A stretch of 64,000 bases of DNA from positions 124,001-188,000 of the IMG/VR virus record IMGVR_UViG_3300047321_000238; one strand, 5' to 3'. Below are positions 1 through 64,000 of the stretch, in pieces; positions within the stretch are counted from its first letter, which is position 1; the number at the start of each line of letters is the position of its first letter. Both the position numbers and the translations under genes were made by a program. A model generated the notes under the pieces. That model saw only the letters and a program-made list of their open reading frames with translations, ran no database searches and had not been told where the DNA came from.

Positions 1-1
1 A

Positions 2-601
2 ATGAATACAAGCAATTTAGTGCCAATGGTTATAGAAAGAGAAGGTAACTCTGAAAGGGCAATGGATTTAATCAGTAGAATGATGAAAGACAGGATTATA
101 TTTCTTAATGGAGAAGTAAATGATATGTCAGCAAATCTATTAGTATCACAACTAATATTTTTAGAAGCAGATAGCCCAAACCAACCAATAACAATGTATA
201 TCAACAGTCCAGGTGGTTCAGTTACTGCAGGACTTGCAATCAAAAATACAATGCATTACGTAAAAAGTCCAGTATGGACAGTAGGAATGGGAATGTGTGC
301 CTCTATGGGAGCATTCTTACTAGCGTCAGGGGAGCCAGGACATAGATCGGTATTGCCAGATACAACGGTAATGATACATCAAGTATTAGGTGGTGCAGAA
401 GGACAAGTTACCGATATGAAATTAAGAGTAGAATTTGCAGAAAGTCTTAAGATTAAATTAAATAAATACCTTTCACAATATACACAAGGAAAAGTAGACT
501 ATGATACAATGGTAGCTCTGTGTGAAAGAGATAATTTTTTAACAGCTGAAAAAGCGTTAGAATTAGGATTAATAGATGAAATAGTAGAAAAACAAGTATA
601 A
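2..601 (+). CDS. clpP: ATP-dependent Clp protease proteolytic subunit
   Basis: YINSPGGSVTAG, GMCASMG (catalytic Ser), MIHQ (His), RDNF (Asp). Confidence 0.96.
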   Translation: MNTSNLVPMVIEREGNSERAMDLISRMMKDRIIFLNGEVNDMSANLLVSQLIFLEADSPNQPITMYINSPGGSVTAGLAIKNTMHYVKSPVWTVGMGMCASMGAFLLASGEPGHRSVLPDTTVMIHQVLGGAEGQVTDMKLRVEFAESLKIKLNKYLSQYTQGKVDYDTMVALCERDNFLTAEKALELGLIDEIVEKQV

Positions 602-616
602 GAGGAGGCATAACTA

Positions 617-1873
617 ATGAGTAATGAAAAGAAAATTTGTGGATTTTGTGGCAAAACAGAAGGAGCAATGATAAGAGGAGTTTCTAGTTTTATATGCTTC
701 GATTGTTTAGGGATTTGTAATGAAAAAATCAAAGGCGTAAAATCTAAAGGAAAACAATTAAAGCTTATAGCTAATTTAAAGCCATCAGCTATTAAAAATA
801 TGTTAAACGAGTACGTAATTGATCAAGATATTGCTAAGGAAAAATTAGCAGTAGCTATTTATAATCATTATAAGATGAATAAGTACTTTGATGAACATGA
901 TGGCAATCCACCAATCGAGATTGAAAAATCTAATGTAATTTTACTAGGTCCAACAGGTTCAGGTAAAACACATATAGTTAAGACATTAGCAAAAGAATTA
1001 GGGATTCCACTTGGAATTGCAGATGCTACTGGATTAACTGAAGCAGGATACGTTGGAGAAGACGTTGAAAATTGTATAAGAAAGTTAATTGAAAATGCAG
1101 ATGGAGACGTAGAAAAAGCAGCTAGAGGAATAATCTATATAGATGAAATCGATAAGATTTGCCGTAAAGGTGAAAATGTCTCTGTTTCAAGAGACGTATC
1201 TGGAGAAGGAGTTCAACAAGCTCTATTAAAATTAGTTGAAGGTACGATTGCAGAAGTTCCACCAAAGGGAGGAAGAAAGCATCCAGATCAAGAATGTATT
1301 AAGATTGATACATCAAGAATACTATTTATAGTAGGAGGATCTTTTGAAGGTATAGAAAAAACTATAGCTAAAAGAAAACAAGGTAAATCTACTATGGGAT
1401 TTGGTTCTAAAATAGTAGATACAAAGAAAGCTGAATTTAATGAATACATCCACGATGTAGTTGTTGATGATATAAAGAAGTTTGGAATGTTACCTGAATT
1501 CTTAGGAAGATTCCCTGTTATAGCTACACTGAATGAATTGAATGAAGAAGCTTTAATTAAAATATTAACCGAGCCAAAAAATTCTTTAGTTAAGCAATAT
1601 ACAGAACTATTAAAGATGGATTCAATCGATCTTATTATTGAACCTGGAGCACTTGCAGCAATAGCACATAAAGCTATTGAAAGAAAAACTGGTGCAAGAA
1701 GTTTAAGAGCAATAGTAGATGAAAAATTACTAGACTACATGTACAAGTTGCCAGATGATGAGTTGGCAGACACGATTACTATAACAAAAGAAGTAATTGA
1801 AGAAAATGCAGAAGCTGTTATAACTCATAGAGAACCAACACCAGAAGAAGAAATTGAACAAATAGCAGAATAA
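617..1873 (+). CDS. clpX: Clp protease ATP-binding subunit ClpX
   Basis: N-terminal C4 zinc finger (CGFC...CFDC), Walker A GPTGSGKT, GYVGEDVE, Walker B IYIDEIDK, RDVSGEGVQQALLK, GRKHP, MGFG loop. Confidence 0.96.
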   Translation: MSNEKKICGFCGKTEGAMIRGVSSFICFDCLGICNEKIKGVKSKGKQLKLIANLKPSAIKNMLNEYVIDQDIAKEKLAVAIYNHYKMNKYFDEHDGNPPIEIEKSNVILLGPTGSGKTHIVKTLAKELGIPLGIADATGLTEAGYVGEDVENCIRKLIENADGDVEKAARGIIYIDEIDKICRKGENVSVSRDVSGEGVQQALLKLVEGTIAEVPPKGGRKHPDQECIKIDTSRILFIVGGSFEGIEKTIAKRKQGKSTMGFGSKIVDTKKAEFNEYIHDVVVDDIKKFGMLPEFLGRFPVIATLNELNEEALIKILTEPKNSLVKQYTELLKMDSIDLIIEPGALAAIAHKAIERKTGARSLRAIVDEKLLDYMYKLPDDELADTITITKEVIEENAEAVITHREPTPEEEIEQIAE

Positions 1874-1927
1874 AAATTATCAAAATATAAAAATAATAAT
1901 ATGAAGAAATTCGAGGAGGAATTAACA

Positions 1928-2500
1928 ATGAATAAATTATCACAAAACTTTTACAACATGATGCAAGAAGGATACAAAATGGCGAAAGGAATTACTGACG
2001 TTAAAGACAGAGCTTTGGTTTTAGCAGAACTTGCTAAAGCTATAGCTATGACAGGATTAGTTGAAGATACAGCAGTATCAGAAGATGCAGCAGAAGCAAC
2101 AGAAACTAAAACAGTAGCTAAAACTGAAAATAAGAAAGCAACAGCAACCGCTAACACAAAGAAAGATTCATTAAAAGCTGATGCAGGAAAAGGAGCAGCT
2201 CCTGCTAAAGAAGTAGTAGAAGAAAAAATTCCTGAAGAAGAAGAAGTTCCAGTTGATGAAACTGTAGTAGCAGACGAAGTTGCCATTGATGAAGAATGGA
2301 CAGAAGAAATGACTACAGCTAAAGCAGAAGCCTTAGAAACACTTAAAGCTTACACTGATGCTTGGGGTGAAGACTATGTATATATTGATTGTGTAAACGC
2401 ATGGTCAGAAGGAGCATTTAGTGGAGCTGATAACATTAGACCAACTAATATAGATGGCTTCATTACTTACTTAGTACAAATTTCTAACCAAGCAGAATAA
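1928..2500 (+). CDS. Hypothetical protein: acidic/Ala-rich linker plus C-terminal domain shared with the Rad52-like protein
   Basis: SD GAGGAGG at 1913-1919 favours ATG 1928; long ORF. Confidence 0.8.
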   Translation: MNKLSQNFYNMMQEGYKMAKGITDVKDRALVLAELAKAIAMTGLVEDTAVSEDAAEATETKTVAKTENKKATATANTKKDSLKADAGKGAAPAKEVVEEKIPEEEEVPVDETVVADEVAIDEEWTEEMTTAKAEALETLKAYTDAWGEDYVYIDCVNAWSEGAFSGADNIRPTNIDGFITYLVQISNQAE

Positions 2501-2511
2501 TTTAAATATAC

Positions 2512-2540
2512 TTGAAAAAGTATCTAATTTATGTTATAAT
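2512..2540 (+). promoter_or_regulatory. SigA-type promoter with extended -10
   Basis: TTGAAA-17 bp-TATAAT with TG at the extended -10 position. Confidence 0.75.
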
Positions 2541-2546
2541 TATATA

Positions 2547-2623
2547 AGATAAAAAACATTGGGTTTTCCATTTCTACATGGATGTAATTAAGCAGATAAA
2601 AGCTTACCCATATTTTTTTATCT
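2547..2623 (+). ncRNA. Candidate structured 5' leader or small RNA upstream of ssb
   Basis: AGATAAAAAA (2547-2556) pairs with TTTTTTATCT (2614-2623); TGGGT/ACCCA closes two small hairpins; begins at the predicted +1. Confidence 0.45.
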
Positions 2624-2716
2624 CATAAATACCCGAAAAATTGGACAAGACACTAATAAAAATTAAAAATAAAATAAATTTATGTGCACGAAGAGAGTGC
2701 AAGAAGGAGAAACAAT

Positions 2717-3166
2717 ATGTCATTAAATAGTTTTAACACAAACGGGAAATTACCACATTTCGAAGGAAACTTTAAAGCAGGAGAAGGAGAAAAGAAATCA
2801 TTCTTATCATGGGCTGTATCAGTTCAAAGAGATTTCAAACCTGCAGACGCTCAATACTATCCAGAAGATTTATTAAACTTTAAAGCTTTCGGACCAACAG
2901 CAGATTTCATTAATAAGTTCTTTGCTCAAGGAGATGGAATCATAATCACAGGAAGAATTCAAAGAGATGATGACTATGAAAAAGATGGTGCTACTGTAAA
3001 AGGTCAAATGTATGTATTAGTTGAAAAAGCATCTTTCGTTGTAGGAAAAGCAGGAGACGGTGGATCAGGTGGTGGTTCTAAACCAGCAGCATCTAAACCA
3101 GCACCAGGAGGAAAACCTCCAGTAGGAACTCCAGGAAAGAAACCAGTAGCTAAAAGACCATTCTAA
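2717..3166 (+). CDS. ssb: Single-stranded DNA-binding protein (OB fold) with basic Pro/Gly/Lys tail
   Basis: AVSVQRDFK, FKAFG, GDGIIITGRIQ pattern of SSB; SD AAGGAG before ATG 2717; ends in PF. Confidence 0.8.
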   Translation: MSLNSFNTNGKLPHFEGNFKAGEGEKKSFLSWAVSVQRDFKPADAQYYPEDLLNFKAFGPTADFINKFFAQGDGIIITGRIQRDDDYEKDGATVKGQMYVLVEKASFVVGKAGDGGSGGGSKPAASKPAPGGKPPVGTPGKKPVAKRPF

Positions 3167-3184
3167 TAATTAGATAATATCTAC

Positions 3185-3206
3185 GAGGGAAGCATTAGTT
3201 TCCCTC
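3185..3206 (+). terminator. Hairpin after ssb
   Basis: GAGGGAA...TTCCCTC stem; weak U-tract. Confidence 0.5.
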
Positions 3207-3237
3207 AATTAATTTATTATTTAAAGGGGAGATACAA

Positions 3238-3678
3238 TTGTCTACAAATGATATTACAATGCAAAAAGAATTAGATGCATTAGATAAAATGCAAAAGGAA
3301 TTAACAGATCAATTAGATAAGCAGTTAAAAGATGAAGAAGAAATTATTCAAGCTATTCAACAAATATCTTCAAGCTTAACTATTTATGAAAAAGCAAATA
3401 CAGAGATTAATGGTACTAAATATATGGTAAAGACAACTCTAGTTGAAACAGGCGAAACTATACTAAATGACAAAGGGAAACCAGTAATTAAAAGAGAAAT
3501 TGTTCTAATGGCATCAGATATATTAAAAGCTGAAATCATGAGAGGAAAATATCTACCTTTAGTTGCGAGAGTCACTTATAATTATGATTTAACTATGAAA
3601 GGTAACATTACTGCCGCTGTAGAAGGCTGGATTCGTCATATTACTGATACTGTTAAACCTGAAATGCTAGAAAGTTAA
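3238..3678 (+). CDS. Hypothetical protein (N-terminal coiled coil)
   Basis: SD AAGGGGAG before TTG; 146-aa ORF. Confidence 0.7.
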   Translation: MSTNDITMQKELDALDKMQKELTDQLDKQLKDEEEIIQAIQQISSSLTIYEKANTEINGTKYMVKTTLVETGETILNDKGKPVIKREIVLMASDILKAEIMRGKYLPLVARVTYNYDLTMKGNITAAVEGWIRHITDTVKPEMLES

Positions 3679-3687
3679 GGTGAGATT

Positions 3688-3948
3688 ATGAAAGAACAAA
3701 AAAAACCAGCTCATGTATTAGGAAACATAGTAAGATGTCCTAAGTATATTTTATGTCCATTATGTTATGGATGTAGAGCTTATAGTTCTTCTGATTTAGA
3801 TTGCAAGAAATGTGAAGAAAATAAAAAAAGAGATATTTGTAACGTCTCTCTTCATACTGATTCAGTTGTGTCTAGATTTATTTCAAAAAATGTTACAGAA
3901 TTAGATGGAGAAGTTAAATTCGAATCTAATCATGGAAGGGGGAACTAA
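3688..3948 (+). CDS. Small Cys-rich (zinc-binding) protein
   Basis: CxxC-type motifs CPLC, CKKC; SD upstream. Confidence 0.65.
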   Translation: MKEQKKPAHVLGNIVRCPKYILCPLCYGCRAYSSSDLDCKKCEENKKRDICNVSLHTDSVVSRFISKNVTELDGEVKFESNHGRGN

Positions 3949-3949
3949 A

Positions 3950-5845
3950 TTGGCAGAAGACGTACAACAAGCCCAAATAAGTGTCTTAGAGTTTCCAGTG
4001 AATGTTAGGACACGTAAAGGAATGTATATATCTAATAGAAATCAATGTGTTACCGAAATAGTTGATAACAGTGTTGATGAACATGTCGCAGGACATTGTA
4101 TGAATATTGCTGTTATTCTTGATGAGATTAATAAGCAATATATTGTACAAGATGATGGTAGAGGAATTCCAGTTACTGAACATGCAAGTTATCCAGGTAA
4201 ATCTCAAGTAGAGATTGCTTTCACTACATTACATGGTGGAGGTAAGTTCGGAAAAGATGATGGATATGCTGCGAAAACTGGAGGAATGAATGGAGTTGGA
4301 GGTAGTTGTGTACAAGCACTATCTGAAACAATGTGCATTCAAGTAGCAACTGGAGGCAATAAATATCAAATTGATTTTGCTAAAGGTTATGTTACTGAAA
4401 AAATAAGAGTCATTGAAGAGAACGTAGAGGAAAGAGGAACTACAGTATTCTTTACATTAGATGAAGATGTATGGTCAGATTCAGAACCTATTAATACTAA
4501 ATCATTAAGAAAAAGACTTAAGCAATTGTCTTATCTTAATCCAGGTTTATCAATGTATTTCTTTGAAAAAGGTCCAGAATCAGAACCAGAACAGTTCTGT
4601 TATCCTGAAGGATTCAAGACTTATGTTGAAGAATTAACAGCGAATAAGAAAAGAATTACTGACATAGTTAGTATCAAAACTTCAGTTAATGATATTGATA
4701 TACAATTAGGTTTAACTTATACAGATGCGTATAATGATGAAACTTATACTTTCTGTAATAATATGTTCACTGTAGATAATGGTGATCACTTAACAGGGTT
4801 CACTATGGGACTTGCATCAGCTGTCAAAAAATACATGGCTGATTATAAAATTGCGTTTGAAATTAAGAATGATGACATAAAAGAAGGATTAGTTGGAGTT
4901 ATAGCTGTAAGAGTTGCAAATCCAAACTTTGTAGGTCAAGCGAAATCCAAATTAGAAATGAAGTCTGTTAAAGATGCAGTAAAGAATATTACTGAAGATG
5001 CAGTTTATGACTATATGGATAAGAATCCTGAAATAGCTAAAACAATCATTAATAAAATAGAATCTGCGAGTAAAGCTAGAATTGCAGCGGCAAAAGCTAG
5101 AGATATTAGTCGTAAAGGGAAAAGCTTAATTGAAGGTGGAGTTCCAGCAAAATTAGCCGAGTGCTCTTCTAAGAAACCAGAAGAATGCGAAATCTATATT
5201 GTCGAAGGAGATTCAGCTGGAGGAACTGCAAAACAAGGTCGAGATAGAAAGTTCCAAGCGATTCTACCTGTATTCGGGAAAATATTAAATGTTGAAAAGC
5301 AACGACTAACTTCTATTATATCTAACGAGAAAATAGGATTAGCTGTTAAGGCATTTAAGACTGGTATAGGAGAAGATTTTGATATTACTAAATGTAGATA
5401 TCATAAGATTATTATAATGTCGGATGCCGATGTCGATGGCTTACACATTCAATGTCTATGGGCAACTTGTTTCTATAGATTCTTACGTCCGTTAATCGAA
5501 GCAGGATATGTTTATTTTGCTGCACCACCATTATTCAAATTGACTTTAAATATTGGTAAGAAAAATGAAGTATCTAAGTATGCTTATTCAGATGAAGAAA
5601 GAGATCAAATTGCTGAAGAGATGGGCCCAAGTGTTGAAATTCAAAGATACAAAGGATTAGGAGAAATGAATGCAACTCAGTTATGGGATACAACTATGAA
5701 TCCTGCAACTAGAAGATTGTATAAATTGAATCTAGAAGATGCTGAAGCTTGCGAACAAGCAATCTCTCTTTGTATGAGTGAAGATACTAATGCAAGAAAA
5801 GAATGGATAATGGAAAATGGAGAACAGTCTACTATTGACGTATAA
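3950..5845 (+). CDS. gyrB: DNA gyrase subunit B
   Basis: EIVDNSVDE, DDGRGIP, TOPRIM VEGDSAGG, DADVDG, QRYKGLGEMN; SD AAGGGGG favours TTG 3950. Confidence 0.95.
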   Translation: MAEDVQQAQISVLEFPVNVRTRKGMYISNRNQCVTEIVDNSVDEHVAGHCMNIAVILDEINKQYIVQDDGRGIPVTEHASYPGKSQVEIAFTTLHGGGKFGKDDGYAAKTGGMNGVGGSCVQALSETMCIQVATGGNKYQIDFAKGYVTEKIRVIEENVEERGTTVFFTLDEDVWSDSEPINTKSLRKRLKQLSYLNPGLSMYFFEKGPESEPEQFCYPEGFKTYVEELTANKKRITDIVSIKTSVNDIDIQLGLTYTDAYNDETYTFCNNMFTVDNGDHLTGFTMGLASAVKKYMADYKIAFEIKNDDIKEGLVGVIAVRVANPNFVGQAKSKLEMKSVKDAVKNITEDAVYDYMDKNPEIAKTIINKIESASKARIAAAKARDISRKGKSLIEGGVPAKLAECSSKKPEECEIYIVEGDSAGGTAKQGRDRKFQAILPVFGKILNVEKQRLTSIISNEKIGLAVKAFKTGIGEDFDITKCRYHKIIIMSDADVDGLHIQCLWATCFYRFLRPLIEAGYVYFAAPPLFKLTLNIGKKNEVSKYAYSDEERDQIAEEMGPSVEIQRYKGLGEMNATQLWDTTMNPATRRLYKLNLEDAEACEQAISLCMSEDTNARKEWIMENGEQSTIDV

Positions 5846-5860
5846 GAAGGAGGTTAAATA

Positions 5861-8404
5861 GTGAGTGACGAAACAACATATATAGAAGAGCAAGCAAGCG
5901 AAACAATTGCATTAATAGAACAAAATATTATAAATGTATCTTTGGCGGAAATCGTACCGCCAAGGTTCTTAGATTATGCGATGTATGTTATTAAAGATAG
6001 AGCTCTTCCAGATACAAGAGACGGCTTAAAGCCAGTTCATAGAAGAATACTTTTTGGTATGTATGAACTAGGACTTGCACCAAATAAGGCTTATAAAAAA
6101 TGTGCAAGAAGTGTCGGAGATGTTTTAGGTAAATATCATCCTCACGGTGATACGTCTGTTTATCAAGCCATGGTAGTTCTAGCACAAGAATTTTCAACTA
6201 GATATCCTTTAGTTGATATTCATGGAAATTCTGGTTCTGTTGATGGTGACGGAGCAGCGGCAATGAGATACACAGAAGGTAGGTTATCACCTATAGGTTA
6301 TGAAATGTTGAAAGACATTAATAAGAATGTTATAGATTTTAAACCAAACTACGATGGTTCTGAAAGAGAACCAGTAGTATTAGGTTCGTTGTTACCTACA
6401 ATGCTTATGAATGGATCATTCGGTATAGCTGTAGGACTTGCAACTAAAATGCCTTCTCATAACTTACATGATATTTATTCAGCTTGTTATTATGTTATAG
6501 AACAAGCTTTGTTAGAACAAGAACCAGACGAAGAAGAAGTTATTAATTTAATAAAAGCACCAGACTTTGCTACAGGTGGAACTATTATTGGTTTATCTGG
6601 AGTTAAACAAGGTTATAGAACTGGTCAAGGTAAAGTTATTATTCGTAGTAAATATAATGTAGAAGCAGATGGAACTATCATTATATATGAAATACCATAC
6701 AAAGTTAACAAAGCTAATATGGTTGAAGATATAAGAAAGCGTGCTAATAAGTACAAAGATGGTTCTGGCAAAGAAAAAGAAGCTGACTTTCCAGAGGTAA
6801 AAGAAATTAGAGATGAATCAGATAAAGATGGTCTTAGGGTAGTAATCGAAACTAAAAAAGATGCTAATGTTCAGCTATTAATTAATAAATTGATTAAGAA
6901 CTCTTCATTTCAAATTAACTATAGTATGAATATGAATGCTTTAGTAGATAAGAAACCTGAGACATTAACTTTAATGCAATTATTAGAGCAATTTTTAGCT
7001 CATGCAACTTCTATAATAATTAGAAGAAGTGAGTTTGACTTAGATAAATATTCTAAGAGAATTAATTTAGTTAATGGTATTTTAAGATTATTTGAAATAG
7101 ATCCTGAAGATGAATCTGGAGAGTTTGAATTACTTGATAGAGTTATTGATACAATCAGAACTGCTGAAGATCCAATTGCAGCGTTAGGAAATATAGGATT
7201 CAATCAAGAACAAGCTGAATATATATGTGAAATGAAACTTAGACAACTAAGTAATGTTTCTCAAGAGAGATTTACTACAGAAAGAGATACTTTAACTGTA
7301 GAAATCGATAAGCTTAATGCTATATTAAATGATAACTCTTGTTTATTAAGTACTTTAAAAAGCGAATTTGAAGCTCTTGATGCGAAGTATTCTGATGAAA
7401 GAAGAAGTGATATAGTAGCTGGAGAAGGTTCTATTGATGATGAAGATTTAATTGAAGATGAAACTTTGATTATAACTTATACATCTGATGGAATCATTAA
7501 AGCAGTTGAAGAAGGAGAATACAAATCTCAAAAGAGAGGCGGTAAAGGTGTCAAAGGTGCCAATACCAAAGATGATGAAATGATTAAGTTCATGTTTACA
7601 TCTGGCTCTAAAGATGATTTATTATTCTTTACAACCGAAGGAAGATGTCATACATTAAAAGCTTATAAGATAGGAAAGTCTTCTAAGATAGCAAAAGGAA
7701 AGAGCATTAACAATTATTTAAGCTTAAATATAGGTGAGAAAATAGTTAGTGTGATTAATGCAAATCTTAAAGATAAAGAGAATAACTTACTGTTTGTAAC
7801 AAGACAAGGTTATATCAAGAGATTATCTGTAGAGCAATTATCAACTAAGTTCAACGTAACAAAGGTAATCGGATTTAAAAATGAAGAGGACCAATTAGTT
7901 GAAACACTGTTATCTAAGGGTGAAAGTGTTATTGTTGTAACACGTAAAGGTATGTCTATCAGAATAGATAGTAGTACTATTACGTCTCAAGGAAGAGCTG
8001 CAACAGGAGTTATAGGCATTGACTTAGGAAAAGGTGATGAAGTAATGGATATGTGTATAGTTAATGATGAAGATCTTATATTAACTATCACAGAAAATGG
8101 TTTAGGAAAGAAAACCAAAGCTTCAGAATGGACTATTATAAGAAGAGGAGGAAAAGGCGTGAAGGCTCATAGTGTTTCAGAGAAGACAGGTAATATCATT
8201 GCTGTATTAACAGCAGATAAAACTGATGAATTATTTGTTGCAACTGAACAAGGCCAAATCACAAGAATTCCTACTACAGGTATTAGAACTTGTGGAAGAT
8301 CGTCTGTTGGAGTTAAGGTTATAAATCTTAATGATAATGATAAGGTTGCCTCTGTTTCTATTAATAAGAACGAAGATGAAGAAGAAATTTTAGTAGAAGA
8401 ATAA
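5861..8404 (+). CDS. gyrA: DNA gyrase subunit A
   Basis: [30 protein letters not shown] (catalytic Tyr), GyrA-box QKRGGKG, beta-pinwheel repeats. Confidence 0.95.
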
Positions 8405-8443
8405 TGGGTGGTTCACACTGCCCTTAGTATTATTGGGGGTAGT

Positions 8444-9655
8444 ATGAACAATCTTAAAAAGAAACTAAAGTTAAATAAAGATCTTTATGAGGATATGACT
8501 TGTGAAGAAGCAATGGAAAGATATGAACCATATTTAAGAAAGAAAGCAATTGATTTTAGTCGTTATGCAGAACAAAGATATTTTAAACATTGTTATGCAT
8601 TTACTATTGAAGATTTTAAACAAGTTGCATCTTTAGGATTTGCTAAAGCTTTTGAAAAATACGACTTAGATAAAGATATAAATTTCTATACGTATATGCC
8701 ATGGATTGTGAAAGGTGATATATTAAGATATATTAGAGACACTGTTAAAGCTAGACTTTTGTCAGCAGGAAAAGCTGAGTATGGTTTTAGAGACATTCCT
8801 TTAGATTCTGATATGGATAGTAATCGATATGGTGGAGGAGATAGTAAAGTACATTTACAAGAAACTATACCAGATGAGCATGATTACATTGAGGAATTTA
8901 TAGACAATGATTTACTGAAAGATTTAATGTCTTTATTGACACCCAAAGAAAGAATGTTAATTGAATTGCAATTTGTTCATGGAAAAACACAAGTTCAAAT
9001 TGCAGATACACTTGGCATAACTCAAGTTCAAGTTAGTAGATTATCAAAAAAAGGTTTATTAAAAATGAGAGAACATATAAAAATCCATAAGGAAAAGGAA
9101 GAGGGGAACATTATGATAAAGCTAAAACCATCAATAAATGACATTGTAGTTTATTTTGAAACACACGCAACTAAAGAAGTAGCTTTTAGTACAACCACAA
9201 ATAAACTAGCTCGTGATAAAGACTTATCTGTTAGTACAATATTGAAGATTATAAAAGCAAGTGATAAAGAAGATTATTTGAAATATCTATGTAAGCCATC
9301 TCAATCACTTATTAAAAAACATGTTAACATAGCTGAAATCGAAGCTAAAGGTATCGAGGAATCTACAGCTGATAATGCTGTTTGTATCGATGAGCTAAGA
9401 ACAGAAAATGTTAAAAGAATTTTAGAAGATACTCCAGGTGCTGTCGTTGAAACGACTACTCCTGAAAGTGTACTTGATGGAGTAAAAATTGAATACTTAA
9501 CAGTAAGATTCAACAATGATAATATAGCTACTTATTCTGATAAAGAAATTAAAGTAGATAACTTTGCACAATGGAACACTAAAGAGCAATTAGTAGAATG
9601 TAAAAATAATATGGAAAAAGCTTTAGAAATATATGATTTTCTATTTAGTAAATAG
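8444..9655 (+). CDS. SigF/SigG/SigB-family RNA polymerase sigma factor with about 180-aa C-terminal extension
   Basis: Region 2 EDFKQVASLGFAKAFEKYD...FYTY...GDILRYIRD; region 4 TQVQIADTLGITQVQVSRL as in sporulation sigmas. Confidence 0.85.
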   Translation: MNNLKKKLKLNKDLYEDMTCEEAMERYEPYLRKKAIDFSRYAEQRYFKHCYAFTIEDFKQVASLGFAKAFEKYDLDKDINFYTYMPWIVKGDILRYIRDTVKARLLSAGKAEYGFRDIPLDSDMDSNRYGGGDSKVHLQETIPDEHDYIEEFIDNDLLKDLMSLLTPKERMLIELQFVHGKTQVQIADTLGITQVQVSRLSKKGLLKMREHIKIHKEKEEGNIMIKLKPSINDIVVYFETHATKEVAFSTTTNKLARDKDLSVSTILKIIKASDKEDYLKYLCKPSQSLIKKHVNIAEIEAKGIEESTADNAVCIDELRTENVKRILEDTPGAVVETTTPESVLDGVKIEYLTVRFNNDNIATYSDKEIKVDNFAQWNTKEQLVECKNNMEKALEIYDFLFSK

Positions 9656-9689
9656 TAGAAATATAATATAATAGTTAGGAGGTGATAAA

Positions 9690-10019
9690 ATGTCGTCAGA
9701 AAATTTCGAGGAGATAAGAAATGGACTAACTAATTATATGTTTTCTTGCTTATCAGCTATGCCGTATGAAGGCAATGAGGCCAAGCATTTCCTAGTATCT
9801 ATAATGACAGAAGAATCGCTTAAAATAGCGAAAGATTCAGACAATAACATTAATATGTTTGCTATAAAACCAATACTTAGAGCATGTATCGTTATATTTA
9901 CAGAAAGATTGACAGCATTAGAAGATATAGATTCCTCCGAATTAATTATAAAACAAATTAATAATTACAACGAACTGATTAGTACACTAAATGGTTTGAT
10001 TGATAATATAAAAGAATAG
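9690..10019 (+). CDS. Hypothetical protein
   Basis: SD AGGAGG; 109-aa ORF. Confidence 0.7.
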   Translation: MSSENFEEIRNGLTNYMFSCLSAMPYEGNEAKHFLVSIMTEESLKIAKDSDNNINMFAIKPILRACIVIFTERLTALEDIDSSELIIKQINNYNELISTLNGLIDNIKE

Positions 10020-10035
10020 ATGGAGGATACTGTAT

Positions 10036-11229
10036 ATGAGTGATATGACATTAGCTGAAAGAAAGAAAAAGTTGGACAAATTATCAGACGGGTATAACAA
10101 GGAAAAAGGCAGAACAATAATAGGAAGACTATCACATAATGAAGACCTTAAAAACAAATTGAAAGTTACTTTCGTAGAAACGCCATCAATGAATGTAAAT
10201 GATGCATTAGGTGGAGGATGGGCCAAGGGTAGAATATCTATCTTAGCTGGTAATCCTGACTCAGGAAAAACTTTTCATTTGCTTGAAACAATAGGTGAGA
10301 ACATGAAAAAAGATCCAGACTTTATAGCTGGATGGCTTGAATCAGAAAAGTCTATATCTGAAAAAGATTTAGAGTTGTTTTGTATTGATCCAGAAAGATT
10401 CTTCTATTTAGAAATAACTAGAGAAGGAGCTGCAGAAGAAGCTTTAGATGCTACTGAATCAGCTTTACTTACTGGAACATTAGATATGTTTGTAATCAAT
10501 TCATTAAAGTGTTTAGTTCCTAAAGAAGAATTAGATAAATCAATGGGAAGTATGCAAGTTGGACTTCAAGCAAGAATGAATGCTAAGATGATGAGAAAGC
10601 TTACTGCAACAGTAGCTGAACAAAATGTAGCATTTATAATGATTCAACATTTAACTACTCAAATTGGTGGTATGATGTATGGAGATCCATTAATAATTGG
10701 TGGAGGAAAAGCCATAATCTATGGTGCTTCAGTTATAGCTGATGCTAGAAAGCTTTCTATAGGACCAGATGATCCTATAAAGAAAGAAGAAGGCGTTAAG
10801 ATAGGATTTACCGTAAGAAAGAATCACGTTGTTACGGACAAGTTCCCTTATGTTAAAACTGAATACTTTGGAATATTTGGACTTGGTACTGAGAAGTATC
10901 TTGAATTAATCCAATTAGCTGTTGCTAGTGGAGTTATCGTTAAAGGTGGTGCTTTCTATAAAGTTCCAGACGAAAACGGAGATCCTGAAATTAGAAACGG
11001 TGAAAAGATGCAATGGCAAGGTACTGCAAAGTTTAGACAATATTGCATAGAAAACCAAACATTCTTTGAGGAAATTAAATCAAAAGTAAATGGCAAAACT
11101 GTTGTTGAAAATCTATCTGATGATGAAGTAGATGAAATCAAAGCTGCTGAAGCTAAGATAGAAAAAGAAATCAAAGAAGTAGTTCCAGAAGAAGATATCA
11201 TTGAGAAAGCTAACAAAAAGAAAAAATAG
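10036..11229 (+). CDS. recA: RecA/UvsX-family recombinase
   Basis: Walker A AGNPDSGKT, VGLQARM...MRKL, GGKAIIYGASV; divergent phage type. Confidence 0.88.
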   Translation: MSDMTLAERKKKLDKLSDGYNKEKGRTIIGRLSHNEDLKNKLKVTFVETPSMNVNDALGGGWAKGRISILAGNPDSGKTFHLLETIGENMKKDPDFIAGWLESEKSISEKDLELFCIDPERFFYLEITREGAAEEALDATESALLTGTLDMFVINSLKCLVPKEELDKSMGSMQVGLQARMNAKMMRKLTATVAEQNVAFIMIQHLTTQIGGMMYGDPLIIGGGKAIIYGASVIADARKLSIGPDDPIKKEEGVKIGFTVRKNHVVTDKFPYVKTEYFGIFGLGTEKYLELIQLAVASGVIVKGGAFYKVPDENGDPEIRNGEKMQWQGTAKFRQYCIENQTFFEEIKSKVNGKTVVENLSDDEVDEIKAAEAKIEKEIKEVVPEEDIIEKANKKKK

Positions 11230-11237
11230 TAATGGGG

Positions 11238-11259
11238 GAGAGCCTTTGTGCTCTCTTTT
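11238..11259 (+). terminator. Rho-independent terminator
   Basis: GAGAGC-6-GCTCTC followed by TTTT. Confidence 0.65.
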
Positions 11260-11284
11260 CTATTATATGAAAGAAGGTTGATTT

Positions 11285-12001
11285 GTGGAAATAAACAAAA
11301 TAATTCAACAAATACAATATGAAGAAAGAGTTTTCAACTTACACTCTATTGCAAAGCAAGGTAATATTATAATAAATCCTTTAGAAGGCTTTATGCCTGA
11401 AGGAATAAGTAAGAAGGCTTGTATTCACATAGCAGGAGACGAGGAAGTTGGAAAGACATCTTTAGGATTAGAGTTTGCCTACCGTAATCCAGATAAGATA
11501 GTAATTTATATAGACACATACTTTAAGTTACAACCCGAAAATGTACCTGATAATATGTATATATTTAGATCAAACAAGGTTGAAGAAATCATGGAGTATC
11601 TAAAAAAACTACGCAACAGAACAGCTGATCTTATAATCATAGATGCAATATCTAATTTATTGTTACCAGAAGAACAACATCATAGTATGGCAAGTGCATA
11701 TATAGCACAGAGATTTAATGCTTTTAATACATCTTTAATAAAGATAATAACAAGATGTTGTACAATAAATGCTTGTTTAATATTACTTAATACTATTAAT
11801 GGTAGTGGAGTACCTTCAAATTACAGTACACAAATAAAATACCAATGTTCATTGGATTTATTATTAACAGAGAAACGAAAAGATGGAGATAATTATTGGG
11901 TGACTTTAGTCGCTGATAAATGTAAGACATATGATCTAGGAAAAAATAGGAGTAGAACAATATTATTAACAGGGCAAGGAGATGATATAGATGTCGTGTG
12001 A
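11285..12001 (+). CDS. Short RecA-fold paralogue (RadB-like)
   Basis: IHIAGDEEVGKT Walker A, VIYIDT, DLIIIDAISNL Walker B. Confidence 0.7.
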   Translation: MEINKIIQQIQYEERVFNLHSIAKQGNIIINPLEGFMPEGISKKACIHIAGDEEVGKTSLGLEFAYRNPDKIVIYIDTYFKLQPENVPDNMYIFRSNKVEEIMEYLKKLRNRTADLIIIDAISNLLLPEEQHHSMASAYIAQRFNAFNTSLIKIITRCCTINACLILLNTINGSGVPSNYSTQIKYQCSLDLLLTEKRKDGDNYWVTLVADKCKTYDLGKNRSRTILLTGQGDDIDVV

Positions 12002-12635
12002 GTATGGATATGATGATTGTCAGAATGCAGATAAGTGTTACTTATGTGTAGATGAGAGTCAATATAGAGCACCAAAAAAAGTAGCTCCAAAAAAGAACAT
12101 AATAAAAACTAAAAAGACTGGACGTATGGGAGCAATTTCAGAAGAGAAGTCTTTTAATCAAATGCAAAGTGCATTAAGTACAAGCGTAACAGGAACTCCA
12201 AATAGTGGAGCAGGAAAAGTAAAAGGTGATGAACAAATAAGAGGACTTATTAATGTAATGATTGAACTTAAGACAACTACAAGGAAGAACATTAATAAAG
12301 AGCCAGGTAAAGAAACCTTTACTGTTCAAAGAGCACATCTTGAAAAATTAGAAAGAGAAGCTAAAGCAGAGAATATGGAATTTCAATTTCTTAAGTTTAG
12401 TTTTAAAGAACATGATGATAGATTCTATTGTGTAACAAGAGATGAAGATATTATAGATATGGTAGTTACAATGAAACATGATAGAGAAGAACTTACTAAG
12501 GTACAAAACGAAGTTGATGTTCATAAGAGAAGAACAGAACTAGTGGAGGCACAAAATACTGCATTACTTGCAGAGATAGAATTATTAAAAGCTCAATTAA
12601 AGGTAGCTAATAGTGACTACAAGTTAGGAGAGTAA
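11991..12635 (+). CDS. PD-(D/E)XK nuclease, Holliday-junction-resolvase-like, with N-terminal Cys cluster
   Basis: PNSGAGKVKGD...IELKT motif; context next to recA. Confidence 0.65.
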   Translation: MSCEYGYDDCQNADKCYLCVDESQYRAPKKVAPKKNIIKTKKTGRMGAISEEKSFNQMQSALSTSVTGTPNSGAGKVKGDEQIRGLINVMIELKTTTRKNINKEPGKETFTVQRAHLEKLEREAKAENMEFQFLKFSFKEHDDRFYCVTRDEDIIDMVVTMKHDREELTKVQNEVDVHKRRTELVEAQNTALLAEIELLKAQLKVANSDYKLGE

Positions 12636-12636
12636 T

Positions 12637-12858
12637 ATGGAGTTATTAGATTATATAAAACAAATTCAAATCATAACTCCAAAGCCTGGAGACATTGTAA
12701 TTGTAACAGTTGAAGAAAACATTACAGACAATGTAACAGAACAATTAGCTAAGTGTTTAGTTAGTGAATTCAATGATAGAGGATTGACTAAAGACAACAT
12801 ATCAGTAATTTTATACAAAGGTGATGTAAAGCTTAATGTTATAAGAAAGGAAGAATAG
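12637..12858 (+). CDS. Small protein with ME[LI]L N-terminal tag (MELLDYI)
   Basis: SD AGGAG; starts 1 nt after the upstream stop. Confidence 0.75.
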   Translation: MELLDYIKQIQIITPKPGDIVIVTVEENITDNVTEQLAKCLVSEFNDRGLTKDNISVILYKGDVKLNVIRKEE

Positions 12859-12859
12859 A

Positions 12860-13588
12860 ATGATAGAAGATCAAATTTTAGAATTAATAGATCAAGCGGA
12901 TCCAGCAAATCCTATTGATTTTGTTCATAAGTTAGTAAAACCTTTAGCTAAGAAGAAACTAGATGAATATATCCTTGGATGTGAAGATTGTGATATATGT
13001 AATACAAAGAAAACTATCACTAATGGAAATCCTAATGCAAGTATATTAATCATCGGCGAATCTTCAACAGAAGATCAACAAACAGATTCCTCAGCTGAAA
13101 TTTTTCCTTTCAATAATGAATCAGGGGAATCTTTAGCTAAAGTATTGGAAAAACTTAATGTAAATAAAGATGAGATATTCTTTATGAATAGTGTAAATTG
13201 TTTTCCTCATAGAGAGAACAATGGTATTAAAATTAAGAGAGCTCCTACTAAGACCGAAAGAACTAATTGTAAAGTCTTTTTAGATTATGCAGTTAAGATG
13301 GTTGAGCCTTTATTAATCATATGTTTAGGAGGTGTTGCTACTAATGACATAAACGAAGAAATTGGAAAGCAAAACATATCTAAAATAAGAGGTCAATATT
13401 TCATGTATCGCGGCGTGAATGTAATGCCAACTTATCACCCAGGCTATTTTATTGAACTAGAGAAGTCTGAAAGACTAGATGACGAAACTATATCGAGTTA
13501 TACATGGGACTTCTTTAACGACCTACAGAAAGCATTTACAGACTTACAAAAGCAATATCCAAACTTAAACATAATAAACAAGGAGTGA
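12860..13588 (+). CDS. Uracil-DNA glycosylase family 4 (Fe-S)
   Basis: CEDCDIC, GNPNASILIIGE, NSVNCFP, PTYHPGY. Confidence 0.85.
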   Translation: MIEDQILELIDQADPANPIDFVHKLVKPLAKKKLDEYILGCEDCDICNTKKTITNGNPNASILIIGESSTEDQQTDSSAEIFPFNNESGESLAKVLEKLNVNKDEIFFMNSVNCFPHRENNGIKIKRAPTKTERTNCKVFLDYAVKMVEPLLIICLGGVATNDINEEIGKQNISKIRGQYFMYRGVNVMPTYHPGYFIELEKSERLDDETISSYTWDFFNDLQKAFTDLQKQYPNLNIINKE

Positions 13589-13593
13589 TGCTA

Positions 13594-13791
13594 ATGAGAG
13601 TTCAGTTTATAGAAAGAGATACTACAGAAGTTTTAGAACAACAAATAGGATCATCAGGAATATTTGTTCCAGATAGACATGACCATGTTAACATTGAAAA
13701 TAAAAAATGGTGTGTTGATTCAAGAGAAGTTAAAGATATTCATAAAGGAGAAGTAATTGTTTGGCTATATGATGATACAAGACGATATTAA
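13594..13791 (+). CDS. Hypothetical protein
   Basis: SD AAGGAG 8 nt before ATG 13594. Confidence 0.6.
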   Translation: MRVQFIERDTTEVLEQQIGSSGIFVPDRHDHVNIENKKWCVDSREVKDIHKGEVIVWLYDDTRRY

Positions 13792-13803
13792 GGAGTGATG
13801 TGA

Positions 13804-13983
13804 ATGACTTATGTATCTAACAAAGGTGAAAGAACAATAGGAGAACCAGTAAAAGTATTAGACGTAGTTGCTAATAAAGTCTTTTCTAAGATAAGAAAGA
13901 AAACTATAGTAAACGAAAACGACAGTTCCTTGAAAAAATATATAGCAGTAATTTATGAGATAGAAGGTGAAGAATATCAATAG
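13804..13983 (+). CDS. Small hypothetical protein (59 aa, below track cut-off)
   Basis: SD AAGGAG; open frame MTYVSNKGE... fills the gap. Confidence 0.55.
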   Translation: MTYVSNKGERTIGEPVKVLDVVANKVFSKIRKKTIVNENDSSLKKYIAVIYEIEGEEYQ

Positions 13984-14599
13984 AAACAAAGTTAGATTAA
14001 TTATATTCGAAGGTATTGATTGCTGTGGCAAATCTAGTCAAATGCTTTTAGCTTATGATGAGTTAATAGCTGAAGGTCATAAGGTTATTATGACTAGAGA
14101 ACCAGGGGGCACTCCTTTAGGTGAAAAGATAAGAGAGATATTGAAATCAGATATAGAAATTTCAGATATTGCTGAAGCTTATCTTTTTGCAACAGCAAGA
14201 GCAGAACATAATGTTCAAATCAATGAATGGATTGAAGAAGGATATATCGTATTATGCGATAGACATTTTATATCTTCATATGCTTATCAAGGAATTGAAT
14301 TAGCAAGAGAAGTAAATAGACCAGCTATTAAAGAAATGTTACAAGACAATGCCTATAGAGTATTCTATTTCGATATTAATCATGAAGAATACTTAAGAAG
14401 AAATATGGAAAGAAATGAAGATGAAGATAGATTTGAAAATTTGTTAAATAATTTTGATTACTTTACTAAGGTTAAATATGATTATGATTATTTAGCTGAA
14501 GCCTATAACGCCGTAAAAGTAAAATCTATGAATAAGTCTACTAACGAAATACATGAAGTCGTTATGAAAAACATATACAAGATAATTGAGGAGGAATAA
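13967..14599 (+). CDS. tmk: Thymidylate kinase
   Basis: IIFEGIDCCGKSSQ P-loop, TREPGGT, LCDRH...SSYAYQG. Confidence 0.92.
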   Translation: MKNINRNKVRLIIFEGIDCCGKSSQMLLAYDELIAEGHKVIMTREPGGTPLGEKIREILKSDIEISDIAEAYLFATARAEHNVQINEWIEEGYIVLCDRHFISSYAYQGIELAREVNRPAIKEMLQDNAYRVFYFDINHEEYLRRNMERNEDEDRFENLLNNFDYFTKVKYDYDYLAEAYNAVKVKSMNKSTNEIHEVVMKNIYKIIEEE

Positions 14600-14602
14600 G
14601 AA

Positions 14603-15634
14603 ATGAGTTTTTTAAGTAAAGCAAAAGAAACAGCAAATAAAATAAATGATGTGGCAGGAACTAAACCATCGTTACCAGGTGTTAAGCCATCACTTCCAGG
14701 AGCAAGACCACCAATTCCTGGTGCTAAACCACCAGTAGGAAAGCCACCAGTATTGGGTGCTAAACCATCAATTCCAGGAGGAAAGCCTCTAGTAGTTGCT
14801 CCAAAAGCAGTTGAATCAGTTGTAGAAGCGAAAGTAGAAACAGCTCCATTAAAGAATAACAATCCTTTTATTAAGAAACCAGTTGCAGCTCCTACAGTAA
14901 TAGGAAAGACAGAGGAAATAAAAGAAGAAGTTGTTGTTAAGGTAGAACCAGTTGTAGCAACTGAAACTAAAGTTGAAGAGAATACTGCACAAGAAGTTAT
15001 AGCTGAAAAAGTTGAAGAAATTGCTAAAGAAGAAGTTAAACCAGCAGCAACTAATAAAAGAAGAAGAAAGCCAGCAGGTAAAGCTGCAGCAGAAGAAGCT
15101 GTAGAATCAGACATAGACTCTGGTGCAGATACAATTGAATTTGTAATGCCTAAGTCAGAAGTTAATTTTGAAGATGCTTTATTGTCAATAAGATCAGGTT
15201 TCGTAGATGAAGCTTGGGAAGCATTTAGAACAGAAAATATTACTAGACTTAATGACATATTAATTTCTAATGATATGACAACTACTATGATTAAATCTAC
15301 ATTATCAGAGTTAAGCTTATTAAGAGATTCTACTTGGATTATCTTTAATGACACTAAGACTAATTTCGAAATACTTACAGGTAAAGAACCTGAAGGTACT
15401 ATAGAAAGAATCAAGAAGATGTCAGCTAAGGGTTCTAATCCAGATGAAAGAAAACTTAATGCTACACTTGCAGTAATGAATTATAAAGATGCTAACGGTA
15501 GAACTGTTAATCTTTATGAGTTGTTAGATGAAATGAGAGAAAGATATAACTTTACTAAGAGTTTAATGGATGCAATTTCATATAAAAACAGTGTATTAAT
15601 TACAATGTTAGGTTCATTAAAACTTGAAAAGTAA
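14603..15634 (+). CDS. Hypothetical protein with N-terminal Pro/Gly/Lys repeats and helical C-terminal domain
   Basis: KPSLPGVKPSLPGARPPIPGAKPPVGKPP low-complexity region; SD GAGGAGG. Confidence 0.8.
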   Translation: MSFLSKAKETANKINDVAGTKPSLPGVKPSLPGARPPIPGAKPPVGKPPVLGAKPSIPGGKPLVVAPKAVESVVEAKVETAPLKNNNPFIKKPVAAPTVIGKTEEIKEEVVVKVEPVVATETKVEENTAQEVIAEKVEEIAKEEVKPAATNKRRRKPAGKAAAEEAVESDIDSGADTIEFVMPKSEVNFEDALLSIRSGFVDEAWEAFRTENITRLNDILISNDMTTTMIKSTLSELSLLRDSTWIIFNDTKTNFEILTGKEPEGTIERIKKMSAKGSNPDERKLNATLAVMNYKDANGRTVNLYELLDEMRERYNFTKSLMDAISYKNSVLITMLGSLKLEK

Positions 15635-15661
15635 TTTATAATATAAGGAGGAATTTTATTT

Positions 15662-16387
15662 ATGAATATAGATAGAATCGCAATATCAAAAGAAATCAAG
15701 GACGCTATTATAGCTCCAATTCCAGATGCTTTAATTAAGCAAAGAGAAGGTGGCGGAAAGAAAATGCTATCTTATCTTTCTGGCTCTACAATAACTGATA
15801 TGCTAAATAATGCATTTGGTTATATGTGGTCATGGGAAGTAAAAAAAGAATGGATTGAACAATCAGAACCATCTATTAATAGATGGGTTAATGGTAAAAA
15901 AGAAAATGATCCTAACAAGTGGATTTCAGAAGCTCAAGGACCTGTTGCTCATGTTCTTGGTACAATAACAGTATATTTGAAGAATGGCAATAGTCCACTT
16001 CCTATAACTATATCTAAAGATGGATTTGGTTCAAAATCTGTACTTGGAAAACAAAACGATCAAGAATCAGTTTTCAAAGCAGCAGGAACAGATGCATTAA
16101 AGAAAGCAGCATCTTTATTCGGTATAGGTTTAGAACTATATAGAGATGAAGATGAAAGTGCATACTTCAATGAAATAAACTATGAAGATCCATGGACAGA
16201 TGAAGCTAAAGAAGCTAAGGCTAAAGAGATGGAGTATATAAGTAAATACATTGCAGATTATCAAGTATCTGATGAAGATTTTGATAACTTTGTATATGAA
16301 ACAACTGGAGATAGTTATGATATTACTCCTGACAATATTGATTTAATAGTTAATACTATTAAAGATGGATTAGCAGCAGCAAAATAG
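15662..16387 (+). CDS. Rad52/22-family (Sak-like) single-strand annealing protein
   Basis: GGGKKMLSYLSG...NNAFG..WS, KAAGTDALKKAASLFGIGLELY. Confidence 0.85.
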   Translation: MNIDRIAISKEIKDAIIAPIPDALIKQREGGGKKMLSYLSGSTITDMLNNAFGYMWSWEVKKEWIEQSEPSINRWVNGKKENDPNKWISEAQGPVAHVLGTITVYLKNGNSPLPITISKDGFGSKSVLGKQNDQESVFKAAGTDALKKAASLFGIGLELYRDEDESAYFNEINYEDPWTDEAKEAKAKEMEYISKYIADYQVSDEDFDNFVYETTGDSYDITPDNIDLIVNTIKDGLAAAK

Positions 16388-16438
16388 TATTTAGTAGAGG
16401 GGCCTTTGAGCCCCGATACTTTTAAGGAGGAAATTAAT

Positions 16439-16654
16439 ATGGCATTATTTACTCAAAATGAAGATATTGCATGTGGAACTTGTGGCAACACGACATTCAC
16501 AGAAGACGAAATGATTAGAGTTGTAAAAAAACCAGTAAAATTCACATTAACTGAAACAGTTGTTTATGAAAAAGTAGTTGTAGGAAACTACTTAAAATGC
16601 ACTAAATGTGGTGCTTTTATGACCAATATATTAAAGACAAGCAAGGAGACATAA
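16439..16654 (+). CDS. Small zinc-ribbon protein
   Basis: CGTC...CTKC; SD AAGGAGG. Confidence 0.7.
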   Translation: MALFTQNEDIACGTCGNTTFTEDEMIRVVKKPVKFTLTETVVYEKVVVGNYLKCTKCGAFMTNILKTSKET

Positions 16655-16657
16655 CAT

Positions 16658-17362
16658 ATGGAACTATTAAAACTAAAAGAACAAATTGATACTAGACTTC
16701 CAGCAGGAGATATGTCTGGAATAAAATTAAGAGAATGTAATTGGTCTGTTAAAACAGCGGGCCCTAGTCCAGATGATAATAATAGAACTGAGTTGTTCTT
16801 CCTTGGATGTAAAAAAGCTTTTAATGGCAATCCATGCAAGGGTTGTTTTAATAGTTCAACATGGGATGAATCAAAAGCTCTATGGACGCATGATCCAATT
16901 CTAATGGCAAAACATATTAATAACAATTCACCTAATAAGTATATAACTATAGGTGGAGGAGAACCAACAGACCAAATAAGAAATTTAATTATTTTATGTA
17001 AAGAATTGAAAAAGTATAATTTTCATATTATGATATATACATGGAGAGAATTGAAAAATCTTATCATAAAAGAATATGAATATAAATTAGATCCATATTC
17101 TTTTCAATTTGAAATATATGAATTATTAAAATATATAGATATGGTTGTAGATGGTCAATTTAAAGAAGAAGAACGCTTATGGGATGGTTCTAAAGAAGAT
17201 GGACTAATAAGTTCAGTAGGCTCAGGGAATCAAATCATATGGGACATAAGAAATAATTTAGGATATAGTATGAGAGATTTAAAAGGAATTAAATTAGCAA
17301 AAAATAATGATTTAATTTATTTAGCAAAAAATAAAAATATAGAAAAAATTAATTTATATTAA
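16658..17362 (+). CDS. Radical SAM protein, NrdG/activase-like, with MELL N-terminus
   Basis: CX8CX2C cluster motif, ITIGGGEP, DMVVDG.F, GSGNQ. Confidence 0.8.
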   Translation: MELLKLKEQIDTRLPAGDMSGIKLRECNWSVKTAGPSPDDNNRTELFFLGCKKAFNGNPCKGCFNSSTWDESKALWTHDPILMAKHINNNSPNKYITIGGGEPTDQIRNLIILCKELKKYNFHIMIYTWRELKNLIIKEYEYKLDPYSFQFEIYELLKYIDMVVDGQFKEEERLWDGSKEDGLISSVGSGNQIIWDIRNNLGYSMRDLKGIKLAKNNDLIYLAKNKNIEKINLY

Positions 17363-17380
17363 AATTAGGAGGAATATAAT

Positions 17381-18163
17381 ATGTCAATATATAAGGTAAG
17401 TTTTCCAAGTCCACATCCAGTAGCAGGTGAAGATGCATATGATGTAGTGGATACAATGGAATTAAAAAACACAAAGTTGAATGATGATAGTATAACTCAA
17501 TTTAATGAAGCTAAAACTATGCATGTAATAAAATATGAATTTGGTCAAAGAATGGCAATGCCTTCTAATAAAGAAGAAATATTTATTAAAGCAAGTTGTG
17601 CTTCTATTAATATAGAGGTAGAAGAAAAATTAGACATTCAAACATTCGTAGATGAAGTAGCAAGAGGAGCATATCAAAGAAAGACTCCAGACAGTTCTAC
17701 TTATATAATAGAAGCAAAAACTAAACTTAAAACAGCTTTTGCATCTAAGTTATTAGAACAAGGATGTTTAGCTATCAATACAAGATATAATAGTTTTGGA
17801 TATATCTACTCAGGTGTAGATAAGATAGGAACTTTTGAAAATATAAATATTATTTCAGAGACTCAATTTACAATAGATGATTCTCAATCTATCGTTGAAT
17901 TAGATAATGCAAATAATTTATCTATGCAATTATATATAGAAAAACAATATCCATTCTTAATAGAAATAGACAGCATGAGATCTAAAACTACAGCAGTATT
18001 GAAATCTATATTGAATTTAGAATCAGAAGTACCACAAGAAGTAATAGACTTAAAACTTAAAGATGAATATAACACGCAAGAAGAATTCTTTGCTGCTAGA
18101 AGAAGCATTATAAATACAGATTTAGTTGAAGATAACTATAGTTTAGAAGATATGGATATATAA
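17381..18163 (+). CDS. Hypothetical protein upstream of AAA ATPase
   Basis: SD AGGAGG; 260-aa ORF. Confidence 0.75.
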   Translation: MSIYKVSFPSPHPVAGEDAYDVVDTMELKNTKLNDDSITQFNEAKTMHVIKYEFGQRMAMPSNKEEIFIKASCASINIEVEEKLDIQTFVDEVARGAYQRKTPDSSTYIIEAKTKLKTAFASKLLEQGCLAINTRYNSFGYIYSGVDKIGTFENINIISETQFTIDDSQSIVELDNANNLSMQLYIEKQYPFLIEIDSMRSKTTAVLKSILNLESEVPQEVIDLKLKDEYNTQEEFFAARRSIINTDLVEDNYSLEDMDI

Positions 18164-18181
18164 GAAAGGAGATTACGTACT

Positions 18182-19849
18182 ATGAAATCGTCAATACAAG
18201 AGCTTAAACTTCTGTTAAAAGCTAAGGCCAAATGTATATGGATTAAAACATATGAAGAGCAACAAGTAATGACAGATATAAAGAAAATCATAATAGATGA
18301 GTTACCTAACACAAAACTTATGAGTTGGAGTTTCTTTGAGGGTTTGCAAGAAGAACCTTTAACTAAAGCTGAAACTAAGAAGGACACAGAAAAAGGGGTT
18401 AGTCCAGACCGACTCCTTGACATTATTATAGATAGTCAAAAAAGTGGAGAAGAATCAACAAGGCAAGTTGATGGAAGAATGATTAAAGAAGTCCGAAACA
18501 AAAACGAAAACATATGGATACTTAAAGACTTCCATCTTTGCAATGAAGGGAAATCTATCCTTAGAGGAATTAGAGATACAAAAGAGAGAGCTGCTAATGA
18601 AATGATAAGCTATAATCCGATTATAGTTATTTCTCCTATTGTAAATATCCCTTTAGAACATGAAAAATTGTTCACAATACTAGAATATGAAACGCCAAAT
18701 AAAGAGGAAATAACAAAGTTTCTAAATGCTTTTGTAGAATTAATGAAAAAAAGTACAAAAGCTGATTACGTTATTCCAACCGATCAAGAGTTGGCAAATT
18801 GTATTAACTTAGCTAATGGCTTAACATTAGAAGAAATTAAGAGTTATGCAAACAGGTCACTCATTAAATATAATGCTTTATCAGAAAAGATATTTTATCA
18901 AGCTAGACTTGATTTAATAAGAAAAACAGGAATCCTTGAATACAAGGAATGTAACGCAGGCATAGACGATATGGGTGGTAATGAAGCATTTAAGCTTTGG
19001 GTAGATGACATTAAAGATACATTCACTCCAGAGGCAGAAGCATTTGGTGTGGAGAAATCTAAAGGTTACTTAGGTGTAGGTGTTCCAGGAACATCAAAGA
19101 CTATGAGTGCCGAGATAATGGCAAATACTTTAAATCTTCCTTTATTACAATTCAAGATGAGTTCAGTAATGCATTCACACGTTGGTCAATCAGAAAAAAA
19201 TATGGATAATGCACTTAATGTTGTTAAGGCATGTTCTCCATGTGTTTTACTTATTGATGAAGTTGAGAAGACATTGTCTGGAACAGCGTCAAGTAACGGT
19301 AGTGATGGTGGTACTTTAATGAGAGTCGTAGGACAATTGTTAGAATTTTTAGGGGGAGATGGTAGTAAGGATATCTTTACTATTATGACTTCAAATAATT
19401 CATCAGCACTTCCACCAGAGCTTACTAGAAGCGGAAGAATCGATACTATTTGGTACTTTGGATTACCAACAGAACCAGAAAGAGAAGAAATCTTTAAAAT
19501 TCATTTTGGTAAATCCAAATTAGAATTAGAAGATGGAATAATTGATTATGCTTCTAACAAGACATTGCACTTTACTGGAGCTGAAATAAAAGAAACAGTT
19601 AAAGTTGCAATAAGAAAAGCCTTTAAAAGATACAAGATCGATGGTAATAATAAAATAACAGAAGCTGATATAGATTCTGCAATACCTGAGATTATTCCTG
19701 TATACGAATCGTCAAAAGAGAAAATATCAGTGCTAGAAGAATACTACAAGACTAGAGCTAGATTTTCTAATACTATACCGAAATTAGAAGATGTAGAAAC
19801 ATTTAGTCACGATGACAATGATATAATCGATTTTGATATTAATGTATAA
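18182..19849 (+). CDS. Ycf46-like AAA+ ATPase
   Basis: Degenerate first domain (ILKDFH), Walker A GVPGTSKT, Walker B LLIDEVEK, LPPELTRSGRID, FTGAEI. Confidence 0.85.
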   Translation: MKSSIQELKLLLKAKAKCIWIKTYEEQQVMTDIKKIIIDELPNTKLMSWSFFEGLQEEPLTKAETKKDTEKGVSPDRLLDIIIDSQKSGEESTRQVDGRMIKEVRNKNENIWILKDFHLCNEGKSILRGIRDTKERAANEMISYNPIIVISPIVNIPLEHEKLFTILEYETPNKEEITKFLNAFVELMKKSTKADYVIPTDQELANCINLANGLTLEEIKSYANRSLIKYNALSEKIFYQARLDLIRKTGILEYKECNAGIDDMGGNEAFKLWVDDIKDTFTPEAEAFGVEKSKGYLGVGVPGTSKTMSAEIMANTLNLPLLQFKMSSVMHSHVGQSEKNMDNALNVVKACSPCVLLIDEVEKTLSGTASSNGSDGGTLMRVVGQLLEFLGGDGSKDIFTIMTSNNSSALPPELTRSGRIDTIWYFGLPTEPEREEIFKIHFGKSKLELEDGIIDYASNKTLHFTGAEIKETVKVAIRKAFKRYKIDGNNKITEADIDSAIPEIIPVYESSKEKISVLEEYYKTRARFSNTIPKLEDVETFSHDDNDIIDFDINV

Positions 19850-19861
19850 ATATGTTATAAT
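19833..19861 (+). promoter_or_regulatory. SigA-type promoter with extended -10
   Basis: TTGATA-17 bp-TATAAT, TG extension; same TATGTTATAAT 11-mer as at 2530 and 31345. Confidence 0.7.
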
Positions 19862-19912
19862 AAAACCAGAAATTAAAAGTCAAAAATTTAAAATTAGAAG
19901 GAGGACATTATT

Positions 19913-20320
19913 ATGTCACATTTAACACAATTCAGCAATAACTCATTGGTAAACACTAACAAGGACAGATTAGAAAAGTCTTTAAAGGAAATTGGTGTAA
20001 CTTTAGATTACAACAACAGAACTATAAAGAACCAATGGATTGAAGACACAGTAGACGCTGCTTTCATCGTAGATGGAAAAAGAATCGCTGCAGGAATTAA
20101 CTTTAAAATGGTTGATGGAAAAGAAACTGTTGAAGTTAATGGAGATTTTTATGGTACAGGCTTGAACCAAAAAACATTGACTAACCAAATCGCTCAAGTG
20201 TACCAAAAGAATGACGTTATAGCAAAATGCAAATCTCAAAGATGGTTTATAGATAATGAAAAAGATATCAAAGCAAATGAAAACGGAGATATAGTTATTC
20301 AAGCGTATAGATACGTTTAA
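19913..20320 (+). CDS. DUF1257 (Ycf35-like) protein
   Basis: MSH start, L..SL.EIG, GDFYG, QIAQVY pattern; adjacent to Ycf46-like ATPase. Confidence 0.7.
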   Translation: MSHLTQFSNNSLVNTNKDRLEKSLKEIGVTLDYNNRTIKNQWIEDTVDAAFIVDGKRIAAGINFKMVDGKETVEVNGDFYGTGLNQKTLTNQIAQVYQKNDVIAKCKSQRWFIDNEKDIKANENGDIVIQAYRYV

Positions 20321-20328
20321 GAGAGGAT

Positions 20329-20350
20329 GGGCTCGCAAGGGCCCCTTTTT
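20329..20350 (+). terminator. Rho-independent terminator
   Basis: GGGCTC-GCAA-GGGCCC then TTTTT. Confidence 0.7.
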
Positions 20351-20353
20351 ATT

Positions 20354-20878
20354 ATGGAAATATTAAATTATATAAATGCTAACAAGCATGAATTCAATGA
20401 AGATTATATGAAGAACAATGCAATTCATAAATCATTAGAAGAATTAAAAGAGTATCTAAAATTACACGCTACATTCTTAAGTAGACCTATATATTGTATA
20501 TATGAATGCTATGATCCAGAAGAAGAAGATGGTTGTTATATAAATATAAATTATTTAACTAATCATGCAGAAGGCCATTTGACAGATGATTATGAAACTG
20601 ATGCAGAAAATAATTTCTTTAATAGCTTACCATGCATAGATGAAGTAACAGAATCAACTTTTGGAATGCAAGGTTTATATAAAAATAAAGACAGAGAACA
20701 TATGACTGTAGATAGTAGAGGTCAAATTACGTATATAGATGTTGACTACTATGAACTTACAAAGAAAGAAGAAATCTGGTATCTTAAAAAGGTTATAAAA
20801 ATACTTTGCGAGTATCCAGCATTTCAAGTGTTAGAATCTCCATGGCATGAAGAAGAACATGAATATGATGATGATTAG
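20354..20878 (+). CDS. Acidic hypothetical protein with MEIL N-terminal tag (MEILNYI)
   Basis: ATG 20354 in frame with track ORF 20327; start chosen by the shared tag; no SD. Confidence 0.7.
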   Translation: MEILNYINANKHEFNEDYMKNNAIHKSLEELKEYLKLHATFLSRPIYCIYECYDPEEEDGCYININYLTNHAEGHLTDDYETDAENNFFNSLPCIDEVTESTFGMQGLYKNKDREHMTVDSRGQITYIDVDYYELTKKEEIWYLKKVIKILCEYPAFQVLESPWHEEEHEYDDD

Positions 20879-20912
20879 AAATTAATATAAAAATTTAGAG
20901 GAGGAAACAATA

Positions 20913-21122
20913 ATGGCACAAGATGAAAAACAAGTAGTAGAAATAACAATAAAGAAGGATGGTTCTTTTAGCTTTGAAGCAAAAGAAGGATTCCAAGGTG
21001 AAAGCTGCAGAAACCAAACTAAACAATTAGAAATGGTGTTAGGTGGAGATGCTACAGGAACTACAAATACTAAAGACTATTATGATGGTGGCGGAGACGT
21101 AAACATTAATCTTAAATTATAG
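20913..21122 (+). CDS. DUF2997 protein
   Basis: VEITIKKDG...GFQGESC...T..LE..LG pattern; SD GAGGAGG. Confidence 0.75.
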   Translation: MAQDEKQVVEITIKKDGSFSFEAKEGFQGESCRNQTKQLEMVLGGDATGTTNTKDYYDGGGDVNINLKL

Positions 21123-21131
21123 GAGGATTAC

Positions 21132-21500
21132 ATGGGAGATATAAACGAACTTCAAGAAATTAAATTAATGGTTAAAGTTGATACTTATAAAGCTTTAACA
21201 AATCATATCCATAATGAGCTTAAAATTTCTAAAGAAGATATTGCTAAAATGATTGATGATTCAATGATTAGAATAATGGAAAAAAGACTTATAGATAGTC
21301 GCGTATTTGAAAGAAGCGTTGATGATGTAGTTAAAAGATCTATAGCAAAATTAGTATCATCATCTACTTGGAATTTAGAATCTAGTATAAATACTGCTAT
21401 CCAAAGAGCAATAGGTGAGCAAATTATGAATACAGTTCGTGATCAATTAAAAGGTATAAGTATAACGCCAAGTAACATATCTAAAACTGAACAAGTATAA
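21132..21500 (+). CDS. Hypothetical protein
   Basis: SD AGGAGG. Confidence 0.7.
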   Translation: MGDINELQEIKLMVKVDTYKALTNHIHNELKISKEDIAKMIDDSMIRIMEKRLIDSRVFERSVDDVVKRSIAKLVSSSTWNLESSINTAIQRAIGEQIMNTVRDQLKGISITPSNISKTEQV

Positions 21501-21518
21501 CGAAAGAGGTGATGTAAA

Positions 21519-21875
21519 GTGATACAAGATGAATATATAAGAAAAGGTCACGTATTTAACGTAGTAGATGGAGACACTATAGATGTTGATATGGATTTGG
21601 GTTTTTATACAACTATAAAACAAAGATTTAGACTTCTTAGAATTAATTGTCCTGAAAAATTTGGAGTAACAAAAGAAGAAGGACTTAAAGCTAAAGCATT
21701 TACTACAGAGAAACTAATAGATAAAACTATAGTATTCAAATCAGTAAAGACAGATAGCTTTAAAAGATGGCTTGCAGAAGTTTGGTATACAGATGCTGCA
21801 GGTAATGAAATTAATATATCTGATGAATTACTTGCAGAAGGATTAGCTGTTGAATATATGATAGATAAAGCTTAA
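21519..21875 (+). CDS. Thermonuclease (SNase-like) family protein
   Basis: VVDGDTI, RFRLLRINCPE, D.F.RWLA, ISDELLAEGLA. Confidence 0.85.
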   Translation: MIQDEYIRKGHVFNVVDGDTIDVDMDLGFYTTIKQRFRLLRINCPEKFGVTKEEGLKAKAFTTEKLIDKTIVFKSVKTDSFKRWLAEVWYTDAAGNEINISDELLAEGLAVEYMIDKA

Positions 21876-21897
21876 ATTTTATTTGAGGTGAACTATA

Positions 21898-21981
21898 ATG
21901 AAAAAAGAAGAACCAAAACTTGTATTATTCGATCACGTTATTACAGCTAAAGATTTTGGATGGTGCAAAAGAGAAAGGTAA
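21898..21981 (+). CDS. Possible 27-aa peptide
   Basis: SD GAGGTG; fills the gap before pcrA. Confidence 0.35.
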   Translation: MKKEEPKLVLFDHVITAKDFGWCKRER

Positions 21982-21993
21982 GGTGTTCGCTAA

Positions 21994-23922
21994 ATGGACG
22001 TAACTAAACAAGATATACTGGATGGACTGAATAATGAACAACAGTTGCCAGTAGCTGATTATCTAGGTGCTCAATTTATAGTTGCTGGACCAGGATCAGG
22101 TAAGACGCATGTTATAGTTAGTAGAACACAATATATGATATTAGACGGATTAAATCCGTCTAATTTTCTTATATTTACATTTACTAATAAAGCTGCAAAA
22201 GAAATAAAGAAGAGAATTGCAAATGCAATAGGAGAAGATTTAGCATCTAGAATAACTATGGGAACATATCATAGTTTCTGTTGCAGAATGCTTAGACAAT
22301 ACGTAAGCAAAGATGAAGATAATTTTATATTAGGGTTTGATAGAAATTTTTCTATATTCGATATGGATGATTCTAAGAAGGTTAGAAATAAAGTTAAAGA
22401 TGATACTATTGATGAAAGAAAATTAGCTGACTATATAAGTAAGAAAAAACATAAGATGATATCTCCGAGCGAAGCTATGAAGAACATTGACGATCCATAT
22501 GCTAAATTCTATGATTTATATCAAGATGAGTTATATAATCAAAATGCAATGGACTTTGATGATTTAATATTTAATTGTATTAGGTTGCTAGAAATGTATC
22601 CTAATATAAAAGAAAAGATAAATAATAAATATAAGTATATTAGTAGTGATGAATATCATGATAGTAGTTCTGCAGATATAAGATTAATTCAATTACTTTC
22701 AGGTGAAGATTGCAATGTTTGTTTTATCTTAGATGATAACCAAAGTATATATTCTTTTAGAGGAGCAGACTTACAAGCAGTGTTAAATATAAGAAACTTA
22801 TTTCCTGAACTTAAGACATTCTTCTTAAATCAAAATTATAGAAGCACCAACATGATAGTTAATGCTAGTAAGAGTTTAATCAAAAAGAATGCTAACCAAA
22901 TAGAAAAAGAAATCTTTACAGAAAATGTTGAAGGTGATCCTGTCATATATATTCAAGAAGCTGATCCAAGTTATGAAGCTTTAAGAGTTGTTAAGACAAT
23001 TGCATTGGTTAAGAAAAAATATGGATATAGTTATAATGATATAGCTGTACTATATAGAACTAGTGCTCAATCAAGAGCTGTTGAAGAAATGCTATTAAAA
23101 TATGATATGCCTTACGAGGTATTAAGTGGAGTGAATTTCTTTGAAAGAAAAGAAATAAAAGATATAGTTTCACTTATTTGTGTCGTATCTAATAGATTTA
23201 ATGTAGAAAGATTCACTAGAGTAGTTAATATACCTAAACGTGGTATAGGCCCAAAGACTATAGAGAAAATCATTGATGAATCAAGAAGTGATTTAATTCA
23301 TTCAGATTTAATCACTGCATGTAAAGATGTATTGGACAAACCATCTAAAGAAGGTGGACTAACTGGTAAAGCTAAAGAAGGAATAGCTCAATTCGTTGAG
23401 TTAATAGATAATATAAGAAATGTAATGGACGATTTAACATTGCCAGAACTATTAGCTTATGTTATTAAAGAAACTAACTATTATGAATATCTTCAAGCAG
23501 ACGATCCAGAAAAATATGAAGATAGGATGGGTAATATAGTTGAATTAGTTCAATTATCTTATACGTATGGTAGTTTAGAAGAATTCCTAGAAAAAGCATG
23601 CCTTGATAGAAAAACCAACGAAGAGGAAGAAGACAGAGTCCAATTACTAACTATGCATATGAGTAAAGGATTAGAATGGAAATGTGTTTTCATAATTGGT
23701 GCAAATGAAGGAACGTGTCCTCACGCAAGATCATTAGCTTTTGAATCGGCATTAGAAGAGGAACGTAGATTGTTCTATGTTGCGATGACGAGGGCCGAGA
23801 AGAACTTATTTATATTAAGACCAAAGAGAGTAATGTTTAATGGATTCTTCACAACAGCAAGGCCATCAAGATTTATTTCTGAGATCAATTCTAAATATTT
23901 ATATAAAAACGAAAGTAAGTAA
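21994..23922 (+). CDS. pcrA: UvrD/PcrA-family SF1 helicase
   Basis: AGPGSGKT, FTFTNKAA, DEYHD, QSIYSFRGA, QNYRS, LLTMHMSKGLEW, EERRLFYVAMTRA. Confidence 0.92.
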   Translation: MDVTKQDILDGLNNEQQLPVADYLGAQFIVAGPGSGKTHVIVSRTQYMILDGLNPSNFLIFTFTNKAAKEIKKRIANAIGEDLASRITMGTYHSFCCRMLRQYVSKDEDNFILGFDRNFSIFDMDDSKKVRNKVKDDTIDERKLADYISKKKHKMISPSEAMKNIDDPYAKFYDLYQDELYNQNAMDFDDLIFNCIRLLEMYPNIKEKINNKYKYISSDEYHDSSSADIRLIQLLSGEDCNVCFILDDNQSIYSFRGADLQAVLNIRNLFPELKTFFLNQNYRSTNMIVNASKSLIKKNANQIEKEIFTENVEGDPVIYIQEADPSYEALRVVKTIALVKKKYGYSYNDIAVLYRTSAQSRAVEEMLLKYDMPYEVLSGVNFFERKEIKDIVSLICVVSNRFNVERFTRVVNIPKRGIGPKTIEKIIDESRSDLIHSDLITACKDVLDKPSKEGGLTGKAKEGIAQFVELIDNIRNVMDDLTLPELLAYVIKETNYYEYLQADDPEKYEDRMGNIVELVQLSYTYGSLEEFLEKACLDRKTNEEEEDRVQLLTMHMSKGLEWKCVFIIGANEGTCPHARSLAFESALEEERRLFYVAMTRAEKNLFILRPKRVMFNGFFTTARPSRFISEINSKYLYKNESK

Positions 23923-23963
23923 TATATAGTTGCTAGATACATTTGCATAGAATGGAGAATTTT

Positions 23964-24260
23964 ATGAAAAATCATAGATTGAACCTTTTATTGCAACAAA
24001 TATTCTTTAAAGGAGACGTGCTAAGTTTCGATGAACTATATGCTTACAAAGAAAAATATGTAGAAGATCACATTCGCGGTATCTATACTTATGTTGTAGA
24101 TAAAACTTTGAATTCGATTGATGATATCATACAGGAATCATGGCTTAATATTTGGTTAATATCAAATAAAGGTTATGTCAATGTTGAATCAGAAGAAGAT
24201 TTTAATAGTTATTTGAAAGGTATAATTACGGATACCGTAATACAAATCAATAATAATTAA
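23964..24260 (+). CDS. Small protein resembling an isolated sigma-70 region 2
   Basis: IDDIIQESWLNIW...FNSYLKGII resembles ECF region 2. Confidence 0.45.
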   Translation: MKNHRLNLLLQQIFFKGDVLSFDELYAYKEKYVEDHIRGIYTYVVDKTLNSIDDIIQESWLNIWLISNKGYVNVESEEDFNSYLKGIITDTVIQINNN

Positions 24261-24272
24261 GGAGTTGGCATT

Positions 24273-26102
24273 TTGATAAAAATAAAATTTTTAGATAACA
24301 ATATGTTTCTTGTTAAGTTTAACGGAAATATAGCTGGCTTTGATAATTATATCAATGTTATTACATCTAAACTTATTTATTGTGCAAAACCCAACAAAGA
24401 TAAATTAGGAGGATGGATATTTCATCACAGTAAGCTACAAGAAGTACTTAGTTATTTCAAAGATGTAGTTTATGATAATGAATACATACCTCCTATTTAT
24501 TTTAATATGGGTAAAGACATGAAACTACAGCCATATGAATATCAAAAAGAAGCTATATATTTTGCACTTCAAAATAGAGAAGCATTAATGGTATTGCCTT
24601 GTGGAAGTGGAAAAACACCAATAGCAATAGGTATTTATCTTGAAGCTATTAATAATAGTGTTATTAATAGTCAAGGATTGATTGTAGTAAAAGCTTCTTT
24701 AAAAACTCAATGGAAGAAAGAAGTTGAAAAGTTTTCTGACTTAAATGCAACTATAATACAAACTTATGCAGATAGATGTTCTAAATGGACTTCTAAGATA
24801 AAGAAGTTAGAAAAAAAATTAAAGAAACTTGATATAATCAAAGACGTAGAACAAAGGAAGTTACTTATAGCAGAAATAGCTGAACAAAATGAAGCGGCTA
24901 TAGAATCTTTCAATGCTCAATTTGATGCAGGAGATTTATTAATAGCTAATTATGAAACTTTATTAGATGAGAAAGTTTTAGAAAAAATGATTTCAAAGAA
25001 AATAGAATGTATTATATGCGATGAAATTCATTATGCTAAGACTCATTCTGCAGAAAGATCTAAAGCATTATATAAACTTAATGATGCTATAATTAAAATA
25101 GGAGCAACCGCAACTCCAATTACTAAAGATCCGAGAGACGTATATGGTATTTATAAATTTGTAAAGCCAGAACTACTTGGAGCTGTTGGTAAATTTGAAA
25201 AGAGATATGTTAGTTATGCTGGTTACGGCAGAGTAAATGGATTCAAAAATATAGATGAATTAAAAGATATAATTAGTGATAATATATTTGTTAAAACAAA
25301 AAGAGAAATAGCAGATCAATTACCAAAGCTTACAACATGGCCAATATATATTGATTTAACACCAGAACAAGTCATTAAACATGATGAGATGATGGCTGAA
25401 CTTGAAGAACTTAATACAAAAGATTTTCAAATCAGAAGTAAATGTAAATCAGAAGGTGAAGCAATGCTTAATACTGAATTACAACAAATCAATGGTAAGA
25501 TTATGGCACTGCAAACATTTGCTCAAGAGTTAACAGATAGTCCGTATCTTTTATCAACTTCAGATTCAGAATACTCACAAAGTCATGCAGATGGATTAAA
25601 CTTTCATTTAAATCCTAAATTAGATATGTGTCTTGAACTTATTGACCAAATACTTGAGTCAGAAGAAAAGGTATGTATATTTTCTAAGTTCGAAAGAATG
25701 CAACGTATACTAACTGAAGCTATTGATAAAAAGTATAACAAGAAAAACTCTAATGTAAAGATAGCATATATAAATGGAACATTATCTTCAGACCAACGAT
25801 ATATAGAAGCATATGATAAATTTAGAGATACAGATGAATATAAGATTTTATTATGTTCTGATGCAGGAGCTGAAGGATTAAACCTAAGTGAATGTAAGTA
25901 TCTAATTGAATATGACTTAGCTACATCTTACGCAATACAAACGCAAAGACAAGGTAGACTTGAAAGAGCAGATAGTATTCATAAGAATGTTATAGTATAT
26001 CAACTTATTGGTAACGATAGTTGGGATATCATACAAGAGAAGATAATTAAGAAAAAAGAAGGATTTGATTCAGACATTATAAAAAGTCTTGCCAAGAATT
26101 AA
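24273..26102 (+). CDS. SNF2-like SF2 helicase
   Basis: QPYEYQ, PCGSGKT, CDEIH, ATATP, DAGAEGLNL, QRQGRLER. Confidence 0.88.
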   Translation: MIKIKFLDNNMFLVKFNGNIAGFDNYINVITSKLIYCAKPNKDKLGGWIFHHSKLQEVLSYFKDVVYDNEYIPPIYFNMGKDMKLQPYEYQKEAIYFALQNREALMVLPCGSGKTPIAIGIYLEAINNSVINSQGLIVVKASLKTQWKKEVEKFSDLNATIIQTYADRCSKWTSKIKKLEKKLKKLDIIKDVEQRKLLIAEIAEQNEAAIESFNAQFDAGDLLIANYETLLDEKVLEKMISKKIECIICDEIHYAKTHSAERSKALYKLNDAIIKIGATATPITKDPRDVYGIYKFVKPELLGAVGKFEKRYVSYAGYGRVNGFKNIDELKDIISDNIFVKTKREIADQLPKLTTWPIYIDLTPEQVIKHDEMMAELEELNTKDFQIRSKCKSEGEAMLNTELQQINGKIMALQTFAQELTDSPYLLSTSDSEYSQSHADGLNFHLNPKLDMCLELIDQILESEEKVCIFSKFERMQRILTEAIDKKYNKKNSNVKIAYINGTLSSDQRYIEAYDKFRDTDEYKILLCSDAGAEGLNLSECKYLIEYDLATSYAIQTQRQGRLERADSIHKNVIVYQLIGNDSWDIIQEKIIKKKEGFDSDIIKSLAKN

Positions 26103-26168
26103 ATAAAGTGGTAATATGATTTTGTAATGGCGGACCATTTAATTGATAGTTAAAAATGTCCTTTCATT

Positions 26169-26214
26169 AATTAAAAAAGAAGATATGGAGAGATCTGTAT
26201 CTTCTTTTTTAATT
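26169..26214. terminator. Bidirectional terminator
   Basis: Perfect 17-bp inverted repeat AATTAAAAAAGAAGATA / TATCTTCTTTTTTAATT, extendable to a GAGA loop. Confidence 0.8.
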
Positions 26215-26275
26215 ATATTGAAATAATATAATTTATGATGAAAAATAATAAAATAAAAAACAGGGGGAATTAACA

Positions 26276-27214
26276 ATGAAAAGAAGAGAATTTAAAACTA
26301 AGGACACAAGAGCAACTATTATGGAGTACGCGAAGGAATTGGAAGACCAAATCATCGCAGGCCAAGAAGGGAAGTTCGATCCTATCGCAGTAAAAGAAGT
26401 TGAAAGAAAGAAGGAAGTAGTAGTGAAGGCAGAAAAACTTATTGGAAGAGATATCGTTAGTGAAACAATCAAAAATGAGTATACAGCATTAGAAGAAAGA
26501 ATTGCTGATATGAAAGCTGAAATTACTGAACTTACTACTATTGAAGTAAGCGTTAATACATTAGCTGTATTAGTAGAAGCTAATAATGTTGAAATTGCTG
26601 CAGCAAAAGCTGAAAAAGATGAAATCATTGCTACAAAGAAACAAGAATTAGCAGATCTTGAAGCAGACTATATAGCTAGAAAAAACAAACTTATAGCTGA
26701 TGAAAATGCTAAGATTGCTGAATTAAAGCAAACAAGAGAAAGAGAAAAAGCTGAACATGATTATGACAAAGAAAGAAATGAAAAGCTAGAAAATGATACT
26801 TGGGCTGATACAAAAGCTACAAGAGAAAAAGTTTTAGCAGATAAAGAAGATGCAGTTACAGAAAGAGAATTAACTTGTAAAGAAATTGAAGAAGTAAATT
26901 TTGACTTAAGATCAGCAGTAGATGCAATTCCAGCTACAATAGCTCAAGCTAAAACTGATGCTGAAACAGCTGCAAATGCTCAAGCAACTAAGATATTCGC
27001 TATTAAAGAAGCTGCAATGAAGAAAGAAGTAGAATTCAATCTTAAAATGAAAGAAGCAGAATTAACTAATGCTAATGCATTAAATGCTAAGTTAGAAACT
27101 GAAGTTGCTACATTAAATGCTAAATTAGAATCTGCTTATGTTCAAATGAATGAACTTGCTACTAAAACAGTACAAGCTGCTCAACCAGTTTACATGAATA
27201 AAGAATCTAAGTAA
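26276..27214 (+). CDS. Long coiled-coil protein
   Basis: E/K/A-rich heptad pattern throughout; SD AGGGGG. Confidence 0.8.
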   Translation: MKRREFKTKDTRATIMEYAKELEDQIIAGQEGKFDPIAVKEVERKKEVVVKAEKLIGRDIVSETIKNEYTALEERIADMKAEITELTTIEVSVNTLAVLVEANNVEIAAAKAEKDEIIATKKQELADLEADYIARKNKLIADENAKIAELKQTREREKAEHDYDKERNEKLENDTWADTKATREKVLADKEDAVTERELTCKEIEEVNFDLRSAVDAIPATIAQAKTDAETAANAQATKIFAIKEAAMKKEVEFNLKMKEAELTNANALNAKLETEVATLNAKLESAYVQMNELATKTVQAAQPVYMNKESK

Positions 27215-27220
27215 TTAGAA

Positions 27221-27246
27221 GAGGGCCTTGTGCTCTCTTTTTTTTT
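27221..27246 (+). terminator. Rho-independent terminator
   Basis: GAGGGC-5-GCTCTC plus long T-tract. Confidence 0.7.
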
Positions 27247-27269
27247 ATTGTAAACTATAGGGGGATATT

Positions 27270-27431
27270 ATGGGGAGAGCTTTAAGTAAGTCTGAATTTA
27301 TGGCCTTAGTTATAAATGACTATTACGAAAAAAGATATGCAAAAAGACAACAAGAAAAAGCTGCATCAGGAGTTCTTATAGAACGAATGGTTAGCGAGAG
27401 AAATAAAAGAAATAGGAAAAGAGGTTTTTAA
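27270..27431 (+). CDS. Small basic protein (53 aa, below track cut-off)
   Basis: SD AGGGGG; MGRALSKSEF...RKRGF; stop 1 nt before the next start. Confidence 0.6.
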   Translation: MGRALSKSEFMALVINDYYEKRYAKRQQEKAASGVLIERMVSERNKRNRKRGF

Positions 27432-27432
27432 T

Positions 27433-28020
27433 GTGAGTGAAGGCTTATCATTAATGGACGAATTAAAAGAATCAATTATGGAAGATGAGGCCAAACAATT
27501 AGGTCTTGTTGATCATGATTTAGATGACAGTTATCGTATCTTAGATGTAAGTGGAGCGAATTTCTTTCTAAAGAGATTAGAAGAATTAACAGCCGAAGAA
27601 ACAGAAATAAATAGTATGTGTGATGATGAAGTTGAGAAGTATACTGAAAGAGTAAATAAATTTAGAGACGAAAAGCTAAAAACTATTTTGAACACTAAAG
27701 CATATTTCAAGAAATTACTTGAAAGATATGCAGAGGGCGAATTAAGTGGAAGCAATAAAAAGTCTATTAAGTTGCCTTTTGGTACATTACAGTTCAGAAA
27801 AGTAGCATCACAATATTCTTATGAAGATGAGAAGTTATTGAAGTATCTAAAAGATAATAAGCTAACTACTTATATTTCTATAAAGGAAACTCCAAACAAA
27901 GCAGAACTGAAAAAGGCTGCTGACGCAAGAGACGGAAAATTATACATCGAAGACAAAGAGGTAGACGGAGTTATAGTAAGTGACGGATCTACTAGTTTTG
28001 ATGTAAAGTTAAATCAATAA
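27433..28020 (+). CDS. Mu Gam-like host-nuclease inhibitor / DNA end-binding protein
   Basis: Helical N-terminal half, KKSIKLPFGTLQFRK, KETPNKAELKK. Confidence 0.7.
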   Translation: MSEGLSLMDELKESIMEDEAKQLGLVDHDLDDSYRILDVSGANFFLKRLEELTAEETEINSMCDDEVEKYTERVNKFRDEKLKTILNTKAYFKKLLERYAEGELSGSNKKSIKLPFGTLQFRKVASQYSYEDEKLLKYLKDNKLTTYISIKETPNKAELKKAADARDGKLYIEDKEVDGVIVSDGSTSFDVKLNQ

Positions 28021-28047
28021 TTAATAAGTCGCTTCTGATAAGTAATA
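28021..28047 (+). promoter_or_regulatory. Candidate phage-sigma (late) promoter
   Basis: TTAAT-15 bp-AGTAATA; same motif at 28672 and 57022. Confidence 0.45.
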
Positions 28048-28069
28048 TACTTTGAAAGGAGTGATTTTT

Positions 28070-28642
28070 TTGAGTAAGATAACAGATAATGATCAAATAG
28101 TATTAAAAGATGGATGGAATCAAGATGTTAATGGGTGGTTTTATGTAACAGACGTTGCTAATAAGAAATATTATACTCTTACAGACGGATGGCAAAAAAT
28201 CAAAGATTCTTGGTCTATATTTAATGATTCAGGATATGCTTATCAAAATGAATGGTATAAAGATTCTTCTGGATTGTCGTACTTCTTAGATAATGATTGT
28301 AAGATGATTATGTCTACTTGGGTATTGGTGGCTGATTCAGATATATGGTATTATATAAATGATAATGGTCAAATGTTAGTTAGTAAATGGTTTTCATACA
28401 AAGATAAGTGGTATTACCTAAAAGAAACAGGTGAAATGGCTGCAACAGATTGGGTTAAAGATAATGACAAATGGTATTATCTTAACGAGAATGGTGATAT
28501 GGCTGTTAAGCAATGGGTAGAACACAATAATAGCACATATTACTTCGATGAAAATGGAGTAATGGTGTCTGACAAAACTCTTGATATTGATGGTAAGACA
28601 TACAAGTTTGATAATAATGGAGTGTCATCGTTGGAATCATAG
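28070..28642 (+). CDS. Cell-wall/choline-binding repeat protein without catalytic domain
   Basis: Repeated W..KDKWYYL..TGEMA units; SD AAGGAG favours TTG 28070. Confidence 0.8.
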   Translation: MSKITDNDQIVLKDGWNQDVNGWFYVTDVANKKYYTLTDGWQKIKDSWSIFNDSGYAYQNEWYKDSSGLSYFLDNDCKMIMSTWVLVADSDIWYYINDNGQMLVSKWFSYKDKWYYLKETGEMAATDWVKDNDKWYYLNENGDMAVKQWVEHNNSTYYFDENGVMVSDKTLDIDGKTYKFDNNGVSSLES

Positions 28643-28671
28643 TGTTTATGAAAATTTAATACTTCAAAACA

Positions 28672-28698
28672 TTAATAGCTAACTTCGAAAAGGTAATA
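28672..28698 (+). promoter_or_regulatory. Candidate phage-sigma (late) promoter
   Basis: TTAAT-15 bp-GGTAATA upstream of the endolysin. Confidence 0.45.
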
Positions 28699-28744
28699 AA
28701 ATCTAGAAGTGTTTTATTACTAAATAGGAGAGAGGTGAAATTAA

Positions 28745-30064
28745 ATGGAACAAAAAACATTTATAAGTCTTATAAAAGACGGTGCTATAGAATCACAAAG
28801 TACTTATAAAATTCTTGCAAGTATTACTATTGCTCAAGCTATTTTAGAGAGTGGATGGGGTACTAGTGAATTATATCTTAAAGCAAATAATTGCTTTGGT
28901 ATAAAGTGGACAGAAGGTTGCGGATATGATAAGTATTTAAAAATCACTAAGGAGATTGTAGATGATATAGAAATAACTGTACAAGCCTATTTTAGAAAAT
29001 ATAATAGTCTTAAAGATAGTATTTTAGATCACTCTTTATTCTTACAAAAAGATAGATATAAAAATATCTTAAGTGATAGTGATTATGCATCAGTTGCTAA
29101 TAAGTTATATGCAGATGGATATAGTACAAGTCCTGAATATTCAAGTAAATTAATAATATTAATTAAACAATACAATCTATTTGATTATGATAAAAATAAT
29201 GAGAAAGAAGGCGTTACAATGACAAAATTTGCAATAGACTTTGGACATGGAGTAGGAAGCGACAGAGGAGCAGTTGGAGTTATAGCTGAAGAAACTATAA
29301 TCAATGCAGTTGGTTCTTTCGTAGTTAGTAAACTAAGAGCTCTAGGACACACAGTAGTTGAAGTTAGACCTTCAAGTGCAACAAGTGTTACAAACTCTTT
29401 ATCTCAAAGAGTATCTAAAGCAGATAATAACTATGTAGATATGTATGTTTCACTACATGCTAATGCAGGTGGTGGAGTTGGAACAGAAGTCTTCACTTAT
29501 GGTGCTAAAGAAGTACCTGAAGCAAGAAGAGTTTTAAATAACATTGTATCTTTAGGATTCACTAACAGAGGTATCAAGGATGGAAGCGACTTATATGTTG
29601 TTAAATATCCAGATGCTGTAGCAATGCTTGTAGAAGTTTGTTTTGTAGATACTCAATCTGATGTCAACAAATACAATACATTAGGTGCTGAAGCAATTGC
29701 TAATGCAATAGTAATGGGTTTATCTGGAACAATAACAGCTACAACTAAATTAGGTTGGAATCAAGATTCAACTGGTTGGTGGTACTGTACTGATATTGCT
29801 AGTAAGTCTTGCTATACTAATGCTTGGAAACAAATAGATGGAGAATGGTATAGTTTTGATGATCAAGGCTATGCAAGAAAATCTGCTTGGATTCAAGATA
29901 AAGGTCTTTGGTATTATCTACAAAGTTCATGTAAGATGGCTCATTCTGAGTGGTTATACATTAATGGCGAATCTTATTGTTTTGCTGCAAGTGGGGCATT
30001 GTACGTTAACTGCACTACTCCTGATGGCTATAAAGTGGATGCATCAGGAGCATGGATAATTTAA
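28745..30064 (+). CDS. Endolysin: GH73 glucosaminidase + Amidase_3 + cell-wall-binding repeats
   Basis: AQAILESGWG, NNCFGIK, GYSTSPEY; IDFGHG, SLHANA, LVEVCF; C-terminal W-rich repeats. Confidence 0.9.
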   Translation: MEQKTFISLIKDGAIESQSTYKILASITIAQAILESGWGTSELYLKANNCFGIKWTEGCGYDKYLKITKEIVDDIEITVQAYFRKYNSLKDSILDHSLFLQKDRYKNILSDSDYASVANKLYADGYSTSPEYSSKLIILIKQYNLFDYDKNNEKEGVTMTKFAIDFGHGVGSDRGAVGVIAEETIINAVGSFVVSKLRALGHTVVEVRPSSATSVTNSLSQRVSKADNNYVDMYVSLHANAGGGVGTEVFTYGAKEVPEARRVLNNIVSLGFTNRGIKDGSDLYVVKYPDAVAMLVEVCFVDTQSDVNKYNTLGAEAIANAIVMGLSGTITATTKLGWNQDSTGWWYCTDIASKSCYTNAWKQIDGEWYSFDDQGYARKSAWIQDKGLWYYLQSSCKMAHSEWLYINGESYCFAASGALYVNCTTPDGYKVDASGAWII

Positions 30065-30068
30065 ACAT

Positions 30069-30097
30069 TTGACAATATTATAATATCTCGATATAAT
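30069..30097 (+). promoter_or_regulatory. Consensus SigA promoter
   Basis: Perfect TTGACA-17 bp-TATAAT. Confidence 0.85.
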
Positions 30098-30150
30098 GAT
30101 ATCGTTAATGTGATAATTAAAAGTAGTTATTCTTTTTAATCATTCATTTC

Positions 30151-30180
30151 AAGACACCCGTAGTTTATGGGTGTCTTTTT
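30151..30180 (+). terminator. Rho-independent terminator
   Basis: AAGACACCC...GGGTGTCTT plus T-tract. Confidence 0.8.
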
Positions 30181-30201
30181 ATATTCAAAAATAAAGGAGG
30201 T

Positions 30202-31344
30202 TTGTTTAATAAAATGTTTCCTCAAGAATTTATAGACAAAGTAAAGGATTCTGTTGATATGAGAAAGTTAGCAGAAGAATATACTGTGTTAGAGAAAGTA
30301 GGAAATGGTGTATATAGAGGTCCTTGTCCTCATCCAGAACATGATGATAAACATCCTAGCTTTTGTGTATGGGAAAAAAGTCAATCATGGGCCTGTTTAG
30401 TATGTCACCATGGGAAAAAGACAGATAAATTTAAAAATTACGGTTCAGATTGTATAGCTTTTATAAGATGGATTAAAAAATGTTCGATGCCAATGGCTAT
30501 AGAATTTTTAGCCAATAAATATGGAATTCCTTTACCATCAAAAAAGAATCAAAAATTACTTGATATGAAAAAAGTTTTAGCTTATAGTTACATGGATAAT
30601 TTAAAAGGACAAGCTTTAAACTATTTACTTGACAGAGGTTTATCTAAAGAAGATTGTTATGAATGGGGCATCGGTTATGATGGTCAAAAAATAATATTCC
30701 CTTTATTAGATAGATATAAAAACATATTAGGATTTACTAAGAGATGGATTGTAATGCCTGAAGACAGAGACGATAAATATAAGAATTCATCAAATAGTGC
30801 AATATTCAATAAAGGTATGTATCTTTATGGAACACATAAGTTAGATTTAGAATTTAGAGAACTTAGAATAACAGAAGGTTCAATGGATGTAATATTGCCA
30901 GATAAGTATGGAGTTAAGAATATTGTTGGAACTTTAGGAACAGCATTTACTGATGGTCATATTGAAATAATAAAACATTACAAAATGATTCCTGTATTTT
31001 GCTTTGATGGAGATCCAGCAGGACTTAAAGCTATTAATAAAAGTATATTCTTGTTAGCAGAGCAAGGCATTTATTCCAAGATATTAATCTTGCCAGAAGG
31101 AAAAGATATGGCAGATTTAGCTATGGAATTAAAAGAAGATACCGAAGCCTATATTCAAGAGCATTCAATTACTTATGGTAATTATTTAATTAGTAATGAA
31201 ATGAATAGTTACTTATCTAAAGTAAATGAATTGAAACTACTTTATTACCCAAAACTTTTAAAAATTTTAAAACAAGTACCTTCTAATGATGAACAAAAAA
31301 TCCTTAAATCTCATATTAAAAATCTAATGAATATTGATATCTAA
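30202..31344 (+). CDS. dnaG: DnaG-type DNA primase
   Basis: Zinc-binding CPHPEHDDKHPSF...CLVC, KYKNS, TOPRIM ITEGSMDV, GTLGTA, FDGDPAG. Confidence 0.9.
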   Translation: MFNKMFPQEFIDKVKDSVDMRKLAEEYTVLEKVGNGVYRGPCPHPEHDDKHPSFCVWEKSQSWACLVCHHGKKTDKFKNYGSDCIAFIRWIKKCSMPMAIEFLANKYGIPLPSKKNQKLLDMKKVLAYSYMDNLKGQALNYLLDRGLSKEDCYEWGIGYDGQKIIFPLLDRYKNILGFTKRWIVMPEDRDDKYKNSSNSAIFNKGMYLYGTHKLDLEFRELRITEGSMDVILPDKYGVKNIVGTLGTAFTDGHIEIIKHYKMIPVFCFDGDPAGLKAINKSIFLLAEQGIYSKILILPEGKDMADLAMELKEDTEAYIQEHSITYGNYLISNEMNSYLSKVNELKLLYYPKLLKILKQVPSNDEQKILKSHIKNLMNIDI

Positions 31345-31355
31345 TATGTTATAAT
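31345..31355 (+). promoter_or_regulatory. Extended -10 promoter element
   Basis: TATGTTATAAT, third copy of the 11-mer; no clear -35. Confidence 0.5.
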
Positions 31356-31373
31356 ACAAGAAGAATAGGGGGA

Positions 31374-31769
31374 ATGAGTATGATATGTAAGTTATGTAAT
31401 TTAAAAGAAATTTGTAAGACCTATGATTTGATTAAGAGCATAGACTATGCAGATATTGAAGTAAATACTTGTGATTTTAATGATAATACTATTACTATGC
31501 ATGAAAGGCATAAAGAAATGCCTGTTAATCCTAAAGTAGTAGCTCAATATCAAGGTAAAGCAAAACCAGATTTAAAAGATTTGGAAAAACAAATTAACAA
31601 TGTGCCAGACAAGCCAGAGCCAGTTAAGGTTGAGTGTCCATCATGTAAAGGAACTACTTATGATGATGACATTAGAATATGCAGCAAATGTGGAAAGAAA
31701 ATTTGCAGTAATTGTGGCACTCATTTTGACAGTAAAGACTTTTGTCAAGAATGCTGGGAAAAGGAATAG
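31374..31769 (+). CDS. Multi-zinc-finger hypothetical protein
   Basis: CKLC, CPSC, CSKC, CSNC, CQEC. Confidence 0.75.
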   Translation: MSMICKLCNLKEICKTYDLIKSIDYADIEVNTCDFNDNTITMHERHKEMPVNPKVVAQYQGKAKPDLKDLEKQINNVPDKPEPVKVECPSCKGTTYDDDIRICSKCGKKICSNCGTHFDSKDFCQECWEKE

Positions 31770-31781
31770 GAGGTATAAGAC

Positions 31782-32504
31782 TTGAATACATTAAAAGAAT
31801 TAATAGAACACATTAAAAAACATAAGGACGCCGTGATTATTATTGGTTCAGAAGTTAATAAACTTAAAACAGAATATACTACAGAAGATTTCAATGAAAT
31901 CTATAATAGAAAGAATCTTAAAAGAGCTCCCGAAAAACTATGGGACTTTTACAAAGATAATATTCTTACTGAAATCGATGATAACGATATGTACAAGCTG
32001 ATAAAAGAAATGGATTATGCATTAGTTGTTAATCAAAATATTAATAGCCCATTAAGAAGTAATGCATTTGATATTCATGGAAATGTCGATAGTTATATGT
32101 GTCCTAGATGTAAAACTATATATACGAGCGACTACGTTAATACAGAGGAAGACTTAAAGAAAGACTGTGAACTATGTGGAGCAACTATAAAACCTTCAGT
32201 GTTACTTGCAGGAGAAAGATATGATCAAGCTCAATTTGATGATCTAAAAGAGAAACTTATTGCTACTCATACTTTAATACTTATTGGTATGGATTATACA
32301 GAACAACCACTATTAGATTTAGTTGCTGATTATGGAGATATAAAAGCACAAGTAAATGCTAATGGTAATCCAGACGACCAAAAAGCTTTAGTAGTTATAC
32401 AAACAGAAGAGCAAGAATTTAATCCTAATCAAATTACATTCTGTGATTTTGTAGTAAAGGGCGATATAGAAGATTCTCTAGTCAGATTTATGAAAGAGTA
32501 TTAG
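31782..32504 (+). CDS. Degenerate sirtuin (Sir2-like)
   Basis: VNQNI, IHGN, CPRC...CELCGATIKPSVLLAGE; lacks GAGIS and the GTS motif. Confidence 0.65.
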   Translation: MNTLKELIEHIKKHKDAVIIIGSEVNKLKTEYTTEDFNEIYNRKNLKRAPEKLWDFYKDNILTEIDDNDMYKLIKEMDYALVVNQNINSPLRSNAFDIHGNVDSYMCPRCKTIYTSDYVNTEEDLKKDCELCGATIKPSVLLAGERYDQAQFDDLKEKLIATHTLILIGMDYTEQPLLDLVADYGDIKAQVNANGNPDDQKALVVIQTEEQEFNPNQITFCDFVVKGDIEDSLVRFMKEY

Positions 32505-32505
32505 T

Positions 32506-32790
32506 ATGGAGTTATTAAGTTTAGTTAATTACTTTCAAAGAGGAATTACATTAAATGAAAAACTTAATATTATTACTCAGGAAGCTCGTTATAGAATAAT
32601 TAGTAATGACTTTAAAAATGAAGTTACTATGAAAATCAAAAAAGCATTTGATGATTATAATTATTTTAATTATCGTGATAATCTTATTCCTACAGTTTCA
32701 TTTGATTTATATAAAATCAATATAGATGTAAAACAAATTGAAGCTCCATTGCATCCAAGTCTTACGGGAGGTGAAGGATGGAATTATTAA
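32506..32790 (+). CDS. ME[LI]L-tag protein, array member 1 (MELLSLV)
   Basis: ORF track; starts 1 nt after the upstream stop. Confidence 0.7.
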   Translation: MELLSLVNYFQRGITLNEKLNIITQEARYRIISNDFKNEVTMKIKKAFDDYNYFNYRDNLIPTVSFDLYKINIDVKQIEAPLHPSLTGGEGWNY

Positions 32791-33326
32791 AATATGTTCA
32801 AGAAATAGAAGAAAATATAATAACAATACCAAATGATTATGGACTTGATCCAAGTCGTATACGTAGTGGAATTTCTATTTATGGCACTGGAGGTTCAATA
32901 GTTGGCACTATGAGTAATATTGATTATCAACCTAGTGAAGACATAAGTGGGTTAATTAATACAAATCTTTCTGGTAGTATATCTCTTGCTAATACTTATG
33001 TACCTGGCGAGACAATGACGGGAAGATTAGAAGTACCTGCTTTTGATGATAGAATTATGCTTTCTGACGGTATGAGTTCAGCTTTTACAGCAGCTACTGC
33101 GTTAAGAATGGCTCCTTCTGTTTCTGAAGAGATTTTAGAAGCTATTCAAAATACAATTAGAGAAGCTATTATAGAAGAATTCAGAAGTATACGTGTTTCA
33201 CCAAGCGATACTGTTACTTATACTTATACTCCACCTAATCATATGGAATATATGACCACAAGAATAGATTTAAGAGCTGAACCAGAAACTTCAGCTCTTG
33301 ATGAACCTCCAACGGAGGATGAATAA
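32778..33326 (+). CDS. ME[LI]L-tag protein, array member 2 (MELLKYV)
   Basis: SD GGAGGTG. Confidence 0.75.
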   Translation: MELLKYVQEIEENIITIPNDYGLDPSRIRSGISIYGTGGSIVGTMSNIDYQPSEDISGLINTNLSGSISLANTYVPGETMTGRLEVPAFDDRIMLSDGMSSAFTAATALRMAPSVSEEILEAIQNTIREAIIEEFRSIRVSPSDTVTYTYTPPNHMEYMTTRIDLRAEPETSALDEPPTEDE

Positions 33327-33327
33327 T

Positions 33328-33579
33328 GTGGAGATATTAAGGTATATAAAAGATGATTATGTTTATGTTTCTATGTTAGATAGGCTAAAGAATCTTGAGA
33401 TGAAAAACAGTATGATTGAATCTCAATTATGCATATTAATGTCACAATCTAATAATTCATGGGAACACAAAATGAAAATAGATAATGCATTAGCATCTAT
33501 AACAAATGTATTCTTAGAGTTAGGCATAGATTCAAATAAACTTAATCGAATAACAGATGCTTTAAAGGAAGTATTGTAA
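33328..33579 (+). CDS. ME[LI]L-tag protein, array member 3 (GTG start, MEILRYI)
   Basis: SD GGAGGA 8 nt before GTG 33328, in frame with track ORF 33298. Confidence 0.7.
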   Translation: MEILRYIKDDYVYVSMLDRLKNLEMKNSMIESQLCILMSQSNNSWEHKMKIDNALASITNVFLELGIDSNKLNRITDALKEVL

Positions 33580-33580
33580 G

Positions 33581-33847
33581 ATGGAGATATTAAATTATAT
33601 AAATACAGAATTAACCAAACGTTTTAATAGTCCAGGAATAACACTTGCTAAAATACCATCAATAAGTAGGATGACATCTACAAATTTAACTAATGCTATT
33701 CAAAATAATTTTGAAAATAAAACATTTTATGTTGGTGATATTGTTATGAATAATGAAAATGGAAATAGAAATATGAATTTTTATATGTATAATGGAACAG
33801 AGTTTGAAATGATTACTCAAGGAGGAGGAATATATGGAATTACTTAG
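33581..33847 (+). CDS. ME[LI]L-tag protein, array member 4 (MEILNYI)
   Basis: Starts 1 nt after the upstream stop. Confidence 0.7.
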   Translation: MEILNYINTELTKRFNSPGITLAKIPSISRMTSTNLTNAIQNNFENKTFYVGDIVMNNENGNRNMNFYMYNGTEFEMITQGGGIYGIT

Positions 33848-34175
33848 TTTTTTAAATAGCTCAAGCATTGAAGATATTCCTCTGCTTGAGTTAGAATCTC
33901 AATTAAAACAATTAAAGCAAACAGTTAGGACAAACTATTTAACAGTTACTTATGGTTCAAGAATTAAACCAATTAAGTGTGTTAGAGAGTATTACTTAAA
34001 TCCACTAACTAAAAAGAAAGTACCTAAAATAAACATTGTAAATGCTTGTACTTCAATACATGGTACATTTGGCATTAAAGATTGTGCCTCCGTTGATTGT
34101 AATAGTTGTCATCGAAAGATGATAGAGAATTACTTTAATGGGGAGGCATATTTAATCAAAAATAATAAAAAATAG
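33834..34175 (+). CDS. ME[LI]L-tag protein, array member 5 (MELLSFL), Cys-rich C-terminus
   Basis: SD GGAGGAGG. Confidence 0.7.
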   Translation: MELLSFLNSSSIEDIPLLELESQLKQLKQTVRTNYLTVTYGSRIKPIKCVREYYLNPLTKKKVPKINIVNACTSIHGTFGIKDCASVDCNSCHRKMIENYFNGEAYLIKNNKK

Positions 34176-34186
34176 CAGAAAAAACA

Positions 34187-34215
34187 TTGACAAGCTATTT
34201 TTTACTATATATACT
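34187..34215 (+). promoter_or_regulatory. SigA-type promoter
   Basis: TTGACA-17 bp-TATACT upstream of hup. Confidence 0.8.
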
Positions 34216-34252
34216 AAATATATAATTTAAATATGAAGGGAAGTTTTTTAAA

Positions 34253-34528
34253 ATGAATAAAAACGAATTAATATCATCAATGGCAGACAAGAGCAAATTA
34301 TCAAAGAAGGATGCTGAATTAGCATTAAAAGCTTTGATAGAAACAGTTGAAGAAACTTTAGTAAATGGGGACAAGGTTGCATTAGTTGGCTTTGGAACAT
34401 TTGAAACTAGAGAAAGAGCTGCTAGAGAAGGAAGAAATCCTAGAACTAAGGAAGTTATAAACATTGCTGCATGTACTGTTCCTGTATTTAAAGCTGGTAA
34501 GGATTTCAAAGATAAGGTTAATAAATAA
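34253..34528 (+). CDS. hup: Histone-like protein HU
   Basis: MNKNELI, LVGFGTFE, AAREGRNPRT, VPVFKAGK. Confidence 0.95.
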   Translation: MNKNELISSMADKSKLSKKDAELALKALIETVEETLVNGDKVALVGFGTFETRERAAREGRNPRTKEVINIAACTVPVFKAGKDFKDKVNK

Positions 34529-34530
34529 TA

Positions 34531-34680
34531 ATGAAAAAGACTAAGAAAATCTTATTATTGCTATGGATAGTATTAGGTATTTCTATACTTATAGTAAATG
34601 ACAAATATTATGCAGAAGCAATAGCAATGTGCTATGCGATAAATGGATTTTTAGATGTAGTTAATAAAGATTATAAATAA
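34531..34680 (+). CDS. Possible small membrane protein (49 aa)
   Basis: Basic N-terminus plus hydrophobic stretch; no strong SD. Confidence 0.4.
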   Translation: MKKTKKILLLLWIVLGISILIVNDKYYAEAIAMCYAINGFLDVVNKDYK

Positions 34681-34684
34681 AATC

Positions 34685-34709
34685 AAGAGCACGATATGTG
34701 CTCTTTTTT
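34685..34709 (+). terminator. Rho-independent terminator
   Basis: AAGAGCAC-5-GTGCTCTT plus T-tract. Confidence 0.75.
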
Positions 34710-34736
34710 AGTCAATAGAGGGGAGAGAACATACTA

Positions 34737-35345
34737 TTGCTTAATAAATCTGAACTAAAGGAAAAATATAAAGATGAAAAAGTATTTGTACTTCCATCTA
34801 ATCTAGTTCAAAATATCGGTGATAAATTTACTAAGTTAAAACACGATCCTGCAATATGGAGAAAGTATGATAACTTAGGACTTTATATTCCACGATATGA
34901 TGCTGAATATAATTTAGCATTTCAACAAATCATTCCATACTTCTTAGTAACTAACAATGACGAATCAAAGTTCTATGTTGGTAAAAGAATTAAGGGTGAC
35001 TCTAGACTAGAAGGAATGTTATCGCTAGGATTTGGAGGACATATTAACGAATGTGATGGAACTAATGAAGCTGTATTTAAAGCTTTATATAGGGAAATGA
35101 ACGAAGAACTTAATATTGAACCAACATCTAGTTTCAAATTCATAGGAACTATGAGAGACTTACTATCTGACACTTCAGAACACTTTGGACTTATCTTTAT
35201 TATAAAATCAGAAGAGACTACCATCTCTATAAAAGAAACCGACACTTTAGAGGGCTTGTGGATGACAAAACAAGAAATGTTTGATTCCTATGGCAAATTC
35301 GAGAGCTGGGCTAAATACTTGTTAGATTACTTTTATGAGAACTAA
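34737..35345 (+). CDS. NUDIX-family hydrolase
   Basis: QQIIPY, SLGFGGHI...ALYREMNEEL Nudix box. Confidence 0.8.
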   Translation: MLNKSELKEKYKDEKVFVLPSNLVQNIGDKFTKLKHDPAIWRKYDNLGLYIPRYDAEYNLAFQQIIPYFLVTNNDESKFYVGKRIKGDSRLEGMLSLGFGGHINECDGTNEAVFKALYREMNEELNIEPTSSFKFIGTMRDLLSDTSEHFGLIFIIKSEETTISIKETDTLEGLWMTKQEMFDSYGKFESWAKYLLDYFYEN

Positions 35346-35444
35346 TTAAATAAATATTTTAAATATTTAATGCTAGGTTATAAATATACGACCTAGCGTT
35401 AGTAATATAAGAGTAAATATTTATTTAATAGAGGAGAGAAGATT

Positions 35445-37664
35445 ATGCTAACGATAAGTAAAAGAGATGGTAGAGAACAAAAATTTGATTTATGGAAAGT
35501 TCAACATTCAATTAACCAAGCTGCATTTTCAATTAAGATGGAATTAAATACTATAGAATATGAAGAAGTCTTTAATAAATGCAAAGAATTAATTGGAGAA
35601 GATGGTGTTGTAGACGTAGAAAAACTACAAAATGCAATTGAAAAAGCATTGTATTTATGTGGTCACAGAAAAATAAGAGATTCTTATAAATCTTATAGAA
35701 AAGATCGTACACAAATTCGTGATACTAAATCAGATATCATGAAAGCCATTAATGCTATAGGTGTACAAACTGATAGAGATAATGCTAATGTTGGAAACAA
35801 CTTTAGTGCGAAGTTACTTAGAATAGCTTCTGAATCTAATAAGTGGACACAATTAGCTTTGATGCCTAAAGACCTAGCTAAAGAACATGAGAATTTAGAT
35901 TTATATTTTCATGACTTAGATAGTTATAACTTAACTCTTAATTGTCTTCATATACCTACAGGACAAATTCTTCAAAGAGGATTCAATACTGGATATGGAA
36001 CAATTAATAAGCCTAAGAGAATAGAAACAGCTGCAGATTTATCATGCATTCTTATGCAATCAACTCAAAATGATATGTTTGGTGGTCAATCACATCCAAA
36101 CTTTGATAATGATATGGCTCCATTTGTAGAATCTTCAAGACAAGAAATTGCTGAAGAACATTATTCTAGAATTGGTGAATTTGTTTCTGACGGATATTTT
36201 CATTATATCACTAAGAATAAAGAATCAATAGAAAAAGATATTGAAGTGAAAGTTGATAAATCAGTACATCAAGCTATGCAAGGAGTGGTTTATAATTTAA
36301 ATACCATGCATTGCCGTGCAGGTTCTCAAGTTCCATTTAGTTCAATTAATATAGGACTACCTGAATCTGAAGATGCAGCACTAGTATGCAAAGCGTTTTT
36401 AGAAGAATATGATAAAGGTCTAGGAAAAGGTGAACAACCTATATTCCCTAACATCATATTCAGAGTTAAATCAGGAGTTAATAGAGAGCCATCAGATCCA
36501 TATTACTACTTATTTAAGTTAGCTTGTAAAGTAGCTGCTAAAAGAATGAATCCTACATTTATGAATATAGATGCAGACTTCAATAAAGAGTATTATGATA
36601 AGGGATATATTCCTGCAACTATGGGATGCAGAACTGCATTAATGTCTAATGTTAATGGAGATCCTGGTGTTGAGGGTAGAGGTAACAATGCACCTACTAC
36701 TATTAATCTTCCTAGATTAGGTATTAGAGCAATGCTTTATGCAGATGAAGCAGTCAAAGAAGTAAACATGGTTGTTACAAGATATGATAATTACTATAAT
36801 AGTATTGTTGTTGCAAAGTTCTTTGAATTATTTGATGAAAAGATATCTTTATCTAGAGATTCATTAATGCATAGATACGGAGTACTGAAGAATCTAAGAG
36901 TTAAAGATTTACCATTCGTGGCAGGTCAAGGATTAATGAAAGGTTCTGAAGGGCTAGGACCAAATGATTCTATTGAACCAATACTTAAAAATGGTACTTG
37001 GGGAATAGGGTTTACAGGGCTTGCTGAAACATTAATAGCTATATGTGGTAAACATCATGGTGAAAGTGAATACGCAAGAGACTTAGGTGAGCAAATCATT
37101 ACTCATTTAAGAAATAGATGTGACGAATATAAAGAGATAGACAAAATGAATTGGAGTTGTTACGCAACACCTGCAGAAGGTCTTTCAGGCAAATTCGTTC
37201 CAGTGGATAGAAAAATATATGGAAATATTCCAGGTGTAACTGATAAAGATTACTATACAAATAGTTATCATGTTCCAGTTGATTGTATTATATCTATTAA
37301 AGATAAAATAGCAATCGAAGCACCATACCATAAACTTTGTAATGGAGGACATATTTCTTATATTGAAATGGATGATTATCCAGATGGAGACACTATTGAA
37401 AATATAATTAGATATGCTTACGAAAATACAAATATAAGTTATATGGGTATTAACTTTCATATAAGATATTGTAAAGACTGTGGAACTTATCTTCATGGAG
37501 AAAATGAATGTCCAAGTTGTGACAGTCATGAAATCCAAGGTATCTCTAGAGTTACAGGATATTTAAGTCTTGATGAGAGATTTGGTCCAGGAAAGTCTGC
37601 AGAAAGAGCAGCGAGAACTAATCATAATGGAAATCATAAAAATAATTATTATTTGGAGGAATAG
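35445..37664 (+). CDS. nrdD: Anaerobic ribonucleoside-triphosphate reductase (class III) with ATP cone
   Basis: ISKRDG ATP cone, QNDMFGGQS, ATMGCR, YATPAE, CxxC...CxxC, ISRVTGYL glycyl-radical motif. Confidence 0.95.
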   Translation: MLTISKRDGREQKFDLWKVQHSINQAAFSIKMELNTIEYEEVFNKCKELIGEDGVVDVEKLQNAIEKALYLCGHRKIRDSYKSYRKDRTQIRDTKSDIMKAINAIGVQTDRDNANVGNNFSAKLLRIASESNKWTQLALMPKDLAKEHENLDLYFHDLDSYNLTLNCLHIPTGQILQRGFNTGYGTINKPKRIETAADLSCILMQSTQNDMFGGQSHPNFDNDMAPFVESSRQEIAEEHYSRIGEFVSDGYFHYITKNKESIEKDIEVKVDKSVHQAMQGVVYNLNTMHCRAGSQVPFSSINIGLPESEDAALVCKAFLEEYDKGLGKGEQPIFPNIIFRVKSGVNREPSDPYYYLFKLACKVAAKRMNPTFMNIDADFNKEYYDKGYIPATMGCRTALMSNVNGDPGVEGRGNNAPTTINLPRLGIRAMLYADEAVKEVNMVVTRYDNYYNSIVVAKFFELFDEKISLSRDSLMHRYGVLKNLRVKDLPFVAGQGLMKGSEGLGPNDSIEPILKNGTWGIGFTGLAETLIAICGKHHGESEYARDLGEQIITHLRNRCDEYKEIDKMNWSCYATPAEGLSGKFVPVDRKIYGNIPGVTDKDYYTNSYHVPVDCIISIKDKIAIEAPYHKLCNGGHISYIEMDDYPDGDTIENIIRYAYENTNISYMGINFHIRYCKDCGTYLHGENECPSCDSHEIQGISRVTGYLSLDERFGPGKSAERAARTNHNGNHKNNYYLEE

Positions 37665-37666
37665 AT

Positions 37667-37870
37667 ATGGATTTTGAAAAAGGTATGACCTATGAAACAG
37701 AGGACAAAAAATTAGTAACCTGTTTTGAGTTAACAGAAACTTTTGCATTTTTATGTCCAATAGATTTAGATGGAAATTTAGATCTTACTAAAGTAGATGT
37801 ATATTCTACTAAAGAAGGAGTTACTCCAATAGAAACAGTTGAAGTTGCAGATAAAAATAAGGAATTATAA
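37667..37870 (+). CDS. Small acidic hypothetical protein
   Basis: SD GGAGGA. Confidence 0.65.
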
Positions 37871-37886
37871 AAGGGGGATTTTTATA

Positions 37887-38252
37887 ATGAAAGAATTAAG
37901 CACAATTCAAAAAAGAGAAAAATTAAACAAAGTATTAGCTATTGATGAAATAGGGCCAGGAGGAGCTAATCATGAATATTTGATAGTTTCAGATAGTGGA
38001 TTACAAGTACCTAAAGAAACAAAGATTCAACTTCAAAAAGGACCTAGAAAAGAAGCAGATTCTATCAATGGTGTAATTGATACTGACTTATTAGAAATAG
38101 TAAGAGATAGATTAAAAGCTTTCCAAGCTGGACCTTTTTCATCAAGAGAAAATGCATGTGCTTTAACTCATATAGAAGAAGCGTTAATGTGGATGAATAG
38201 AAGAGTTGAAGATAGAATTGAAAGAGATGTTTTGGGAAGGAATGAAAAATAA
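37887..38252 (+). CDS. tad1: Tad1-family Thoeris anti-defence sponge protein
   Basis: [77 protein letters not shown] closely match the C. botulinum prophage Tad1 as I recall it; SD AGGGGG before ATG 37887. Confidence 0.88.
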
Positions 38253-38716
38253 TGAATAAATATATGGGATTTAAATTATTAGAAGCTGAACCAATGACTC
38301 TTGGTGATTACAACAAGATGAAAGGATGGACGATTCCAGAAAATGAAGATCCATCGAAAGAAGGTTATGTTGTAAAATATTCAGATGATTATATTAGCTG
38401 GAGCCCTAAAGATGTATTTGAAGCATCTTATTTGCAAGTTAAAAATAATCCTAATCTTGCTAGTGGAGTTTCTGTTAGTCAAGAAATGGTTGATAACTTT
38501 ATTAAAGAAGTTTATGTACAAACAATTGGAACAAAAACAACTTTAGTTAGAGTTGAATTATCAAATGGATTTGAGATAGTAGAATCAAGTTCATGTGTAG
38601 ATGCAGCTAATTATAATGAAACTATGGGAAAAGAAATATGCTTAGAAAGAATAAAAAACAAAGTATGGGAATTGCTTGGTTTCTTATTACAAACAGCATA
38701 TAAAGGCATAAAGTAA
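38252..38716 (+). CDS. Two-domain phage protein: AEPM...SWSPK domain + N4 gp49/Sf6 gp66-like domain
   Basis: YMGFKLLEAEPM...EGYVVKY...SWSPKDVFEASY; LSNGF...SSCVD..NYN..MG.EIC...K.W..LGFLL. Confidence 0.65.
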   Translation: MNKYMGFKLLEAEPMTLGDYNKMKGWTIPENEDPSKEGYVVKYSDDYISWSPKDVFEASYLQVKNNPNLASGVSVSQEMVDNFIKEVYVQTIGTKTTLVRVELSNGFEIVESSSCVDAANYNETMGKEICLERIKNKVWELLGFLLQTAYKGIK

Positions 38717-39222
38717 TGCTTAACTTAGCTGGAGAATTAAAAAACAGTAATGCAAATGGACCAGGTTTAAGATATGTAATATTCACACAGGGGTGTTCAC
38801 ACCCCGTTAAGTGTGAAGGATGTCATAATTCTCATACTTGGGAGAAAAGAGACAATATGTTAATAACAGTAGATGAAATGGCATTAGATATTGTATCTGA
38901 AATGCCATTAATTAATGGTGTAACTTTTTCAGGTGGAGAACCATTTGACCAAGCTGCAGCGTTAACTGAATTGGCTATTAAGTTAAAGTCTGCTGGATTA
39001 AGTGTGATGTGTTATACAGGTTATACTTATGAACAGATAAGATCCTACGCAGTAATGCGTTCCATGGAATTTACTCAAATGAATCGACTATTAGACAATA
39101 TAGACATATTGGTTGATGGAAAGTTTGATATCAATCAAATTAAATGTGCGGGCCTCTATAGAGGATCTGCTAATCAAAGAATGCTATATTTAGAAAAAGG
39201 ACAAATAATCAAAATAGAATAA
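38716..39222 (+). CDS. nrdG: Anaerobic RNR activating enzyme
   Basis: NGPGLRYVIFTQGC, CX5CX2C, GVTFSGGEP, DILVDG, YRGSANQR. Confidence 0.9.
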   Translation: MLNLAGELKNSNANGPGLRYVIFTQGCSHPVKCEGCHNSHTWEKRDNMLITVDEMALDIVSEMPLINGVTFSGGEPFDQAAALTELAIKLKSAGLSVMCYTGYTYEQIRSYAVMRSMEFTQMNRLLDNIDILVDGKFDINQIKCAGLYRGSANQRMLYLEKGQIIKIE

Positions 39223-39235
39223 GGAGGTGCATAGT

Positions 39236-39844
39236 ATGCATAAAACATTAGTATTTTTAAAAGGGTTTGCAGATGGCAAAGATTATGACATGTTACAGTT
39301 AGCTATAACTAAAGCAAGTATACTTCATAAAGACCAAAAGAGAAAGTTAGGAGAACCTTATATAGAACATCCTATGAGAGTTGCTAATAAACTTAAGATG
39401 TTGAAATTGCAAGATGAAAATTTATTAGCGGCAGCATTACTTCATGATGTGTTAGAAGATTGCGAAGTGACAGAAGCTGAATTAAAAGAATGCTTTAATA
39501 AAGAAATTGTTACAATCGTAAAGTTACTTTCTAAGGATAAGGTTATACCTACTGGATTATATTATACGTATATATTATCAGATCCTTTTGCTACTTTAAT
39601 TAAGATTGCTGATAGATGTCATAATGTAAGTACCATGGTAGAAGCATTTACTAAGACAAAAATAAAAGAGTATATAGAGGAAACTAATAATTATGTTATT
39701 CCTTTATGTAGAGAAGCCGTAAATTTATATCCTCAATACAATGATGAAATATATCTTATGAAAGATCATATAGAAAGTGTATGCTATGCTCTTGATATTT
39801 GCATCAAGGCTATTGATGAAATGGAGCATAAACATGGATTATAA
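39236..39844 (+). CDS. HD-domain hydrolase, RelA/SpoT-hydrolase (small alarmone hydrolase)-like
   Basis: HKDQKRK.GEPYIEHP, AAALLHDVLED, IKIADRCHN; SD AAGGAGG favours ATG 39236. Confidence 0.8.
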   Translation: MHKTLVFLKGFADGKDYDMLQLAITKASILHKDQKRKLGEPYIEHPMRVANKLKMLKLQDENLLAAALLHDVLEDCEVTEAELKECFNKEIVTIVKLLSKDKVIPTGLYYTYILSDPFATLIKIADRCHNVSTMVEAFTKTKIKEYIEETNNYVIPLCREAVNLYPQYNDEIYLMKDHIESVCYALDICIKAIDEMEHKHGL

Positions 39845-40550
39845 AACTAAACAATTTAAAGACTTACTAGATAAAAGTAAGAAAATAGTTTTTATGACTG
39901 GAGCAGGGGTTTCGACTCACTCTGGTATTCCTGACTATAGATCAGCTGGTGGTATTTATACTGATAATCCAGAGTATATGCTTAGTGAAGATTGTTGGAA
40001 AAATGAATATATTAAGTTCCTACAATTTGTAACTGAACATTTTGACATGTCTGGATATGAACCAAATGATATTCATAATTGGATTGCAGGACTTGAAAAA
40101 GATAAAGAGATTACTGTAGTTACTCAAAATATTGATGGGCTTCATCAAAGAAGTGGATCAACTAATGTTATCACTTATCATGGAGATATTAACAATTGGG
40201 AGTGCAAGGGATGTTTTACAAAATCTTCCTTTGCTGAGATCAAAAATGGAAATAATTATTGTTCGAGATGTGGCTGTAAATTAAGCCCTGAAGTTGTTCT
40301 ATATGGACAAGATATCTATTTTGATAAAGATGCATTAGCAAAAGGTAAAATAAAAGAAGCTGATCTTGTTATAGTAATAGGAACATCTCTTTCTGTATTT
40401 CCTTTTGCTGATTTGGTGCAAGAAGCAATGTTCACAAAATCAGTATTGTTAAATGCAACTGAAACTGCAAATTACTTTAACGCTTTTGATTTAGTATTCT
40501 TAGAGGATGCTATAGAAGTTATAAAGAGGGTGGAAGATATTGAGTCATAA
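39834..40550 (+). CDS. Sirtuin (CobB-like NAD-dependent deacylase)
   Basis: MTGAGVSTHSGIPDYRS, TQNIDGLH, YHG, C..C/C..C, IGTSL.VFP. Confidence 0.9.
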   Translation: MDYKTKQFKDLLDKSKKIVFMTGAGVSTHSGIPDYRSAGGIYTDNPEYMLSEDCWKNEYIKFLQFVTEHFDMSGYEPNDIHNWIAGLEKDKEITVVTQNIDGLHQRSGSTNVITYHGDINNWECKGCFTKSSFAEIKNGNNYCSRCGCKLSPEVVLYGQDIYFDKDALAKGKIKEADLVIVIGTSLSVFPFADLVQEAMFTKSVLLNATETANYFNAFDLVFLEDAIEVIKRVEDIES

Positions 40551-40917
40551 ACTATATACAACTTACTTAGCCAAAATGAAACAAATACCAGACACTTGTC
40601 AGATAGCTATTATAATGAGGTTCCCTCCGTTCTTGCCTAAGGATGGAGACATTATTCATTGTCCAGAGTTATCGCCAAAAGGAAAACTATTAAATGTATA
40701 TAAAGCTGATAAAGACTTTGATACTTTTAAAGATAACCTTTGGCAACAATGGGAAAGCAATGAAGAAGGAGCAATGGATACTCTTAAGTTAATAGAAGAT
40801 GCTCTTGAACATAATGATATTTGTTTAGTTTGTTGTGAAAAAAATGTAAATGAATGTCATAGATTATTCTTAGGAGGATACTTTAAATTTTTAGGATATG
40901 AATGGGAGGAATTATAA
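40540..40917 (+). CDS. DUF488-like protein
   Basis: ELSP..LL, ICLVCCE...CHR. Confidence 0.65.
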   Translation: MSHKLYTTYLAKMKQIPDTCQIAIIMRFPPFLPKDGDIIHCPELSPKGKLLNVYKADKDFDTFKDNLWQQWESNEEGAMDTLKLIEDALEHNDICLVCCEKNVNECHRLFLGGYFKFLGYEWEEL

Positions 40918-41246
40918 TGTCAAAGAAAAATACGTACAGAGTACCAATAAACTTAATAAAAAAATTAGGTTTAACTATTGAAGCTGAATCTCAACTTGAT
41001 GCAGAAGCACAAGTTGAAGAGTTCTTAGAAAGAAATGTAGAGAGCTTAAAAGGTTATGAAGTAGATTACAATAAAGGAAAAATTACTTGTGATCAAGATG
41101 ATGAAATCATTAATGAAATTGCAGAAGACTTTGGAATAAAAGTTGAAGAATATTCTGGTACTGATTACTTTACTGGAGAATCAATTATGAGTGAAGGATT
41201 TGTTCATCAAATAGCTATCGATAATATAAATCCAATATTAAAATAG
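40917..41246 (+). CDS. Hypothetical protein
   Basis: SD GGAGGA; TAATG overlap. Confidence 0.7.
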   Translation: MSKKNTYRVPINLIKKLGLTIEAESQLDAEAQVEEFLERNVESLKGYEVDYNKGKITCDQDDEIINEIAEDFGIKVEEYSGTDYFTGESIMSEGFVHQIAIDNINPILK

Positions 41247-41257
41247 GGGGAATTGCA

Positions 41258-41836
41258 TTGCATCAATATAAAGGAGCTATTATAGCTCATATAGGACCTA
41301 TGTTTGGAGGAAAGACATCAGCATTAATTTCAGATGTTATTAAGTTCAAAATAGCTAAGTATAATACAGTGTTATTCAAACCTAAGAAAGATGAAAGATA
41401 TGCTAAAGATGCAGTAGTGAATCATCGAGGCGAAGAACTTGAAGCTATAAATGTAACAAGTATCTGTGATGTATTAAACTATATGAAAGAGAATCCAGAA
41501 GTAGACATTATAGCTATTGATGAATTTCAATTTCTTAAGGACAATCTATTAGGTAGTGAATATCTTGTTGGAAACTTAATTCACAATATCTTATTAGGTA
41601 ACAAGACTTTAATTATATCAGGATTGGATTTAGATAGTGATTTAATTCCATTTGATAATGTTAGAAATCTATTGCCATATTGTACTCATATAAATAAGCA
41701 TAAAGCTGTTTGTATGGTTTGTGGAGCAGATGCTACAACTAGTTATTGCAAAGTAGAAAAAGATGATCAAGAGTTAATCGGTGGTTCAGATCTTTACGAA
41801 CCTAGATGTTATCATTGTCATAGTTTAAAAGAATAA
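41258..41836 (+). CDS. tdk: Thymidine kinase
   Basis: GPMFGGKT, IAIDEFQF, SGLDLDSD, AVCMVC, IGGSDLYEPRC..C. Confidence 0.92.
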   Translation: MHQYKGAIIAHIGPMFGGKTSALISDVIKFKIAKYNTVLFKPKKDERYAKDAVVNHRGEELEAINVTSICDVLNYMKENPEVDIIAIDEFQFLKDNLLGSEYLVGNLIHNILLGNKTLIISGLDLDSDLIPFDNVRNLLPYCTHINKHKAVCMVCGADATTSYCKVEKDDQELIGGSDLYEPRCYHCHSLKE

Positions 41837-41839
41837 TCA

Positions 41840-41862
41840 AAGAAGGGTGTAATTCCCTTCTT
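41840..41862 (+). terminator. Hairpin after tdk
   Basis: AAGAAGGG-7-CCCTTCTT. Confidence 0.5.
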
Positions 41863-41881
41863 ATAAAAAGGAGGGATAATT

Positions 41882-42520
41882 ATGCAATCTTATTGTGTTA
41901 ATAAATTAGATATAAAAGGTTCAGAAAAAGAAGTTAAGAATTTTTTAAATGATTTTTCTTCATCGATAATTAATTTTAGTATGTTTGAAATTGTTGATTG
42001 TCCAGCTAGTGTCGTAACCTTTGAAAATTGGGCAATACGTAATTGGGGAACAAATGGAGATATATTTAATTGTAGTTCTTATTCAGAAGTAATGTCTTCT
42101 TATGAAGAAAATAATGGAGTTGTAAAAGTAAGTATTTATTACTACACTAAAGATACTCCAAATGAAACATTCGTAAAGAGAGCTTCAAAGATATATCCTA
42201 AGTTAACTTTTATTATAAGTTACTATGAACCTAATGTATTATGCACTGGAAAAACAACATATAAAAAAGGTATAGATGAAGACGGTGCAGACTATTATGA
42301 AGTAGATGAAGAAAATAGAGATGCAACAACTATATATGTATACGAATTCGCTATGAAAGAAAATCTTATATCTTTAGATGAATTATCAGAAGCTGTAAGA
42401 AGCTCATCATCTATTGTTAAGAATTATTTTAAAATAGATAAAGAAGAAGATGATCTTGTTTTAGACTTTAATGTTATAAAACAAGAATACTTAGACAACC
42501 TGAGTAAAGGAGATGATTAA
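41882..42520 (+). CDS. DUF1281/YubB ferredoxin-like protein (divergent)
   Basis: YCVN.L.I.G start, W...NWGT, S..YP.LTF...Y.E pattern. Confidence 0.5.
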   Translation: MQSYCVNKLDIKGSEKEVKNFLNDFSSSIINFSMFEIVDCPASVVTFENWAIRNWGTNGDIFNCSSYSEVMSSYEENNGVVKVSIYYYTKDTPNETFVKRASKIYPKLTFIISYYEPNVLCTGKTTYKKGIDEDGADYYEVDEENRDATTIYVYEFAMKENLISLDELSEAVRSSSSIVKNYFKIDKEEDDLVLDFNVIKQEYLDNLSKGDD

Positions 42521-42522
42521 TA

Positions 42523-42786
42523 TTGTCTAAATATGTTTATTATAAAGTAGTGAAATCAGAAGAACACATGCTTTATACAAAAGAAATAGCTTCAATATAT
42601 GATTTATATCTTCCTAATGGGGATCCTAGACAAAAATTAGTTTCTAATATATTAAAAGATTATATAAAAAAGAATATTGAAAATTATGAACGTATATATT
42701 ATGAAACAAGATATGGGCTTAGAGAAGTATTTTCTGCTAGTATTTACGAACCAGCAATGGAAGCATATTTCAAAGAGGGGGTATAA
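42523..42786 (+). CDS. Hypothetical protein
   Basis: ORF track; SD AAGGAG. Confidence 0.6.
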   Translation: MSKYVYYKVVKSEEHMLYTKEIASIYDLYLPNGDPRQKLVSNILKDYIKKNIENYERIYYETRYGLREVFSASIYEPAMEAYFKEGV

Positions 42787-42787
42787 C

Positions 42788-43060
42788 ATGTTTGAACTTA
42801 AAACTTTTTATGCTAATTTAACTAATAATCAAAAACTTGATATGATACAATTGTTTTATAATATGTATTACAATACAAATCAGGATGCAGCATTATATGG
42901 AGATGAATATTATTATTTAACTGCAGAAATACTGTTAGGAAGATTACCTATTAAGCTTCAATACTTAGCAGATAATTTTGTAGAAATACTATTAGATTTG
43001 TATCCAGACTTTAAACCATACTATAAACCATTTTTAGAAGAAGGTGAGACTTATCAATAA
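42788..43060 (+). CDS. Hypothetical protein
   Basis: SD GAGGGGG favours ATG 42788. Confidence 0.6.
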   Translation: MFELKTFYANLTNNQKLDMIQLFYNMYYNTNQDAALYGDEYYYLTAEILLGRLPIKLQYLADNFVEILLDLYPDFKPYYKPFLEEGETYQ

Positions 43061-45113
43061 AGAAGAATTAAAAGCTTTGTTAGCTTATTATGATGACTTA
43101 TATTATAATCAAGACATAAGTGAGATATCAGATTTTGAATACAATGTATTAAAAGAGAAGTACATTAAAAAGTATGGAGAATATGATTATATACCTGGAG
43201 AAGCATCTAAGGATAGTAAAAAATATACACATACAACTAATATATCTTCATTATCAAAATTACAAATAACTGATGAAGCAGGTATTAGAGAAAACCTTGA
43301 AAGATTATGGCCCGTTGTTATTCAAGAAAAGATGGATGGATTAACATTAGTTACTTATCCAAGCGGAGAAGATGTAACTCGTGGCAATGGTCACATAGGA
43401 GAAATAGTTACTGAAAATGTCAAGAAAGTAGATGGCATTGGAGATAAACTAGCTTATCCAGTTAGATCAGAAGTAGTTATGCTGCATTCTGAATTCAATA
43501 GAATAAATACAGAAAGAGTAGCAAGTGGATTAGAACCATTTGAAAACTGTAGAAATGCAGCTGCTGGAATGCTAAGACAAAAAGATTCTAATAAAGTTCA
43601 AGGTCTTAAAGCATTTGCATATAATATGATATTTGATGAAGAAGAAATTGACGAAGAAGATGCAGATGCAGAAAATCCAAACGCCAGAGCTCAAGTTCAA
43701 ATTGAATCATTAGAAATGCTTGGTTGGAATACAGTTGATTCTTATGAGCCAACAGATATAGATGATGCTATGGAATATATCATGAACTATGATAGATCTG
43801 TATTAGATTTTGATATTGATGGATTAGTTATAAAACATAATGGAAATAAAATATTTGGACAAACATCACATCACCCATTAAATGCAATAGCAATTAAGTT
43901 TGCACCAGAAGGTGGATGGACTACTTTAATAGATATTGAATGGTCTGTTGGTCGTACAGGCAAAGTTGTGCCTAAAGCTATATTTGAACCAATAAGTATA
44001 TTAGGTTCTACAGTTACTAAAGCTACCCTACACAATATTGGAATAGTAAATGCACTTGGATTAAATATGACTGAGAGCATTGGCAAGAATGGAGATTGTA
44101 TTACAAAGATATTTGTAATCAAAGCTAATGATGTTATACCAGCTATAATAGACGTAGAACACGCTCCACTTGATACTAAGAACTTATACTCTAAAAGTAT
44201 ATGGGAACCAACAACATGTCCAGATTGTGGCTCGGAACTTAGAAAAGAAAAGGACCAATTATATTGTAGCAATGAAAATTGTTCAAGTAGAGTATTAAAT
44301 AGATTAATACATTTATCTGAAAGAGATAGATTTAATATCGAAGATCTCGGAGAAGAAACAGCAATTAAATTAATAGCTAAATATAAGAACAAATTAGAAT
44401 TAATATTAACTCAAATTGAAAATAGTTATGAAGTAATGACTGAAGAAGATTATGATGAAGGAATCATAATTGAAGAGGCTATAGTTAAAGAAAAACTTGA
44501 GAAGTTACATCCAAGCTTTATATATGAATTAACTTTAGATGATATTAAATCATTAGAAGGTTTTGCTGAAAAATCAGCTACTAATTTATATAACGAGATT
44601 CAAAACTCTAAGAATATTGATTTTGATAAATTTTTAGCAGGATGTGGTATTCATTTAGTCGGAAGAAGAACATCTAAAGACATTGCTGAATTCTATTATA
44701 GTCCAAAAGACATGTCAGAAGTCGAAGCATTTGCATATGATTATGCCGATGGGTTTAAGAAGTTATCAACTTTAAAAGGAATAGGTAAAGAAACTATAGC
44801 TAGTTTAACTGAATATTATGGACCATATATAATTCCTTTTGGAGAATATGGATTAAATATTAAAGATGTTATTCCTAAAAAGAAAGCAACTAATCAAATG
44901 TCTATTGTAGTCACAGGAGCATTTGATAAATCTCGTGAAGAGATAAAAGCTATGATTGAAGATGCTGGCCATAAGATGGCTGGTTCAGTTAGTAAGAGCA
45001 CTGCTTATTTATTAGCGGCTCCAGGTGAAGAAAGCACTAGTAAGTATACAAAAGCTATAGAAGTTAATACTACAATAATTCATACATTGGAAGAGTTAGA
45101 AGAAATATTATGA
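43044..45113 (+). CDS. ligA: NAD-dependent DNA ligase
   Basis: EKMDG (KxDG), TRGNG, NCRNAAAG, DIDGLVIK, VGRTG, KATLHN, zinc finger, C-terminal BRCT. Confidence 0.94.
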   Translation: MRLINKEELKALLAYYDDLYYNQDISEISDFEYNVLKEKYIKKYGEYDYIPGEASKDSKKYTHTTNISSLSKLQITDEAGIRENLERLWPVVIQEKMDGLTLVTYPSGEDVTRGNGHIGEIVTENVKKVDGIGDKLAYPVRSEVVMLHSEFNRINTERVASGLEPFENCRNAAAGMLRQKDSNKVQGLKAFAYNMIFDEEEIDEEDADAENPNARAQVQIESLEMLGWNTVDSYEPTDIDDAMEYIMNYDRSVLDFDIDGLVIKHNGNKIFGQTSHHPLNAIAIKFAPEGGWTTLIDIEWSVGRTGKVVPKAIFEPISILGSTVTKATLHNIGIVNALGLNMTESIGKNGDCITKIFVIKANDVIPAIIDVEHAPLDTKNLYSKSIWEPTTCPDCGSELRKEKDQLYCSNENCSSRVLNRLIHLSERDRFNIEDLGEETAIKLIAKYKNKLELILTQIENSYEVMTEEDYDEGIIIEEAIVKEKLEKLHPSFIYELTLDDIKSLEGFAEKSATNLYNEIQNSKNIDFDKFLAGCGIHLVGRRTSKDIAEFYYSPKDMSEVEAFAYDYADGFKKLSTLKGIGKETIASLTEYYGPYIIPFGEYGLNIKDVIPKKKATNQMSIVVTGAFDKSREEIKAMIEDAGHKMAGSVSKSTAYLLAAPGEESTSKYTKAIEVNTTIIHTLEELEEIL

Positions 45114-45133
45114 TAGAAATGTGAGGGGTTCTT

Positions 45134-45652
45134 ATGGGGAGAAAACCATATACTGATTTAGAAAAAACTTTAATGTGTGAATTAGCAAAGGTAACTAACA
45201 ATATATTATATGTTGCTAAAGTTACTGGAGCTAGCACCATGACTGTTACTACTTTTTTAAAAGACAAAGGAATTGTATTACATGCTAAAGATAAAATATT
45301 TGTAAGAGATACAGTAACTGCAGAACATTACAACAGAGTAATGGAAGGTGAAACTTTAACTGACTTAAGTGAAGAAACAGGTAAGACGAATCATTTATTA
45401 TCTGCAAGATTTATGTACTATTCAAAGAAATTTAATAAAAATAAAGTAAATGCTGGTAAAAACAATACAGCTAAAAAAGATAAAGAAGCAGAACTTTGGG
45501 TTGATCTTATAAACAATAAAGAAAAAACAATGACTCAAATAGCTTCAGAAGAAGGACTGTCTTTGTCTGGTGTTTCTAGAAGAGTTAAGAGATATCTAAA
45601 TAGAAATAATTCTGAAAATGATTTCAGACACAAACAAGAGATAAATAATTAA
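45134..45652 (+). CDS. Putative multi-HTH DNA-binding protein
   Basis: TMTQIASEEGLSLSGVSRRV HTH at the C-terminus. Confidence 0.6.
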   Translation: MGRKPYTDLEKTLMCELAKVTNNILYVAKVTGASTMTVTTFLKDKGIVLHAKDKIFVRDTVTAEHYNRVMEGETLTDLSEETGKTNHLLSARFMYYSKKFNKNKVNAGKNNTAKKDKEAELWVDLINNKEKTMTQIASEEGLSLSGVSRRVKRYLNRNNSENDFRHKQEINN

Positions 45653-45687
45653 ATAGCAGTGGGAATACAAATTTCCCTCTTGCTATT
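45652..45687 (+). terminator. Hairpin between HTH gene and mazF
   Basis: AATAGCA...GGGAA/TTCCC...TGCTATT. Confidence 0.45.
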
Positions 45688-45707
45688 AACTAAGAAAGCG
45701 GTGTAAA

Positions 45708-46112
45708 ATGGATATAGAAAACAAAATAAGAACATATAGCAAGATTGTTACTAGAGGTGATATAGTCTGGCTAAAGAAAGATCTTTCTTTCAATTTAGGG
45801 GAAAATGTACAAGACATACATAGACCTTATGTTGTAATTTCTAACAATACTAATAATGACCTGTGTCCTACAATTAATTTAGCATGTCTATCAAAGCAAG
45901 TTGGAAAAGCAAATTATCCAATGCATGTATTAGTATGCGGAAATAAGTATGGCTTAGATTTTGATAGTGTTATATATGTAGAACAAATCATTACAATAAA
46001 TAAAAAAGAGATAGCTGATAAAATCGCAAGATTAGATGCTTATGATTTAAAGAAGCTAGACAAGGCTATTTTTATTCAACTTATAGATGAAAAACAAACT
46101 ATCTATGCTTAA
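45708..46112 (+). CDS. MazF/PemK-family endoribonuclease-like protein
   Basis: RGDIVW...GE...RPYVVISN, DS.IYVEQI.TI.K. Confidence 0.8.
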   Translation: MDIENKIRTYSKIVTRGDIVWLKKDLSFNLGENVQDIHRPYVVISNNTNNDLCPTINLACLSKQVGKANYPMHVLVCGNKYGLDFDSVIYVEQIITINKKEIADKIARLDAYDLKKLDKAIFIQLIDEKQTIYA

Positions 46113-46137
46113 ATAATATTATATGGGGGAATTATAG

Positions 46138-46992
46138 ATGAATGTTAAATTAATTGCGAATACGGAAAATCCAGAATTAGTAATAGCTACAGCTGCAAAA
46201 TTATGTTATTCTGCATCAAATATTAAAGATTTAATGGACAACCTTACTACAAACAATATTGAAGGTTTTATACAAATGCTAGCTGATATGGGACATGAAT
46301 CACCATTTGAACATGTATCATTCACTTTTGCAGTAGAAGATGTTTCAAGAGTACTTGAACAACAATTAACTAGACATAGAATTGCTAGTTATTCTATTCA
46401 AAGTGGTAGATATGTAGAAAGAGGAAATGCTGAATTCTATATGCCTGGAGATATTAAAGAAAATGAAGAAGCTAAAAGTATCTATATGGATATCATAGAA
46501 GGAACTAAGGATGCATATGAAAAAATATGGCAAGCTTTACTTCATCAATATTTAATAACTTATTATGAATCAAACTCTAAATTAAAAATACTTAATATTG
46601 GAGATAGAGATGTTTGTTTTAAATTCTTTAGTGAAGATAAGGACCTTAAAATTATTTATAACAAATATAAGAAAAAAGCAGTAGAGAATGCTAGAATGGT
46701 GTTTCCTAATTCTCTTAAGACTAAGATTATATTTACTATGAATGCAAGAACATTATTTAATTTCTTTGCTCATAGATGTTGTAATAGAGCCCAAGATGAA
46801 ATAAAAGAATTAGCTTATATTTTACTTGCAATAGTAAAAGGTGTTGCACCTAATATATTTAAGAATGCTGGACCTCATTGTAAAACACTTAAATACTGTC
46901 CAGAAAATAATATGCAATGCGATCAATTAAAGGGACTAATACCAACACATAAAGATGTTGTAAATCTAATTAAAACAAGTTGGAATAAATAA
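46138..46992 (+). CDS. thyX: FAD-dependent thymidylate synthase
   Basis: GHESPFEH, SRVLEQQLTRHRIASYSIQSGRY, MNAR.L.NF...R. Confidence 0.94.
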   Translation: MNVKLIANTENPELVIATAAKLCYSASNIKDLMDNLTTNNIEGFIQMLADMGHESPFEHVSFTFAVEDVSRVLEQQLTRHRIASYSIQSGRYVERGNAEFYMPGDIKENEEAKSIYMDIIEGTKDAYEKIWQALLHQYLITYYESNSKLKILNIGDRDVCFKFFSEDKDLKIIYNKYKKKAVENARMVFPNSLKTKIIFTMNARTLFNFFAHRCCNRAQDEIKELAYILLAIVKGVAPNIFKNAGPHCKTLKYCPENNMQCDQLKGLIPTHKDVVNLIKTSWNK

Positions 46993-47014
46993 TTCATTCG
47001 AAGGGGGATGAAAT

Positions 47015-47293
47015 ATGTTTATAGTAACAATAGTAGCTCTTATTCTAAATCTATTATGTTTAAGGGTTTTTGCAAAAGAAGAATTATATCTAAATGGTTT
47101 TGTTTTAACGTTAGGAATCTTCGTAAGCATAATTCCTTATGTTAATATTATAGCACTTATAGTATTTGCTATTTGGGTTGCAATACTTAAAATAGAAAAT
47201 ATTGATGTAGATATAGATGAATTCGCTAAGAAGATATTCTTTGTAAAGGATAAAAAAGATGATGACAACTTTAAAGGAAAAGGATATCGTTAA
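47015..47293 (+). CDS. Small membrane protein (2 TM)
   Basis: Two long hydrophobic segments; SD AAGGGGG. Confidence 0.7.
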   Translation: MFIVTIVALILNLLCLRVFAKEELYLNGFVLTLGIFVSIIPYVNIIALIVFAIWVAILKIENIDVDIDEFAKKIFFVKDKKDDDNFKGKGYR

Positions 47294-47741
47294 AGAAATT
47301 GTAGATAATTGGGGAGACTACTTCCCTGATCTGCAGTTTTGTAAAACAGAATATTCACTTAGAAACTTTAGAGTAGACATGCTAGCGAGCTTCGATGCAA
47401 ATTTAAAAGATTTAGGATTAAGAGATGAAGATTATTTTTGTAAGCCTGCTGTATTCATAGAAGTTAAATACAACTCAAACATGAGGGATTTAATATTTGA
47501 ATTACAGAAGCAAATACAATTCAGAGATTGGTATATAAACACAGCAAAAGCTTTCTGTGTTATATGCGTATTGTCTGATGATTATGATATAGATATGGTT
47601 AAGTTTATGGAAGATAACTCAATAGTAATGTACAAGTACTCAATTGAAGATGACGATATAAGTACGTTATCTATTGAAGAATATAATTCTAAAACATTTG
47701 AATTAGAAGAGATAGGAGATAAATATTATGAAAGCGTATAG
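47259..47741 (+). CDS. PD-(D/E)XK nuclease-like protein
   Basis: FRVDML...FIEVK motif. Confidence 0.55.
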   Translation: MMTTLKEKDIVKEIVDNWGDYFPDLQFCKTEYSLRNFRVDMLASFDANLKDLGLRDEDYFCKPAVFIEVKYNSNMRDLIFELQKQIQFRDWYINTAKAFCVICVLSDDYDIDMVKFMEDNSIVMYKYSIEDDDISTLSIEEYNSKTFELEEIGDKYYESV

Positions 47742-48015
47742 TGCTAAACAAATTAGAAATAAACTAATAATGGTGGACACTTTAAAAAGTAACTTTGAGA
47801 AAGTTGTAAAAAGCACTTATGGTGAAGAAGGAAATGTTGCCATTGTAAGTATGGATAAGACTGAGAATATCGATGGTATTGATTATCTAGTCTTTATTGT
47901 TCTAGATGAAAACGATAGTGAAATAGAAACTGAAAATAAGATATTCAAAATAGCAGTTCAAGAATATAAAAGTGGAACTAACACAATGATGAAGGTCATT
48001 AAAATATTAAACTAG
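47728..48015 (+). CDS. Hypothetical protein
   Basis: SD AGGAG. Confidence 0.65.
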   Translation: MKAYSAKQIRNKLIMVDTLKSNFEKVVKSTYGEEGNVAIVSMDKTENIDGIDYLVFIVLDENDSEIETENKIFKIAVQEYKSGTNTMMKVIKILN

Positions 48016-48018
48016 AAT

Positions 48019-48055
48019 AAAAGAGAAGCAACGGAATGATGATTGCTTCTCTTTT
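48019..48055. terminator. Bidirectional terminator
   Basis: AAAAGAGAAGCAA-11-TTGCTTCTCTTTT. Confidence 0.75.
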
Positions 48056-48175
48056 GTTTTGTTTGCGTACATGCAATTTGAAAATACATAAAAGCAGGTA
48101 TTAATCTACTTTCAATAATAGAGTACCTGTTTTTATATGTTTTTATACATAATACAAACAAAGGAGGGGATCAAA

Positions 48176-51100
48176 ACGGAAAATTATTTATCATTACATT
48201 TACATACTATTAAAAGTATTGGAGATGCCATTTTAAAAATTGATGAGTATATAAAAAAAGCACAAACATATAAGTTAAAAGCTTTAGCTATTACTAATCA
48301 CGGCACAATGTCTGATGTTTTTGATTTCTATAGTAAATGCAAGAAAGCAAACATAAAACCCATAATAGGTTGTGAAGTATATGTTGCAAAAGATAGACTG
48401 CAACAATCTAAGGAGAATATGTATGATTATGACCATTTAGTTTTAATAGCTAAAAATAAGGAAGGTTTTGAAAACCTCCTACAAATTCATAATGATGCCC
48501 AAATAAACGGATTCTATTGTAAGCCTAGAACTGATGCATCGGTTCTACAGCAATACGGTAAAAACATAATTGCATTATCAGCATGTGCAGGAGGATATAT
48601 CCCACAAACAATATTGAAATGCATTAATCATCCAGATCAAGAAGAAGAATTAGTCAAAGAAATCACTGACACTATTTCATTGTATAAAAACATATTCGAT
48701 GATTTCTATTTAGAATTACAACCAGGTGATTTTTCTGATCAAATCATAATTAATTCAGCTTTAGTTGAATTAGCAAAAGAAACTGACACGAAGACAATCA
48801 TAACTAATGATGTTCATTATTTAAATGCAGAGGATTATTTAGCTCATAACATACACGTATGTGCTTCGAGAAAAAAAGAAGCAAGCGAAGATGGAACTAT
48901 CTTATATCCTGATAAGTGCTATTACATGATGAATAACGAAGAATTGATTAACTCACTTAAAGATACAATCTCACTGGATACTATTGAAACATCCGTCAAT
49001 AATATATATAATATAATTGATGTTATAGAAGATTATGATATAGTTCCAGATAAAATATATATGCCTAAATTTGATGTTCCAGTAGGATACACTGAGGATA
49101 GTTGGTTAGAAGATATATGCTTTGAAAAGTTAAATGATATTGCCTATAAATTAGATGACATTACAGAATACACGGAGAGACTCCTGTATGAGTTGGATAC
49201 CATAAAAGAACTAGGATTCAGTGGTTATTTCTTAACTGTAAGAGATTCTATTATGTGGGCAAAGAACAATAAGATTCAAGTTGGACCTGGTAGAGGTTCC
49301 GTATGTGGCAGTTTAGTTGCATACTTAGCAGATATTACTTTAGTAAATCCAATTAAATACGGATTACTTTTTGAAAGATTTATATCTATTTATAGAAAGG
49401 GCTCAGTCCCTGATATAGATACTGATATTCAAGCATCAAGAAGAGATGAAGTATTTAATTATATTTTAACCACACATGGAAAAGATAAATGTTGTTTAGT
49501 TTCAACGTTCTCAGAAAGAAAGGCAAAGGCTGCAATAAAAGATACTGGAAAAGTATATGGAATAGACAAGGAAACTTGCAATTATGTAGCCTCTTTAGTT
49601 CCTACTGTTTATTATACAGACGATGAAGATGGAAACTCAGAAAAGATGACAGACATATCAATAGAAGAAACTATTGAAATTGTTCCAGAGTTTAAAGAAT
49701 ATTACGAAAAATACCCAGACTGGTTGAATTCAGCTATTAAATTAAGTAACATTCCAAAAGCTACTTCTGTTCATGCAGCTGGAACTATTATTTCACCAAT
49801 CCCACTGTATAACAAAATTCCTATGGTAAGAAGTAAAAATGAAGATTTGCTAGCTACTGCTCTTAATTTAAAAGATGCAGAAAACGCTGGCTTTATTAAA
49901 TTTGATTATCTTTCATTATCTACTTTAGGAATCTTTGATAAGATATTAAAACTAATAAAGAAAAATGATTTAAGTTTCATCGATGATGAATATGACGACC
50001 CTGCTGTTTGGGCCATTATAGGTTCTAAATATACTTCAGGATTATTTCAAATTGGTTCAAGTACTTATAAACAAAGAATGCCTAGACTAAAGCCTAAGAC
50101 TATTAAAGAATTAGCAGCTTGTTTAGCATTAGTACGGGGCCCTTGTATCGCGTCTAAGATGGACGAAAAGTATATGCAAATTGTAGAAGGAAAGGCTGAG
50201 ATAGAACTTATCCATCCTATATATGATAATGTATGTAAAGATACTAATGGAGCTTTAATATACCAAGAACAACTGATGAAGATCTGTAATAACATTGGAT
50301 TCTCATTAGAAGAGGGATACAAGATAATGAAGCATGCATCTAAGAAACATTTTGATGAACTAAAAGCTTATGAAGAAGAATTCAAAAAGCTTGCAGATAG
50401 TATCAATATGGACGATGATGTTGCTGATAGAATTTTTAAGATGATAGTAGAATCTGGTTTGTATTCCTTTAATGAATCTCACGCAATAGCTTATGCTATT
50501 TTGACATATATAGGAGCTTATTTAAAACTATATTATCCAAAAGAATTTATGGCAGCTTCTTTAACTAATGCTTATGAAAGAAAAGAAGATGTTGTTGATT
50601 TAATACAAGAGTGTAGACGTCTTGGTATTCAATTCGTAAGTCCTGATATAAATATATCTGATTGGGATTTTGTTCTTGAAGAAGACAATAAGATAAGACT
50701 TGGAATGTGTGCAGTTAAATCATTTGGAGATAAAGCATATCAAGAGATAGTGCTTAAACGGCCATTCAGTTCTATGGAAGACTTCTTAACCAGAATAGTA
50801 AAGAAAGATTGTTCTAAGCGAGCTATTATTCCAGCTATCTTCTCAGGTGCATTTAATGAATTCTATGACACTAGATTAGATGCTTATCTAGATTACTGTA
50901 AAGTAACTGAAACAGAACCGTCTGAAGAATTAACTATTCAAGGCGTAAAAGAAAAGATAAGTGTTAACTCAAGTGATTTTGAATTCGAAGAAGTATTCTT
51001 ACAAACTTGTATAATATCTAATCCAATTAATAATTTTAAACCAATAGGCGTTGAACAAATGTCACCTAGTTCCTCTTTTGGAATACTAGGTTTAATGGAT

Positions 51101-51307
51101 AGAGTAAAGAAGTTTAAAGATAGAAATGGTAATCAAATGGCCTTCTTAAGTATTAGTACTGGAGATGGAGTTTTAGAAGCAGTAATATTTGCAAAACAAT
51201 ATTCTGAATTTAAAAGTTATCTAAAGAAGAATTTAATTTGTAGATATACTCTTAAGAAAAATAAAGAAGATTATATAGTAAATGCAATAGAGCTTTCTGC
51301 AGCATAG
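48176..51307 (+). CDS. dnaE: DNA polymerase III alpha subunit (DnaE) copy 1; start uncertain (ACG 48176 or ATG 48137)
   Basis: PHP HLH...AITNHG, GPGRGS, PDIDTD, KFDYLSL, YQEQLM, FNESHA, C-terminal OB fold. Confidence 0.93.
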   Translation, partial: TENYLSLHLHTIKSIGDAILKIDEYIKKAQTYKLKALAITNHGTMSDVFDFYSKCKKANIKPIIGCEVYVAKDRLQQSKENMYDYDHLVLIAKNKEGFENLLQIHNDAQINGFYCKPRTDASVLQQYGKNIIALSACAGGYIPQTILKCINHPDQEEELVKEITDTISLYKNIFDDFYLELQPGDFSDQIIINSALVELAKETDTKTIITNDVHYLNAEDYLAHNIHVCASRKKEASEDGTILYPDKCYYMMNNEELINSLKDTISLDTIETSVNNIYNIIDVIEDYDIVPDKIYMPKFDVPVGYTEDSWLEDICFEKLNDIAYKLDDITEYTERLLYELDTIKELGFSGYFLTVRDSIMWAKNNKIQVGPGRGSVCGSLVAYLADITLVNPIKYGLLFERFISIYRKGSVPDIDTDIQASRRDEVFNYILTTHGKDKCCLVSTFSERKAKAAIKDTGKVYGIDKETCNYVASLVPTVYYTDDEDGNSEKMTDISIEETIEIVPEFKEYYEKYPDWLNSAIKLSNIPKATSVHAAGTIISPIPLYNKIPMVRSKNEDLLATALNLKDAENAGFIKFDYLSLSTLGIFDKILKLIKKNDLSFIDDEYDDPAVWAIIGSKYTSGLFQIGSSTYKQRMPRLKPKTIKELAACLALVRGPCIASKMDEKYMQIVEGKAEIELIHPIYDNVCKDTNGALIYQEQLMKICNNIGFSLEEGYKIMKHASKKHFDELKAYEEEFKKLADSINMDDDVADRIFKMIVESGLYSFNESHAIAYAILTYIGAYLKLYYPKEFMAASLTNAYERKEDVVDLIQECRRLGIQFVSPDINISDWDFVLEEDNKIRLGMCAVKSFGDKAYQEIVLKRPFSSMEDFLTRIVKKDCSKRAIIPAIFSGAFNEFYDTRLDAYLDYCKVTETEPSEELTIQGVKEKISVNSSDFEFEEVFLQTCIISNPINNFKPIGVEQMSPSSSFGILGLMDRVKKFKDRNGNQMAFLSISTGDGVLEAVIFAKQYSEFKSYLKKNLICRYTLKKNKEDYIVNAIELSAA

Positions 51308-51338
51308 TAGGAGCTCTTCCTTTAAAGGAGATAAACAT

Positions 51339-51506
51339 ATGGAAATATTAAAACACTTACAAGACGTAGAAAAGGAAATTGAAAAAGAATGGACTGAGAT
51401 ATTATTTTACCGTGTGTGGAGAAGATATGGATACACTACTGGAACTGAAGTTGTAATAGGTAGAAATGGAACTAAATACACAGCAATATCAAGAGATAAA
51501 GAATAG
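51339..51506 (+). CDS. ME[LI]L-tag protein (MEILKHL; 55 aa, below track cut-off)
   Basis: SD AAGGAG; open frame to TAG 51504-51506. Confidence 0.7.
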   Translation: MEILKHLQDVEKEIEKEWTEILFYRVWRRYGYTTGTEVVIGRNGTKYTAISRDKE

Positions 51507-51701
51507 ATGGAAATATTAAAATACTTACAAGATTTAAAAGAAGAAGAGATGACACTTCCATATATAAAATATGAAGGTGATACTTTAACAAAAGAAATAT
51601 TTGATAAGATGATAAGCTCTTTAGGAATTCCTAGTCATCTGCTTAATATTGAGCCAGCAATACCAAGAAGTTACAGTAGAGGAAGAAGAGGAGGTCAATA
51701 A
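51507..51701 (+). CDS. ME[LI]L-tag protein (MEILKYL)
   Basis: ATG directly after TAG. Confidence 0.7.
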   Translation: MEILKYLQDLKEEEMTLPYIKYEGDTLTKEIFDKMISSLGIPSHLLNIEPAIPRSYSRGRRGGQ

Positions 51702-52175
51702 GTGGAATTACTTAATTATGTAAATAACATGTATGAGTTTATGGCATTAGGATCCATGGAGAACAAAACAGAAGCTAATATTAAAGAACATATCATATGC
51801 TTCTTTAGTAATGACTATGACAAGTCATGGTGTTCTAACATAAATACAAACATGCCATGCATAACAGAAGCAGAAATAGAAGATGAGTTGTATAACTTAA
51901 ACATATTAATAGCTTATGAGACTTATATAGTAAATAATGGCGGACGTAATTGTGCCTTTTGTTTATTCAGACATAAAGTAACTAGAGAATACTATTATCT
52001 TAAATGCGATATAGATTCAGCTCATGGATTTGAAGGTTATTTTATATTAAACAAATTAGAGAAACTATCTGAGATGTTACCTATAGATGTAAGTGAATCA
52101 TCACAAGCTAAAGCAACTGAAGTAAAAGAAAAGATAAGAGATTATATAAGAGAATATGTTCCTATGCGTGATTAG
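51702..52175 (+). CDS. ME[LI]L-tag protein (GTG start, MELLNYV)
   Basis: SD GGAGG; GTG directly after TAA. Confidence 0.75.
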   Translation: MELLNYVNNMYEFMALGSMENKTEANIKEHIICFFSNDYDKSWCSNINTNMPCITEAEIEDELYNLNILIAYETYIVNNGGRNCAFCLFRHKVTREYYYLKCDIDSAHGFEGYFILNKLEKLSEMLPIDVSESSQAKATEVKEKIRDYIREYVPMRD

Positions 52176-52210
52176 GAACTTTCTCTTAATCATGAAAGGA
52201 ATGAGGAAAC

Positions 52211-53533
52211 ATGTTATTTTCAATGTATATAATAAAAGACAGAAGAATTAAAATAGCAGGATTAATAAAGAACATAAAGGACGAACAAGAAGACTTAGCT
52301 ACAGAAAAAGGCCGAGTAAATGGTTTTGTATATGACATAAAGTTAGCACTTAAAGAATTTAAATATACAGCTGATTCAAATCTATTAGAACATTATGATA
52401 ATATATTAAATTCATCTTTAAGAAATATCGCAAGTTCAACTACAGGTGAATTAATGAAACAACACTTAGATGTATTATCTAATACTTTAGACAGTATCGA
52501 AACAGATAAATATAATAATGCAAACAGTGGAAGTTATAGAGTTATAAGCCCAAGAATAATTTCATCTATAATGCCACACATAAATAATGGAAGTAGACCT
52601 TTTACAATATTTGATCCAGAATGTAAAGATGGAATATTATTAAAAGAAGCAAAAAACATAAATACAAATGCAGTCCTCTACGGACTAGAAGAAGGAAACA
52701 ACTTAGCTGAAAAAGCTAAAGAATCTGTTGATAAAGTCATAAAAGGAAAGCTAAAAGGAACTAGAATTTCTAATGACGCTTTTGATATGGTTTATTGTGT
52801 TACACATATAACTACAGAACTACAAGACAATATGAGTTGTGGTGCTATTTCTAAAGTAGAAAAAATGCACATAATGAATATGATGAAATATTTAAGATCC
52901 AATGGAGTAATCATGATTGCTATTCCTTATTATAGAATGCATAAAGACATATGCACTATGTTATCGAGGCAACTAATAAACGTATCTGTTATTAAAGGTA
53001 TGGGAGATGATGAAGAAAAAGGAATTATATATATAGTCGGTCAAAAATGTAAATCTAAAGAGTTAGATGAAGAAATATACGAATCACTCAGAAAGTGTTA
53101 TAATTATGATAATGTAAAATATATTCACGAAGCAGAAATATCAACTTTTACTTTACCTAATATTGCTATAGATATAGATATCTTTAAAGGTTCTGTTCTA
53201 GATACAAATGAACTATTAAATATAGTACAAACTTCTGGATGTGTAGATGCATTCTTCGAAAGACAAAAAGTCAAGAAGATACATGAAAACACAATCAGAC
53301 CATTACTTCCTTTTAATGTTGGACAAATTGGCTTAGTACTTACATCTGGATGCCTTGATGGTATTATCGATGAAGGGGACAACCATTTCCATTTAGTAAA
53401 AGGTAGAGTATCAAAGAAGACAGAGACTGAAAGAACTACAAATAATGGAGTAGTAGAAGAAACAGAAGTTATATCAAACAGAGTAGAAATAAATGTTATA
53501 TTACCAAACGGAGATTTTAAAACTTTAGCATAG
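52211..53533 (+). CDS. Degenerate class I SAM methyltransferase-fold protein (DUF6094-like)
   Basis: IFDPECKDG (motif I-like), YGLE, FDMVY; NPPY motif absent; RPLLP...GLVLTSGCLDG...HLVKG tail. Confidence 0.6.
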   Translation: MLFSMYIIKDRRIKIAGLIKNIKDEQEDLATEKGRVNGFVYDIKLALKEFKYTADSNLLEHYDNILNSSLRNIASSTTGELMKQHLDVLSNTLDSIETDKYNNANSGSYRVISPRIISSIMPHINNGSRPFTIFDPECKDGILLKEAKNINTNAVLYGLEEGNNLAEKAKESVDKVIKGKLKGTRISNDAFDMVYCVTHITTELQDNMSCGAISKVEKMHIMNMMKYLRSNGVIMIAIPYYRMHKDICTMLSRQLINVSVIKGMGDDEEKGIIYIVGQKCKSKELDEEIYESLRKCYNYDNVKYIHEAEISTFTLPNIAIDIDIFKGSVLDTNELLNIVQTSGCVDAFFERQKVKKIHENTIRPLLPFNVGQIGLVLTSGCLDGIIDEGDNHFHLVKGRVSKKTETERTTNNGVVEETEVISNRVEINVILPNGDFKTLA

Positions 53534-53544
53534 GAGATAAAACA

Positions 53545-53604
53545 ATGATAATAGCGATGATTGTATCAATAGTATTATCAATTATAATTATATGGAAACT
53601 CTAA
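53545..53604 (+). CDS. Possible 19-aa single-TM peptide
   Basis: SD AGGAG; MIIAMIVSIVLSIIIIWKL. Confidence 0.4.
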   Translation: MIIAMIVSIVLSIIIIWKL

Positions 53605-53628
53605 AACAGGAGAGATAGAGGAGATAAT

Positions 53629-53913
53629 ATGAGTGAATTATTAAAACAAGTAAATAAACTATTCCCAAAAGCCAATTTCAAGAATGGAATGGTTGTGGAA
53701 TTAGATACACGAAAAAGAAGATTGTTTTGGGAAGGTCGATTTATTGATGGGACAGGTTATATTCCATTAGGTTATTATGATAACGAATTAAACAATATGG
53801 ATACTATAAATCATACTGACAATATAAATAAAATATATCTATCTCATGATGTTGGATATTTTGAAGACTTTTTTAGAGACGCTAGTTTGACTGAAATTTG
53901 GAGAAGAGAATAA
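53629..53913 (+). CDS. Hypothetical protein (MSELLK start)
   Basis: SD GAGGAG. Confidence 0.7.
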   Translation: MSELLKQVNKLFPKANFKNGMVVELDTRKRRLFWEGRFIDGTGYIPLGYYDNELNNMDTINHTDNINKIYLSHDVGYFEDFFRDASLTEIWRRE

Positions 53914-53930
53914 TAGGAAAGGAGAATATC

Positions 53931-56900
53931 ATGGCTGATATAAAATTAAAAAGATTAACAATAGGAAAGAATAGCTATGTTCATTTTGATACAATAGTAA
54001 CAGATGAATTCAGTGGCCAATTAGTTTTTGCATCATTAGTGGATAATGATAAAGACTTAAAAGTAAATCAATATGAAGTAAATAAAAAGAATTCTGTTTA
54101 CATTGAATCTACTAAAAGATATGTATCTACAGATGGAAACAAATATGACATAGATAAAAGAAAATCATCAGGATCTGATTTTGGACATTTAGTTCTAAAC
54201 AAGAAAGATTCTGTAGAAACATTGCAAGAAGATAATGAATTGCTAACAGCTTATGTATATGCAAAAGAAACAGATAGTTTAGATGCTAAACTTTATGACA
54301 AGCTATATGCCAATACATCTATTCCAATGTTGGAGGCATGGATGCCATATTTAAAAGATGAAATGTTTAAGCATCAATACTTAAGACAACTTAATATTAT
54401 AACAATCTATGACACTAATCCTTTTGAATCATATAGATTAAGAGTATCTAAAGTTCAACTATTAGAACTTATTCAAAGAGGAATTCAAAATAAACATATA
54501 AACATTAATAATTCTTATGAAAATTCTGAACTAATGGAGTTCACAAATGGACTTGATAGTTACTTAAATGTATTTGGAGACACATTAGCTCAAAGAATAC
54601 AAGAATCCTTCTCACCAAAATTCAATCCTAATACAGATGAATATTCAGAATATGTTAATAACTACGATGATAGTTGTTTTCATAACGGAATAGAATTGTA
54701 TAATGCTCAAAAGGCTACAATACAAGCAGCTGTAAATAACTTAAACGTTAACAATGTTACATTAGTTATAGGAGAAATGGGATGCGGTAAAACCGCTGTA
54801 GGCTCAGGAATTGCATATGCTCATTATGGTAAAAAATCAGGAATGACAAATGTTGTGATGTGCCCTTCACATTTAGTTGAAAAATGGAAGAGAGAAGTAG
54901 AGAGATTAGTACCTAACGGTAAAGGATATATAATAAGAGATATCGGAGACTTAATAAACATAGAGAGAAAAATTAAGAATAAGAATAAACCAGAAAATAC
55001 ATTCTTAATATTATCAAAGGAAACTGCAAAGTTTTCTTATGAAACAAGACCTGCTGGTGTTTGGTCAAGAACCAAAGACACATTCTTATGTCCATGTTGT
55101 GGACAACCTTTATATAAGAAAGAAAGAATAGGATCAGGTAGAAGTGCAACAACAATTATAAAAGACTTTGATAAATTAGATTTTCAAACTCAATTAGTAT
55201 ATAACAGCAGATGTCAAAACAAAGTAAGAGTATATAACACTAAGACTTCCAAATTTGAAGAGAAGCTTTGTGATACCGACTTGTGGGTGCCACTAAATAA
55301 AGAAGACCGAAACACTGGCTGGATAAAGCTAGGTAAGGAAGGTTGGGTTCAAAAGAAACACGTTAATGATGTGTTCAACGAATTAACAGCTAAGGCAACC
55401 GTAACTAAAAAAGAAGCTGCATTATATACAAAGATAATAGAAGCTAAGAATGCTATAGAAGATGGAGAAGAAATGAAAGGCTTAAAGGCCCCAAGAAAAT
55501 ATAGCATTGCAAAATATATAAGAGAAAGATTTAATGGAAACATAGATTATTTCTTAGCAGACGAATTACACTTGTACAAAGGTGATTCTAAGCAAGGTCA
55601 AGCAATGGCAGATATAGCAAGTGCATCTAATCATTTTATCGGATTAACAGGAACACTGTTAAATGGATATGCAGATGGACTATTTTATATCCTTTATAGA
55701 ACATTACCAAAACTTATGAAGAGTGAGGGATTTGAATATAAAGATGAAGCCGTATTCATGAGAACATATGGAGTTGTTAAAAAGAAAAGTTCATATTCAT
55801 TTACTAACGGAGTAATTGGAGAAAGAGTTGGAATGAGTAACGAGAAAAAGTTACCAGGAGTCTCACCAATAGTATTTACAAAATTCTTACTTGAAAATTC
55901 AGTATTCTTATCATTAAGTGATATGGACGGAGGATTACCAAGTTATGAAGAGATACCTCTAGTTGTAGAAATGGATAGAGAATTAAAAGATGCTTACTCA
56001 AGACTTGAAAGAGAACTAAGAGAAGCATGTAGTTTTAACAGTGGTAGACGATCTGGTGCTGGTGGAGGAATGAAGATAATGGGTTCTTTATTGCAAACAT
56101 TATCAGTATATCCTGATATGCCATATAACCAACCAGCAGTGTTACATCCAGATACCAATGAAGTTATTGTAGTTCCTCCAGTATTACCTGAAGGATTAAG
56201 AAATAAAGAGAGAGCGTTATTGGCTTTAGTTCAAGAGAAGATTGAACGAGGCGAGAAAGTATTAATCTATTATGAATGGACTAATAGAACTGACGTAGCT
56301 CAAAAGTTAAGTACGATGCTTACAGATAATAATATAAATGCTGTTGTCATGACTTCCACTACTGCTGCGGCGGAAAGAGAAGAATGGATAGATAAGCAAC
56401 TTGAAAAAGGTATTGATGTATTAATCTGTAATCCAAAGCTAGTTGAAACTGGATTGGATCTTTTAGCATTTACTTCTATTGTATTCTATCAAGTAGGATA
56501 TAATATATTTACAATGAGACAAGCTTCAAGAAGAAGCTGGAGATTATCTCAAACTGAAGACATTAAGGTTTACTTCTTATATTATGAAGGAACCATTCAA
56601 GCCCAAGCACTTAGTCTAATGGCAACTAAACTTCAAGCATCTATGGCAATAGAAGGTAAGTTCTCAGAAGAAGGTTTACGAGCTATGAGTAATAACGAAG
56701 ATTTATTAACTCAAATAGCGAACTCTGTAGTAGAAGGTATCAAAGATACTGTACAAGTTCAAGGCTTTGCTTCTGTAGAATCAAAGGATAGGGAACATAA
56801 TGAGAGTAGAACAAGACTTCCACTCAAGTATTTATTAGTTGTTAAACCTATTACTTATTCTCTACCATATCTTAACCGACCATTAGCTATTAATAATAAA

Positions 56901-56978
56901 ACTCTTAAATCAAACAAAACATCATTAGCTGACTTATTAAACTCTAAAACTTCACTTTCTTCTCTCCTTTACTTATGA
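53931..56978 (+). CDS. Large SF2/SNF2-like helicase of the methyltransferase-helicase pair type
   Basis: GEMGCGKT, CPSHLVEKW, ADELH, LTGTLLNG, NP.LVETGLDL, QASRRSWR; SD AAGGAG favours ATG 53931. Confidence 0.85.
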   Translation: MADIKLKRLTIGKNSYVHFDTIVTDEFSGQLVFASLVDNDKDLKVNQYEVNKKNSVYIESTKRYVSTDGNKYDIDKRKSSGSDFGHLVLNKKDSVETLQEDNELLTAYVYAKETDSLDAKLYDKLYANTSIPMLEAWMPYLKDEMFKHQYLRQLNIITIYDTNPFESYRLRVSKVQLLELIQRGIQNKHININNSYENSELMEFTNGLDSYLNVFGDTLAQRIQESFSPKFNPNTDEYSEYVNNYDDSCFHNGIELYNAQKATIQAAVNNLNVNNVTLVIGEMGCGKTAVGSGIAYAHYGKKSGMTNVVMCPSHLVEKWKREVERLVPNGKGYIIRDIGDLINIERKIKNKNKPENTFLILSKETAKFSYETRPAGVWSRTKDTFLCPCCGQPLYKKERIGSGRSATTIIKDFDKLDFQTQLVYNSRCQNKVRVYNTKTSKFEEKLCDTDLWVPLNKEDRNTGWIKLGKEGWVQKKHVNDVFNELTAKATVTKKEAALYTKIIEAKNAIEDGEEMKGLKAPRKYSIAKYIRERFNGNIDYFLADELHLYKGDSKQGQAMADIASASNHFIGLTGTLLNGYADGLFYILYRTLPKLMKSEGFEYKDEAVFMRTYGVVKKKSSYSFTNGVIGERVGMSNEKKLPGVSPIVFTKFLLENSVFLSLSDMDGGLPSYEEIPLVVEMDRELKDAYSRLERELREACSFNSGRRSGAGGGMKIMGSLLQTLSVYPDMPYNQPAVLHPDTNEVIVVPPVLPEGLRNKERALLALVQEKIERGEKVLIYYEWTNRTDVAQKLSTMLTDNNINAVVMTSTTAAAEREEWIDKQLEKGIDVLICNPKLVETGLDLLAFTSIVFYQVGYNIFTMRQASRRSWRLSQTEDIKVYFLYYEGTIQAQALSLMATKLQASMAIEGKFSEEGLRAMSNNEDLLTQIANSVVEGIKDTVQVQGFASVESKDREHNESRTRLPLKYLLVVKPITYSLPYLNRPLAINNKTLKSNKTSLADLLNSKTSLSSLLYL

Positions 56979-56979
56979 T

Positions 56980-57010
56980 AAGATACGTCTAGTATCTTCT
57001 CTTTTTCTTT
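56980..57010 (+). terminator. Rho-independent terminator
   Basis: AAGATAC-5-GTATCTT then a pyrimidine/T tract. Confidence 0.55.
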
Positions 57011-57021
57011 TTATTCTCTAT

Positions 57022-57048
57022 TTAATTTTATAACTATGAATGGTAATA
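57022..57048 (+). promoter_or_regulatory. Candidate phage-sigma (late) promoter
   Basis: TTAAT-15 bp-GGTAATA. Confidence 0.45.
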
Positions 57049-57070
57049 TTAAATAAAGGAGGTGCAATTT

Positions 57071-57352
57071 ATGGAAATATTAAAAAGTATCGAAGAAATA
57101 CGAATAGCTAACTGTATAAAGCAAGCTATTGAAGATGGAAAACTTGTTCCTAATGGTAAAAACTTAAGTCGAATTAAGAAACAACTAAGAGAAGAACATG
57201 GACTAATCTTTTTAAATATCATAAGTTCATCAAGGAATGGCCTGCAAGTAATGGCTAAGACAAAAAGTTATAGTTATACATATAATTATAATGGAGATGT
57301 GAAAGAAATAAGTTTAATAGGAGGAATAAGAAAGAATGTTAGTACTAACTAG
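57071..57352 (+). CDS. ME[LI]L-tag protein (MEILKSI)
   Basis: SD AAGGAGG favours ATG 57071. Confidence 0.7.
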   Translation: MEILKSIEEIRIANCIKQAIEDGKLVPNGKNLSRIKKQLREEHGLIFLNIISSSRNGLQVMAKTKSYSYTYNYNGDVKEISLIGGIRKNVSTN

Positions 57353-57647
57353 AAATCTAACTCCTGGTGAAGTGAGAACCTGTAAACTTTCTCGTAAGAT
57401 GATTGTTTACGGGGACTTCTATTACCAAGACACAGAAGATCCTAAGCTATACATTAAAGCTACTGAATATCATAAACTAAAAAAGCAAGAGAAGATAAAT
57501 GCTTTTGATTATTCTAAACTAGAGCAAGCTCAAAGTGAAAAAGAGTATAGACAATATATGATACAAGCTCAACAAGAATACTTAACCGCTACCATTCTCA
57601 GTAAAGAAATTTGCATCAATGGCGAAATTGAAAATACGGAATTATAG
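57336..57647 (+). CDS. Hypothetical protein
   Basis: SD AGGAGG. Confidence 0.7.
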   Translation: MLVLTRNLTPGEVRTCKLSRKMIVYGDFYYQDTEDPKLYIKATEYHKLKKQEKINAFDYSKLEQAQSEKEYRQYMIQAQQEYLTATILSKEICINGEIENTEL

Positions 57648-57655
57648 GGGGAAGT

Positions 57656-60600
57656 ATGAATAGAGACGATTTTAATATAATAGACCACAAACTTTCAAAA
57701 CTTACTAATAAAAAAAGAACTGATACTAAAGGTATAACATTACATTGTTATGCTGATTGGTATGATAATAAATCACAATACGGCGGCTTTGATTTAGTAC
57801 AATCAATAAATACTAATCAAGAGAACTATGGCTTTAACTTCTTGCTTGATCAATATGACATTGTTGAAGCGGTTAAAGAGAGTTCAGTTGCTGATCCATT
57901 TGGTACAAAGAAACCAACATACATTGCTACTAACTTATATGAAAATAAGATTAGTGAGAATACTTTATCTATTTGTATATTCATATCAAAAGAGCACAAC
58001 TATGAAGAGACTGAAAAAGTCCTAGTAAAGTTCTTAGCTTATTTGTTGAATGAATACAAATTAAAGACAGATGATATTTGGAGAGGACATGACTTATCTA
58101 AAGATGATAAGGGCCCAATACAATATCTAGATACTGATATCTTTAAGAAATTACTTAAAGAAGTTGATGACTACATTGCATTTATAAGTGACGATGATAA
58201 CAAAGACAAAGAGTTTGAGTTTGTTTCTCCTTTTAAAAGTGCTGATAACACAACTACAGTTGAAGAAGCTGTTAATAAAATATTTGATACAAATAAAGAT
58301 AAGATAGATGACTATGTTAATCAATTTGAACCATGGGATAAAGAGAAAGCAGAAATTAAACAAGCTGTAGCTAAACCTGAAGTAGGAAACCTAAAGACTA
58401 AGACATTCCCTACTAAGAATAAACTACAATATAAAATTACTAATACACCACCAGGATCTGCAACACATTGTGTTAAGGCTTCTGATAGATTAGAAGGTAT
58501 AGAAACTGAAGAAGATACTTTTGTAGAACCAATCTATCCTGATTTGATAACACCTCCAGGTGGAGAAATCAATATAGCTAACGGTTCATCAGAAACTGCA
58601 GTTCAATCTAGCTCTAGTTCTACTACACCAATATCAGTAGAGGACTTTGAAAAGAGACAAAAGACTTTCGATATGAAAGACTTCTCTAACGTTAAGAAAG
58701 AGACTGTAGGTAGACCTATTAATACAGATGATCCATTTCCAGTAGATGAACAAATTAAGAAACTCGAAGAACATTTTCCTAAAGTTAAAATAGATAAAAC
58801 TACTTTTGATTTTACTGAGGATAACCATCCAGGTTCAGCAATAGGCAAAGCAATGGCTAAAAACTATGCAATGACTTACGATATGGTTAATGAAATAAGT
58901 AAACGTACTGAAAAGAGATTAGTTAAAATTGAAAACAATCTTGCAACAGTAATGCGTAACATGTTTCGAATGTCTTCTAGAGTTAATATTAATTGTGTTT
59001 ATTATGGAGGTCAATCTGTTTATGGTAAATATAAATGTATTAGATGTCTTCATGACAATAGAATAGATGATGGAGCTATAGTAACTATGGACCAATGTCT
59101 ATGTTGTACAAGATACGAACCAATCCTTGGACAAGTCTATGCAATATTAGATGAGACTGGTTCTAATGTATCACAAGTGGTAGATGATCTACAAATGTCT
59201 TATATGGAATTATATGATTATCAAGTATTTAATAATGTTAATGAATACAATACTGCACCTAAGGATGCAAATCTTAAAAAGGATTCTACAGATATTCCAA
59301 AAGAATTTAGAGATACTAAATGGGCGGATACTGCAGAGGAAAAGAAAGCCAAAGCAGAATTAAAAGCTAAACGAGCTGCTGCCGCTAATGTTTCTGGAGA
59401 ACCAGAAGTAACTAAGAAAGATGAAAAGATTCTTATTACTTACGAAGAAGTTAAAGAATACTTAGATACGAAACTTCAAGAAGTTATTATATTAGACTCA
59501 GAGAATAAGCAACTTACTAAAGATGAATATATAATCATCAAGAAGTATGAAATGCTTAAGGCTATTACAGATAAAATAAACGAAGAATCTACTGAAAAGA
59601 AATATAAAGATGATTCAGGAAATGATATAACAAGAGAAGATTACATTAAGCTATTAACAAAGAAATTTAAGGATTCATATGTTAGTGACGAATATTATAA
59701 TGGATTTAAAATGGATTGGACACCTAATCTTTTAGAAACTCATAAAGCTAATATCAATGTTTATGATGTTGAGAAATTAAAAGATGGTAAGTCAGCACAA
59801 ATAGATACAGTTGATCATCAACCATCGCTATCTAGAGATCTGTTTATTGACTCTAGAGAAGAAGCTATTGAGTATGAAAAATTAGAATTCAATATTAAAG
59901 ACTATGACATTGGAGACTTCTCAGGTGGAGTTAACGGTTCATCATCTTCTGGAGGTATATTTGGAGGTATGGGCTCTACAGTGGTAAGAAATAAAATTGT
60001 AGAATATGCTAAAAATGCGGTTACTTTATGTGCAGAAGGGAAAGCTAAATATTCACAAGGTCAACGTATGTTACATGATGATAAAGCTGTTAATGGTATT
60101 AGTTATTGGGATTGTTCTTCATTAGTTCAAGCAGCTTATGAAGCTGGAGGTATTACTGGAGTTACAGGAAATACATGTTCAGAATATCCGTCTTGTTTAG
60201 ATACAAATGGTGGTTTACTTATCCCTATCGCGGAAGTAGATAAAGCTATACCTGGAGATATCGTATGGTTCTATTCAGGTAACAAACCAACCGATCAAGC
60301 AGGACTACAAACTATAGATTATAGTAATGCTAGTTTACTTCATCACGTTGCTATTTATATTGGAGACGGAAAGATTGCTCATGCAAGTGGAGAGAATTCT
60401 ACTCCTAATATTAAGATATCTGATTTATATAGTGAGGCAATAGCTTTTGGTAGACCAAAGGATTTAATTGAATTAGATAGAGCTGCATCTACAGGAGCAA
60501 GTGGACCTGGTGTATGGAATAGAGAAGCTCAAGGAATAGATGATGAATTATGGAATGCATCATCAGTAGCTGATGAACAAGTACCTGCATTTATTGCTAA

Positions 60601-61072
60601 TATGGCTAAGTACGGATATAAAGATGCTATTAATAATATAAGTAAAGAGTTTAATTTCGATCCTTATGTTATAGCAGCTATGGCAACTATTGAAACTACA
60701 GGAAATCCTCATGAAGGTTCTACGTATAAAGGTATACTGCAAGTAGAAAATGGCTCTGAAGATCCAACAACTAATATAAGGCAAGCTCTTGAAGGACTCA
60801 TGGCAAGAAAACCTTACTTAGTACAAAATGGTTGGAGCGAAAATAATATTCACGTATTGGTATCTGCTCATAACTCTGGAGAAGGAACCGTAGGAGGAGC
60901 TAAAAAAGCTAGCAATTTAAATTTAGCATCTTGTAAAATACCAGAGATGGGAGAAGCTTTGTATAACTATGTAAAAGCAACTACGTCTTGGGATCCTATG
61001 GAAAAGAAAACTTACACAACTAAAGTATTAAGAGCATATGCGTTACTTTATTCTCAAAACGCGTTAAGTTAA
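57656..61072 (+). CDS. Large multidomain peptidoglycan hydrolase: Amidase_2-like + Cys-rich domain + NlpC/P60 + SLT-like
   Basis: ITLH...GHDL (amidase-like); WDCSSLV...PGDIVWF...HHVAIYIGDG..AHAS (NlpC/P60); AMATIET...GILQV...SAHNSG (transglycosylase-like). Confidence 0.75.
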   Translation: MNRDDFNIIDHKLSKLTNKKRTDTKGITLHCYADWYDNKSQYGGFDLVQSINTNQENYGFNFLLDQYDIVEAVKESSVADPFGTKKPTYIATNLYENKISENTLSICIFISKEHNYEETEKVLVKFLAYLLNEYKLKTDDIWRGHDLSKDDKGPIQYLDTDIFKKLLKEVDDYIAFISDDDNKDKEFEFVSPFKSADNTTTVEEAVNKIFDTNKDKIDDYVNQFEPWDKEKAEIKQAVAKPEVGNLKTKTFPTKNKLQYKITNTPPGSATHCVKASDRLEGIETEEDTFVEPIYPDLITPPGGEINIANGSSETAVQSSSSSTTPISVEDFEKRQKTFDMKDFSNVKKETVGRPINTDDPFPVDEQIKKLEEHFPKVKIDKTTFDFTEDNHPGSAIGKAMAKNYAMTYDMVNEISKRTEKRLVKIENNLATVMRNMFRMSSRVNINCVYYGGQSVYGKYKCIRCLHDNRIDDGAIVTMDQCLCCTRYEPILGQVYAILDETGSNVSQVVDDLQMSYMELYDYQVFNNVNEYNTAPKDANLKKDSTDIPKEFRDTKWADTAEEKKAKAELKAKRAAAANVSGEPEVTKKDEKILITYEEVKEYLDTKLQEVIILDSENKQLTKDEYIIIKKYEMLKAITDKINEESTEKKYKDDSGNDITREDYIKLLTKKFKDSYVSDEYYNGFKMDWTPNLLETHKANINVYDVEKLKDGKSAQIDTVDHQPSLSRDLFIDSREEAIEYEKLEFNIKDYDIGDFSGGVNGSSSSGGIFGGMGSTVVRNKIVEYAKNAVTLCAEGKAKYSQGQRMLHDDKAVNGISYWDCSSLVQAAYEAGGITGVTGNTCSEYPSCLDTNGGLLIPIAEVDKAIPGDIVWFYSGNKPTDQAGLQTIDYSNASLLHHVAIYIGDGKIAHASGENSTPNIKISDLYSEAIAFGRPKDLIELDRAASTGASGPGVWNREAQGIDDELWNASSVADEQVPAFIANMAKYGYKDAINNISKEFNFDPYVIAAMATIETTGNPHEGSTYKGILQVENGSEDPTTNIRQALEGLMARKPYLVQNGWSENNIHVLVSAHNSGEGTVGGAKKASNLNLASCKIPEMGEALYNYVKATTSWDPMEKKTYTTKVLRAYALLYSQNALS

Positions 61073-61114
61073 GTTATTAGCTATTAAAAATATAATCAAA
61101 CAGGAGGTTTGCTT

Positions 61115-61420
61115 GTGGAAATTTTAAGTAGTATTAACTACGGCAGATGTTTGAATTATCATAATGTGCACGAAGAATGTGATTTATGTTGCTGTGAGTG
61201 CACCAGCAGATGTGATAAGTGTTGTAAGATAATTAATCATTTGGATAATAGGCATGATTGTGGGAACTTCTATAACGTAGTTGACTTCCATAATAAACTA
61301 TTAAAGCAAACTCTTTTCATTAAAGAGGAAATGAAAAGACTCAATGATACTAAAAAGAGATTTGCACAAAGAGATTTAGGCACAATACAAATCATAAAAA
61401 AGATAACAAAAGAAAGGTAG
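61115..61420 (+). CDS. ME[LI]L-tag, Cys-rich protein (GTG start, MEILSSI)
   Basis: SD AGGAGG 7 nt before GTG 61115. Confidence 0.65.
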   Translation: MEILSSINYGRCLNYHNVHEECDLCCCECTSRCDKCCKIINHLDNRHDCGNFYNVVDFHNKLLKQTLFIKEEMKRLNDTKKRFAQRDLGTIQIIKKITKER

Positions 61421-61446
61421 TCGTTATGACTACCTCCTTTTTATTT
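61415..61446 (+). terminator. Terminator at the convergent junction
   Basis: AGGTAGTC-5-GACTACCT plus T-rich tract. Confidence 0.7.
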
Positions 61447-61461
61447 TATTCTTTTCCCAAG

Positions 61462-61519
61462 TTGCTTACTTGCGAGTGCCACCGTATTTCTTTTTTTATT
61501 GCTTACTTACGAGTGCCAC
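61462..61519. repeat. Two 21-bp direct repeats
   Basis: TTGCTTACTTGCGAGTGCCAC (61462-61482) and TTGCTTACTTACGAGTGCCAC (61499-61519); one mismatch. Confidence 0.9.
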
Positions 61520-64000
61520 TATGAGATTGCTTCAAATGATTCCTCTGCTTCTTCTTCCATTATATCTATTTGTGGAAGTGTGTTAGTTTCTAGTACTGCG
61601 TTTGCTATTATCTTCCCGCTCGCGTCCTTCTTACCTTGGATAGTAATGTCTCTTATTACACTCATATCGAATGAACAACTTGTTTTCTTGTATAGGTTAG
61701 CAAATACTAATCCTTCAATTGATATTCCTTCATAACTGAAAGTTACAAATCCCATCATGTTTCCTTTCTTATCACACTTTTCCATAACTTTTTCAAGTTT
61801 GAAAGTTTGTTGGAATGAATCATTTGTTTTGATTGTTTCCCACCATGGTTGATAAGTAATAGAAGTTCCAAGTACTTCAGTTTCTAATTCCATACATGCA
61901 TTCTTATCATAAACTAAAGATACTAATCTTTCATCTTTATCTTTTCTAATATCCATTAGCTCATTCATAGTTTCATATCTATTAGTGTTATAGAAATCAA
62001 ATGCTCCTGCTTTAATTAAACCAAACATAACTCTCTTGTTAGCATGTTTCTTATCCATTTTATCAAGAGTATCTTGAATACTTACATAAGGTCTATTCTC
62101 TATTATATTGTTTATACTGTTTTCGCCTAACCCCTTTACTGATTTAAGTCCATAATATATTTCACCATTTACTTCAGTGAAATCGTAGTCTGAATAATTC
62201 ACATCGGGAGTGGTTATATTAATGTTGTAACCCTTAGCAGTTTTAGAATATAAATCTATTTTATCAGATTCACTTTGCATTGAAAGTAAAGCAGCAAAGA
62301 ATTTAGCAGCGTGCTTTTTCTTCAAATACATTGTACATAAAGTAACTACGGCATAAGTCGCTGAATGAGATTTATTGAATAGGTATGAAGCGTATCCTTT
62401 AAGCTTATTCCAGAAATCTACTAGTTCCTCTTCAGTGTAACCATTGTTAATTCCCCCTACTACAGGTGAACCGTATTTACCCTTCGCATCGTATATGCAT
62501 TGATCAGTATTCGTCTCATCATAATCTGCAGGAGGGTTACAATTTTTTTTACCATATATGAACAATCTCCTAGCAAGTTCCATCTTATCAGCTTTCTTTT
62601 TAGCTAGTGCTTTACGAAGTATACTGTCAGCTTGAACATCGTCAAAGCCAGCTACTAGTTTAGAGATAAGCATACATTGTTCTTGGTATATAATTGTGTT
62701 ATAGGTATCCTTAGTAATTTCTTCAGTCCCTCTAAGTTGTGGGATTGCTATTTCAAATCCGTTCTTTCTTTGAGCGTATTGAGTATGCATTCCTGCACTT
62801 AATGGACCTGGCCTACCTATAGCTAATATTGCACAGATATCATTAATGTCTGTTGGAATTATATCTGAAACTAAAGATTTAAATAGATTACTTTCCATTT
62901 GGAATAATCCTTCTGTTTCTTTATTTTGTGTCATTTCAAATATCTCTTCATCATCTAAGTGATTTTCTATTTCTTTATATAAATCATTCATTGTAGCATT
63001 TGAATCTACAGCCTTAATTGTTTTATCTAATACATCTAATGTTTTAAGTCCTAGTATATCAAGTTTGATTGCATTTAAGCTTTCTAATTGTGGACCTGTA
63101 AATAATGCAACTCTTATTCCATCAACAGTTCTTGTAGGGAAATAGTCTGTAACATCACATGGCATTACTAATATTCCTGATGCATGAACTCCCATGTTTC
63201 TTGGAGTGCCTTCAAATCTTCTAGCTAATCTAAATAGTTCAGGATATCTATTTTCTATATCTTTAAATTTATTATACTTAGCTATTAATTTATTGTAAGT
63301 AGCATCATCGCCTTCTGCTTTTGCTTCATTAGCACTTGTTTCTAATTTATCTAAGTCTTTAAACTTAATTGCTGGAGCATTGTCTGTTATATCATCAATA
63401 TCTTTTGATATATTATTCATTATCATAAAGTCTACTCTAAGAACTCTACCGAAGTCTTTAAGTCCTGACTTAACTCCCATTACTGTATAAGTTCCAATAT
63501 GAGATACAGCAGCTTGACCATGAACTTCTTCTAGATGTTTTATAAGTTTATCTCTACCATAGTATGAGTAATCCATATCTACATCTGGTGGATCAACTCT
63601 ATCTTTAGTTAAGAATCTAAAGAATAATAAGTTATATTTAATTGGATCGATTATCTTAGTTGCACCATTAACGAATAGTGTAAGAGCTCCTGCCGCACTA
63701 CCACGTCCTGGTCCTACTGGAATATCTTCTTGGTCACAGTATTCAACGTTCTCAAATATCTTTAATATATAAGGAGCAAATCCTTTAGAGTTTATGATAT
63801 CTAATTCTTCATATAATCTTTTCTCATATTTGATTACATCTATTTCAGGATGTTCATTTTTATATTTATATAATCCTTTGTATGATTTCAAAGTTAAGTA
63901 TTGTTCAGTAGTTAATCCTTGAGGTACTTCTACTTTAGGGAATAAAGGTTTCTCTGAACCAATCTTTAAGCCATCTTCTATTCTACTTGCTATGACATTT
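61519..64000 (-). CDS. dnaE: DNA polymerase III alpha subunit (DnaE) copy 2, 5'-truncated by the window edge
   Basis: GPGRGSAAG, PPDVDMD, HASG, KLDILGL, IIYQEQ, FNKSHS; frame stays open from 63891 to the window end. Confidence 0.93.
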   Translation of the reverse strand, partial: NVIASRIEDGLKIGSEKPLFPKVEVPQGLTTEQYLTLKSYKGLYKYKNEHPEIDVIKYEKRLYEELDIINSKGFAPYILKIFENVEYCDQEDIPVGPGRGSAAGALTLFVNGATKIIDPIKYNLLFFRFLTKDRVDPPDVDMDYSYYGRDKLIKHLEEVHGQAAVSHIGTYTVMGVKSGLKDFGRVLRVDFMIMNNISKDIDDITDNAPAIKFKDLDKLETSANEAKAEGDDATYNKLIAKYNKFKDIENRYPELFRLARRFEGTPRNMGVHASGILVMPCDVTDYFPTRTVDGIRVALFTGPQLESLNAIKLDILGLKTLDVLDKTIKAVDSNATMNDLYKEIENHLDDEEIFEMTQNKETEGLFQMESNLFKSLVSDIIPTDINDICAILAIGRPGPLSAGMHTQYAQRKNGFEIAIPQLRGTEEITKDTYNTIIYQEQCMLISKLVAGFDDVQADSILRKALAKKKADKMELARRLFIYGKKNCNPPADYDETNTDQCIYDAKGKYGSPVVGGINNGYTEEELVDFWNKLKGYASYLFNKSHSATYAVVTLCTMYLKKKHAAKFFAALLSMQSESDKIDLYSKTAKGYNINITTPDVNYSDYDFTEVNGEIYYGLKSVKGLGENSINNIIENRPYVSIQDTLDKMDKKHANKRVMFGLIKAGAFDFYNTNRYETMNELMDIRKDKDERLVSLVYDKNACMELETEVLGTSITYQPWWETIKTNDSFQQTFKLEKVMEKCDKKGNMMGFVTFSYEGISIEGLVFANLYKKTSCSFDMSVIRDITIQGKKDASGKIIANAVLETNTLPQIDIMEEEAEESFEAIS

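What the first reader, a model, noticed from the sequence alone, without database searches (positions are those of the whole stretch)
12637..61420. Thirteen unrelated ORFs share an N-terminal tag M-E-[LI]-L-x-(Y)-hydrophobic: candidate protein sorting system
Seen: starts at 12637 MELLDYI, 16658 MELLKLK, 20354 MEILNYI, 32506 MELLSLV, 32778 MELLKYV, 33328 MEILRYI, 33581 MEILNYI, 33834 MELLSFL, 51339 MEILKHL, 51507 MEILKYL, 51702 MELLNYV, 57071 MEILKSI and 61115 MEILSSI; weaker variants at 11285 (MEINKII) and 53629 (MSELLKQV). Past about residue 10 the proteins show no similarity I can see. Codons vary synonymously: Glu GAA x9 / GAG x4, Leu4 TTA x11 / CTT x2, starts ATG and GTG. That argues for selection on the peptide rather than a DNA repeat. 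Six start 0-1 nt after an upstream stop. Known: T4 internal proteins use a roughly 10-aa N-terminal capsid-targeting sequence to load diverse small proteins into heads, and ClpX recognises short terminal tags. Inference: this is a phage-wide address label for virion packaging and injection, for the encoded ClpXP or Ycf46-like AAA ATPase, or for another compartment. I do not recognise it as described.
Basis: partly seen in the sequence, partly recalled or inferred. Interest (0 to 1): 0.9.

Follow-up and report, generated by a model that had tools for sequence, protein, structure and literature searches.

The report
Shared N-terminal tag on phage proteins
An uncultured 248-kb jumbo phage starts about one in five of its genes, mostly small lineage-specific proteins of unrelated sequence, with the same eight-residue peptide, which behaves like a portable address label whose reader is still unknown.

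Summary
All 13 ME[LI]L starts exist (13 of 79 genes; 0.1 expected; P about 2e-22). They are the core of a longer motif, M-(0-2 residues)-E-[LIV]-L-x-[YHF]-[ILV]-[NQ], predicted to be a short helix. The window is part of IMG/VR contig UViG_3300047321_000238 (247,883 bp). In the 141 kb of it that I could read, 41 genes carry the tag, in about 30 unrelated sequence families. One array holds some 20 tagged small genes beside anti-defence genes. The full motif occurs 27 times in 41,613 residues, 26 of them in the first 12 residues.

The tag is an add-on. The array's core domain has many homologues elsewhere that start just after the tag position. Orthologues of the tagged radical-SAM enzyme mostly lack it. 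Glu2 is invariant while its codon varies freely, so selection acts on the peptide. Codons 3-4 nevertheless show an extra NTA-TTA bias.

Tags are confined to a sub-clade of roughly 250-kb phages; close relatives with the same core genes have none. Tagged genes are mostly insertions between core genes.

Function is inferred: a docking peptide for one shared partner. T4-like capsid targeting is the best analogue. ClpXP, translation-level and recombination explanations remain open.

The parts
12637..12858 (+). tagged ORF, 73 aa, starts MELLDYI; 1 nt after the stop of the resolvase-like gene
   Evidence: no orthologue at the syntenic site of the nearest relative
16658..17362 (+). tagged radical-SAM enzyme, 234 aa (weakest tag: only M-E-L-L fits)
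   Evidence: Pfam Fer4_12/Radical_SAM; most of 120 listed homologues have other N-termini; AF2 gives helix 2-7 with low pLDDT, then coil
20354..20878 (+). tagged ORF, 174 aa, full motif; begins right after a terminator-like hairpin
   Evidence: insertion relative to L143, where the two flanking genes are 75 nt apart
32506..32790 (+). first of five consecutive tagged ORFs, 94 aa
   Evidence: no family hit
32778..33326 (+). second of the run, 182 aa, overlaps its upstream neighbour by 13 nt
33328..33579 (+). third of the run, 83 aa, GTG start
33581..33847 (+). fourth of the run, 88 aa, full motif (…NYIN)
33834..34175 (+). fifth of the run, 113 aa; Leu4 encoded by CTT
51339..51506 (+). tagged mini-ORF, 55 aa, first of three after DnaE
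   Evidence: absent from relatives L002 and L125
51507..51701 (+). tagged mini-ORF, 64 aa; start abuts the upstream stop
51702..52175 (+). tagged ORF, 157 aa, GTG start. The syntenic gene in relative L002 starts MELISLY but shows no detectable similarity otherwise
57071..57352 (+). tagged ORF, 93 aa; the only small tagged ORF with a recognisable orthologue (44% identity, also tagged)
61115..61420 (+). tagged Cys-rich ORF, 101 aa, GTG start; resembles in type the Cys-rich tagged mini-proteins of the arrays
53629..53913 (+). offset variant (M-S-E-L-L-K-Q-V-N), 94 aa; same form as the MSxELL and MAELL members of the array
11285..12001 (+). weak variant (V-E-I-N-K-I-I) on a RecA/Sak4-like protein, 238 aa; the N-termini of its orthologues differ
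   Evidence: Pfam; orthologues also in a tag-free relative, so no specific link to the tag

Best explanation
The ME[LI]L starts are the core of a portable N-terminal recognition peptide: M-(0-2 residues)-E-[LIV]-L-x-[YHF]-[ILV]-[NQ]. It is a short amphipathic helix that a sub-clade of roughly 250-kb jumbo phages of Bacillota-type hosts places at the very start of many unrelated, mostly small and lineage-specific accessory proteins.

Shown:
- The tag is strictly N-terminal.
- It is under peptide-level purifying selection.
- It is not part of the folds it precedes.
- Wider homologues of the same domains lack it.
- It is concentrated in a hyperplastic gene array next to anti-defence genes.
- In the source lineage it has spread to genes inserted between core genes.

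Inferred: all tagged proteins are read by one common partner through this helix. My best guess for the partner is the prohead core or scaffold. The tag would then load a changeable set of small host-takeover or anti-defence proteins into the virion for co-injection, as the capsid targeting sequence does for T4 internal proteins. The confidence figure applies to 'peptide-level docking tag for a shared partner'. I give the capsid-targeting guess alone about 0.3.
For: N-terminal specificity and enrichment:
- 13 of 79 window genes against 0.1 expected.
- The full motif occurs 27 times in 41,613 residues of the source genome, 26 within the first 12 residues and none truly internal.
- It occurs 0 times in 2,909 control ORFs.

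Unrelated carriers:
- 41 tagged genes fall into 32 BLASTP families.
- They include an alpha/beta core family, Cys-rich mini-proteins, a DUF444-like protein, membrane proteins and a radical-SAM enzyme.
- An HMM of the core family matches the window proteins only over the first 10-25 residues.

Add-on nature:
- Of 150 listed relatives of the core domain among 1.84 billion proteins, 38 start with the tag.
- About 110 align only from profile position 12-22, beginning at their own residue 2-5.
- Radical-SAM orthologues have variable N-termini, and only a few lineages carry the tag.
- AF2 puts the tag in a short helix with pLDDT about 55-58 on two different, otherwise confident folds.

Selection on the peptide:
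- The tag columns are the most conserved in 38 core-family representatives that differ by more than 50%.
- Glu2 is never Asp, while its codon is 25 GAA / 14 GAG. Positions 5-8 use synonymous codons at genome frequencies.

Biology compatible with a T4-like system:
- The array sits beside Apyc1, Tad8 and NADAR-type genes.
- Tagged genes are lineage-specific insertions: 3 of 9 have orthologues against 39 of 47 untagged genes, P = 0.005.
- T-even internal proteins are described as a highly diverse set of defence proteins that share only a capsid targeting sequence (PMC3012670).
- The N-terminal 30 residues of P1 DarB target a reporter to capsids (PMC9024508).
Against: - No partner has been identified and no localisation data exist.
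- No conserved protease cleavage site follows the tag.
- Some carriers are odd cargo for a capsid: a 63-aa two-helix membrane protein and a radical-SAM enzyme.
- Most tagged genes lie in the long + strand block with replication and nucleotide-metabolism genes, not in the block that holds the terminase. Four tagged genes do lie in the minus-strand blocks.
- Codon 3 is NTA in 35 of 39 tags. Codon 4 is TTA in 36 of 39, against 57% genome-wide. A nucleotide- or codon-level constraint is therefore superimposed, and the L/I/V choice at residue 3 is exactly what NTA would give.
- Only 57% of the genome was read.
Confidence: 0.6

Rival explanations
1. The tag is a degradation or adaptor-docking signal for the phage's own ClpXP, or another AAA+ machine. 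It would give timed turnover of accessory proteins or deliver their bound targets to the protease.
For: ClpP and a ClpX-like ATPase are encoded together in the window. The tag is terminal, exposed and helical. Any protein class could carry a degron, which suits the mixed carriers.
Against: ClpP, ClpX and the 555-aa AAA ATPase all have orthologues in relatives with no tags. By my own knowledge of the published ClpX N-terminal signal classes, those contain basic residues, whereas this tag has an invariant Glu. That comparison was not tested here.
Confidence: 0.13
2. The tag is a translation-level element: an optimal start-proximal mRNA or nascent-peptide sequence (early-elongation ramp, reinitiation aid or operator of a translational repressor) that is copied onto accessory genes.
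For: Codons 3-4 are biased to NTA TTA beyond genome usage. Positions 5-7 read K/N-Y-I, the class of motif that raised protein yield at codons 3-5 in E. coli reporters (PMC6920384). Tagged genes abut the upstream stop more often (9 of 13 against 22 of 65, P = 0.03).
Against: Glu2, Leu4 and Asn8 are conserved as amino acids with free synonymous choice at Glu, Tyr, Ile and Asn. The tag tolerates 1-2 extra residues after Met, whereas the reporter effect was position-specific. Most tagged genes have normal Shine-Dalgarno sequences. Any AT-rich codons would serve an unstructured start, and untagged genes start MS, MK or MN. The tag is the most conserved block across core-family members from phages of 24% and 31% GC.
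Confidence: 0.12
3. Passive hitch-hiking. The first 20-25 nt are a recombination microhomology or a duplicated 5' gene end through which cassettes are exchanged or new genes are born. The peptide itself does nothing.
For: Tagged genes are lineage-specific insertions and tandem arrays. Some tags are nearly identical over about 24 nt. A non-homologous gene at the same site in a relative is also tagged.
Against: Similarity begins exactly at the start codon and upstream DNA is unrelated. Synonymous sites at Glu2 and positions 5-8 are at equilibrium while the amino acids are fixed. The tag is better conserved than the domain behind it in proteins under 50% identical. Isolated tagged genes have no second tag downstream to serve as the other crossover point.
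Confidence: 0.08
4. The tag is a leader or localisation helix of another kind: removed by the phage's papain-like C1A peptidase, or a short membrane- or compartment-targeting helix.
For: A C1A peptidase gene lies just upstream of clpP in the source. It has a 68%-identical orthologue in the second tag-rich genome and was not found at the syntenic locus of a tag-free relative. The helix is amphipathic.
Against: The co-occurrence rests on three genomes. The peptidase family is common in Bacillota. There is no conserved cleavage motif. The tag is acidic or neutral, unlike known short membrane-targeting helices (own knowledge). No microcompartment shell genes appear in the Pfam lists for the gene calls I read.
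Confidence: 0.07

Closest known systems
Capsid targeting sequence (CTS) of T4 and T-even internal proteins
   Same: A short N-terminal peptide is the only thing shared by a highly diverse, fast-changing set of small accessory or defence-countering proteins (PMC3012670). The peptide is portable: it works on foreign proteins in T4. Here the tag is also about 8-10 residues, strictly N-terminal, and sits on unrelated small proteins clustered near anti-defence genes.
   Different: No sequence relationship was tested or claimed. No conserved cleavage site follows the tag. Far more genes carry it (at least 41, about 19% of ORFs read, against a handful in T4), including enzymes and membrane proteins. 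Presence in virions is unknown. The phage belongs to a different lineage; by terminase its nearest cultured relatives are Moorella phage MTATph1 and the Bacillus 0305phi8-36 group.
N-terminal packaging signal of phage P1 DarB
   Same: An N-terminal segment suffices to send a reporter into the capsid, and the cargo counters host defence (PMC9024508).
   Different: The P1 signal is about 30 residues on a few very large proteins and is not a recurrent motif across dozens of genes.
Encapsulation peptides of bacterial microcompartments
   Same: Short amphipathic helices at a protein terminus, attached to unrelated enzymes, which address them to one protein shell (PMC4594438 and PMC12339742).
   Different: Those peptides are longer and joined by a disordered linker. 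No shell genes were seen in the parts of this genome that I read. The carriers here are not metabolic pathway enzymes.
N-terminal ClpX recognition signals
   Same: A terminal, exposed short motif on unrelated substrates, and the phage encodes ClpXP.
   Different: The published classes (own knowledge) contain basic residues. ClpXP is also kept by relatives that have no tags.

Membership tests
T4-type capsid targeting sequence system | Short N-terminal peptide shared by otherwise unrelated small proteins in hyperplastic loci | tested here: met
   41 tagged genes in 32 BLASTP families, with arrays of 10-20 genes
T4-type capsid targeting sequence system | Tag is followed by a conserved prohead-protease cleavage site and is removed | tested here: not met
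   No conserved residue after position 8 in 39 source tags or 38 family representatives. Actual processing cannot be tested by sequence.
T4-type capsid targeting sequence system | Tagged proteins are present inside virions and are ejected | not testable with these tools
   Uncultured phage; no proteome
T4-type capsid targeting sequence system | Phage has a scaffold core and prohead protease that bind the tag | not tested
   Only part of the structural block was read (terminase, Cpn10)
ClpX N-terminal degron | Presence of the tag tracks presence of the protease | tested here: not met
   ClpP and ClpX orthologues (59% identity) are in contig 148940, which has 0 tags among 86 ORFs
ClpX N-terminal degron | Motif matches a described signal class | not tested
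   Compared from memory only: the described classes are basic, whereas this tag has an invariant Glu
Ordinary paralogous gene family | Homology along the protein, not only at the N-terminus | tested here: not met
   True for 10-13 array members only. The rest show no BLASTP or HMM similarity beyond the tag. Carriers include Pfam families of different folds. Fold-level homology among the small ORFans was not tested.
Microcompartment encapsulation peptide | Shell protein genes present; helix joined to the cargo by a linker | tested here: inconclusive
   No shell Pfam families in the gene calls of the sampled regions. The host genome is unknown. A linker is seen in the radical-SAM model but not in the core family.
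Sec, Tat or lipoprotein signal peptide | Basic n-region followed by a hydrophobic core of 10 or more residues | tested here: not met
   Read directly from the sequences: Glu at position 2, only 3-4 hydrophobic residues, polar position 8
Double-glycine or RiPP leader peptide | Conserved cleavage motif at the leader end and short core peptides | tested here: not met
   No Gly-Gly or other fixed site. Carriers are 43-234 aa and include folded domains.

The most novel reading that the evidence does not exclude
The tag is the address of a phage-wide protein-sorting or licensing system with no known counterpart. One phage- or host-encoded reader (not ClpXP, and not necessarily the capsid) recognises an eight-residue N-terminal helix. 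A protein's fate (location, stability or activity) depends on carrying it. Newly acquired or newly born genes become useful to the phage only after they gain the tag. That would explain why lineage-specific insertions carry it and why a conserved enzyme's N-terminus has drifted into it in some lineages.
Probability: 0.25. Interest if true: 0.9.

Novelty: new variant of a known kind. Interest (0 to 1): 0.8.

Why it matters
If the tag is an address label, it marks at a glance the accessory arsenal of a whole clade of uncultured jumbo phages: dozens of small proteins of unknown function, several next to known anti-defence genes. It would also give a simple handle for finding what they do and where they go.

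It would be only the second clear case, after the T-even internal proteins, of a short portable N-terminal peptide shared by unrelated phage proteins, and at about ten times the scale. An eight-residue tag that sends arbitrary proteins to one destination would be useful for protein delivery by phages.

The data also show a tag in the act of spreading. It is absent in close relatives, confined to one array in others, and scattered through the replication module in this phage. That makes the evolution of protein targeting signals directly testable.

Tried and rejected
- Megablast of 24 kb against cultured phages gave one irrelevant 214-bp hit.
It served only as a control and revealed one tagged gene outside the window.
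- The 12-member family alignment was too diverged for the search for related loci. A tighter alignment found only the source contig.
- The word-indexed search with the family profile returned only 7 proteins, so it could not be used for phylogenetic profiling.
- The core-domain model has no PDB fold match (best E = 0.8). The viral fold library was unavailable.
- Pfam and PHROGs gave nothing for most tagged ORFs.
- Rfam found nothing in the 1.1-kb non-coding stretch before the array. The promoter scan was no better than shuffles.
- GTDB genomes hold neither the radical-SAM family nor the exact tag DNA.
- One exact-protein look-up failed for the minus-strand DnaE.
- Charge and pI do not separate tagged from untagged small proteins.
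- Rejected: chance or AT-richness; one homologous family; a DNA repeat that includes upstream sequence.
- I first took the in-frame offsets of 3 and 6 nt as evidence against an RNA motif. I withdrew that argument, because any insertion after the start codon must be in frame to keep the protein.
Full report
**Observation.** Each opens a + strand ORF of 55-234 aa with M/V-E-[LI]-L. The codon counts, start codons and the six 0-1-nt junctions are also correct. With 79 + strand genes, 0.09-0.13 such starts are expected and 13 are seen (binomial P about 2e-22). None of 449 internal Met residues is followed by E[LI]L. The degenerate DNA pattern occurs 21 times on the + strand. Thirteen are these gene starts, and the other eight lie out of frame before ORFs of 34 aa or fewer. 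BLASTP of residues 11 onward finds nothing significant among the 15 proteins. Most have no Pfam or PHROG match. The exceptions are a radical-SAM enzyme (16658) and a RecA/Sak4-like protein (11285).

**What the window is.** The window is bases 124,001-188,000 of IMG/VR contig UViG_3300047321_000238, which is 247,883 bp with 31% G+C. This is a jumbo phage. It encodes ClpP/ClpX, gyrase, a sigma factor, RecA, NrdD, an NAD ligase, two DnaE-type polymerases and an endolysin with choline-binding repeats. By terminase its nearest cultured relatives are Moorella phage MTATph1 (43%) and the Bacillus 0305phi8-36 group. I read 141 kb of the contig (42.4-100.6 kb and 114.6-197.9 kb) through further loci. 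Genes run on the + strand from about 53 to 185 kb. The flanking minus-strand blocks hold the terminase and Cpn10.

**The motif is longer and far more common than reported.** At 68.6-75.7 kb lies an array of about 20 genes of roughly 100-115 aa. Nearly all begin M-(0-2 residues)-E-[LIV]-L-x-[YH]-[IV]-N. Further tagged genes lie at 76.9, 78.8 and 90.6 kb. One sits two genes from the terminase, and three sit in the minus block beyond 185 kb. In all, 41 tagged genes were found among about 215 ORFs. They fall into 32 BLASTP families, the largest with 10 members (13 at HMM level). Carriers include:
- an alpha/beta 'core' family;
- Cys-rich mini-proteins;
- a DUF444-like protein;
- two membrane proteins;
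- the radical-SAM enzyme.

The full motif E[LIV]L-x-[YHF]-[ILV]-[NQ] occurs 27 times in 41,613 residues. Twenty-six occurrences are within the first 12 residues. One is at index 16 of an over-long ORF call, and none is internal.

**The tag is an add-on.**
- A profile of the core family, searched against 1.84 billion representative proteins, found 158 relatives.
- Of the 150 listed, 38 start with the tag.
- About 110 align only from profile position 12-22, beginning at their own residue 2-5. The same domain is therefore widespread without the tag.
- Within the 38 tagged representatives, the tag columns are the best conserved in the whole protein: E 38/38, L4 38/38, [ILV]7 38/38, N8 29/38. I selected these 38 with a pattern that required the E, L and [ILV]7 positions, so only the N8 count is free of that selection.
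- The radical-SAM enzyme has 389 homologues, many on 226-259-kb contigs. Their N-termini before a conserved block vary. Only the source and a few others read as the tag, or nearly so.
- AlphaFold2 places the tag in a short helix of low confidence (pLDDT about 55-58) in front of otherwise well-predicted bodies. This holds for both the core family (helix 3-12; overall pLDDT 84) and the radical-SAM enzyme (helix 2-7, then coil).

**Peptide or nucleotide.**
- Upstream DNA is unrelated apart from Shine-Dalgarno sequences, and similarity starts at the start codon.
- Over 39 source tags, Glu is GAA 25 / GAG 14. That is more GAG than the genome's 15%, and Glu is never Asp.
- Lys5, Tyr6, Ile7 and Asn8 use synonymous codons at genome frequencies.
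- Position 7 alternates among Ile, Val and Leu codons.
- Three tags encode Leu4 by CTT instead of TTA.

These points indicate selection on amino acids. However, codon 3 is NTA in 35 of 39 tags, and codon 4 is TTA in 36 of 39 against 57% genome-wide. The string GARNTATTA occurs 83 times in the 141 kb, 40 of them in frame at gene starts. Some codon- or RNA-level constraint therefore sits on top of the peptide signal, and I cannot explain it. The in-frame offsets do not discriminate between the two levels, since any insertion after the start codon must preserve the frame.

**Distribution.**
- In 79 unrelated viral loci (1.46 Mb, 2,411 ORFs), 0.33% of ORFs start ME[LI]L and none has the full motif.
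- In 21 loci of clade relatives (498 ORFs; core proteins 45-70% identical), 2 start ME[LI]L and none has the full motif.
- One relative with 59-70% identical ClpX, DnaE and radical-SAM proteins (contig 148940) has no tag among 86 ORFs and no other recurrent N-terminus.
- Tag-rich relatives do exist. Three short metagenome contigs of 24% G+C have 12 of 12 consecutive genes tagged.
- A complete 258,779-bp phage (ENA ERZ18242522 NODE_22) has a syntenic array with 10 tagged genes before its Apyc1 gene. Its replication region has no inserted tagged ORFs.
- The array thus looks ancestral to a sub-clade, and the scattering through the replication module is specific to the source lineage.
- Exact DNA for one common tag version occurs only in the source in IMG/VR, apart from one chance hit. 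It occurs nowhere in 185,579 reference genomes.

**Tagged genes are accessory insertions.** Where the nearest relative (contig 175595) can be aligned, 39 of 47 untagged window genes have an orthologue but only 3 of 9 tagged ones do (Fisher P = 0.005). The flanking core genes are adjacent in the relatives. The gene after DnaE is tagged in both phages yet shows no detectable similarity. Tagged genes abut the upstream stop more often than untagged ones (9 of 13 against 22 of 65; P = 0.03). The array lies next to genes with Anti-Pycsar Apyc1, Tad8 and NADAR-type Pfam hits.

**Mechanism.** A short, exposed, strictly N-terminal helix is conserved more strongly than the domains behind it, and is attached to unrelated proteins. 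The simplest explanation is a docking signal read by one shared partner.

The closest known case is the capsid targeting sequence of T-even internal proteins. A review describes those proteins as a highly diverse set of defence proteins sharing only that sequence (PMC3012670). The P1 DarB N-terminal signal is similar in principle (PMC9024508). On that analogy I favour loading of accessory proteins into the virion, at about 0.3. Several points count against it: no conserved cleavage site, odd cargo such as membrane proteins and a radical-SAM enzyme, and the position of most tagged genes in the replication-side block.

ClpXP and the 555-aa AAA ATPase are kept by tag-free relatives, so nothing ties them to the tag. 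A papain-like C1A peptidase lies just upstream of clpP. It has an orthologue in the second tag-rich genome and was not seen at the syntenic locus of the tag-free relative. This is a weak lead only, because the family is common in Bacillota.

A translation-level role is kept alive by the NTA-TTA bias and by the resemblance of positions 5-7 to the K/N-Y/I motif that raised yield at codons 3-5 in E. coli reporters (PMC6920384). It fits poorly with invariant Glu, Leu and Asn and with the tolerated offsets.

Pure hitch-hiking through recombination fits the insertion pattern. It does not fit the sharp boundary at the start codon or the equilibrium synonymous sites.

**Novelty.** No paper in the library contains any of six common tag strings, and no family library describes the carriers. 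The idea of a portable N-terminal tag on hyperplastic phage proteins is known from T4. This motif, its scale (about 19% of ORFs read), its clade and its visible spread are new. Membership of the T4-type system is not established. One defining feature is met, one is not met, and two could not be tested.

**Limits.**
- 43% of the source genome is unread.
- Gene starts were chosen by simple rules.
- The small ORFans were compared by sequence, not by fold.
- All statements about function are inference.

Noticed in passing
window 20329-20353: A terminator-like GC hairpin and T-run end immediately before the ATG of tagged gene 20354, which has no Shine-Dalgarno sequence. An alternative in-frame ATG at 20327 would put the hairpin inside the coding region.
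   Followed up: partly
L131 471-5336 (source contig about 115.1-120.0 kb, just upstream of the window): An array of 16 tRNA genes, two of them with odd anticodon loops, in a 5-kb stretch almost free of protein genes.
   Followed up: no
L135/L136 (source contig about 81-95 kb); L244 17627-18406: A cluster of counter-defence-type genes next to the tagged array, with Pfam hits to Anti-Pycsar Apyc1, Tad8 and NADAR-DarT1. ABC-transporter parts, a GGDEF protein, NAPRTase and a SpoIIID-like regulator lie nearby.
   Followed up: no
window 61519-63891 (-), continuing beyond the window (L157 8918-12373): A second DnaE-type polymerase (1,151 aa in full) on the opposite strand, only 29% identical to the first (48137-51307). 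It marks the switch from the + strand block to a minus-strand block.
   Followed up: partly
L133 6444-7537 and L244 7946-9097: A non-coding stretch of about 1.1 kb precedes the tagged array in both tag-rich genomes. It has no Rfam match and no clear promoter signal.
   Followed up: partly
L131 8540-9259 (source contig about 123.2-123.9 kb): A papain-like C1A peptidase gene lies directly upstream of clpP-clpX. It is present in the second tag-rich genome (68% identity) and was not found at the syntenic locus of a tag-free relative.
   Followed up: partly
L245 2735-3664, 17046-17828, 19924-20735: In the 258.8-kb relative, LAGLIDADG-type genes sit inside or beside the RecA and SNF2-helicase genes, which appear split. 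The source window has intact versions.
   Followed up: no
L133 12036-12532: A 43-aa tagged ORF is followed by a family member whose tag is reached only from an upstream alternative start. This looks like a decaying or rearranged array member.
   Followed up: no
window 8408-9655 and L136 19997-20264: The phage encodes a sigma-70-family factor and a SpoIIID-like protein, which suggests interference with host sporulation or stationary-phase transcription.
   Followed up: no

What the first reader, a model, noticed from the sequence alone, without database searches (positions are those of the whole stretch)
16439..21122. Ycf46-like AAA ATPase / DUF1257 / DUF2997 module with an upstream radical SAM enzyme
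Seen: zinc ribbon, radical SAM, 260-aa unknown, AAA ATPase (Walker A variant GVPGTSKT), DUF1257-like (with its own promoter and terminator) and DUF2997-like. Known: Ycf46 and Ycf35 homologues occur in cyanobacteria and red-lineage plastids, and the module's mechanism is unresolved as far as I know. Inference: an uncharacterised protein-remodelling machine in a phage, possibly acting on the 260-aa partner or on ME[LI]L-tagged clients (two tagged genes lie in this block).
Basis: partly seen in the sequence, partly recalled or inferred. Interest (0 to 1): 0.65.

Follow-up and report, generated by a model that had tools for sequence, protein, structure and literature searches.

The report
Phage Ycf46-type AAA+ / Ycf35 / DUF2997 module
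A 248-kb jumbo phage carries a widespread but uncharacterised three-protein set, a Ycf46-like ATP-driven protein remodeller plus a small Ycf35-like/DUF2997 pair, which shows that these long-mysterious cyanobacterial and plastid "ycf" proteins form one functional unit that can now be tested.

Summary
Window 16439-21122 encodes, all on the + strand:
- a Zn ribbon;
- a divergent NrdG-like radical-SAM protein;
- a 260-aa orphan ("U260");
- a 555-aa AAA+ ATPase;
- a DUF1257 protein;
- an inserted 174/183-aa gene;
- a DUF2997 protein.

The AAA+ is a full-length Ycf46 homologue. It has a degenerate AAA-like N-terminal tier and an intact classical-clade ATPase tier.

The DUF1257 protein is Ycf35-like, with the family's N-terminal MSH hallmark.

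AAA + DUF1257 + DUF2997 lie together in 49 of 80 phage loci and 57 of 80 bacterial or archaeal loci. DUF1257 and DUF2997 are fused in two phages, and a controlled complex prediction supports their binding.

In 6 of 6 cyanobacterial genomes checked, Ycf46 is followed by a DUF1257 paralogue, while Ycf35 sits beside DUF2997 elsewhere in the genome.

Most likely this is a hexameric unfoldase or remodeller with a dedicated heterodimeric partner. Its client is unknown.

The radical-SAM gene is not the phage's NrdG, which lies beside NrdD. A radical-SAM gene abuts the module in about six separate AAA lineages, so a link is plausible but unproven.

U260 is confined to this jumbo-phage clade. The ME[LI]L "tag" is real (29 genes) but nothing links it to the module.

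Function is unresolved. Interest is moderate to high.

The parts
16439..16654 (+). Small Zn-ribbon protein (71 aa, two CxxC pairs); first gene of a tightly packed run of four genes
   Evidence: ORF and weak Zn-ribbon hits. Hairpin at 16399-16414, then SD AAGGAGG before the ATG. Homologues occupy the same position in 21 jumbo-clade loci.
16658..17362 (+). Divergent NrdG/PflA-type radical-SAM activase paralogue (234 aa); cluster motif C-x8-C-x2-C at residues 51-63 (nt 16808-16846); GGEP SAM motif present
   Evidence: Fer4_12 E 2.8e-14. NrdG equivalog at only 51.8 of 126.1 bits. Cys-motif alignment. Canonical NrdG lies elsewhere. No NrdD within 7 kb in any module locus that carries such a gene.
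17381..18163 (+). U260: fast-evolving orphan protein (260 aa) with a conserved acidic-hydrophobic C-terminal tail (family consensus D..FDD.F; here SLEDMDI)
   Evidence: No family hits. No PDB or Atlas match. 206 representatives at E<=1e-3, all about 240-300 aa. Same slot in all jumbo-clade loci. Tail conservation.
18182..19849 (+). Ycf46-type AAA+ ATPase (555 aa): degenerate AAA-like N-tier (aa 1-263, nt 18182-18970) plus catalytic classical-clade AAA tier (aa about 264-530)
   Evidence: PF00004 E 4e-24. Profile matches named Ycf46 proteins over positions 3-520, E 6.5e-113. BLASTP 29% identity over residues 6-527. AAA tier resembles VAT/Cdc48/p97 D2. N-tier model pLDDT 94 with an AAA+ fold.
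19079..19102 (+). Walker A (GVPGTSKT, residues 300-307)
   Evidence: G300, P302, G303 and K306 are invariant in 19 homologues.
19244..19261 (+). Walker B (VLLIDE, residues 355-360). Downstream lie sensor-1 N405 and the two arginines R416/R419 of the second region of homology.
   Evidence: D359, E360, N405, R416 and R419 are invariant.
19833..19861 (+). Sigma-70-like promoter consensus match (extended -10) between the AAA and DUF1257 genes
   Evidence: 11 of 12 matches plus TG, the best in the region. Sequence read. Consensus match only.
19913..20320 (+). DUF1257/Ycf35-like protein (135 aa). N-terminus MSH; near-invariant D78 and Y97.
   Evidence: PF06868 E 7.3e-4. 27 of 37 relatives hit PF06868. 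hhalign to Nostoc Ycf35 at 99.3%. MSH hallmark (PMC13060386). Model pLDDT 90.
20329..20344 (+). GC-rich hairpin followed by a T-run (terminator-like), directly after the DUF1257 stop codon
20354..20878 (+). Lineage-specific inserted gene (174 aa from ATG 20354; 183 aa from ATG 20327). A member of the phage's MEILNYIN-headed gene set. Not part of the conserved module.
   Evidence: No homologue in any related locus. N-terminal motif. In relatives this slot holds other cargo: Thy1, TerD.
20913..21122 (+). DUF2997 protein (69 aa) with the family's single invariant Cys (C32, nt 21006-21008)
   Evidence: PF11211 E 9.7e-9. Alignment of 38 sequences: C32 invariant, G17 and G29 near-invariant. Predicted to bind DUF1257.

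Best explanation
This is a phage-borne copy of a widespread mobile module with three proteins.

1. A Ycf46-type AAA+ protein. It has an N-terminal tier with an AAA+ fold but no nucleotide-binding motifs. Its C-terminal tier belongs to the classical clade (Cdc48/FtsH/PAN-like), with intact Walker A and B motifs, sensor-1, arginine fingers and a pore-loop V-G.
2. A DUF1257 (Ycf35-like) protein.
3. A DUF2997 protein.

The AAA+ most likely forms a two-tier hexamer that uses ATP to unfold or disassemble a protein client through its central pore. DUF1257 and DUF2997 most likely form a heterodimer. In the model, the C-terminal strand of DUF1257 pairs with the N-terminal strand of DUF2997. That heterodimer is the ATPase's dedicated partner, either an adaptor or regulator, or its obligate client.

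In this jumbo-phage clade the module is extended upstream by a compact run of three genes: a Zn ribbon, a divergent NrdG-like radical-SAM activase (C-x8-C-x2-C), and a fast-evolving 260-aa protein with an acidic C-terminal tail. These probably supply a lineage-specific client or cofactor.

Shown: gene content, family membership, co-occurrence, the gene fusions, intact catalytic motifs, and the fold of the N-tier.

Inferred: hexamer formation, threading, the role of the heterodimer, and any role of the radical-SAM protein and U260.
For: Family membership:
- The AAA profile matches Nostoc proteins named Ycf46 end to end (E 6.5e-113 and 2.3e-102).
- Pairwise identity is 29% over residues 6-527.
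- The DUF1257 profile matches canonical Ycf35 at 99.3%.
- DUF2997 scores above Pfam's cut-off.

Co-occurrence:
- Both partners lie within about 3 kb of the AAA gene, on the same strand, in 49 of 80 phage loci and 57 of 80 bacterial or archaeal loci.
- Among loci with at least 3 kb on both sides the counts are 42 of 61 and 40 of 48.
- The median gap between DUF1257 and DUF2997 is 13 nt in phage loci and -3 nt in cellular loci.
- Gene order differs between clades, so the linkage is not simple inherited synteny.

Physical link between the two small proteins:
- DUF1257 and DUF2997 are fused in one ORF in L049 and L052.
- Complex prediction gave ipSAE 0.80 against a best control of 0.49. In the tool's calibration that mark was reached by 58 of 80 solved complexes and 2 of 110 mismatched pairs. 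Runs agreed in at least 84% of contacts and the partner's pLDDT was at least 58. My own alignments were used, so the calibration counts hold only roughly.

Cyanobacteria:
- In 6 of 6 genomes checked, the best Ycf46 is followed 210-250 bp downstream by a DUF1257 paralogue.
- In the same genomes DUF2997 sits directly before Ycf35 at a second locus.

ATPase:
- Catalytic residues are invariant in 19 homologues.
- The AAA tier is closest to the D2 of VAT/Cdc48/p97 (E 4e-68).
- The N-tier model (pLDDT 94) matches RFC, RuvBL, ClpC and Hsp104 AAA+ modules (E 2.5e-7, TM about 0.5).

Cultured phages also carry the set: Agrobacterium phage JP1 and Rhodobacter phage RcTiptonus.
Against: - No experiment bears on any of this.
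- No client, protease partner or phenotype is known.
- DUF1257 has no informative structural relative (best Foldseek E 5e-3; best VIA-align Z 6.3, a common alpha+beta arrangement).
- About a quarter of AAA homologues have no detectable DUF1257 or DUF2997. One phage clade, which includes mycobacteriophage cluster O, instead has an unrelated 275-aa neighbour. The ATPase can therefore work with other partners.
- The invariant residues (S2/H3/D78 of DUF1257 and C32 of DUF2997) are mostly outside the confidently predicted interface. Their purpose is unexplained.
- The complex prediction is a model's confidence, not a measurement.
- Binding of the heterodimer to the AAA+ was not tested.
Confidence: 0.6

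Rival explanations
1. The radical-SAM gene is simply a second anaerobic ribonucleotide-reductase activase (NrdG). It serves nucleotide metabolism and is a neighbour of the AAA module only because both sit in the DNA-metabolism block.
For: - Its best matches are NrdG families (TIGR02491 E 8.3e-14; phrog_626 E 4.8e-18).
- The phage encodes NrdD.
- The surrounding genes are UDG, thymidylate kinase, Rad52, UvrD, SNF2, gyrase, ligase and DnaE.
Against: - A far better NrdG (Fer4_12 E 4.5e-33) lies 1 kb from NrdD, 18 kb away from this gene.
- This paralogue scores well under the NrdG cut-off and has a conserved 5-residue insertion in the cluster loop.
- NrdG-like genes abut the AAA module in the jumbo clade and in L023, L026, L037, L054, L085/86 and L145. 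On the AAA tree this needs at least 6 changes of state.
- No NrdD lies within 7 kb in any of those loci.
Confidence: 0.35
2. The module is an anti-phage defence or counter-defence system. In bacteria it would be an accessory immune ATPase, like IetA of the IetAS system. In phages it would be a captured copy used against host defence or competing phages.
For: - The AAA tier matches PADLOC IetA models (E 2.3e-23) and NCBIfam IteA.
- Several Planctomycetota and Nostoc genomes hold two or three copies.
- The gene set is mobile between phages and cells.
- The neighbours evolve fast and vary between genomes.
Against: - The IetA match covers only the generic AAA domain.
- No IetS-like protease is present, and no partner protein hits any PADLOC model.
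- Ycf46, Ycf35 and DUF2997 look like core genes in the cyanobacteria checked and Ycf35 is plastid-encoded (PMC13060386). In Synechocystis, ycf46 lies in a stress-responsive operon (PMC7496141).
Confidence: 0.15
3. The module handles iron-sulfur or radical enzymes. DUF1257-DUF2997 would bind or escort a [4Fe-4S] protein, and the AAA+ would remodel or recycle damaged copies. The radical-SAM protein would be the client in jumbo phages, and ferredoxin Fed7 the client in cyanobacteria.
For: - In cyanobacteria DUF2997-Ycf35 is followed, with overlapping stop and start codons, by a 4Fe-4S ferredoxin (cluster g in PMC4284462).
- In phages a [4Fe-4S] radical-SAM gene repeatedly abuts the module.
- DUF2997 has one invariant Cys, and DUF1257 has a conserved N-terminal Ser-His.
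- The Synechocystis ycf46 operon responds to iron deficiency and oxidative stress (PMC7496141).
Against: - This rests on gene neighbourhood alone.
- Most module loci have neither a ferredoxin nor a radical-SAM gene nearby.
- One Cys and one His per heterodimer cannot ligate a cluster without oligomerisation.
- No metal-site geometry was tested.
Confidence: 0.15
4. The genes are only syntenic neighbours. The AAA+ would be an independent replication or recombination factor, and DUF1257 and DUF2997 would be unrelated small proteins.
For: - The block lies among replication and repair genes.
- DUF1257 has its own promoter-like and terminator-like sites.
- An unrelated gene separates DUF1257 from DUF2997 here.
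Against: - The trio recurs in unrelated phages, Planctomycetota, Nostoc, Deltaproteobacteria and Archaeoglobi, with different gene orders and different flanking genes.
- Gene fusions exist, and the predicted complex passes its controls.
Confidence: 0.07

Closest known systems
Cyanobacterial and plastid Ycf46 (Slr0374 of Synechocystis, 'stress-responsive protein Ycf46')
   Same: Colinear over the whole length, including the roughly 260-aa N-terminal tier and the Ser/Gly-rich stretch ending in DGGT that follows Walker B. 29% identity and E 7e-69 to a Nostoc Ycf46. Profile E 1e-113. A DUF1257 gene lies next to it in both cases.
   Different: This copy is encoded by a phage of a non-photosynthetic setting. 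It is preceded by a radical-SAM gene and an orphan protein. It has a hairpin insertion in the N-tier and an acidic-hydrophobic C-terminal tail. The function of Ycf46 itself is unknown; only a link to CO2 use has been reported (as cited in PMC7496141).
Ycf35 (DUF1257) with DUF2997 and ferredoxin Fed7: cluster g of cyanobacteria (PMC4284462)
   Same: The same two small families lie side by side. The N-terminal MSH and the single invariant Cys are kept.
   Different: In cyanobacteria the order is DUF2997, then Ycf35, then ferredoxin, with no AAA gene at that locus. Here the order is AAA, DUF1257, an inserted gene, then DUF2997, and there is no ferredoxin.
Classical-clade AAA+ unfoldases: VAT/Cdc48/p97 D2, PAN/Rpt, FtsH, Vps4
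   Same: The ATPase tier shares their motifs (Walker A and B, sensor-1, second region of homology with two Arg, a pore-loop x-V-G followed by SE). It is closest in sequence to VAT/Cdc48 D2.
   Different: There is no double-psi-barrel N domain, no protease domain and no MIT domain. The first tier is a nucleotide-free pseudo-AAA module. The aromatic pore-loop residue is replaced by His, Phe, Leu or Lys.
Adaptor-assisted unfoldases such as ClpX-SspB and ClpA-ClpS (what it may work like; recalled from memory)
   Same: A small dedicated partner is encoded beside the ATPase. Short C-terminal peptides are conserved on neighbouring proteins (U260 and the 275-aa family), which could tether them to the ATPase.
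   Different: There is no homology to these systems, no peptidase, and tethering is untested.
NrdG / PflA glycyl-radical-enzyme activases
   Same: Fer4_12 domain, GGEP SAM motif, and the G-C...C-x2-C-[FH]-N-x-x-T-W signature.
   Different: The spacing is C-x8-C-x2-C. The protein is about 80 aa longer. It scores below the equivalog cut-off, is not beside NrdD, and co-exists with a canonical NrdG.
IetAS anti-phage system (IetA ATPase)
   Same: The AAA domain is similar (E 2.3e-23).
   Different: Only the generic AAA domain matches. No IetS protease is present. IetA lacks the Ycf46 N-tier alignment: the match covers query residues 286-523 only.

Membership tests
Ycf46 AAA+ family | Full-length colinear homology to proteins named Ycf46, including the N-terminal ~260-aa region | tested here: met
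   Profile A1 matches two Nostoc proteins over positions 3-520 of 538 (E 6.5e-113 and 2.3e-102). Their clusters are named 'ycf46' or 'stress-responsive protein Ycf46' by NCBI and UniRef. BLASTP gives 29% identity over residues 6-527 v 3-489, E 7e-69. In the tree, Ycf46 nests inside the family.
Ycf46 AAA+ family | Intact classical AAA motifs (Walker A, Walker B, sensor-1, two SRH arginines) | tested here: met
   G300, P302, G303, K306, D359, E360, N405, R416 and R419 are invariant in 19 homologues. PF00004 E 4e-24.
DUF1257 / Ycf35 (PF06868) | Score above Pfam's gathering threshold | tested here: not met
   20.2 bits v a 22.2-bit cut-off, E 7.3e-4. However, 27 of 37 aligned relatives match PF06868 (best 1.9e-15).
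DUF1257 / Ycf35 (PF06868) | Profile-level homology to a canonical Ycf35 over its full length | tested here: met
   hhalign of A3 v Nostoc Ycf35 (L185:1741-2127): 99.3% probability, E 1.7e-20, 125 columns.
DUF1257 / Ycf35 (PF06868) | N-terminal M-S-H hallmark (described for Ycf35 in PMC13060386) | tested here: met
   The window protein starts MSHLTQF. M1 and S2 are invariant, and H3 is present in most of the 36 sequences.
DUF2997 (PF11211) | Score above the gathering threshold, and the conserved G-x-x-C core | tested here: met
   35.4 bits v 24.1, E 9.7e-9. C32 is invariant and G29 and G17 are at least 90% conserved in 38 sequences.
NrdG (class III RNR activase) | Equivalog-level score | tested here: not met
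   TIGR02491 gives 51.8 bits v a cut-off of 126.1; PRK11121 gives 31.5 v 199.
NrdG (class III RNR activase) | Canonical C-x3-C-x2-C cluster motif | tested here: not met
   The motif is C-x8-C-x2-C, conserved across the jumbo clade.
NrdG (class III RNR activase) | Genomic pairing with NrdD | tested here: not met
   NrdD is at 35445-37664 with its own NrdG at 38716-39222. No NrdD lies within 7 kb of any module-linked radical-SAM gene.
Radical-SAM superfamily (activase branch, Fer4_12) | Fer4_12 domain above the cut-off, three cluster cysteines, GGEP SAM motif | tested here: met
   Fer4_12 scores 54 bits v 22. The cysteines and GGGEP are conserved in the alignment. Activity is not testable here.
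Cdc48/p97/VAT (type II AAA) | Two nucleotide-binding AAA tiers preceded by a double-psi-barrel N domain | tested here: not met
   Only the C-terminal tier matches by sequence. The N-terminal 263 residues fold as one AAA+ module with no P-loop. No separate N domain is present.
IetAS defence system | IetA ATPase together with an IetS protease | tested here: not met
   The IetA models match residues 286-523 only. None of the seven neighbouring proteins matches any PADLOC model except a weak pVip hit for the radical-SAM protein.

The most novel reading that the evidence does not exclude
The module would be a radical-enzyme service station. The NrdG-like activase would install or use a protein radical, or its [4Fe-4S] cluster, on a module component or on U260. 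The Ycf46-type AAA+, with the Ycf35-DUF2997 heterodimer, would load, extract or recycle that oxygen-sensitive protein. The same logic, with ferredoxin Fed7 in place of the radical-SAM enzyme, would then explain the unknown role of ycf46 and ycf35 in cyanobacteria and plastids.
Probability: 0.12. Interest if true: 0.85.

Novelty: new variant of a known kind. Interest (0 to 1): 0.62.

Why it matters
ycf46 and ycf35 are among the conserved plastid and cyanobacterial reading frames whose function has stayed open for decades.

- **A single unit.** The two families, together with DUF2997, travel as one module through phages, Planctomycetota, Deltaproteobacteria, archaea and cyanobacteria. The two small proteins are sometimes fused and are predicted to bind each other.
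- **One testable system.** Three separate mysteries become one. Matching phenotypes and physical complexes can be sought in Synechocystis, and in the cultured phages JP1 and RcTiptonus.
- **For phage biology.** This is a common, unannotated ATP-driven machine. In a large clade of gut-type jumbo phages it is coupled to an unusual radical-SAM enzyme.
- **Literature.** I found no paper in the searchable library that describes the three-gene module.

Tried and rejected
- **Nucleotide similarity to known phages:** none found.
- **Single-protein locus scan:** found nothing. It succeeded once an alignment was used.
- **DUF1257 fold search:** no convincing relative. Foldseek's best was a BirA-like hit at E 5e-3. 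VIA-align's best was Z 6.3 to KA1-type domains, within the range the tool calls common.
- **U260:** no Pfam, PHROG, NCBIfam or PADLOC family, no PDB sequence match and no Atlas lead; the Atlas's own model has pLDDT 0.35. A tally over 80 members gave only scattered chance Pfam hits.
- **U260 as a glycyl-radical substrate:** the best-conserved F-G-Y segment is not invariant, so the idea has no support.
- **U260 v the other AAA neighbours:** hhalign showed U260, the 317-aa family and the 275-aa family are unrelated to each other and to DUF1257 and DUF2997.
- **A C-terminal tail shared by the AAA+ and its neighbours:** the tail is clearly enriched in U260 (11 of 20 v 27 of 296 genome genes) and in the 275-aa family (7 of 12). 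It is not above background for the AAA family as a whole (18 of 151). I keep it only as a lead.
- **U260 tail as an SSB-tail or clamp-motif mimic:** this rests on memory. The phage's own SSB-like protein (2684-3166) ends in a basic ...KRPF. Not pursued.
- **ME[LI]L-tagged clients:** No link to the module was found.
- **Extended Planctomycetota operon:** only a weak Prok-JAB hit (9.6e-5) and a weak tail-protein PHROG hit, which are uninformative. An Atlas lead to DUF3150 for the 317-aa family was not tested.
- **The look-up of sequencing runs:** No read evidence on expression or habitat was obtained, and I did not try another route.
- **First structure job:** I rebuilt the alignment without that row.

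Full report
**Setting**

The window is bases 124001-188000 of a 247,883-bp virus record with direct terminal repeats. GC content is about 30% and almost all genes are on the + strand.

The neighbourhood is the phage's DNA-metabolism block:
- upstream: GyrB, GyrA, a sigma factor, RecA, UDG, thymidylate kinase and Rad52;
- downstream: a staphylococcal-type nuclease, UvrD and SNF2 helicases;
- further on: NrdD, NrdG, NAD-dependent ligase and a DnaE-type polymerase.

No nucleotide-level relative exists among deposited phages.

**The observation**

- The Zn-ribbon gene starts at 16439. It follows a hairpin and a strong Shine-Dalgarno sequence.
- The radical-SAM, 260-aa and AAA genes follow with gaps of 3, 18 and 18 nt. 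These four genes look like one transcription unit.
- Between the AAA stop and the DUF1257 start lies the best sigma-70-like match of the region.
- Directly after the DUF1257 stop lies a GC-rich hairpin with a T-run. These are consensus matches only.
- A further gene (20327 or 20354 to 20878) separates DUF1257 from DUF2997.
- Domain calls: Fer4_12 E 2.8e-14, AAA E 4e-24, DUF2997 E 9.7e-9, and DUF1257 E 7.3e-4, which is just below Pfam's cut-off.

**The ATPase**

An alignment of 19 homologues shows invariant Walker A (G-x-P-G-x-x-K), Walker B (D359-E360), sensor-1 N405 and the arginines R416 and R419. The pore loop is x-V-G-x-S-E.

Against solved structures, profile positions 238-490 match the D2 tier of VAT, Cdc48 and p97 at E about 1e-68. 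The first 240 residues match nothing by sequence.

I modelled residues 1-263 with a 63-sequence alignment (pLDDT 94). The model has an AAA+ fold, an alpha/beta core plus a helical lid. It matches RFC subunits, RuvBL, ORC, ClpC and Hsp104 (E 2.5e-7 and weaker, TM about 0.5). Where a P-loop should be there is no Gly or Lys.

The protein is therefore a two-tier AAA+ with a degenerate first tier and a catalytic second tier.

The same profile matches two Nostoc proteins from end to end (E 6.5e-113 and 2.3e-102). Public records name those proteins Ycf46 or 'stress-responsive protein Ycf46'. Pairwise identity is 29% over residues 6-527. On a tree of 153 family members the two Ycf46 proteins sit inside the diversity of the phage and bacterial sequences.

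**The two small proteins**

*DUF1257.* Iterative profiles built from the window's proteins recover a DUF1257-like family whose members nearly all begin M-S-H. D78 and Y97 are near-invariant. A recent preprint independently describes MSH as the hallmark of Ycf35 (PMC13060386). Of 37 aligned members, 27 match PF06868. The profile matches canonical Nostoc Ycf35 at 99.3% probability. The model is confident (pLDDT 90), but its fold has no informative relative.

*DUF2997.* This family has one invariant cysteine, in a G-x-x-C context.

**Co-occurrence**

I scanned a viral collection with the AAA alignment. It gave 80 loci from contigs of 5 to 263 kb, with AAA identities of 25-60%.

- Both a DUF1257 and a DUF2997 gene lie within about 3 kb, on the same strand, in 49 of them.
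- Among loci with at least 3 kb on both sides the count is 42 of 61.
- The median gap between the two small genes is 13 nt.

The same scan of one genome per prokaryotic species gave 80 loci. They were mostly Planctomycetota, Nostoc and Deltaproteobacteria, with an Archaeoglobi archaeon. Of these, 57 have both partners, or 40 of 48 with full flanks.

Gene order differs. It is usually AAA, DUF1257, DUF2997 in phages, and DUF1257, DUF2997, AAA in cells. The linkage is therefore not one inherited arrangement.

Two phage contigs encode DUF1257 and DUF2997 as a single protein (L049, L052).

The cultured phages Agrobacterium JP1 and Rhodobacter RcTiptonus carry the set, annotated only as 'AAA-ATPase' and hypothetical proteins.

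**Predicted binding**

A complex prediction of the window's DUF1257 and DUF2997, using my own alignments, scored ipSAE 0.80 against a best control of 0.49.

- In the tool's calibration that mark was reached by 58 of 80 solved complexes and 2 of 110 mismatched pairs.
- The three runs agreed in at least 84% of contacts.
- The partner's pLDDT was at least 58.
- The calibration holds only roughly because my own alignments were used.

The confident contacts pair DUF1257's last strand (residues 124-135) and long helix with DUF2997's first strand (residues 3-20). The model supports binding; it does not show it.

**Cyanobacteria**

In Nostoc sp. UCD121 and five other cyanobacterial genomes (6 of 6), two things hold:
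- the best Ycf46 match is followed 210-250 bp downstream by a shorter DUF1257 paralogue;
- at a second locus, DUF2997 sits directly before canonical Ycf35.

In Nostoc, Ycf35 is followed by a 4Fe-4S ferredoxin with overlapping stop and start codons. This is the published 'cluster g' (PMC4284462).

Synechocystis ycf46 (slr0374) lies in a stress-responsive operon with two hypothetical genes (PMC7496141). By position, the downstream gene may be the DUF1257 paralogue. I did not verify this.

The phage and Planctomycetota modules bring together in one place what cyanobacteria keep at two loci. This is the main comparative argument that the three families act together.

**The radical-SAM gene**

It belongs to the NrdG/PflA activase branch. 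It has the Fer4_12 domain, the GGEP motif and the C...C-x2-C-F-N-x-x-T-W signature. It is not the phage's NrdG:
- a much better NrdG lies beside NrdD 18 kb away;
- this copy scores 51.8 bits against an equivalog cut-off of 126.1;
- its first two cluster cysteines are eight residues apart instead of three, an insertion conserved in all jumbo-clade orthologues.

NrdG-like genes with the ordinary spacing also touch the module in other lineages:
- just before the AAA gene in L054;
- just after it in L085/86;
- just after DUF2997 in L037;
- near the module in L023, L026 and a Spirochaete contig, L145.

On the AAA tree this pattern needs at least six changes of state. None of these loci has NrdD within 7 kb.

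This makes a functional tie plausible. I have no background rate for such adjacencies and no candidate substrate, so I give the 'just a second NrdG' rival 0.35.

**The 260-aa protein (U260)**

Its sequence evolves fast, but the slot between the radical-SAM and AAA genes is always filled by a protein of 240-320 aa in the jumbo clade.

A profile search of 1.84 billion representatives found 206 relatives, all of similar length. Three distant ones that I looked up lie in the same gene order. The family is therefore confined to one diverse jumbo-phage clade, and its adjacency carries no independent weight.

It has no known family or fold.

Its one conserved feature is an acidic-hydrophobic C-terminal tail, consensus D..FDD.F. 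The tail is enriched against the genome background (11 of 20 v 27 of 296). It could be a docking peptide. I could not test that.

**The ME[LI]L motif**

This motif is real and striking. Twenty-nine of about 296 genes begin ME[LIV]L-x-[YHF]-[IVL]-[NQ], where about two would be expected. Nearly every occurrence of ME[LI]L in the proteome is at an N-terminus.

Some of these genes are paralogues. Others share only the head. The upstream DNA is not conserved.

- The inserted gene at 20354 is a member.
- The radical-SAM protein shares only MELLK, and its orthologues start differently.
- None of the flanks of related loci holds a tagged gene.

Nothing ties the motif to the AAA module. It deserves a study of its own.

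**Other partners**

- *275-aa family.* A monophyletic phage clade, including mycobacteriophage cluster O (Catdawg gp97 and gp95), lacks DUF1257 and DUF2997. It has an unrelated 275-aa protein (phrog_11021) right after the AAA gene.
- *317-aa family and further genes.* Many Planctomycetota and some phage loci add a 317-aa protein directly after the AAA gene, followed by several more genes. One of those has a weak JAB-like match.
- *Nostoc accessory copies.* These are followed by a WGR-domain protein.

The ATPase therefore works with exchangeable neighbours, which fits an adaptor- or client-defined remodeller.

**Verdict**

What is there is a phage copy of a widespread module: a Ycf46-type two-tier AAA+ with a Ycf35-like/DUF2997 heterodimer. 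In this clade it is extended by a Zn ribbon, an atypical radical-SAM activase and an orphan protein.

The mechanism I commit to is an ATP-driven hexameric unfoldase or remodeller whose specificity is set by the heterodimer (confidence 0.6). The client and the biological purpose remain unknown.

Nothing in the papers I could search describes the module.

Noticed in passing
Whole genome. In the window: 12637-12858, 20354-20878, 32506-32790, 32778-33326, 33581-33847, 33834-34175, 51339-51506, 51507-51701, 51702-52175, 57071-57352.: 29 of about 296 predicted genes begin with ME[LIV]L-x-[YHF]-[IVL]-[NQ] (for example MELLKYINN), where about 2 would be expected. Nearly all ME[LI]L occurrences in the proteome are N-terminal. 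Some of the genes are 105-aa paralogues clustered at genome 68.6-72.9 kb; others share only the head. The upstream DNA is not conserved. This could be a targeting or processing signal, or a coding-region DNA or RNA element.
   Followed up: partly
window 35445-37664 and 38716-39222: The phage's canonical class III ribonucleotide reductase NrdD (PF13597, E 5e-180) and its NrdG (Fer4_12, E 4.5e-33). This NrdG also has a non-standard cluster spacing, C-x5-C-x2-C.
   Followed up: partly
window 20321-20912; L002:8091-9254; L190:7650-9221: In the jumbo clade, the interval between the DUF1257 and DUF2997 genes is a variable cargo slot. It holds the MEILNYIN-headed gene here, a Thy1 thymidylate synthase in one relative and a TerD protein in another.
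   Followed up: partly
L049:9271-9942 and L052:9460-10131: Natural fusion proteins carry DUF1257 followed by DUF2997 in one reading frame.
   Followed up: partly
L004 (Mycobacterium phage Catdawg gp97/gp95), L032, L039, L041, L043, L051, L057, L059, L068, L081, L087, L088: A monophyletic clade of Ycf46-type AAA genes in phages has no DUF1257 or DUF2997. Instead an unrelated protein of about 275 aa (phrog_11021) follows directly downstream. Many of these proteins end in I-D-L-D-like tails.
   Followed up: partly
L133:4809-10443, L090, L116, L128, L148, L167, L170 and others: Planctomycetota loci, and some viral contigs, extend the module with a 317-aa protein right after the AAA gene (Atlas lead: DUF3150), two proteins of about 85 aa, a protein of about 365 aa, and a protein of about 300 aa with a weak Prok-JAB match (E 9.6e-5). 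In this clade both the AAA and the 317-aa protein carry a basic R-R-R-[VI] stretch near the C-terminus.
   Followed up: partly
L151:6715-7275 and 16 other loci, mostly Nostoc: Accessory Nostoc copies of the module are followed by a WGR-domain protein (PF05406, E 6.5e-19).
   Followed up: no
L093 (Gemella MAG, 208-kb contig), L094 (Clostridium MAG), L095 (Bacilli faecal MAG, 238-kb contig): Contigs binned into Bacillota MAGs carry the jumbo-phage arrangement: radical SAM, a U260-like gene, AAA, DUF1257, DUF2997. They are probably related jumbo phages. This hints at a gut or oral Bacillota host range for the clade.
   Followed up: no
window 2684-3166: The only SSB-like (OB-fold) match in the genome (PF00436, E 6e-6, just below the cut-off). 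It ends in a Gly/Pro/Lys-rich basic tail, ...KRPF, rather than the usual acidic SSB tail.
   Followed up: no
L006:6048-6443 (Rhodobacter phage RcTiptonus gene 62): The DUF1257 homologue reads I-S-H upstream of its annotated start. The true start may be a rare codon that yields the family's M-S-H N-terminus, in which case the deposited annotation is probably truncated.
   Followed up: no
window 16399-16414: A GC-rich hairpin with a T-rich tail lies directly after the Rad52 gene and before the Zn-ribbon gene. It may mark the start of the four-gene unit.
   Followed up: no

What the first reader, a model, noticed from the sequence alone, without database searches (positions are those of the whole stretch)
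28021..57048. Candidate late promoter TTAAT-N15-RGTAATA upstream of all three cell-wall or lysis units
Seen: exact motif with 15-bp spacing at 28021-28047 (cell-wall-binding protein), 28672-28698 (endolysin) and 57022-57048 (operon containing the 1138-aa lytic protein). One-mismatch copies occur at 35381-35407 (nrdD) and 23898-23924. These sites lack SigA consensus, whereas 2512, 19833, 30069 and 34187 have it. Known: SigF/SigB-family sigmas read a GG-containing -10 with roughly 14-15 bp spacing. Inference: this is the regulon of the sigma at 8444. Caveat: the motif was derived post hoc in AT-rich DNA.
Basis: partly seen in the sequence, partly recalled or inferred. Interest (0 to 1): 0.7.

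Follow-up and report, generated by a model that had tools for sequence, protein, structure and literature searches.

The report
Late promoter of a jumbo phage

Summary
The motif is real. There are three exact copies in the window against 0.13 expected. Four more lie in the rest of the 247.9-kb phage genome against 0.66 expected, two of them directly before the holin gene and the first gene of the virion module. Searching without the motif in mind, GTAATAT(A) is the most enriched non-RBS word in upstream intergenic DNA (22 against 2.6 expected). It is sense-oriented, lies 25-48 nt before start codons, is 54-fold enriched in the structural modules, and has a second element (TTAATA/…ATA) at a fixed 14-15 bp spacing. 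SigA-consensus promoters occur only in the replication module. The GTAAT core marks late-gene orthologues in all five related ~240-kb phages tested, so "late promoter" is supported.

The assignment to the sigma at 8444 is not supported. That SigF-like protein has no homologue in two relatives that keep the motif. A second, highly diverged 295-aa sigma lies outside the window (genome 193814-194701) and is present in all five, so it is the better candidate.

The phage also encodes a YonO/QDE-1-like two-barrel RNA polymerase and a stand-alone sigma-region-2 protein. Both remain rivals. No transcription start data exist. This is a new member of a known kind and moderately interesting.

The parts
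23898..23926 (+). Late-type promoter: TTTATA-N14-AGTAATATA. It is the best-scoring site in the window (PWM 24.1), with its G 45 nt before the start codon at 23964.
   Evidence: a GTAATAT is kept before the G002 orthologue
23964..24260 (+). 98-aa stand-alone sigma-region-2-like protein, followed by an SNF2 helicase (24273-26102)
   Evidence: Weak Sigma70_r2 and ECF-sigma N-terminal hits. 54 of 100 ESM-Atlas neighbours lie in clusters of which some members carry Sigma70_r2. It carries a DDIIQESWLNIWL motif and has orthologues in G001 and G002 only. SNF2 helicase.
28021..28049 (+). Late-type promoter: TTAATA-N14-AGTAATATA, with its G 28 nt before the TTG start at 28070
   Evidence: the G001 homologue carries TTAATA..AAGTAATATA at 46 nt
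28070..28642 (+). Cell-wall-binding protein with choline-binding repeats
   Evidence: Pfam PF01473, PF19127 and PF19085
28672..28700 (+). Late-type promoter: TTAATA-N14-GGTAATAAA. It is weaker (PWM 11.0), with its G 52 nt before the start codon.
28745..30064 (+). Endolysin: glucosaminidase plus Amidase_3 plus choline-binding repeats
35381..35409 (+). Late-type promoter: TAAATA-N14-AGTAATATA (PWM 22.9), with its G 43 nt before nrdD
   Evidence: GTAATAT lies 49 and 52 nt before the nrdD orthologues of G001 and G002
35445..37664 (+). Anaerobic ribonucleotide reductase NrdD
   Evidence: Pfam NRDD, E 2e-178
57022..57050 (+). Late-type promoter: TTAATT-N14-GGTAATATT (PWM 18.4), with its G 28 nt before the ATG at 57071
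57071..61420 (+). Four-gene unit: two small ORFs, a 1138-aa probable peptidoglycan hydrolase (57656-61072) and a 103-aa ORF
   Evidence: ORFs. Amidase_2 and NlpC/P60 hits are below Pfam cut-offs (E 3e-4 and 5e-4).
61415..61437 (.). Two-way terminator hairpin that closes the unit, where the + and - gene blocks meet
8444..9655 (+). SigF/G-like sigma with a C-terminal extension of about 190 aa. It directly follows gyrA.
   Evidence: Pfam Sigma70_r2 and r4. TIGR02980 SigBFG at 102 bits, below the 234 cut-off. Best PDB match is SigF 1L0O_C. Absent from G001 and G004.
2512..2540 (+). SigA-consensus promoter TTGAAA-N17-TATAAT
19833..19861 (+). SigA-consensus promoter TTGATA-N17-TATAAT
30069..30097 (+). 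SigA-consensus promoter TTGACA-N17-TATAAT
34187..34215 (+). SigA-consensus promoter TTGACA-N17-TATACT

Best explanation
The motif is the late promoter class of a 248-kb phage that probably infects a clostridial-type Firmicute. Its refined form is a -35-like TTAATA (the ATA is the most conserved part), 14 bp, then a -10-like AGTAATAT(A). Read as a sigma-70-type promoter it is TTAATA-N16-TAATAT, with the A at the second position and the T at the sixth position of the hexamer kept in variant sites. Transcription would then start about 7 nt after the hexamer, giving leaders of roughly 12-35 nt that hold only the ribosome-binding site.

The signal drives the virion modules, the holin, the endolysin, the cell-wall binder, the 1138-aa hydrolase unit, nrdD and a few other genes. 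Replication genes use host SigA-type promoters.

The most likely reader is host core RNA polymerase carrying the phage's conserved 295-aa sigma (genome 193814-194701, minus strand, outside the window), not the SigF-like sigma at 8444.

Shown: the motif, its spacing, its orientation, its place before late genes, its conservation in relatives, and which sigma genes each relative has. Inferred: that it is a promoter, where transcription starts, that it acts late, and which protein reads it.
For: GTAATAT and GTAATATA are the most enriched non-RBS words in upstream intergenic DNA (22 against 2.4-2.6 and 14 against 0.9-1.0 expected).

26 of 98 genomic GTAATAT lie 20-125 nt before a same-strand start, where 7.3% of random positions fall.

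Sense orientation outnumbers antisense 22 to 4, and 16 of 22 copies lie 25-48 nt from the start codon.

ATA sits at -18..-16 in 12 of 26 gene-proximal copies against 3 of 72 other copies.

GTAATATA is 54-fold enriched in structural-module upstream regions (9 of 28), while SigA-consensus promoters lie only in the replication module.

Downstream genes are the holin, major head protein, sheath, head-like and tail-fibre-like proteins, the endolysin and others.

In relatives, GTAATATA is again the top or near-top upstream word in G001 and G002, and it is kept at the same distance before orthologous late genes.

The GTAAT core occurs before late-gene orthologues far more often than before other genes in all five genomes: 21/30 against 18/79, 14/23 against 7/41, 16/21 against 4/34, 11/15 against 3/22, and 8/16 against 1/27.

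On the reader of the motif: the 295-aa protein has Sigma70_r4. Its model matches only sigma factors over about 260-280 columns. It is 75% and 68% identical in G001 and G002 and present in all five genomes. It has 395 homologues, many on 240-253-kb contigs, and its r4 helix residues are invariant. It gives a weak hit to the ArpU packaging/lysis regulator family.

No multisubunit or T7-type polymerase is encoded.
Against: There is no transcription start, timing or binding evidence. The only RNA-library runs hold fragments of relatives and gave no 5' ends.

The case for the 295-aa sigma rests on presence and absence in only five genomes, and gene calls in all five are my own simple ORF model.

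G001 has no terminal repeats, though CheckV rates it complete.

The fixed-spacing -35 element is seen in G000-G002 only, and these are also the three genomes that carry the two-barrel polymerase and the sigma-2-only protein.

The motif does loosely resemble SigF-type promoters: a G before an A-rich -10, an ATA in the -35, and 14-15 bp spacing.

Some strong sites precede non-structural genes (nrdD and the helicase unit).
Confidence: 0.5

Rival explanations
1. One reading: host core polymerase with the SigF/G-like sigma encoded at 8444-9655 reads the motif.
For: It is a complete sigma with regions 2 and 4. Its best family and structure matches are SigB/F/G and SigF. The motif has an ATA in its -35, a G just before the -10, and 14-15 bp spacing, which recalls SigF-type promoters (my own knowledge of the B. 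subtilis and C. difficile consensus; PMC3789822 notes the conserved G upstream of the SigF -10). The gene sits in the replication module, so it could be expressed before late genes.
Against: tblastn, phmmer and a three-sequence profile find no homologue in G001 or in G004, which is complete with terminal repeats. In G001 the gyrA-recA slot is empty, and the only other r4-like hit there is a LAGLIDADG endonuclease. Both genomes keep the GTAAT signal before late genes. The r4.2 helix is nearly that of SigF, but the motif's -35 is T[AT]ATA and lacks the G. The genome has no canonical SigF/G promoter set. Phage SigF/G homologues are known to act on host sporulation genes (PMC9429907).
Confidence: 0.12
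2. The phage's own two-barrel (YonO/QDE-1-like) RNA polymerase reads the motif. It is encoded at genome 57299-62242, outside the window. It might act alone or with the sigma-2-only protein or the 295-aa sigma.
For: The 1647-aa protein folds like QDE-1 and RDR2 (Foldseek E 2e-10, about 700 columns) and like the crAss phi14:2 virion polymerase. It has a conserved DFDID motif. YonO of SPbeta transcribes that phage's late genes (PMC5467207). The distant relative 0305phi8-36 has a YonO-like gene and a phage-specific promoter motif (PMC2147016). The fixed-spacing two-part form of the motif is seen only in the three genomes that carry this polymerase.
Against: A 30-sequence profile does not find it in G004 or G005, yet the GTAAT core still marks their late genes. 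A two-element promoter with sigma-70-like geometry is what sigma-dependent host polymerase uses. YonO lacks most sigma-binding domains (PMC5467207). The early block at 53-120 kb has almost no SigA-type promoters and is an equally good target for this enzyme.
Confidence: 0.15
3. A host sigma reads it, either SigA helped by a phage activator or a host alternative sigma. The phage sigmas would then serve other purposes.
For: TTAATA-N16-TAATAT matches TTGACA-N17-TATAAT at 4 of 6 positions in each hexamer. Late promoters of phi29 and of lambdoid phages work this way (general knowledge; PMC3100819).
Against: The conserved letters (the G before TAATAT, and TAATAT rather than TATAAT) are not those of SigA. 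True SigA-consensus promoters exist in the same genome and are kept to another gene class. This model leaves the strongly conserved 295-aa sigma without any visible regulon.
Confidence: 0.1
4. It is not a promoter. It would be an AT-rich word favoured for another reason, such as an RNA-level leader element, a processing site or a binding site for a DNA-packaging or nucleoid protein.
For: No transcript data exist. The genome is 30.5% G+C, so AT-rich words are common. Some PWM hits lie inside genes.
Against: The evidence includes strand bias, a narrow distance to start codons, a second element at one fixed spacing, restriction to one gene class, and conservation in diverged relatives. At 25-28 nt from the start codon the element is too close to be followed by both a separate promoter and a leader.
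Confidence: 0.05

Closest known systems
Late promoters of Bacillus phage SPO1, read by gp33/gp34, and of coliphage T4, read by gp55/gp33
   Same: A lytic phage re-programmes host core polymerase with its own highly diverged sigma-like protein(s). These recognise an AT-rich late-gene signal unlike the host -10/-35 (PMC2988020 for T4; my own knowledge for SPO1).
   Different: The sequence differs (TTAATA-N14-AGTAATATA against CGTTAGA..GATATT for SPO1 and TATAAATA for T4). The candidate sigma here is one 295-aa chain with both sigma-2 and sigma-4 parts. No sliding-clamp coupling is implied.
phiEco32 and phage 7-11 gp36, a phage sigma for middle and late genes
   Same: A single phage-coded sigma-70-family protein directs host core polymerase to a phage-specific two-part promoter (PMC8948821, PMC12276001).
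   Different: The host and phage lineages are unrelated, and there is no sequence relationship. Here two or three sigma-like genes and a phage polymerase occur together.
SigF/SigG promoters, and phage-encoded SigF/SigG homologues
   Same: The sigma at 8444 is closest to SigF. The motif shares the ATA of the -35, a G before the -10 and the short spacer. Phages of spore-formers often carry such sigmas (PMC9429907).
   Different: The -35 lacks the G. The sigma falls below the curated family cut-offs and is missing from relatives that keep the motif. In the studied cases such sigmas act on host sporulation genes.
YonO of SPbeta, and orf99 of Bacillus phage 0305phi8-36 with its 21-bp motif
   Same: This is the same broad phage lineage (head protein 36% identical to that of 0305phi8-36). 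A single-chain two-barrel polymerase is encoded, and YonO transcribes late genes (PMC5467207, PMC2147016).
   Different: YonO's promoter is unknown. The 0305phi8-36 motif was proposed for middle genes. The GTAAT signal persists here in relatives without the polymerase. The cultured relative vB_BceM_WH1 lacks the motif in its structural module.

Membership tests
Sigma-70-family-dependent two-part promoter | Two conserved elements at a fixed spacing of about 16-18 bp between hexamers | tested here: met
   There is a spacing peak at N15 only. ATA lies at -18..-16 in 12/26 gene-proximal copies against 3/72 other copies in G000, 8/19 against 3/82 in G002 and 6/20 against 9/91 in G001.
Sigma-70-family-dependent two-part promoter | Sense-oriented and a short distance upstream of genes or operons | tested here: met
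   Sense outnumbers antisense 22 to 4. The distance to the start codon is 25-48 nt for 16 of 22 copies. The enrichment is 26 of 98 against 7.3% expected.
Sigma-70-family-dependent two-part promoter | Transcripts start 5-9 nt after the -10 element | not testable with these tools
   Only DNA runs hold this genome. RNA-library runs hold fragments of relatives and show no 5' ends.
Phage late promoter class | Precedes structural and lysis genes and is distinct from the early or middle promoter class | tested here: met
   It precedes the holin, head, sheath, fibre-like and endolysin genes. It is 54-fold enriched in structural modules, while SigA-type promoters lie only in the replication module. The pattern holds in five genomes. 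Timing itself was not measured.
SigF/SigG-type promoter | -35 element GYATA or GNATR with a conserved G | tested here: not met
   The corresponding positions read T[AT]ATA in the top sites. The consensus used for comparison is from my own knowledge and from PMC3789822.
SigF/SigG-type promoter | -10 element with an upstream G and conserved A residues, about 14-15 bp from the -35 | tested here: inconclusive
   AGTAATAT has one G, and GG in 3 of the window sites, with A at matching positions. The spacing fits. Canonical patterns are otherwise rare in the genome.
SigB/SigF/SigG subfamily (protein at 8444-9655) | Score over the curated NCBIfam cut-off | tested here: not met
   TIGR02980 gives 102.5 bits against a 234 cut-off. 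The SigF and SigG equivalog models give 82 and 81 bits against 321 and 457. It does pass the general sigma-70 superfamily model.
Sigma-70 family (295-aa protein, genome 193814-194701) | Region 4 helix-turn-helix plus a region 2 domain | tested here: met
   Sigma70_r4 and r4_2 pass the Pfam cut-offs. Region 2 is seen only at fold level: the AF2 model (pLDDT 81) matches sigma factors exclusively over 260-280 columns, with weak E-values (0.004-0.3).
Sigma-70 family (295-aa protein) | Binds core polymerase and directs promoter-specific initiation | not testable with these tools
YonO/QDE-1 two-barrel RNA polymerase (genome 57299-62242) | Double-psi beta-barrel polymerase fold with a catalytic DxDxD motif | tested here: met
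   Foldseek gives E 2e-10 to RDR2 and QDE-1, probability 1.0. A DFDID or DWDID motif is conserved. Pfam PF05183 reaches only 14.5 bits against a 23.8 cut-off.

The most novel reading that the evidence does not exclude
In this phage clade the late promoters might be read by the phage's own single-chain two-barrel (YonO/QDE-1-like) polymerase, guided by a sigma-like specificity factor: the 295-aa sigma and/or the 98-aa stand-alone sigma-2 protein. That would be the first sigma-dependent polymerase of this type, and it would supply the missing promoter logic for YonO-like enzymes.
Probability: 0.07. Interest if true: 0.9.

Novelty: new member of a known kind. Interest (0 to 1): 0.5.

Why it matters
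The finding gives an uncultured family of ~240-kb soil and wastewater phages a testable transcription programme. Host SigA promoters would serve replication genes, and a phage-specific TTAATA-N14-AGTAATATA class would serve virion and lysis genes. The motif can be used to annotate late operons and start codons across hundreds of related contigs.

It also separates two roles for phage sigmas in one genome. One is a conserved, very diverged sigma that probably runs late transcription. The other is a patchy SigF-like sigma that may instead act on the host, as described for Bacillus phages.

The co-occurrence of two sigmas, a sigma-2-only protein and a two-barrel polymerase makes this clade a good place to ask what YonO-type enzymes recognise.

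Tried and rejected
- **No close phage record.** Megablast of the lysis region against GenBank phages found nothing.
- **No relatives of the 8444 sigma in IMG/VR.** A search with that sigma found none.
- **No RNA evidence.** The two run searches found only DNA runs for this genome, plus RNA-library runs holding fragments of relatives. Laying those fragments on the head-protein gene gave no 5' ends and no proof of transcription.
- **A second candidate motif was dropped.** ATATGTA in the early block is enriched in G000 only and is not conserved.
- **No canonical SigF/SigG set.** Scans for canonical SigF and SigG patterns gave a handful of scattered hits.
- **Common polymerase families absent.** Pfam models for multisubunit and T7-type polymerases found nothing. 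PF05183 detects the two-barrel polymerase only marginally, and not at all in its orthologues.
- **PDB sequence search uninformative.** A search with the polymerase profile gave no useful hit.
- **Cultured relative lacks the motif.** The structural module of vB_BceM_WH1 has no GTAAT motif.
- **Sites set aside.** PWM hits before the sheath and the 3081-aa gene lie inside upstream coding sequence, so their conservation may be due to the protein.
- **Not analysed.** G003, a 154-kb fragment, was left out.


Full report
**What the window is.** The window is bases 124001-188000 of a single 247,883-bp virus record. The record has direct terminal repeats, 30.5% G+C and comes from a rhizosphere metagenome. 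Nearly all window genes are on the + strand. They encode DNA metabolism functions: a ClpX-like ATPase, GyrB, GyrA, a sigma factor, RecA, UvrD-type and SNF2 helicases, Mu Gam, NrdD, an NAD ligase, Pol III alpha and a methyltransferase. The window also holds a cell-wall-binding protein, an endolysin and a 1138-aa probable peptidoglycan hydrolase. By my own simple ORF and codon-usage gene calls, the genome has a minus-strand virion module (38-52861), a plus-strand block (53227-185072) and a second minus-strand block (185519-247781). PHROG matches place the large terminase subunit, portal, major head protein and sheath in the first module. The holin, a tail-fibre-like protein and a DNA polymerase lie in or beside the last block.

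Exact TTAAT-N15-RGTAATA occurs three times in the window, at the stated coordinates, against 0.13 expected. The one-mismatch copies at 23898 and 35381 are present. Because the motif was derived from the window, the rest of the genome is an independent test. It holds four further exact copies against 0.66 expected, and none of 150 simulations reached four. One of these lies 38 nt before the holin, a lone plus-strand gene among minus-strand genes. Another lies 41 nt before the first gene of the virion module. Spacing N15 gives seven copies genome-wide, against zero to three at every other spacing from 10 to 21.

- Among all 6-8-mers in 113 upstream intergenic regions, the only strongly enriched words besides ribosome-binding sites are GTAATAT (22 against about 2.5 expected) and GTAATATA (14 against about 1).
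- Of 98 genomic GTAATAT, 26 lie 20-125 nt before a same-strand start, where 7.3% of random positions fall.
- The word is sense-oriented (22 against 4), and 16 of 22 copies lie 25-48 nt from the start codon.
- Gene-proximal copies carry ATA at -18..-16 from the G in 12 of 26 cases, against 3 of 72 for other copies.
- A position matrix refined on these sites gives TTAATA-N14-AGTAATATATA.
The "one-mismatch" sites at 23898 (24.1) and 35381 (22.9) are among the best in the genome.

**The signal marks one gene class.**
- In upstream regions of the two structural blocks GTAATATA is 54-fold enriched (9 of 28 regions). In the 53-120-kb block of small genes it is not enriched.
- Strong sites precede the first virion-module gene (three sites in tandem), the major head protein (two in tandem), a 907-aa head-like protein, the holin, and proteins of 455, 456, 685 and 258 aa in the second structural block. 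In the window they precede the cell-wall binder, the endolysin, the hydrolase unit, nrdD and a 98-aa gene ahead of the SNF2 helicase.
- Near-consensus SigA promoters lie only in the replication module, including before the DNA polymerase operon.
- The hydrolase unit ends at a two-way terminator at 61415-61437.

**Relatives confirm function.** The head protein finds a family of ~240-kb IMG/VR phages. I fetched four whole genomes:
- G001: 245 kb, head protein 86% identical, 24.8% G+C.
- G002: 247 kb, 73% identical.
- G004: 238 kb, with terminal repeats.
- G005: 242 kb.

GTAATATA is the top or near-top non-RBS upstream word in G001 and G002. It is 6- to 14-fold enriched in all five genomes. GTAATAT is kept at nearly the same distance before orthologues of the head protein, the 907-aa and 455-aa proteins, the first module gene, the holin, nrdD and the cell-wall binder, although the proteins are only 25-85% identical. 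In every genome the GTAAT core occurs before late-gene orthologues far more often than before other genes, with odds ratios of 8-26 and p from 1e-5 to 7e-4. The fixed-spacing ATA element is shared by G000, G001 and G002. In two G004 late-gene promoters read by eye (the head-protein and 907-aa-protein orthologues), the upstream element is GAAATA one base closer. I conclude that this is a functional late-gene control element, and its anatomy is that of a promoter. No transcript 5' ends could be obtained, so the start site and the timing remain inferred.

Its region 4.2 helix is almost identical to that of SigF in PDB 1L0O.

The genome has a second sigma of 295 aa at genome 193814-194701 on the minus strand. 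Region 4 passes the Pfam cut-offs. The N-terminal 170 residues are unrecognisable by sequence, but the AlphaFold model (pLDDT 81) matches only sigma factors over nearly its full length. It has 395 homologues, many on 240-253-kb contigs.

The decisive comparison is this. tblastn, phmmer and a three-sequence profile find no homologue of the SigF-like sigma in G001, where the gyrA-recA slot is empty and the only other r4-like hit is a LAGLIDADG endonuclease, and none in the complete G004. The 295-aa sigma is present in all five genomes, at 75% and 68% identity in G001 and G002. Both sigma-poor genomes keep the motif before late genes. In addition, the motif's -35 lacks the G of SigF/G promoters, and no canonical SigF/G promoter set exists in the genome. 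Phage SigF/G homologues are known to redirect host sporulation genes (PMC9429907), which would suit a patchy accessory gene.

**A further rival appeared.** The family is distantly related to Bacillus phage 0305phi8-36, vB_BceM_WH1 and Moorella phage MTATph1. Phage 0305phi8-36 carries a YonO-like polymerase and a phage-specific promoter motif (PMC2147016, PMC7824862). A 1647-aa protein at genome 57299-62242 gave a marginal RdRP-family hit and RdRP-family Atlas neighbours. It has a conserved DFDID motif. A confident model of its core (pLDDT 84.5) matches QDE-1 and RDR2 at E 2e-10 and the crAss-like virion polymerase. The phage therefore encodes a two-barrel single-chain RNA polymerase, and YonO transcribes SPbeta late genes (PMC5467207). 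However, a 30-sequence profile finds it only in G000-G002 and not in G004 or G005, which still show the GTAAT association with late genes. It may instead serve the 53-120-kb block, which has almost no SigA-type promoters.

The 98-aa gene behind the strongest window site looks like a stand-alone sigma region 2 domain and is likewise limited to G000-G002. Its role is open.

**Verdict.** The late-promoter reading is supported by position, orientation, spacing, gene class and conservation. The assignment to the sigma at 8444 is not supported. The best candidate reader is the conserved 295-aa sigma with host core polymerase (about 0.5). The two-barrel polymerase (0.15), the SigF-like sigma (0.12) and a host sigma with an activator (0.1) remain as rivals. 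The mechanism is of a well-known kind, phage sigma-directed late transcription, in an undescribed phage family with an unusually rich set of transcription proteins.

Noticed in passing
Outside the window: genome 57299-62242 (+), L006:7299-12239: A 1647-aa protein is a YonO/QDE-1-like two-barrel single-chain RNA polymerase. Its core model matches RDR2 and QDE-1 at E 2e-10, and it has a conserved DFDID motif. Many homologues carry a Rho_N domain. It is present in G000-G002 and not found in G004 or G005.
   Followed up: yes
Outside the window: genome 193814-194701 (-), L013:13817-14701: A second, very diverged 295-aa sigma factor. It is conserved at 68-75% identity in close relatives, is present in all five family genomes and has 395 database homologues. 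It lies in a tightly packed operon with a Cys-rich nuclease-like gene.
   Followed up: yes
window 23964-24260: A 98-aa stand-alone sigma-region-2-like protein with a DDIIQESWLNIWL motif lies directly behind the strongest late-type site in the window. It has orthologues in G001 and G002 only. It could be a partner or a competitor for core polymerase.
   Followed up: partly
window 30069-30177: A perfect SigA-consensus promoter (TTGACA-N17-TATAAT) is followed about 55 nt later by a strong terminator-like hairpin (30151-30177), ahead of the next gene at about 30202. This could be an attenuator or a small RNA, or the hairpin may simply be the endolysin terminator.
   Followed up: no
Outside the window: genome about 69250-71850 (+): A repeated element, TTTTTCTT(C/T)TGCACGC followed by AACATATGTTTAT, occurs three to four times just before small early-block genes. 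TGCACGC is 63-fold enriched there and is absent from the relatives' upstream regions.
   Followed up: partly
Outside the window: genome 52897-52985 (-) and 39380-39412 (-): Late-type -10 elements occur in tandem. There are three about 40 nt apart before the first virion-module gene and two 21 nt apart before the major head protein. The tandem pair before the head protein is kept in G001 and G002.
   Followed up: partly
L049:7494-8261 (G001): In relative G001 a LAGLIDADG homing endonuclease sits between gyrB and a shortened gyrA (719 aa against 847 aa), which suggests a mobile intron or intein-type insertion.
   Followed up: partly
G004 (L071-L082), for example 112879, 118462 and 149348: Relative G004 has a different abundant upstream word, CATAATATA (18 against 1.7 expected), often just after T-rich terminators. 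It lies mostly before replication-type genes. This may be a separate promoter class that shares the TAATATA core.
   Followed up: partly
window 9120-9655: The SigF-like sigma carries a C-terminal extension of about 190 aa after region 4, with no Pfam match. The G002 homologue has the same length, and the G005 homologue (226 aa) lacks the extension.
   Followed up: no
Outside the window: genome about 114800-120300: This stretch is gene-poor and has tRNA-like sequence (GGTTCGATTCC motifs) between the early block and the replication module. It was not scanned with a tRNA finder.
   Followed up: no
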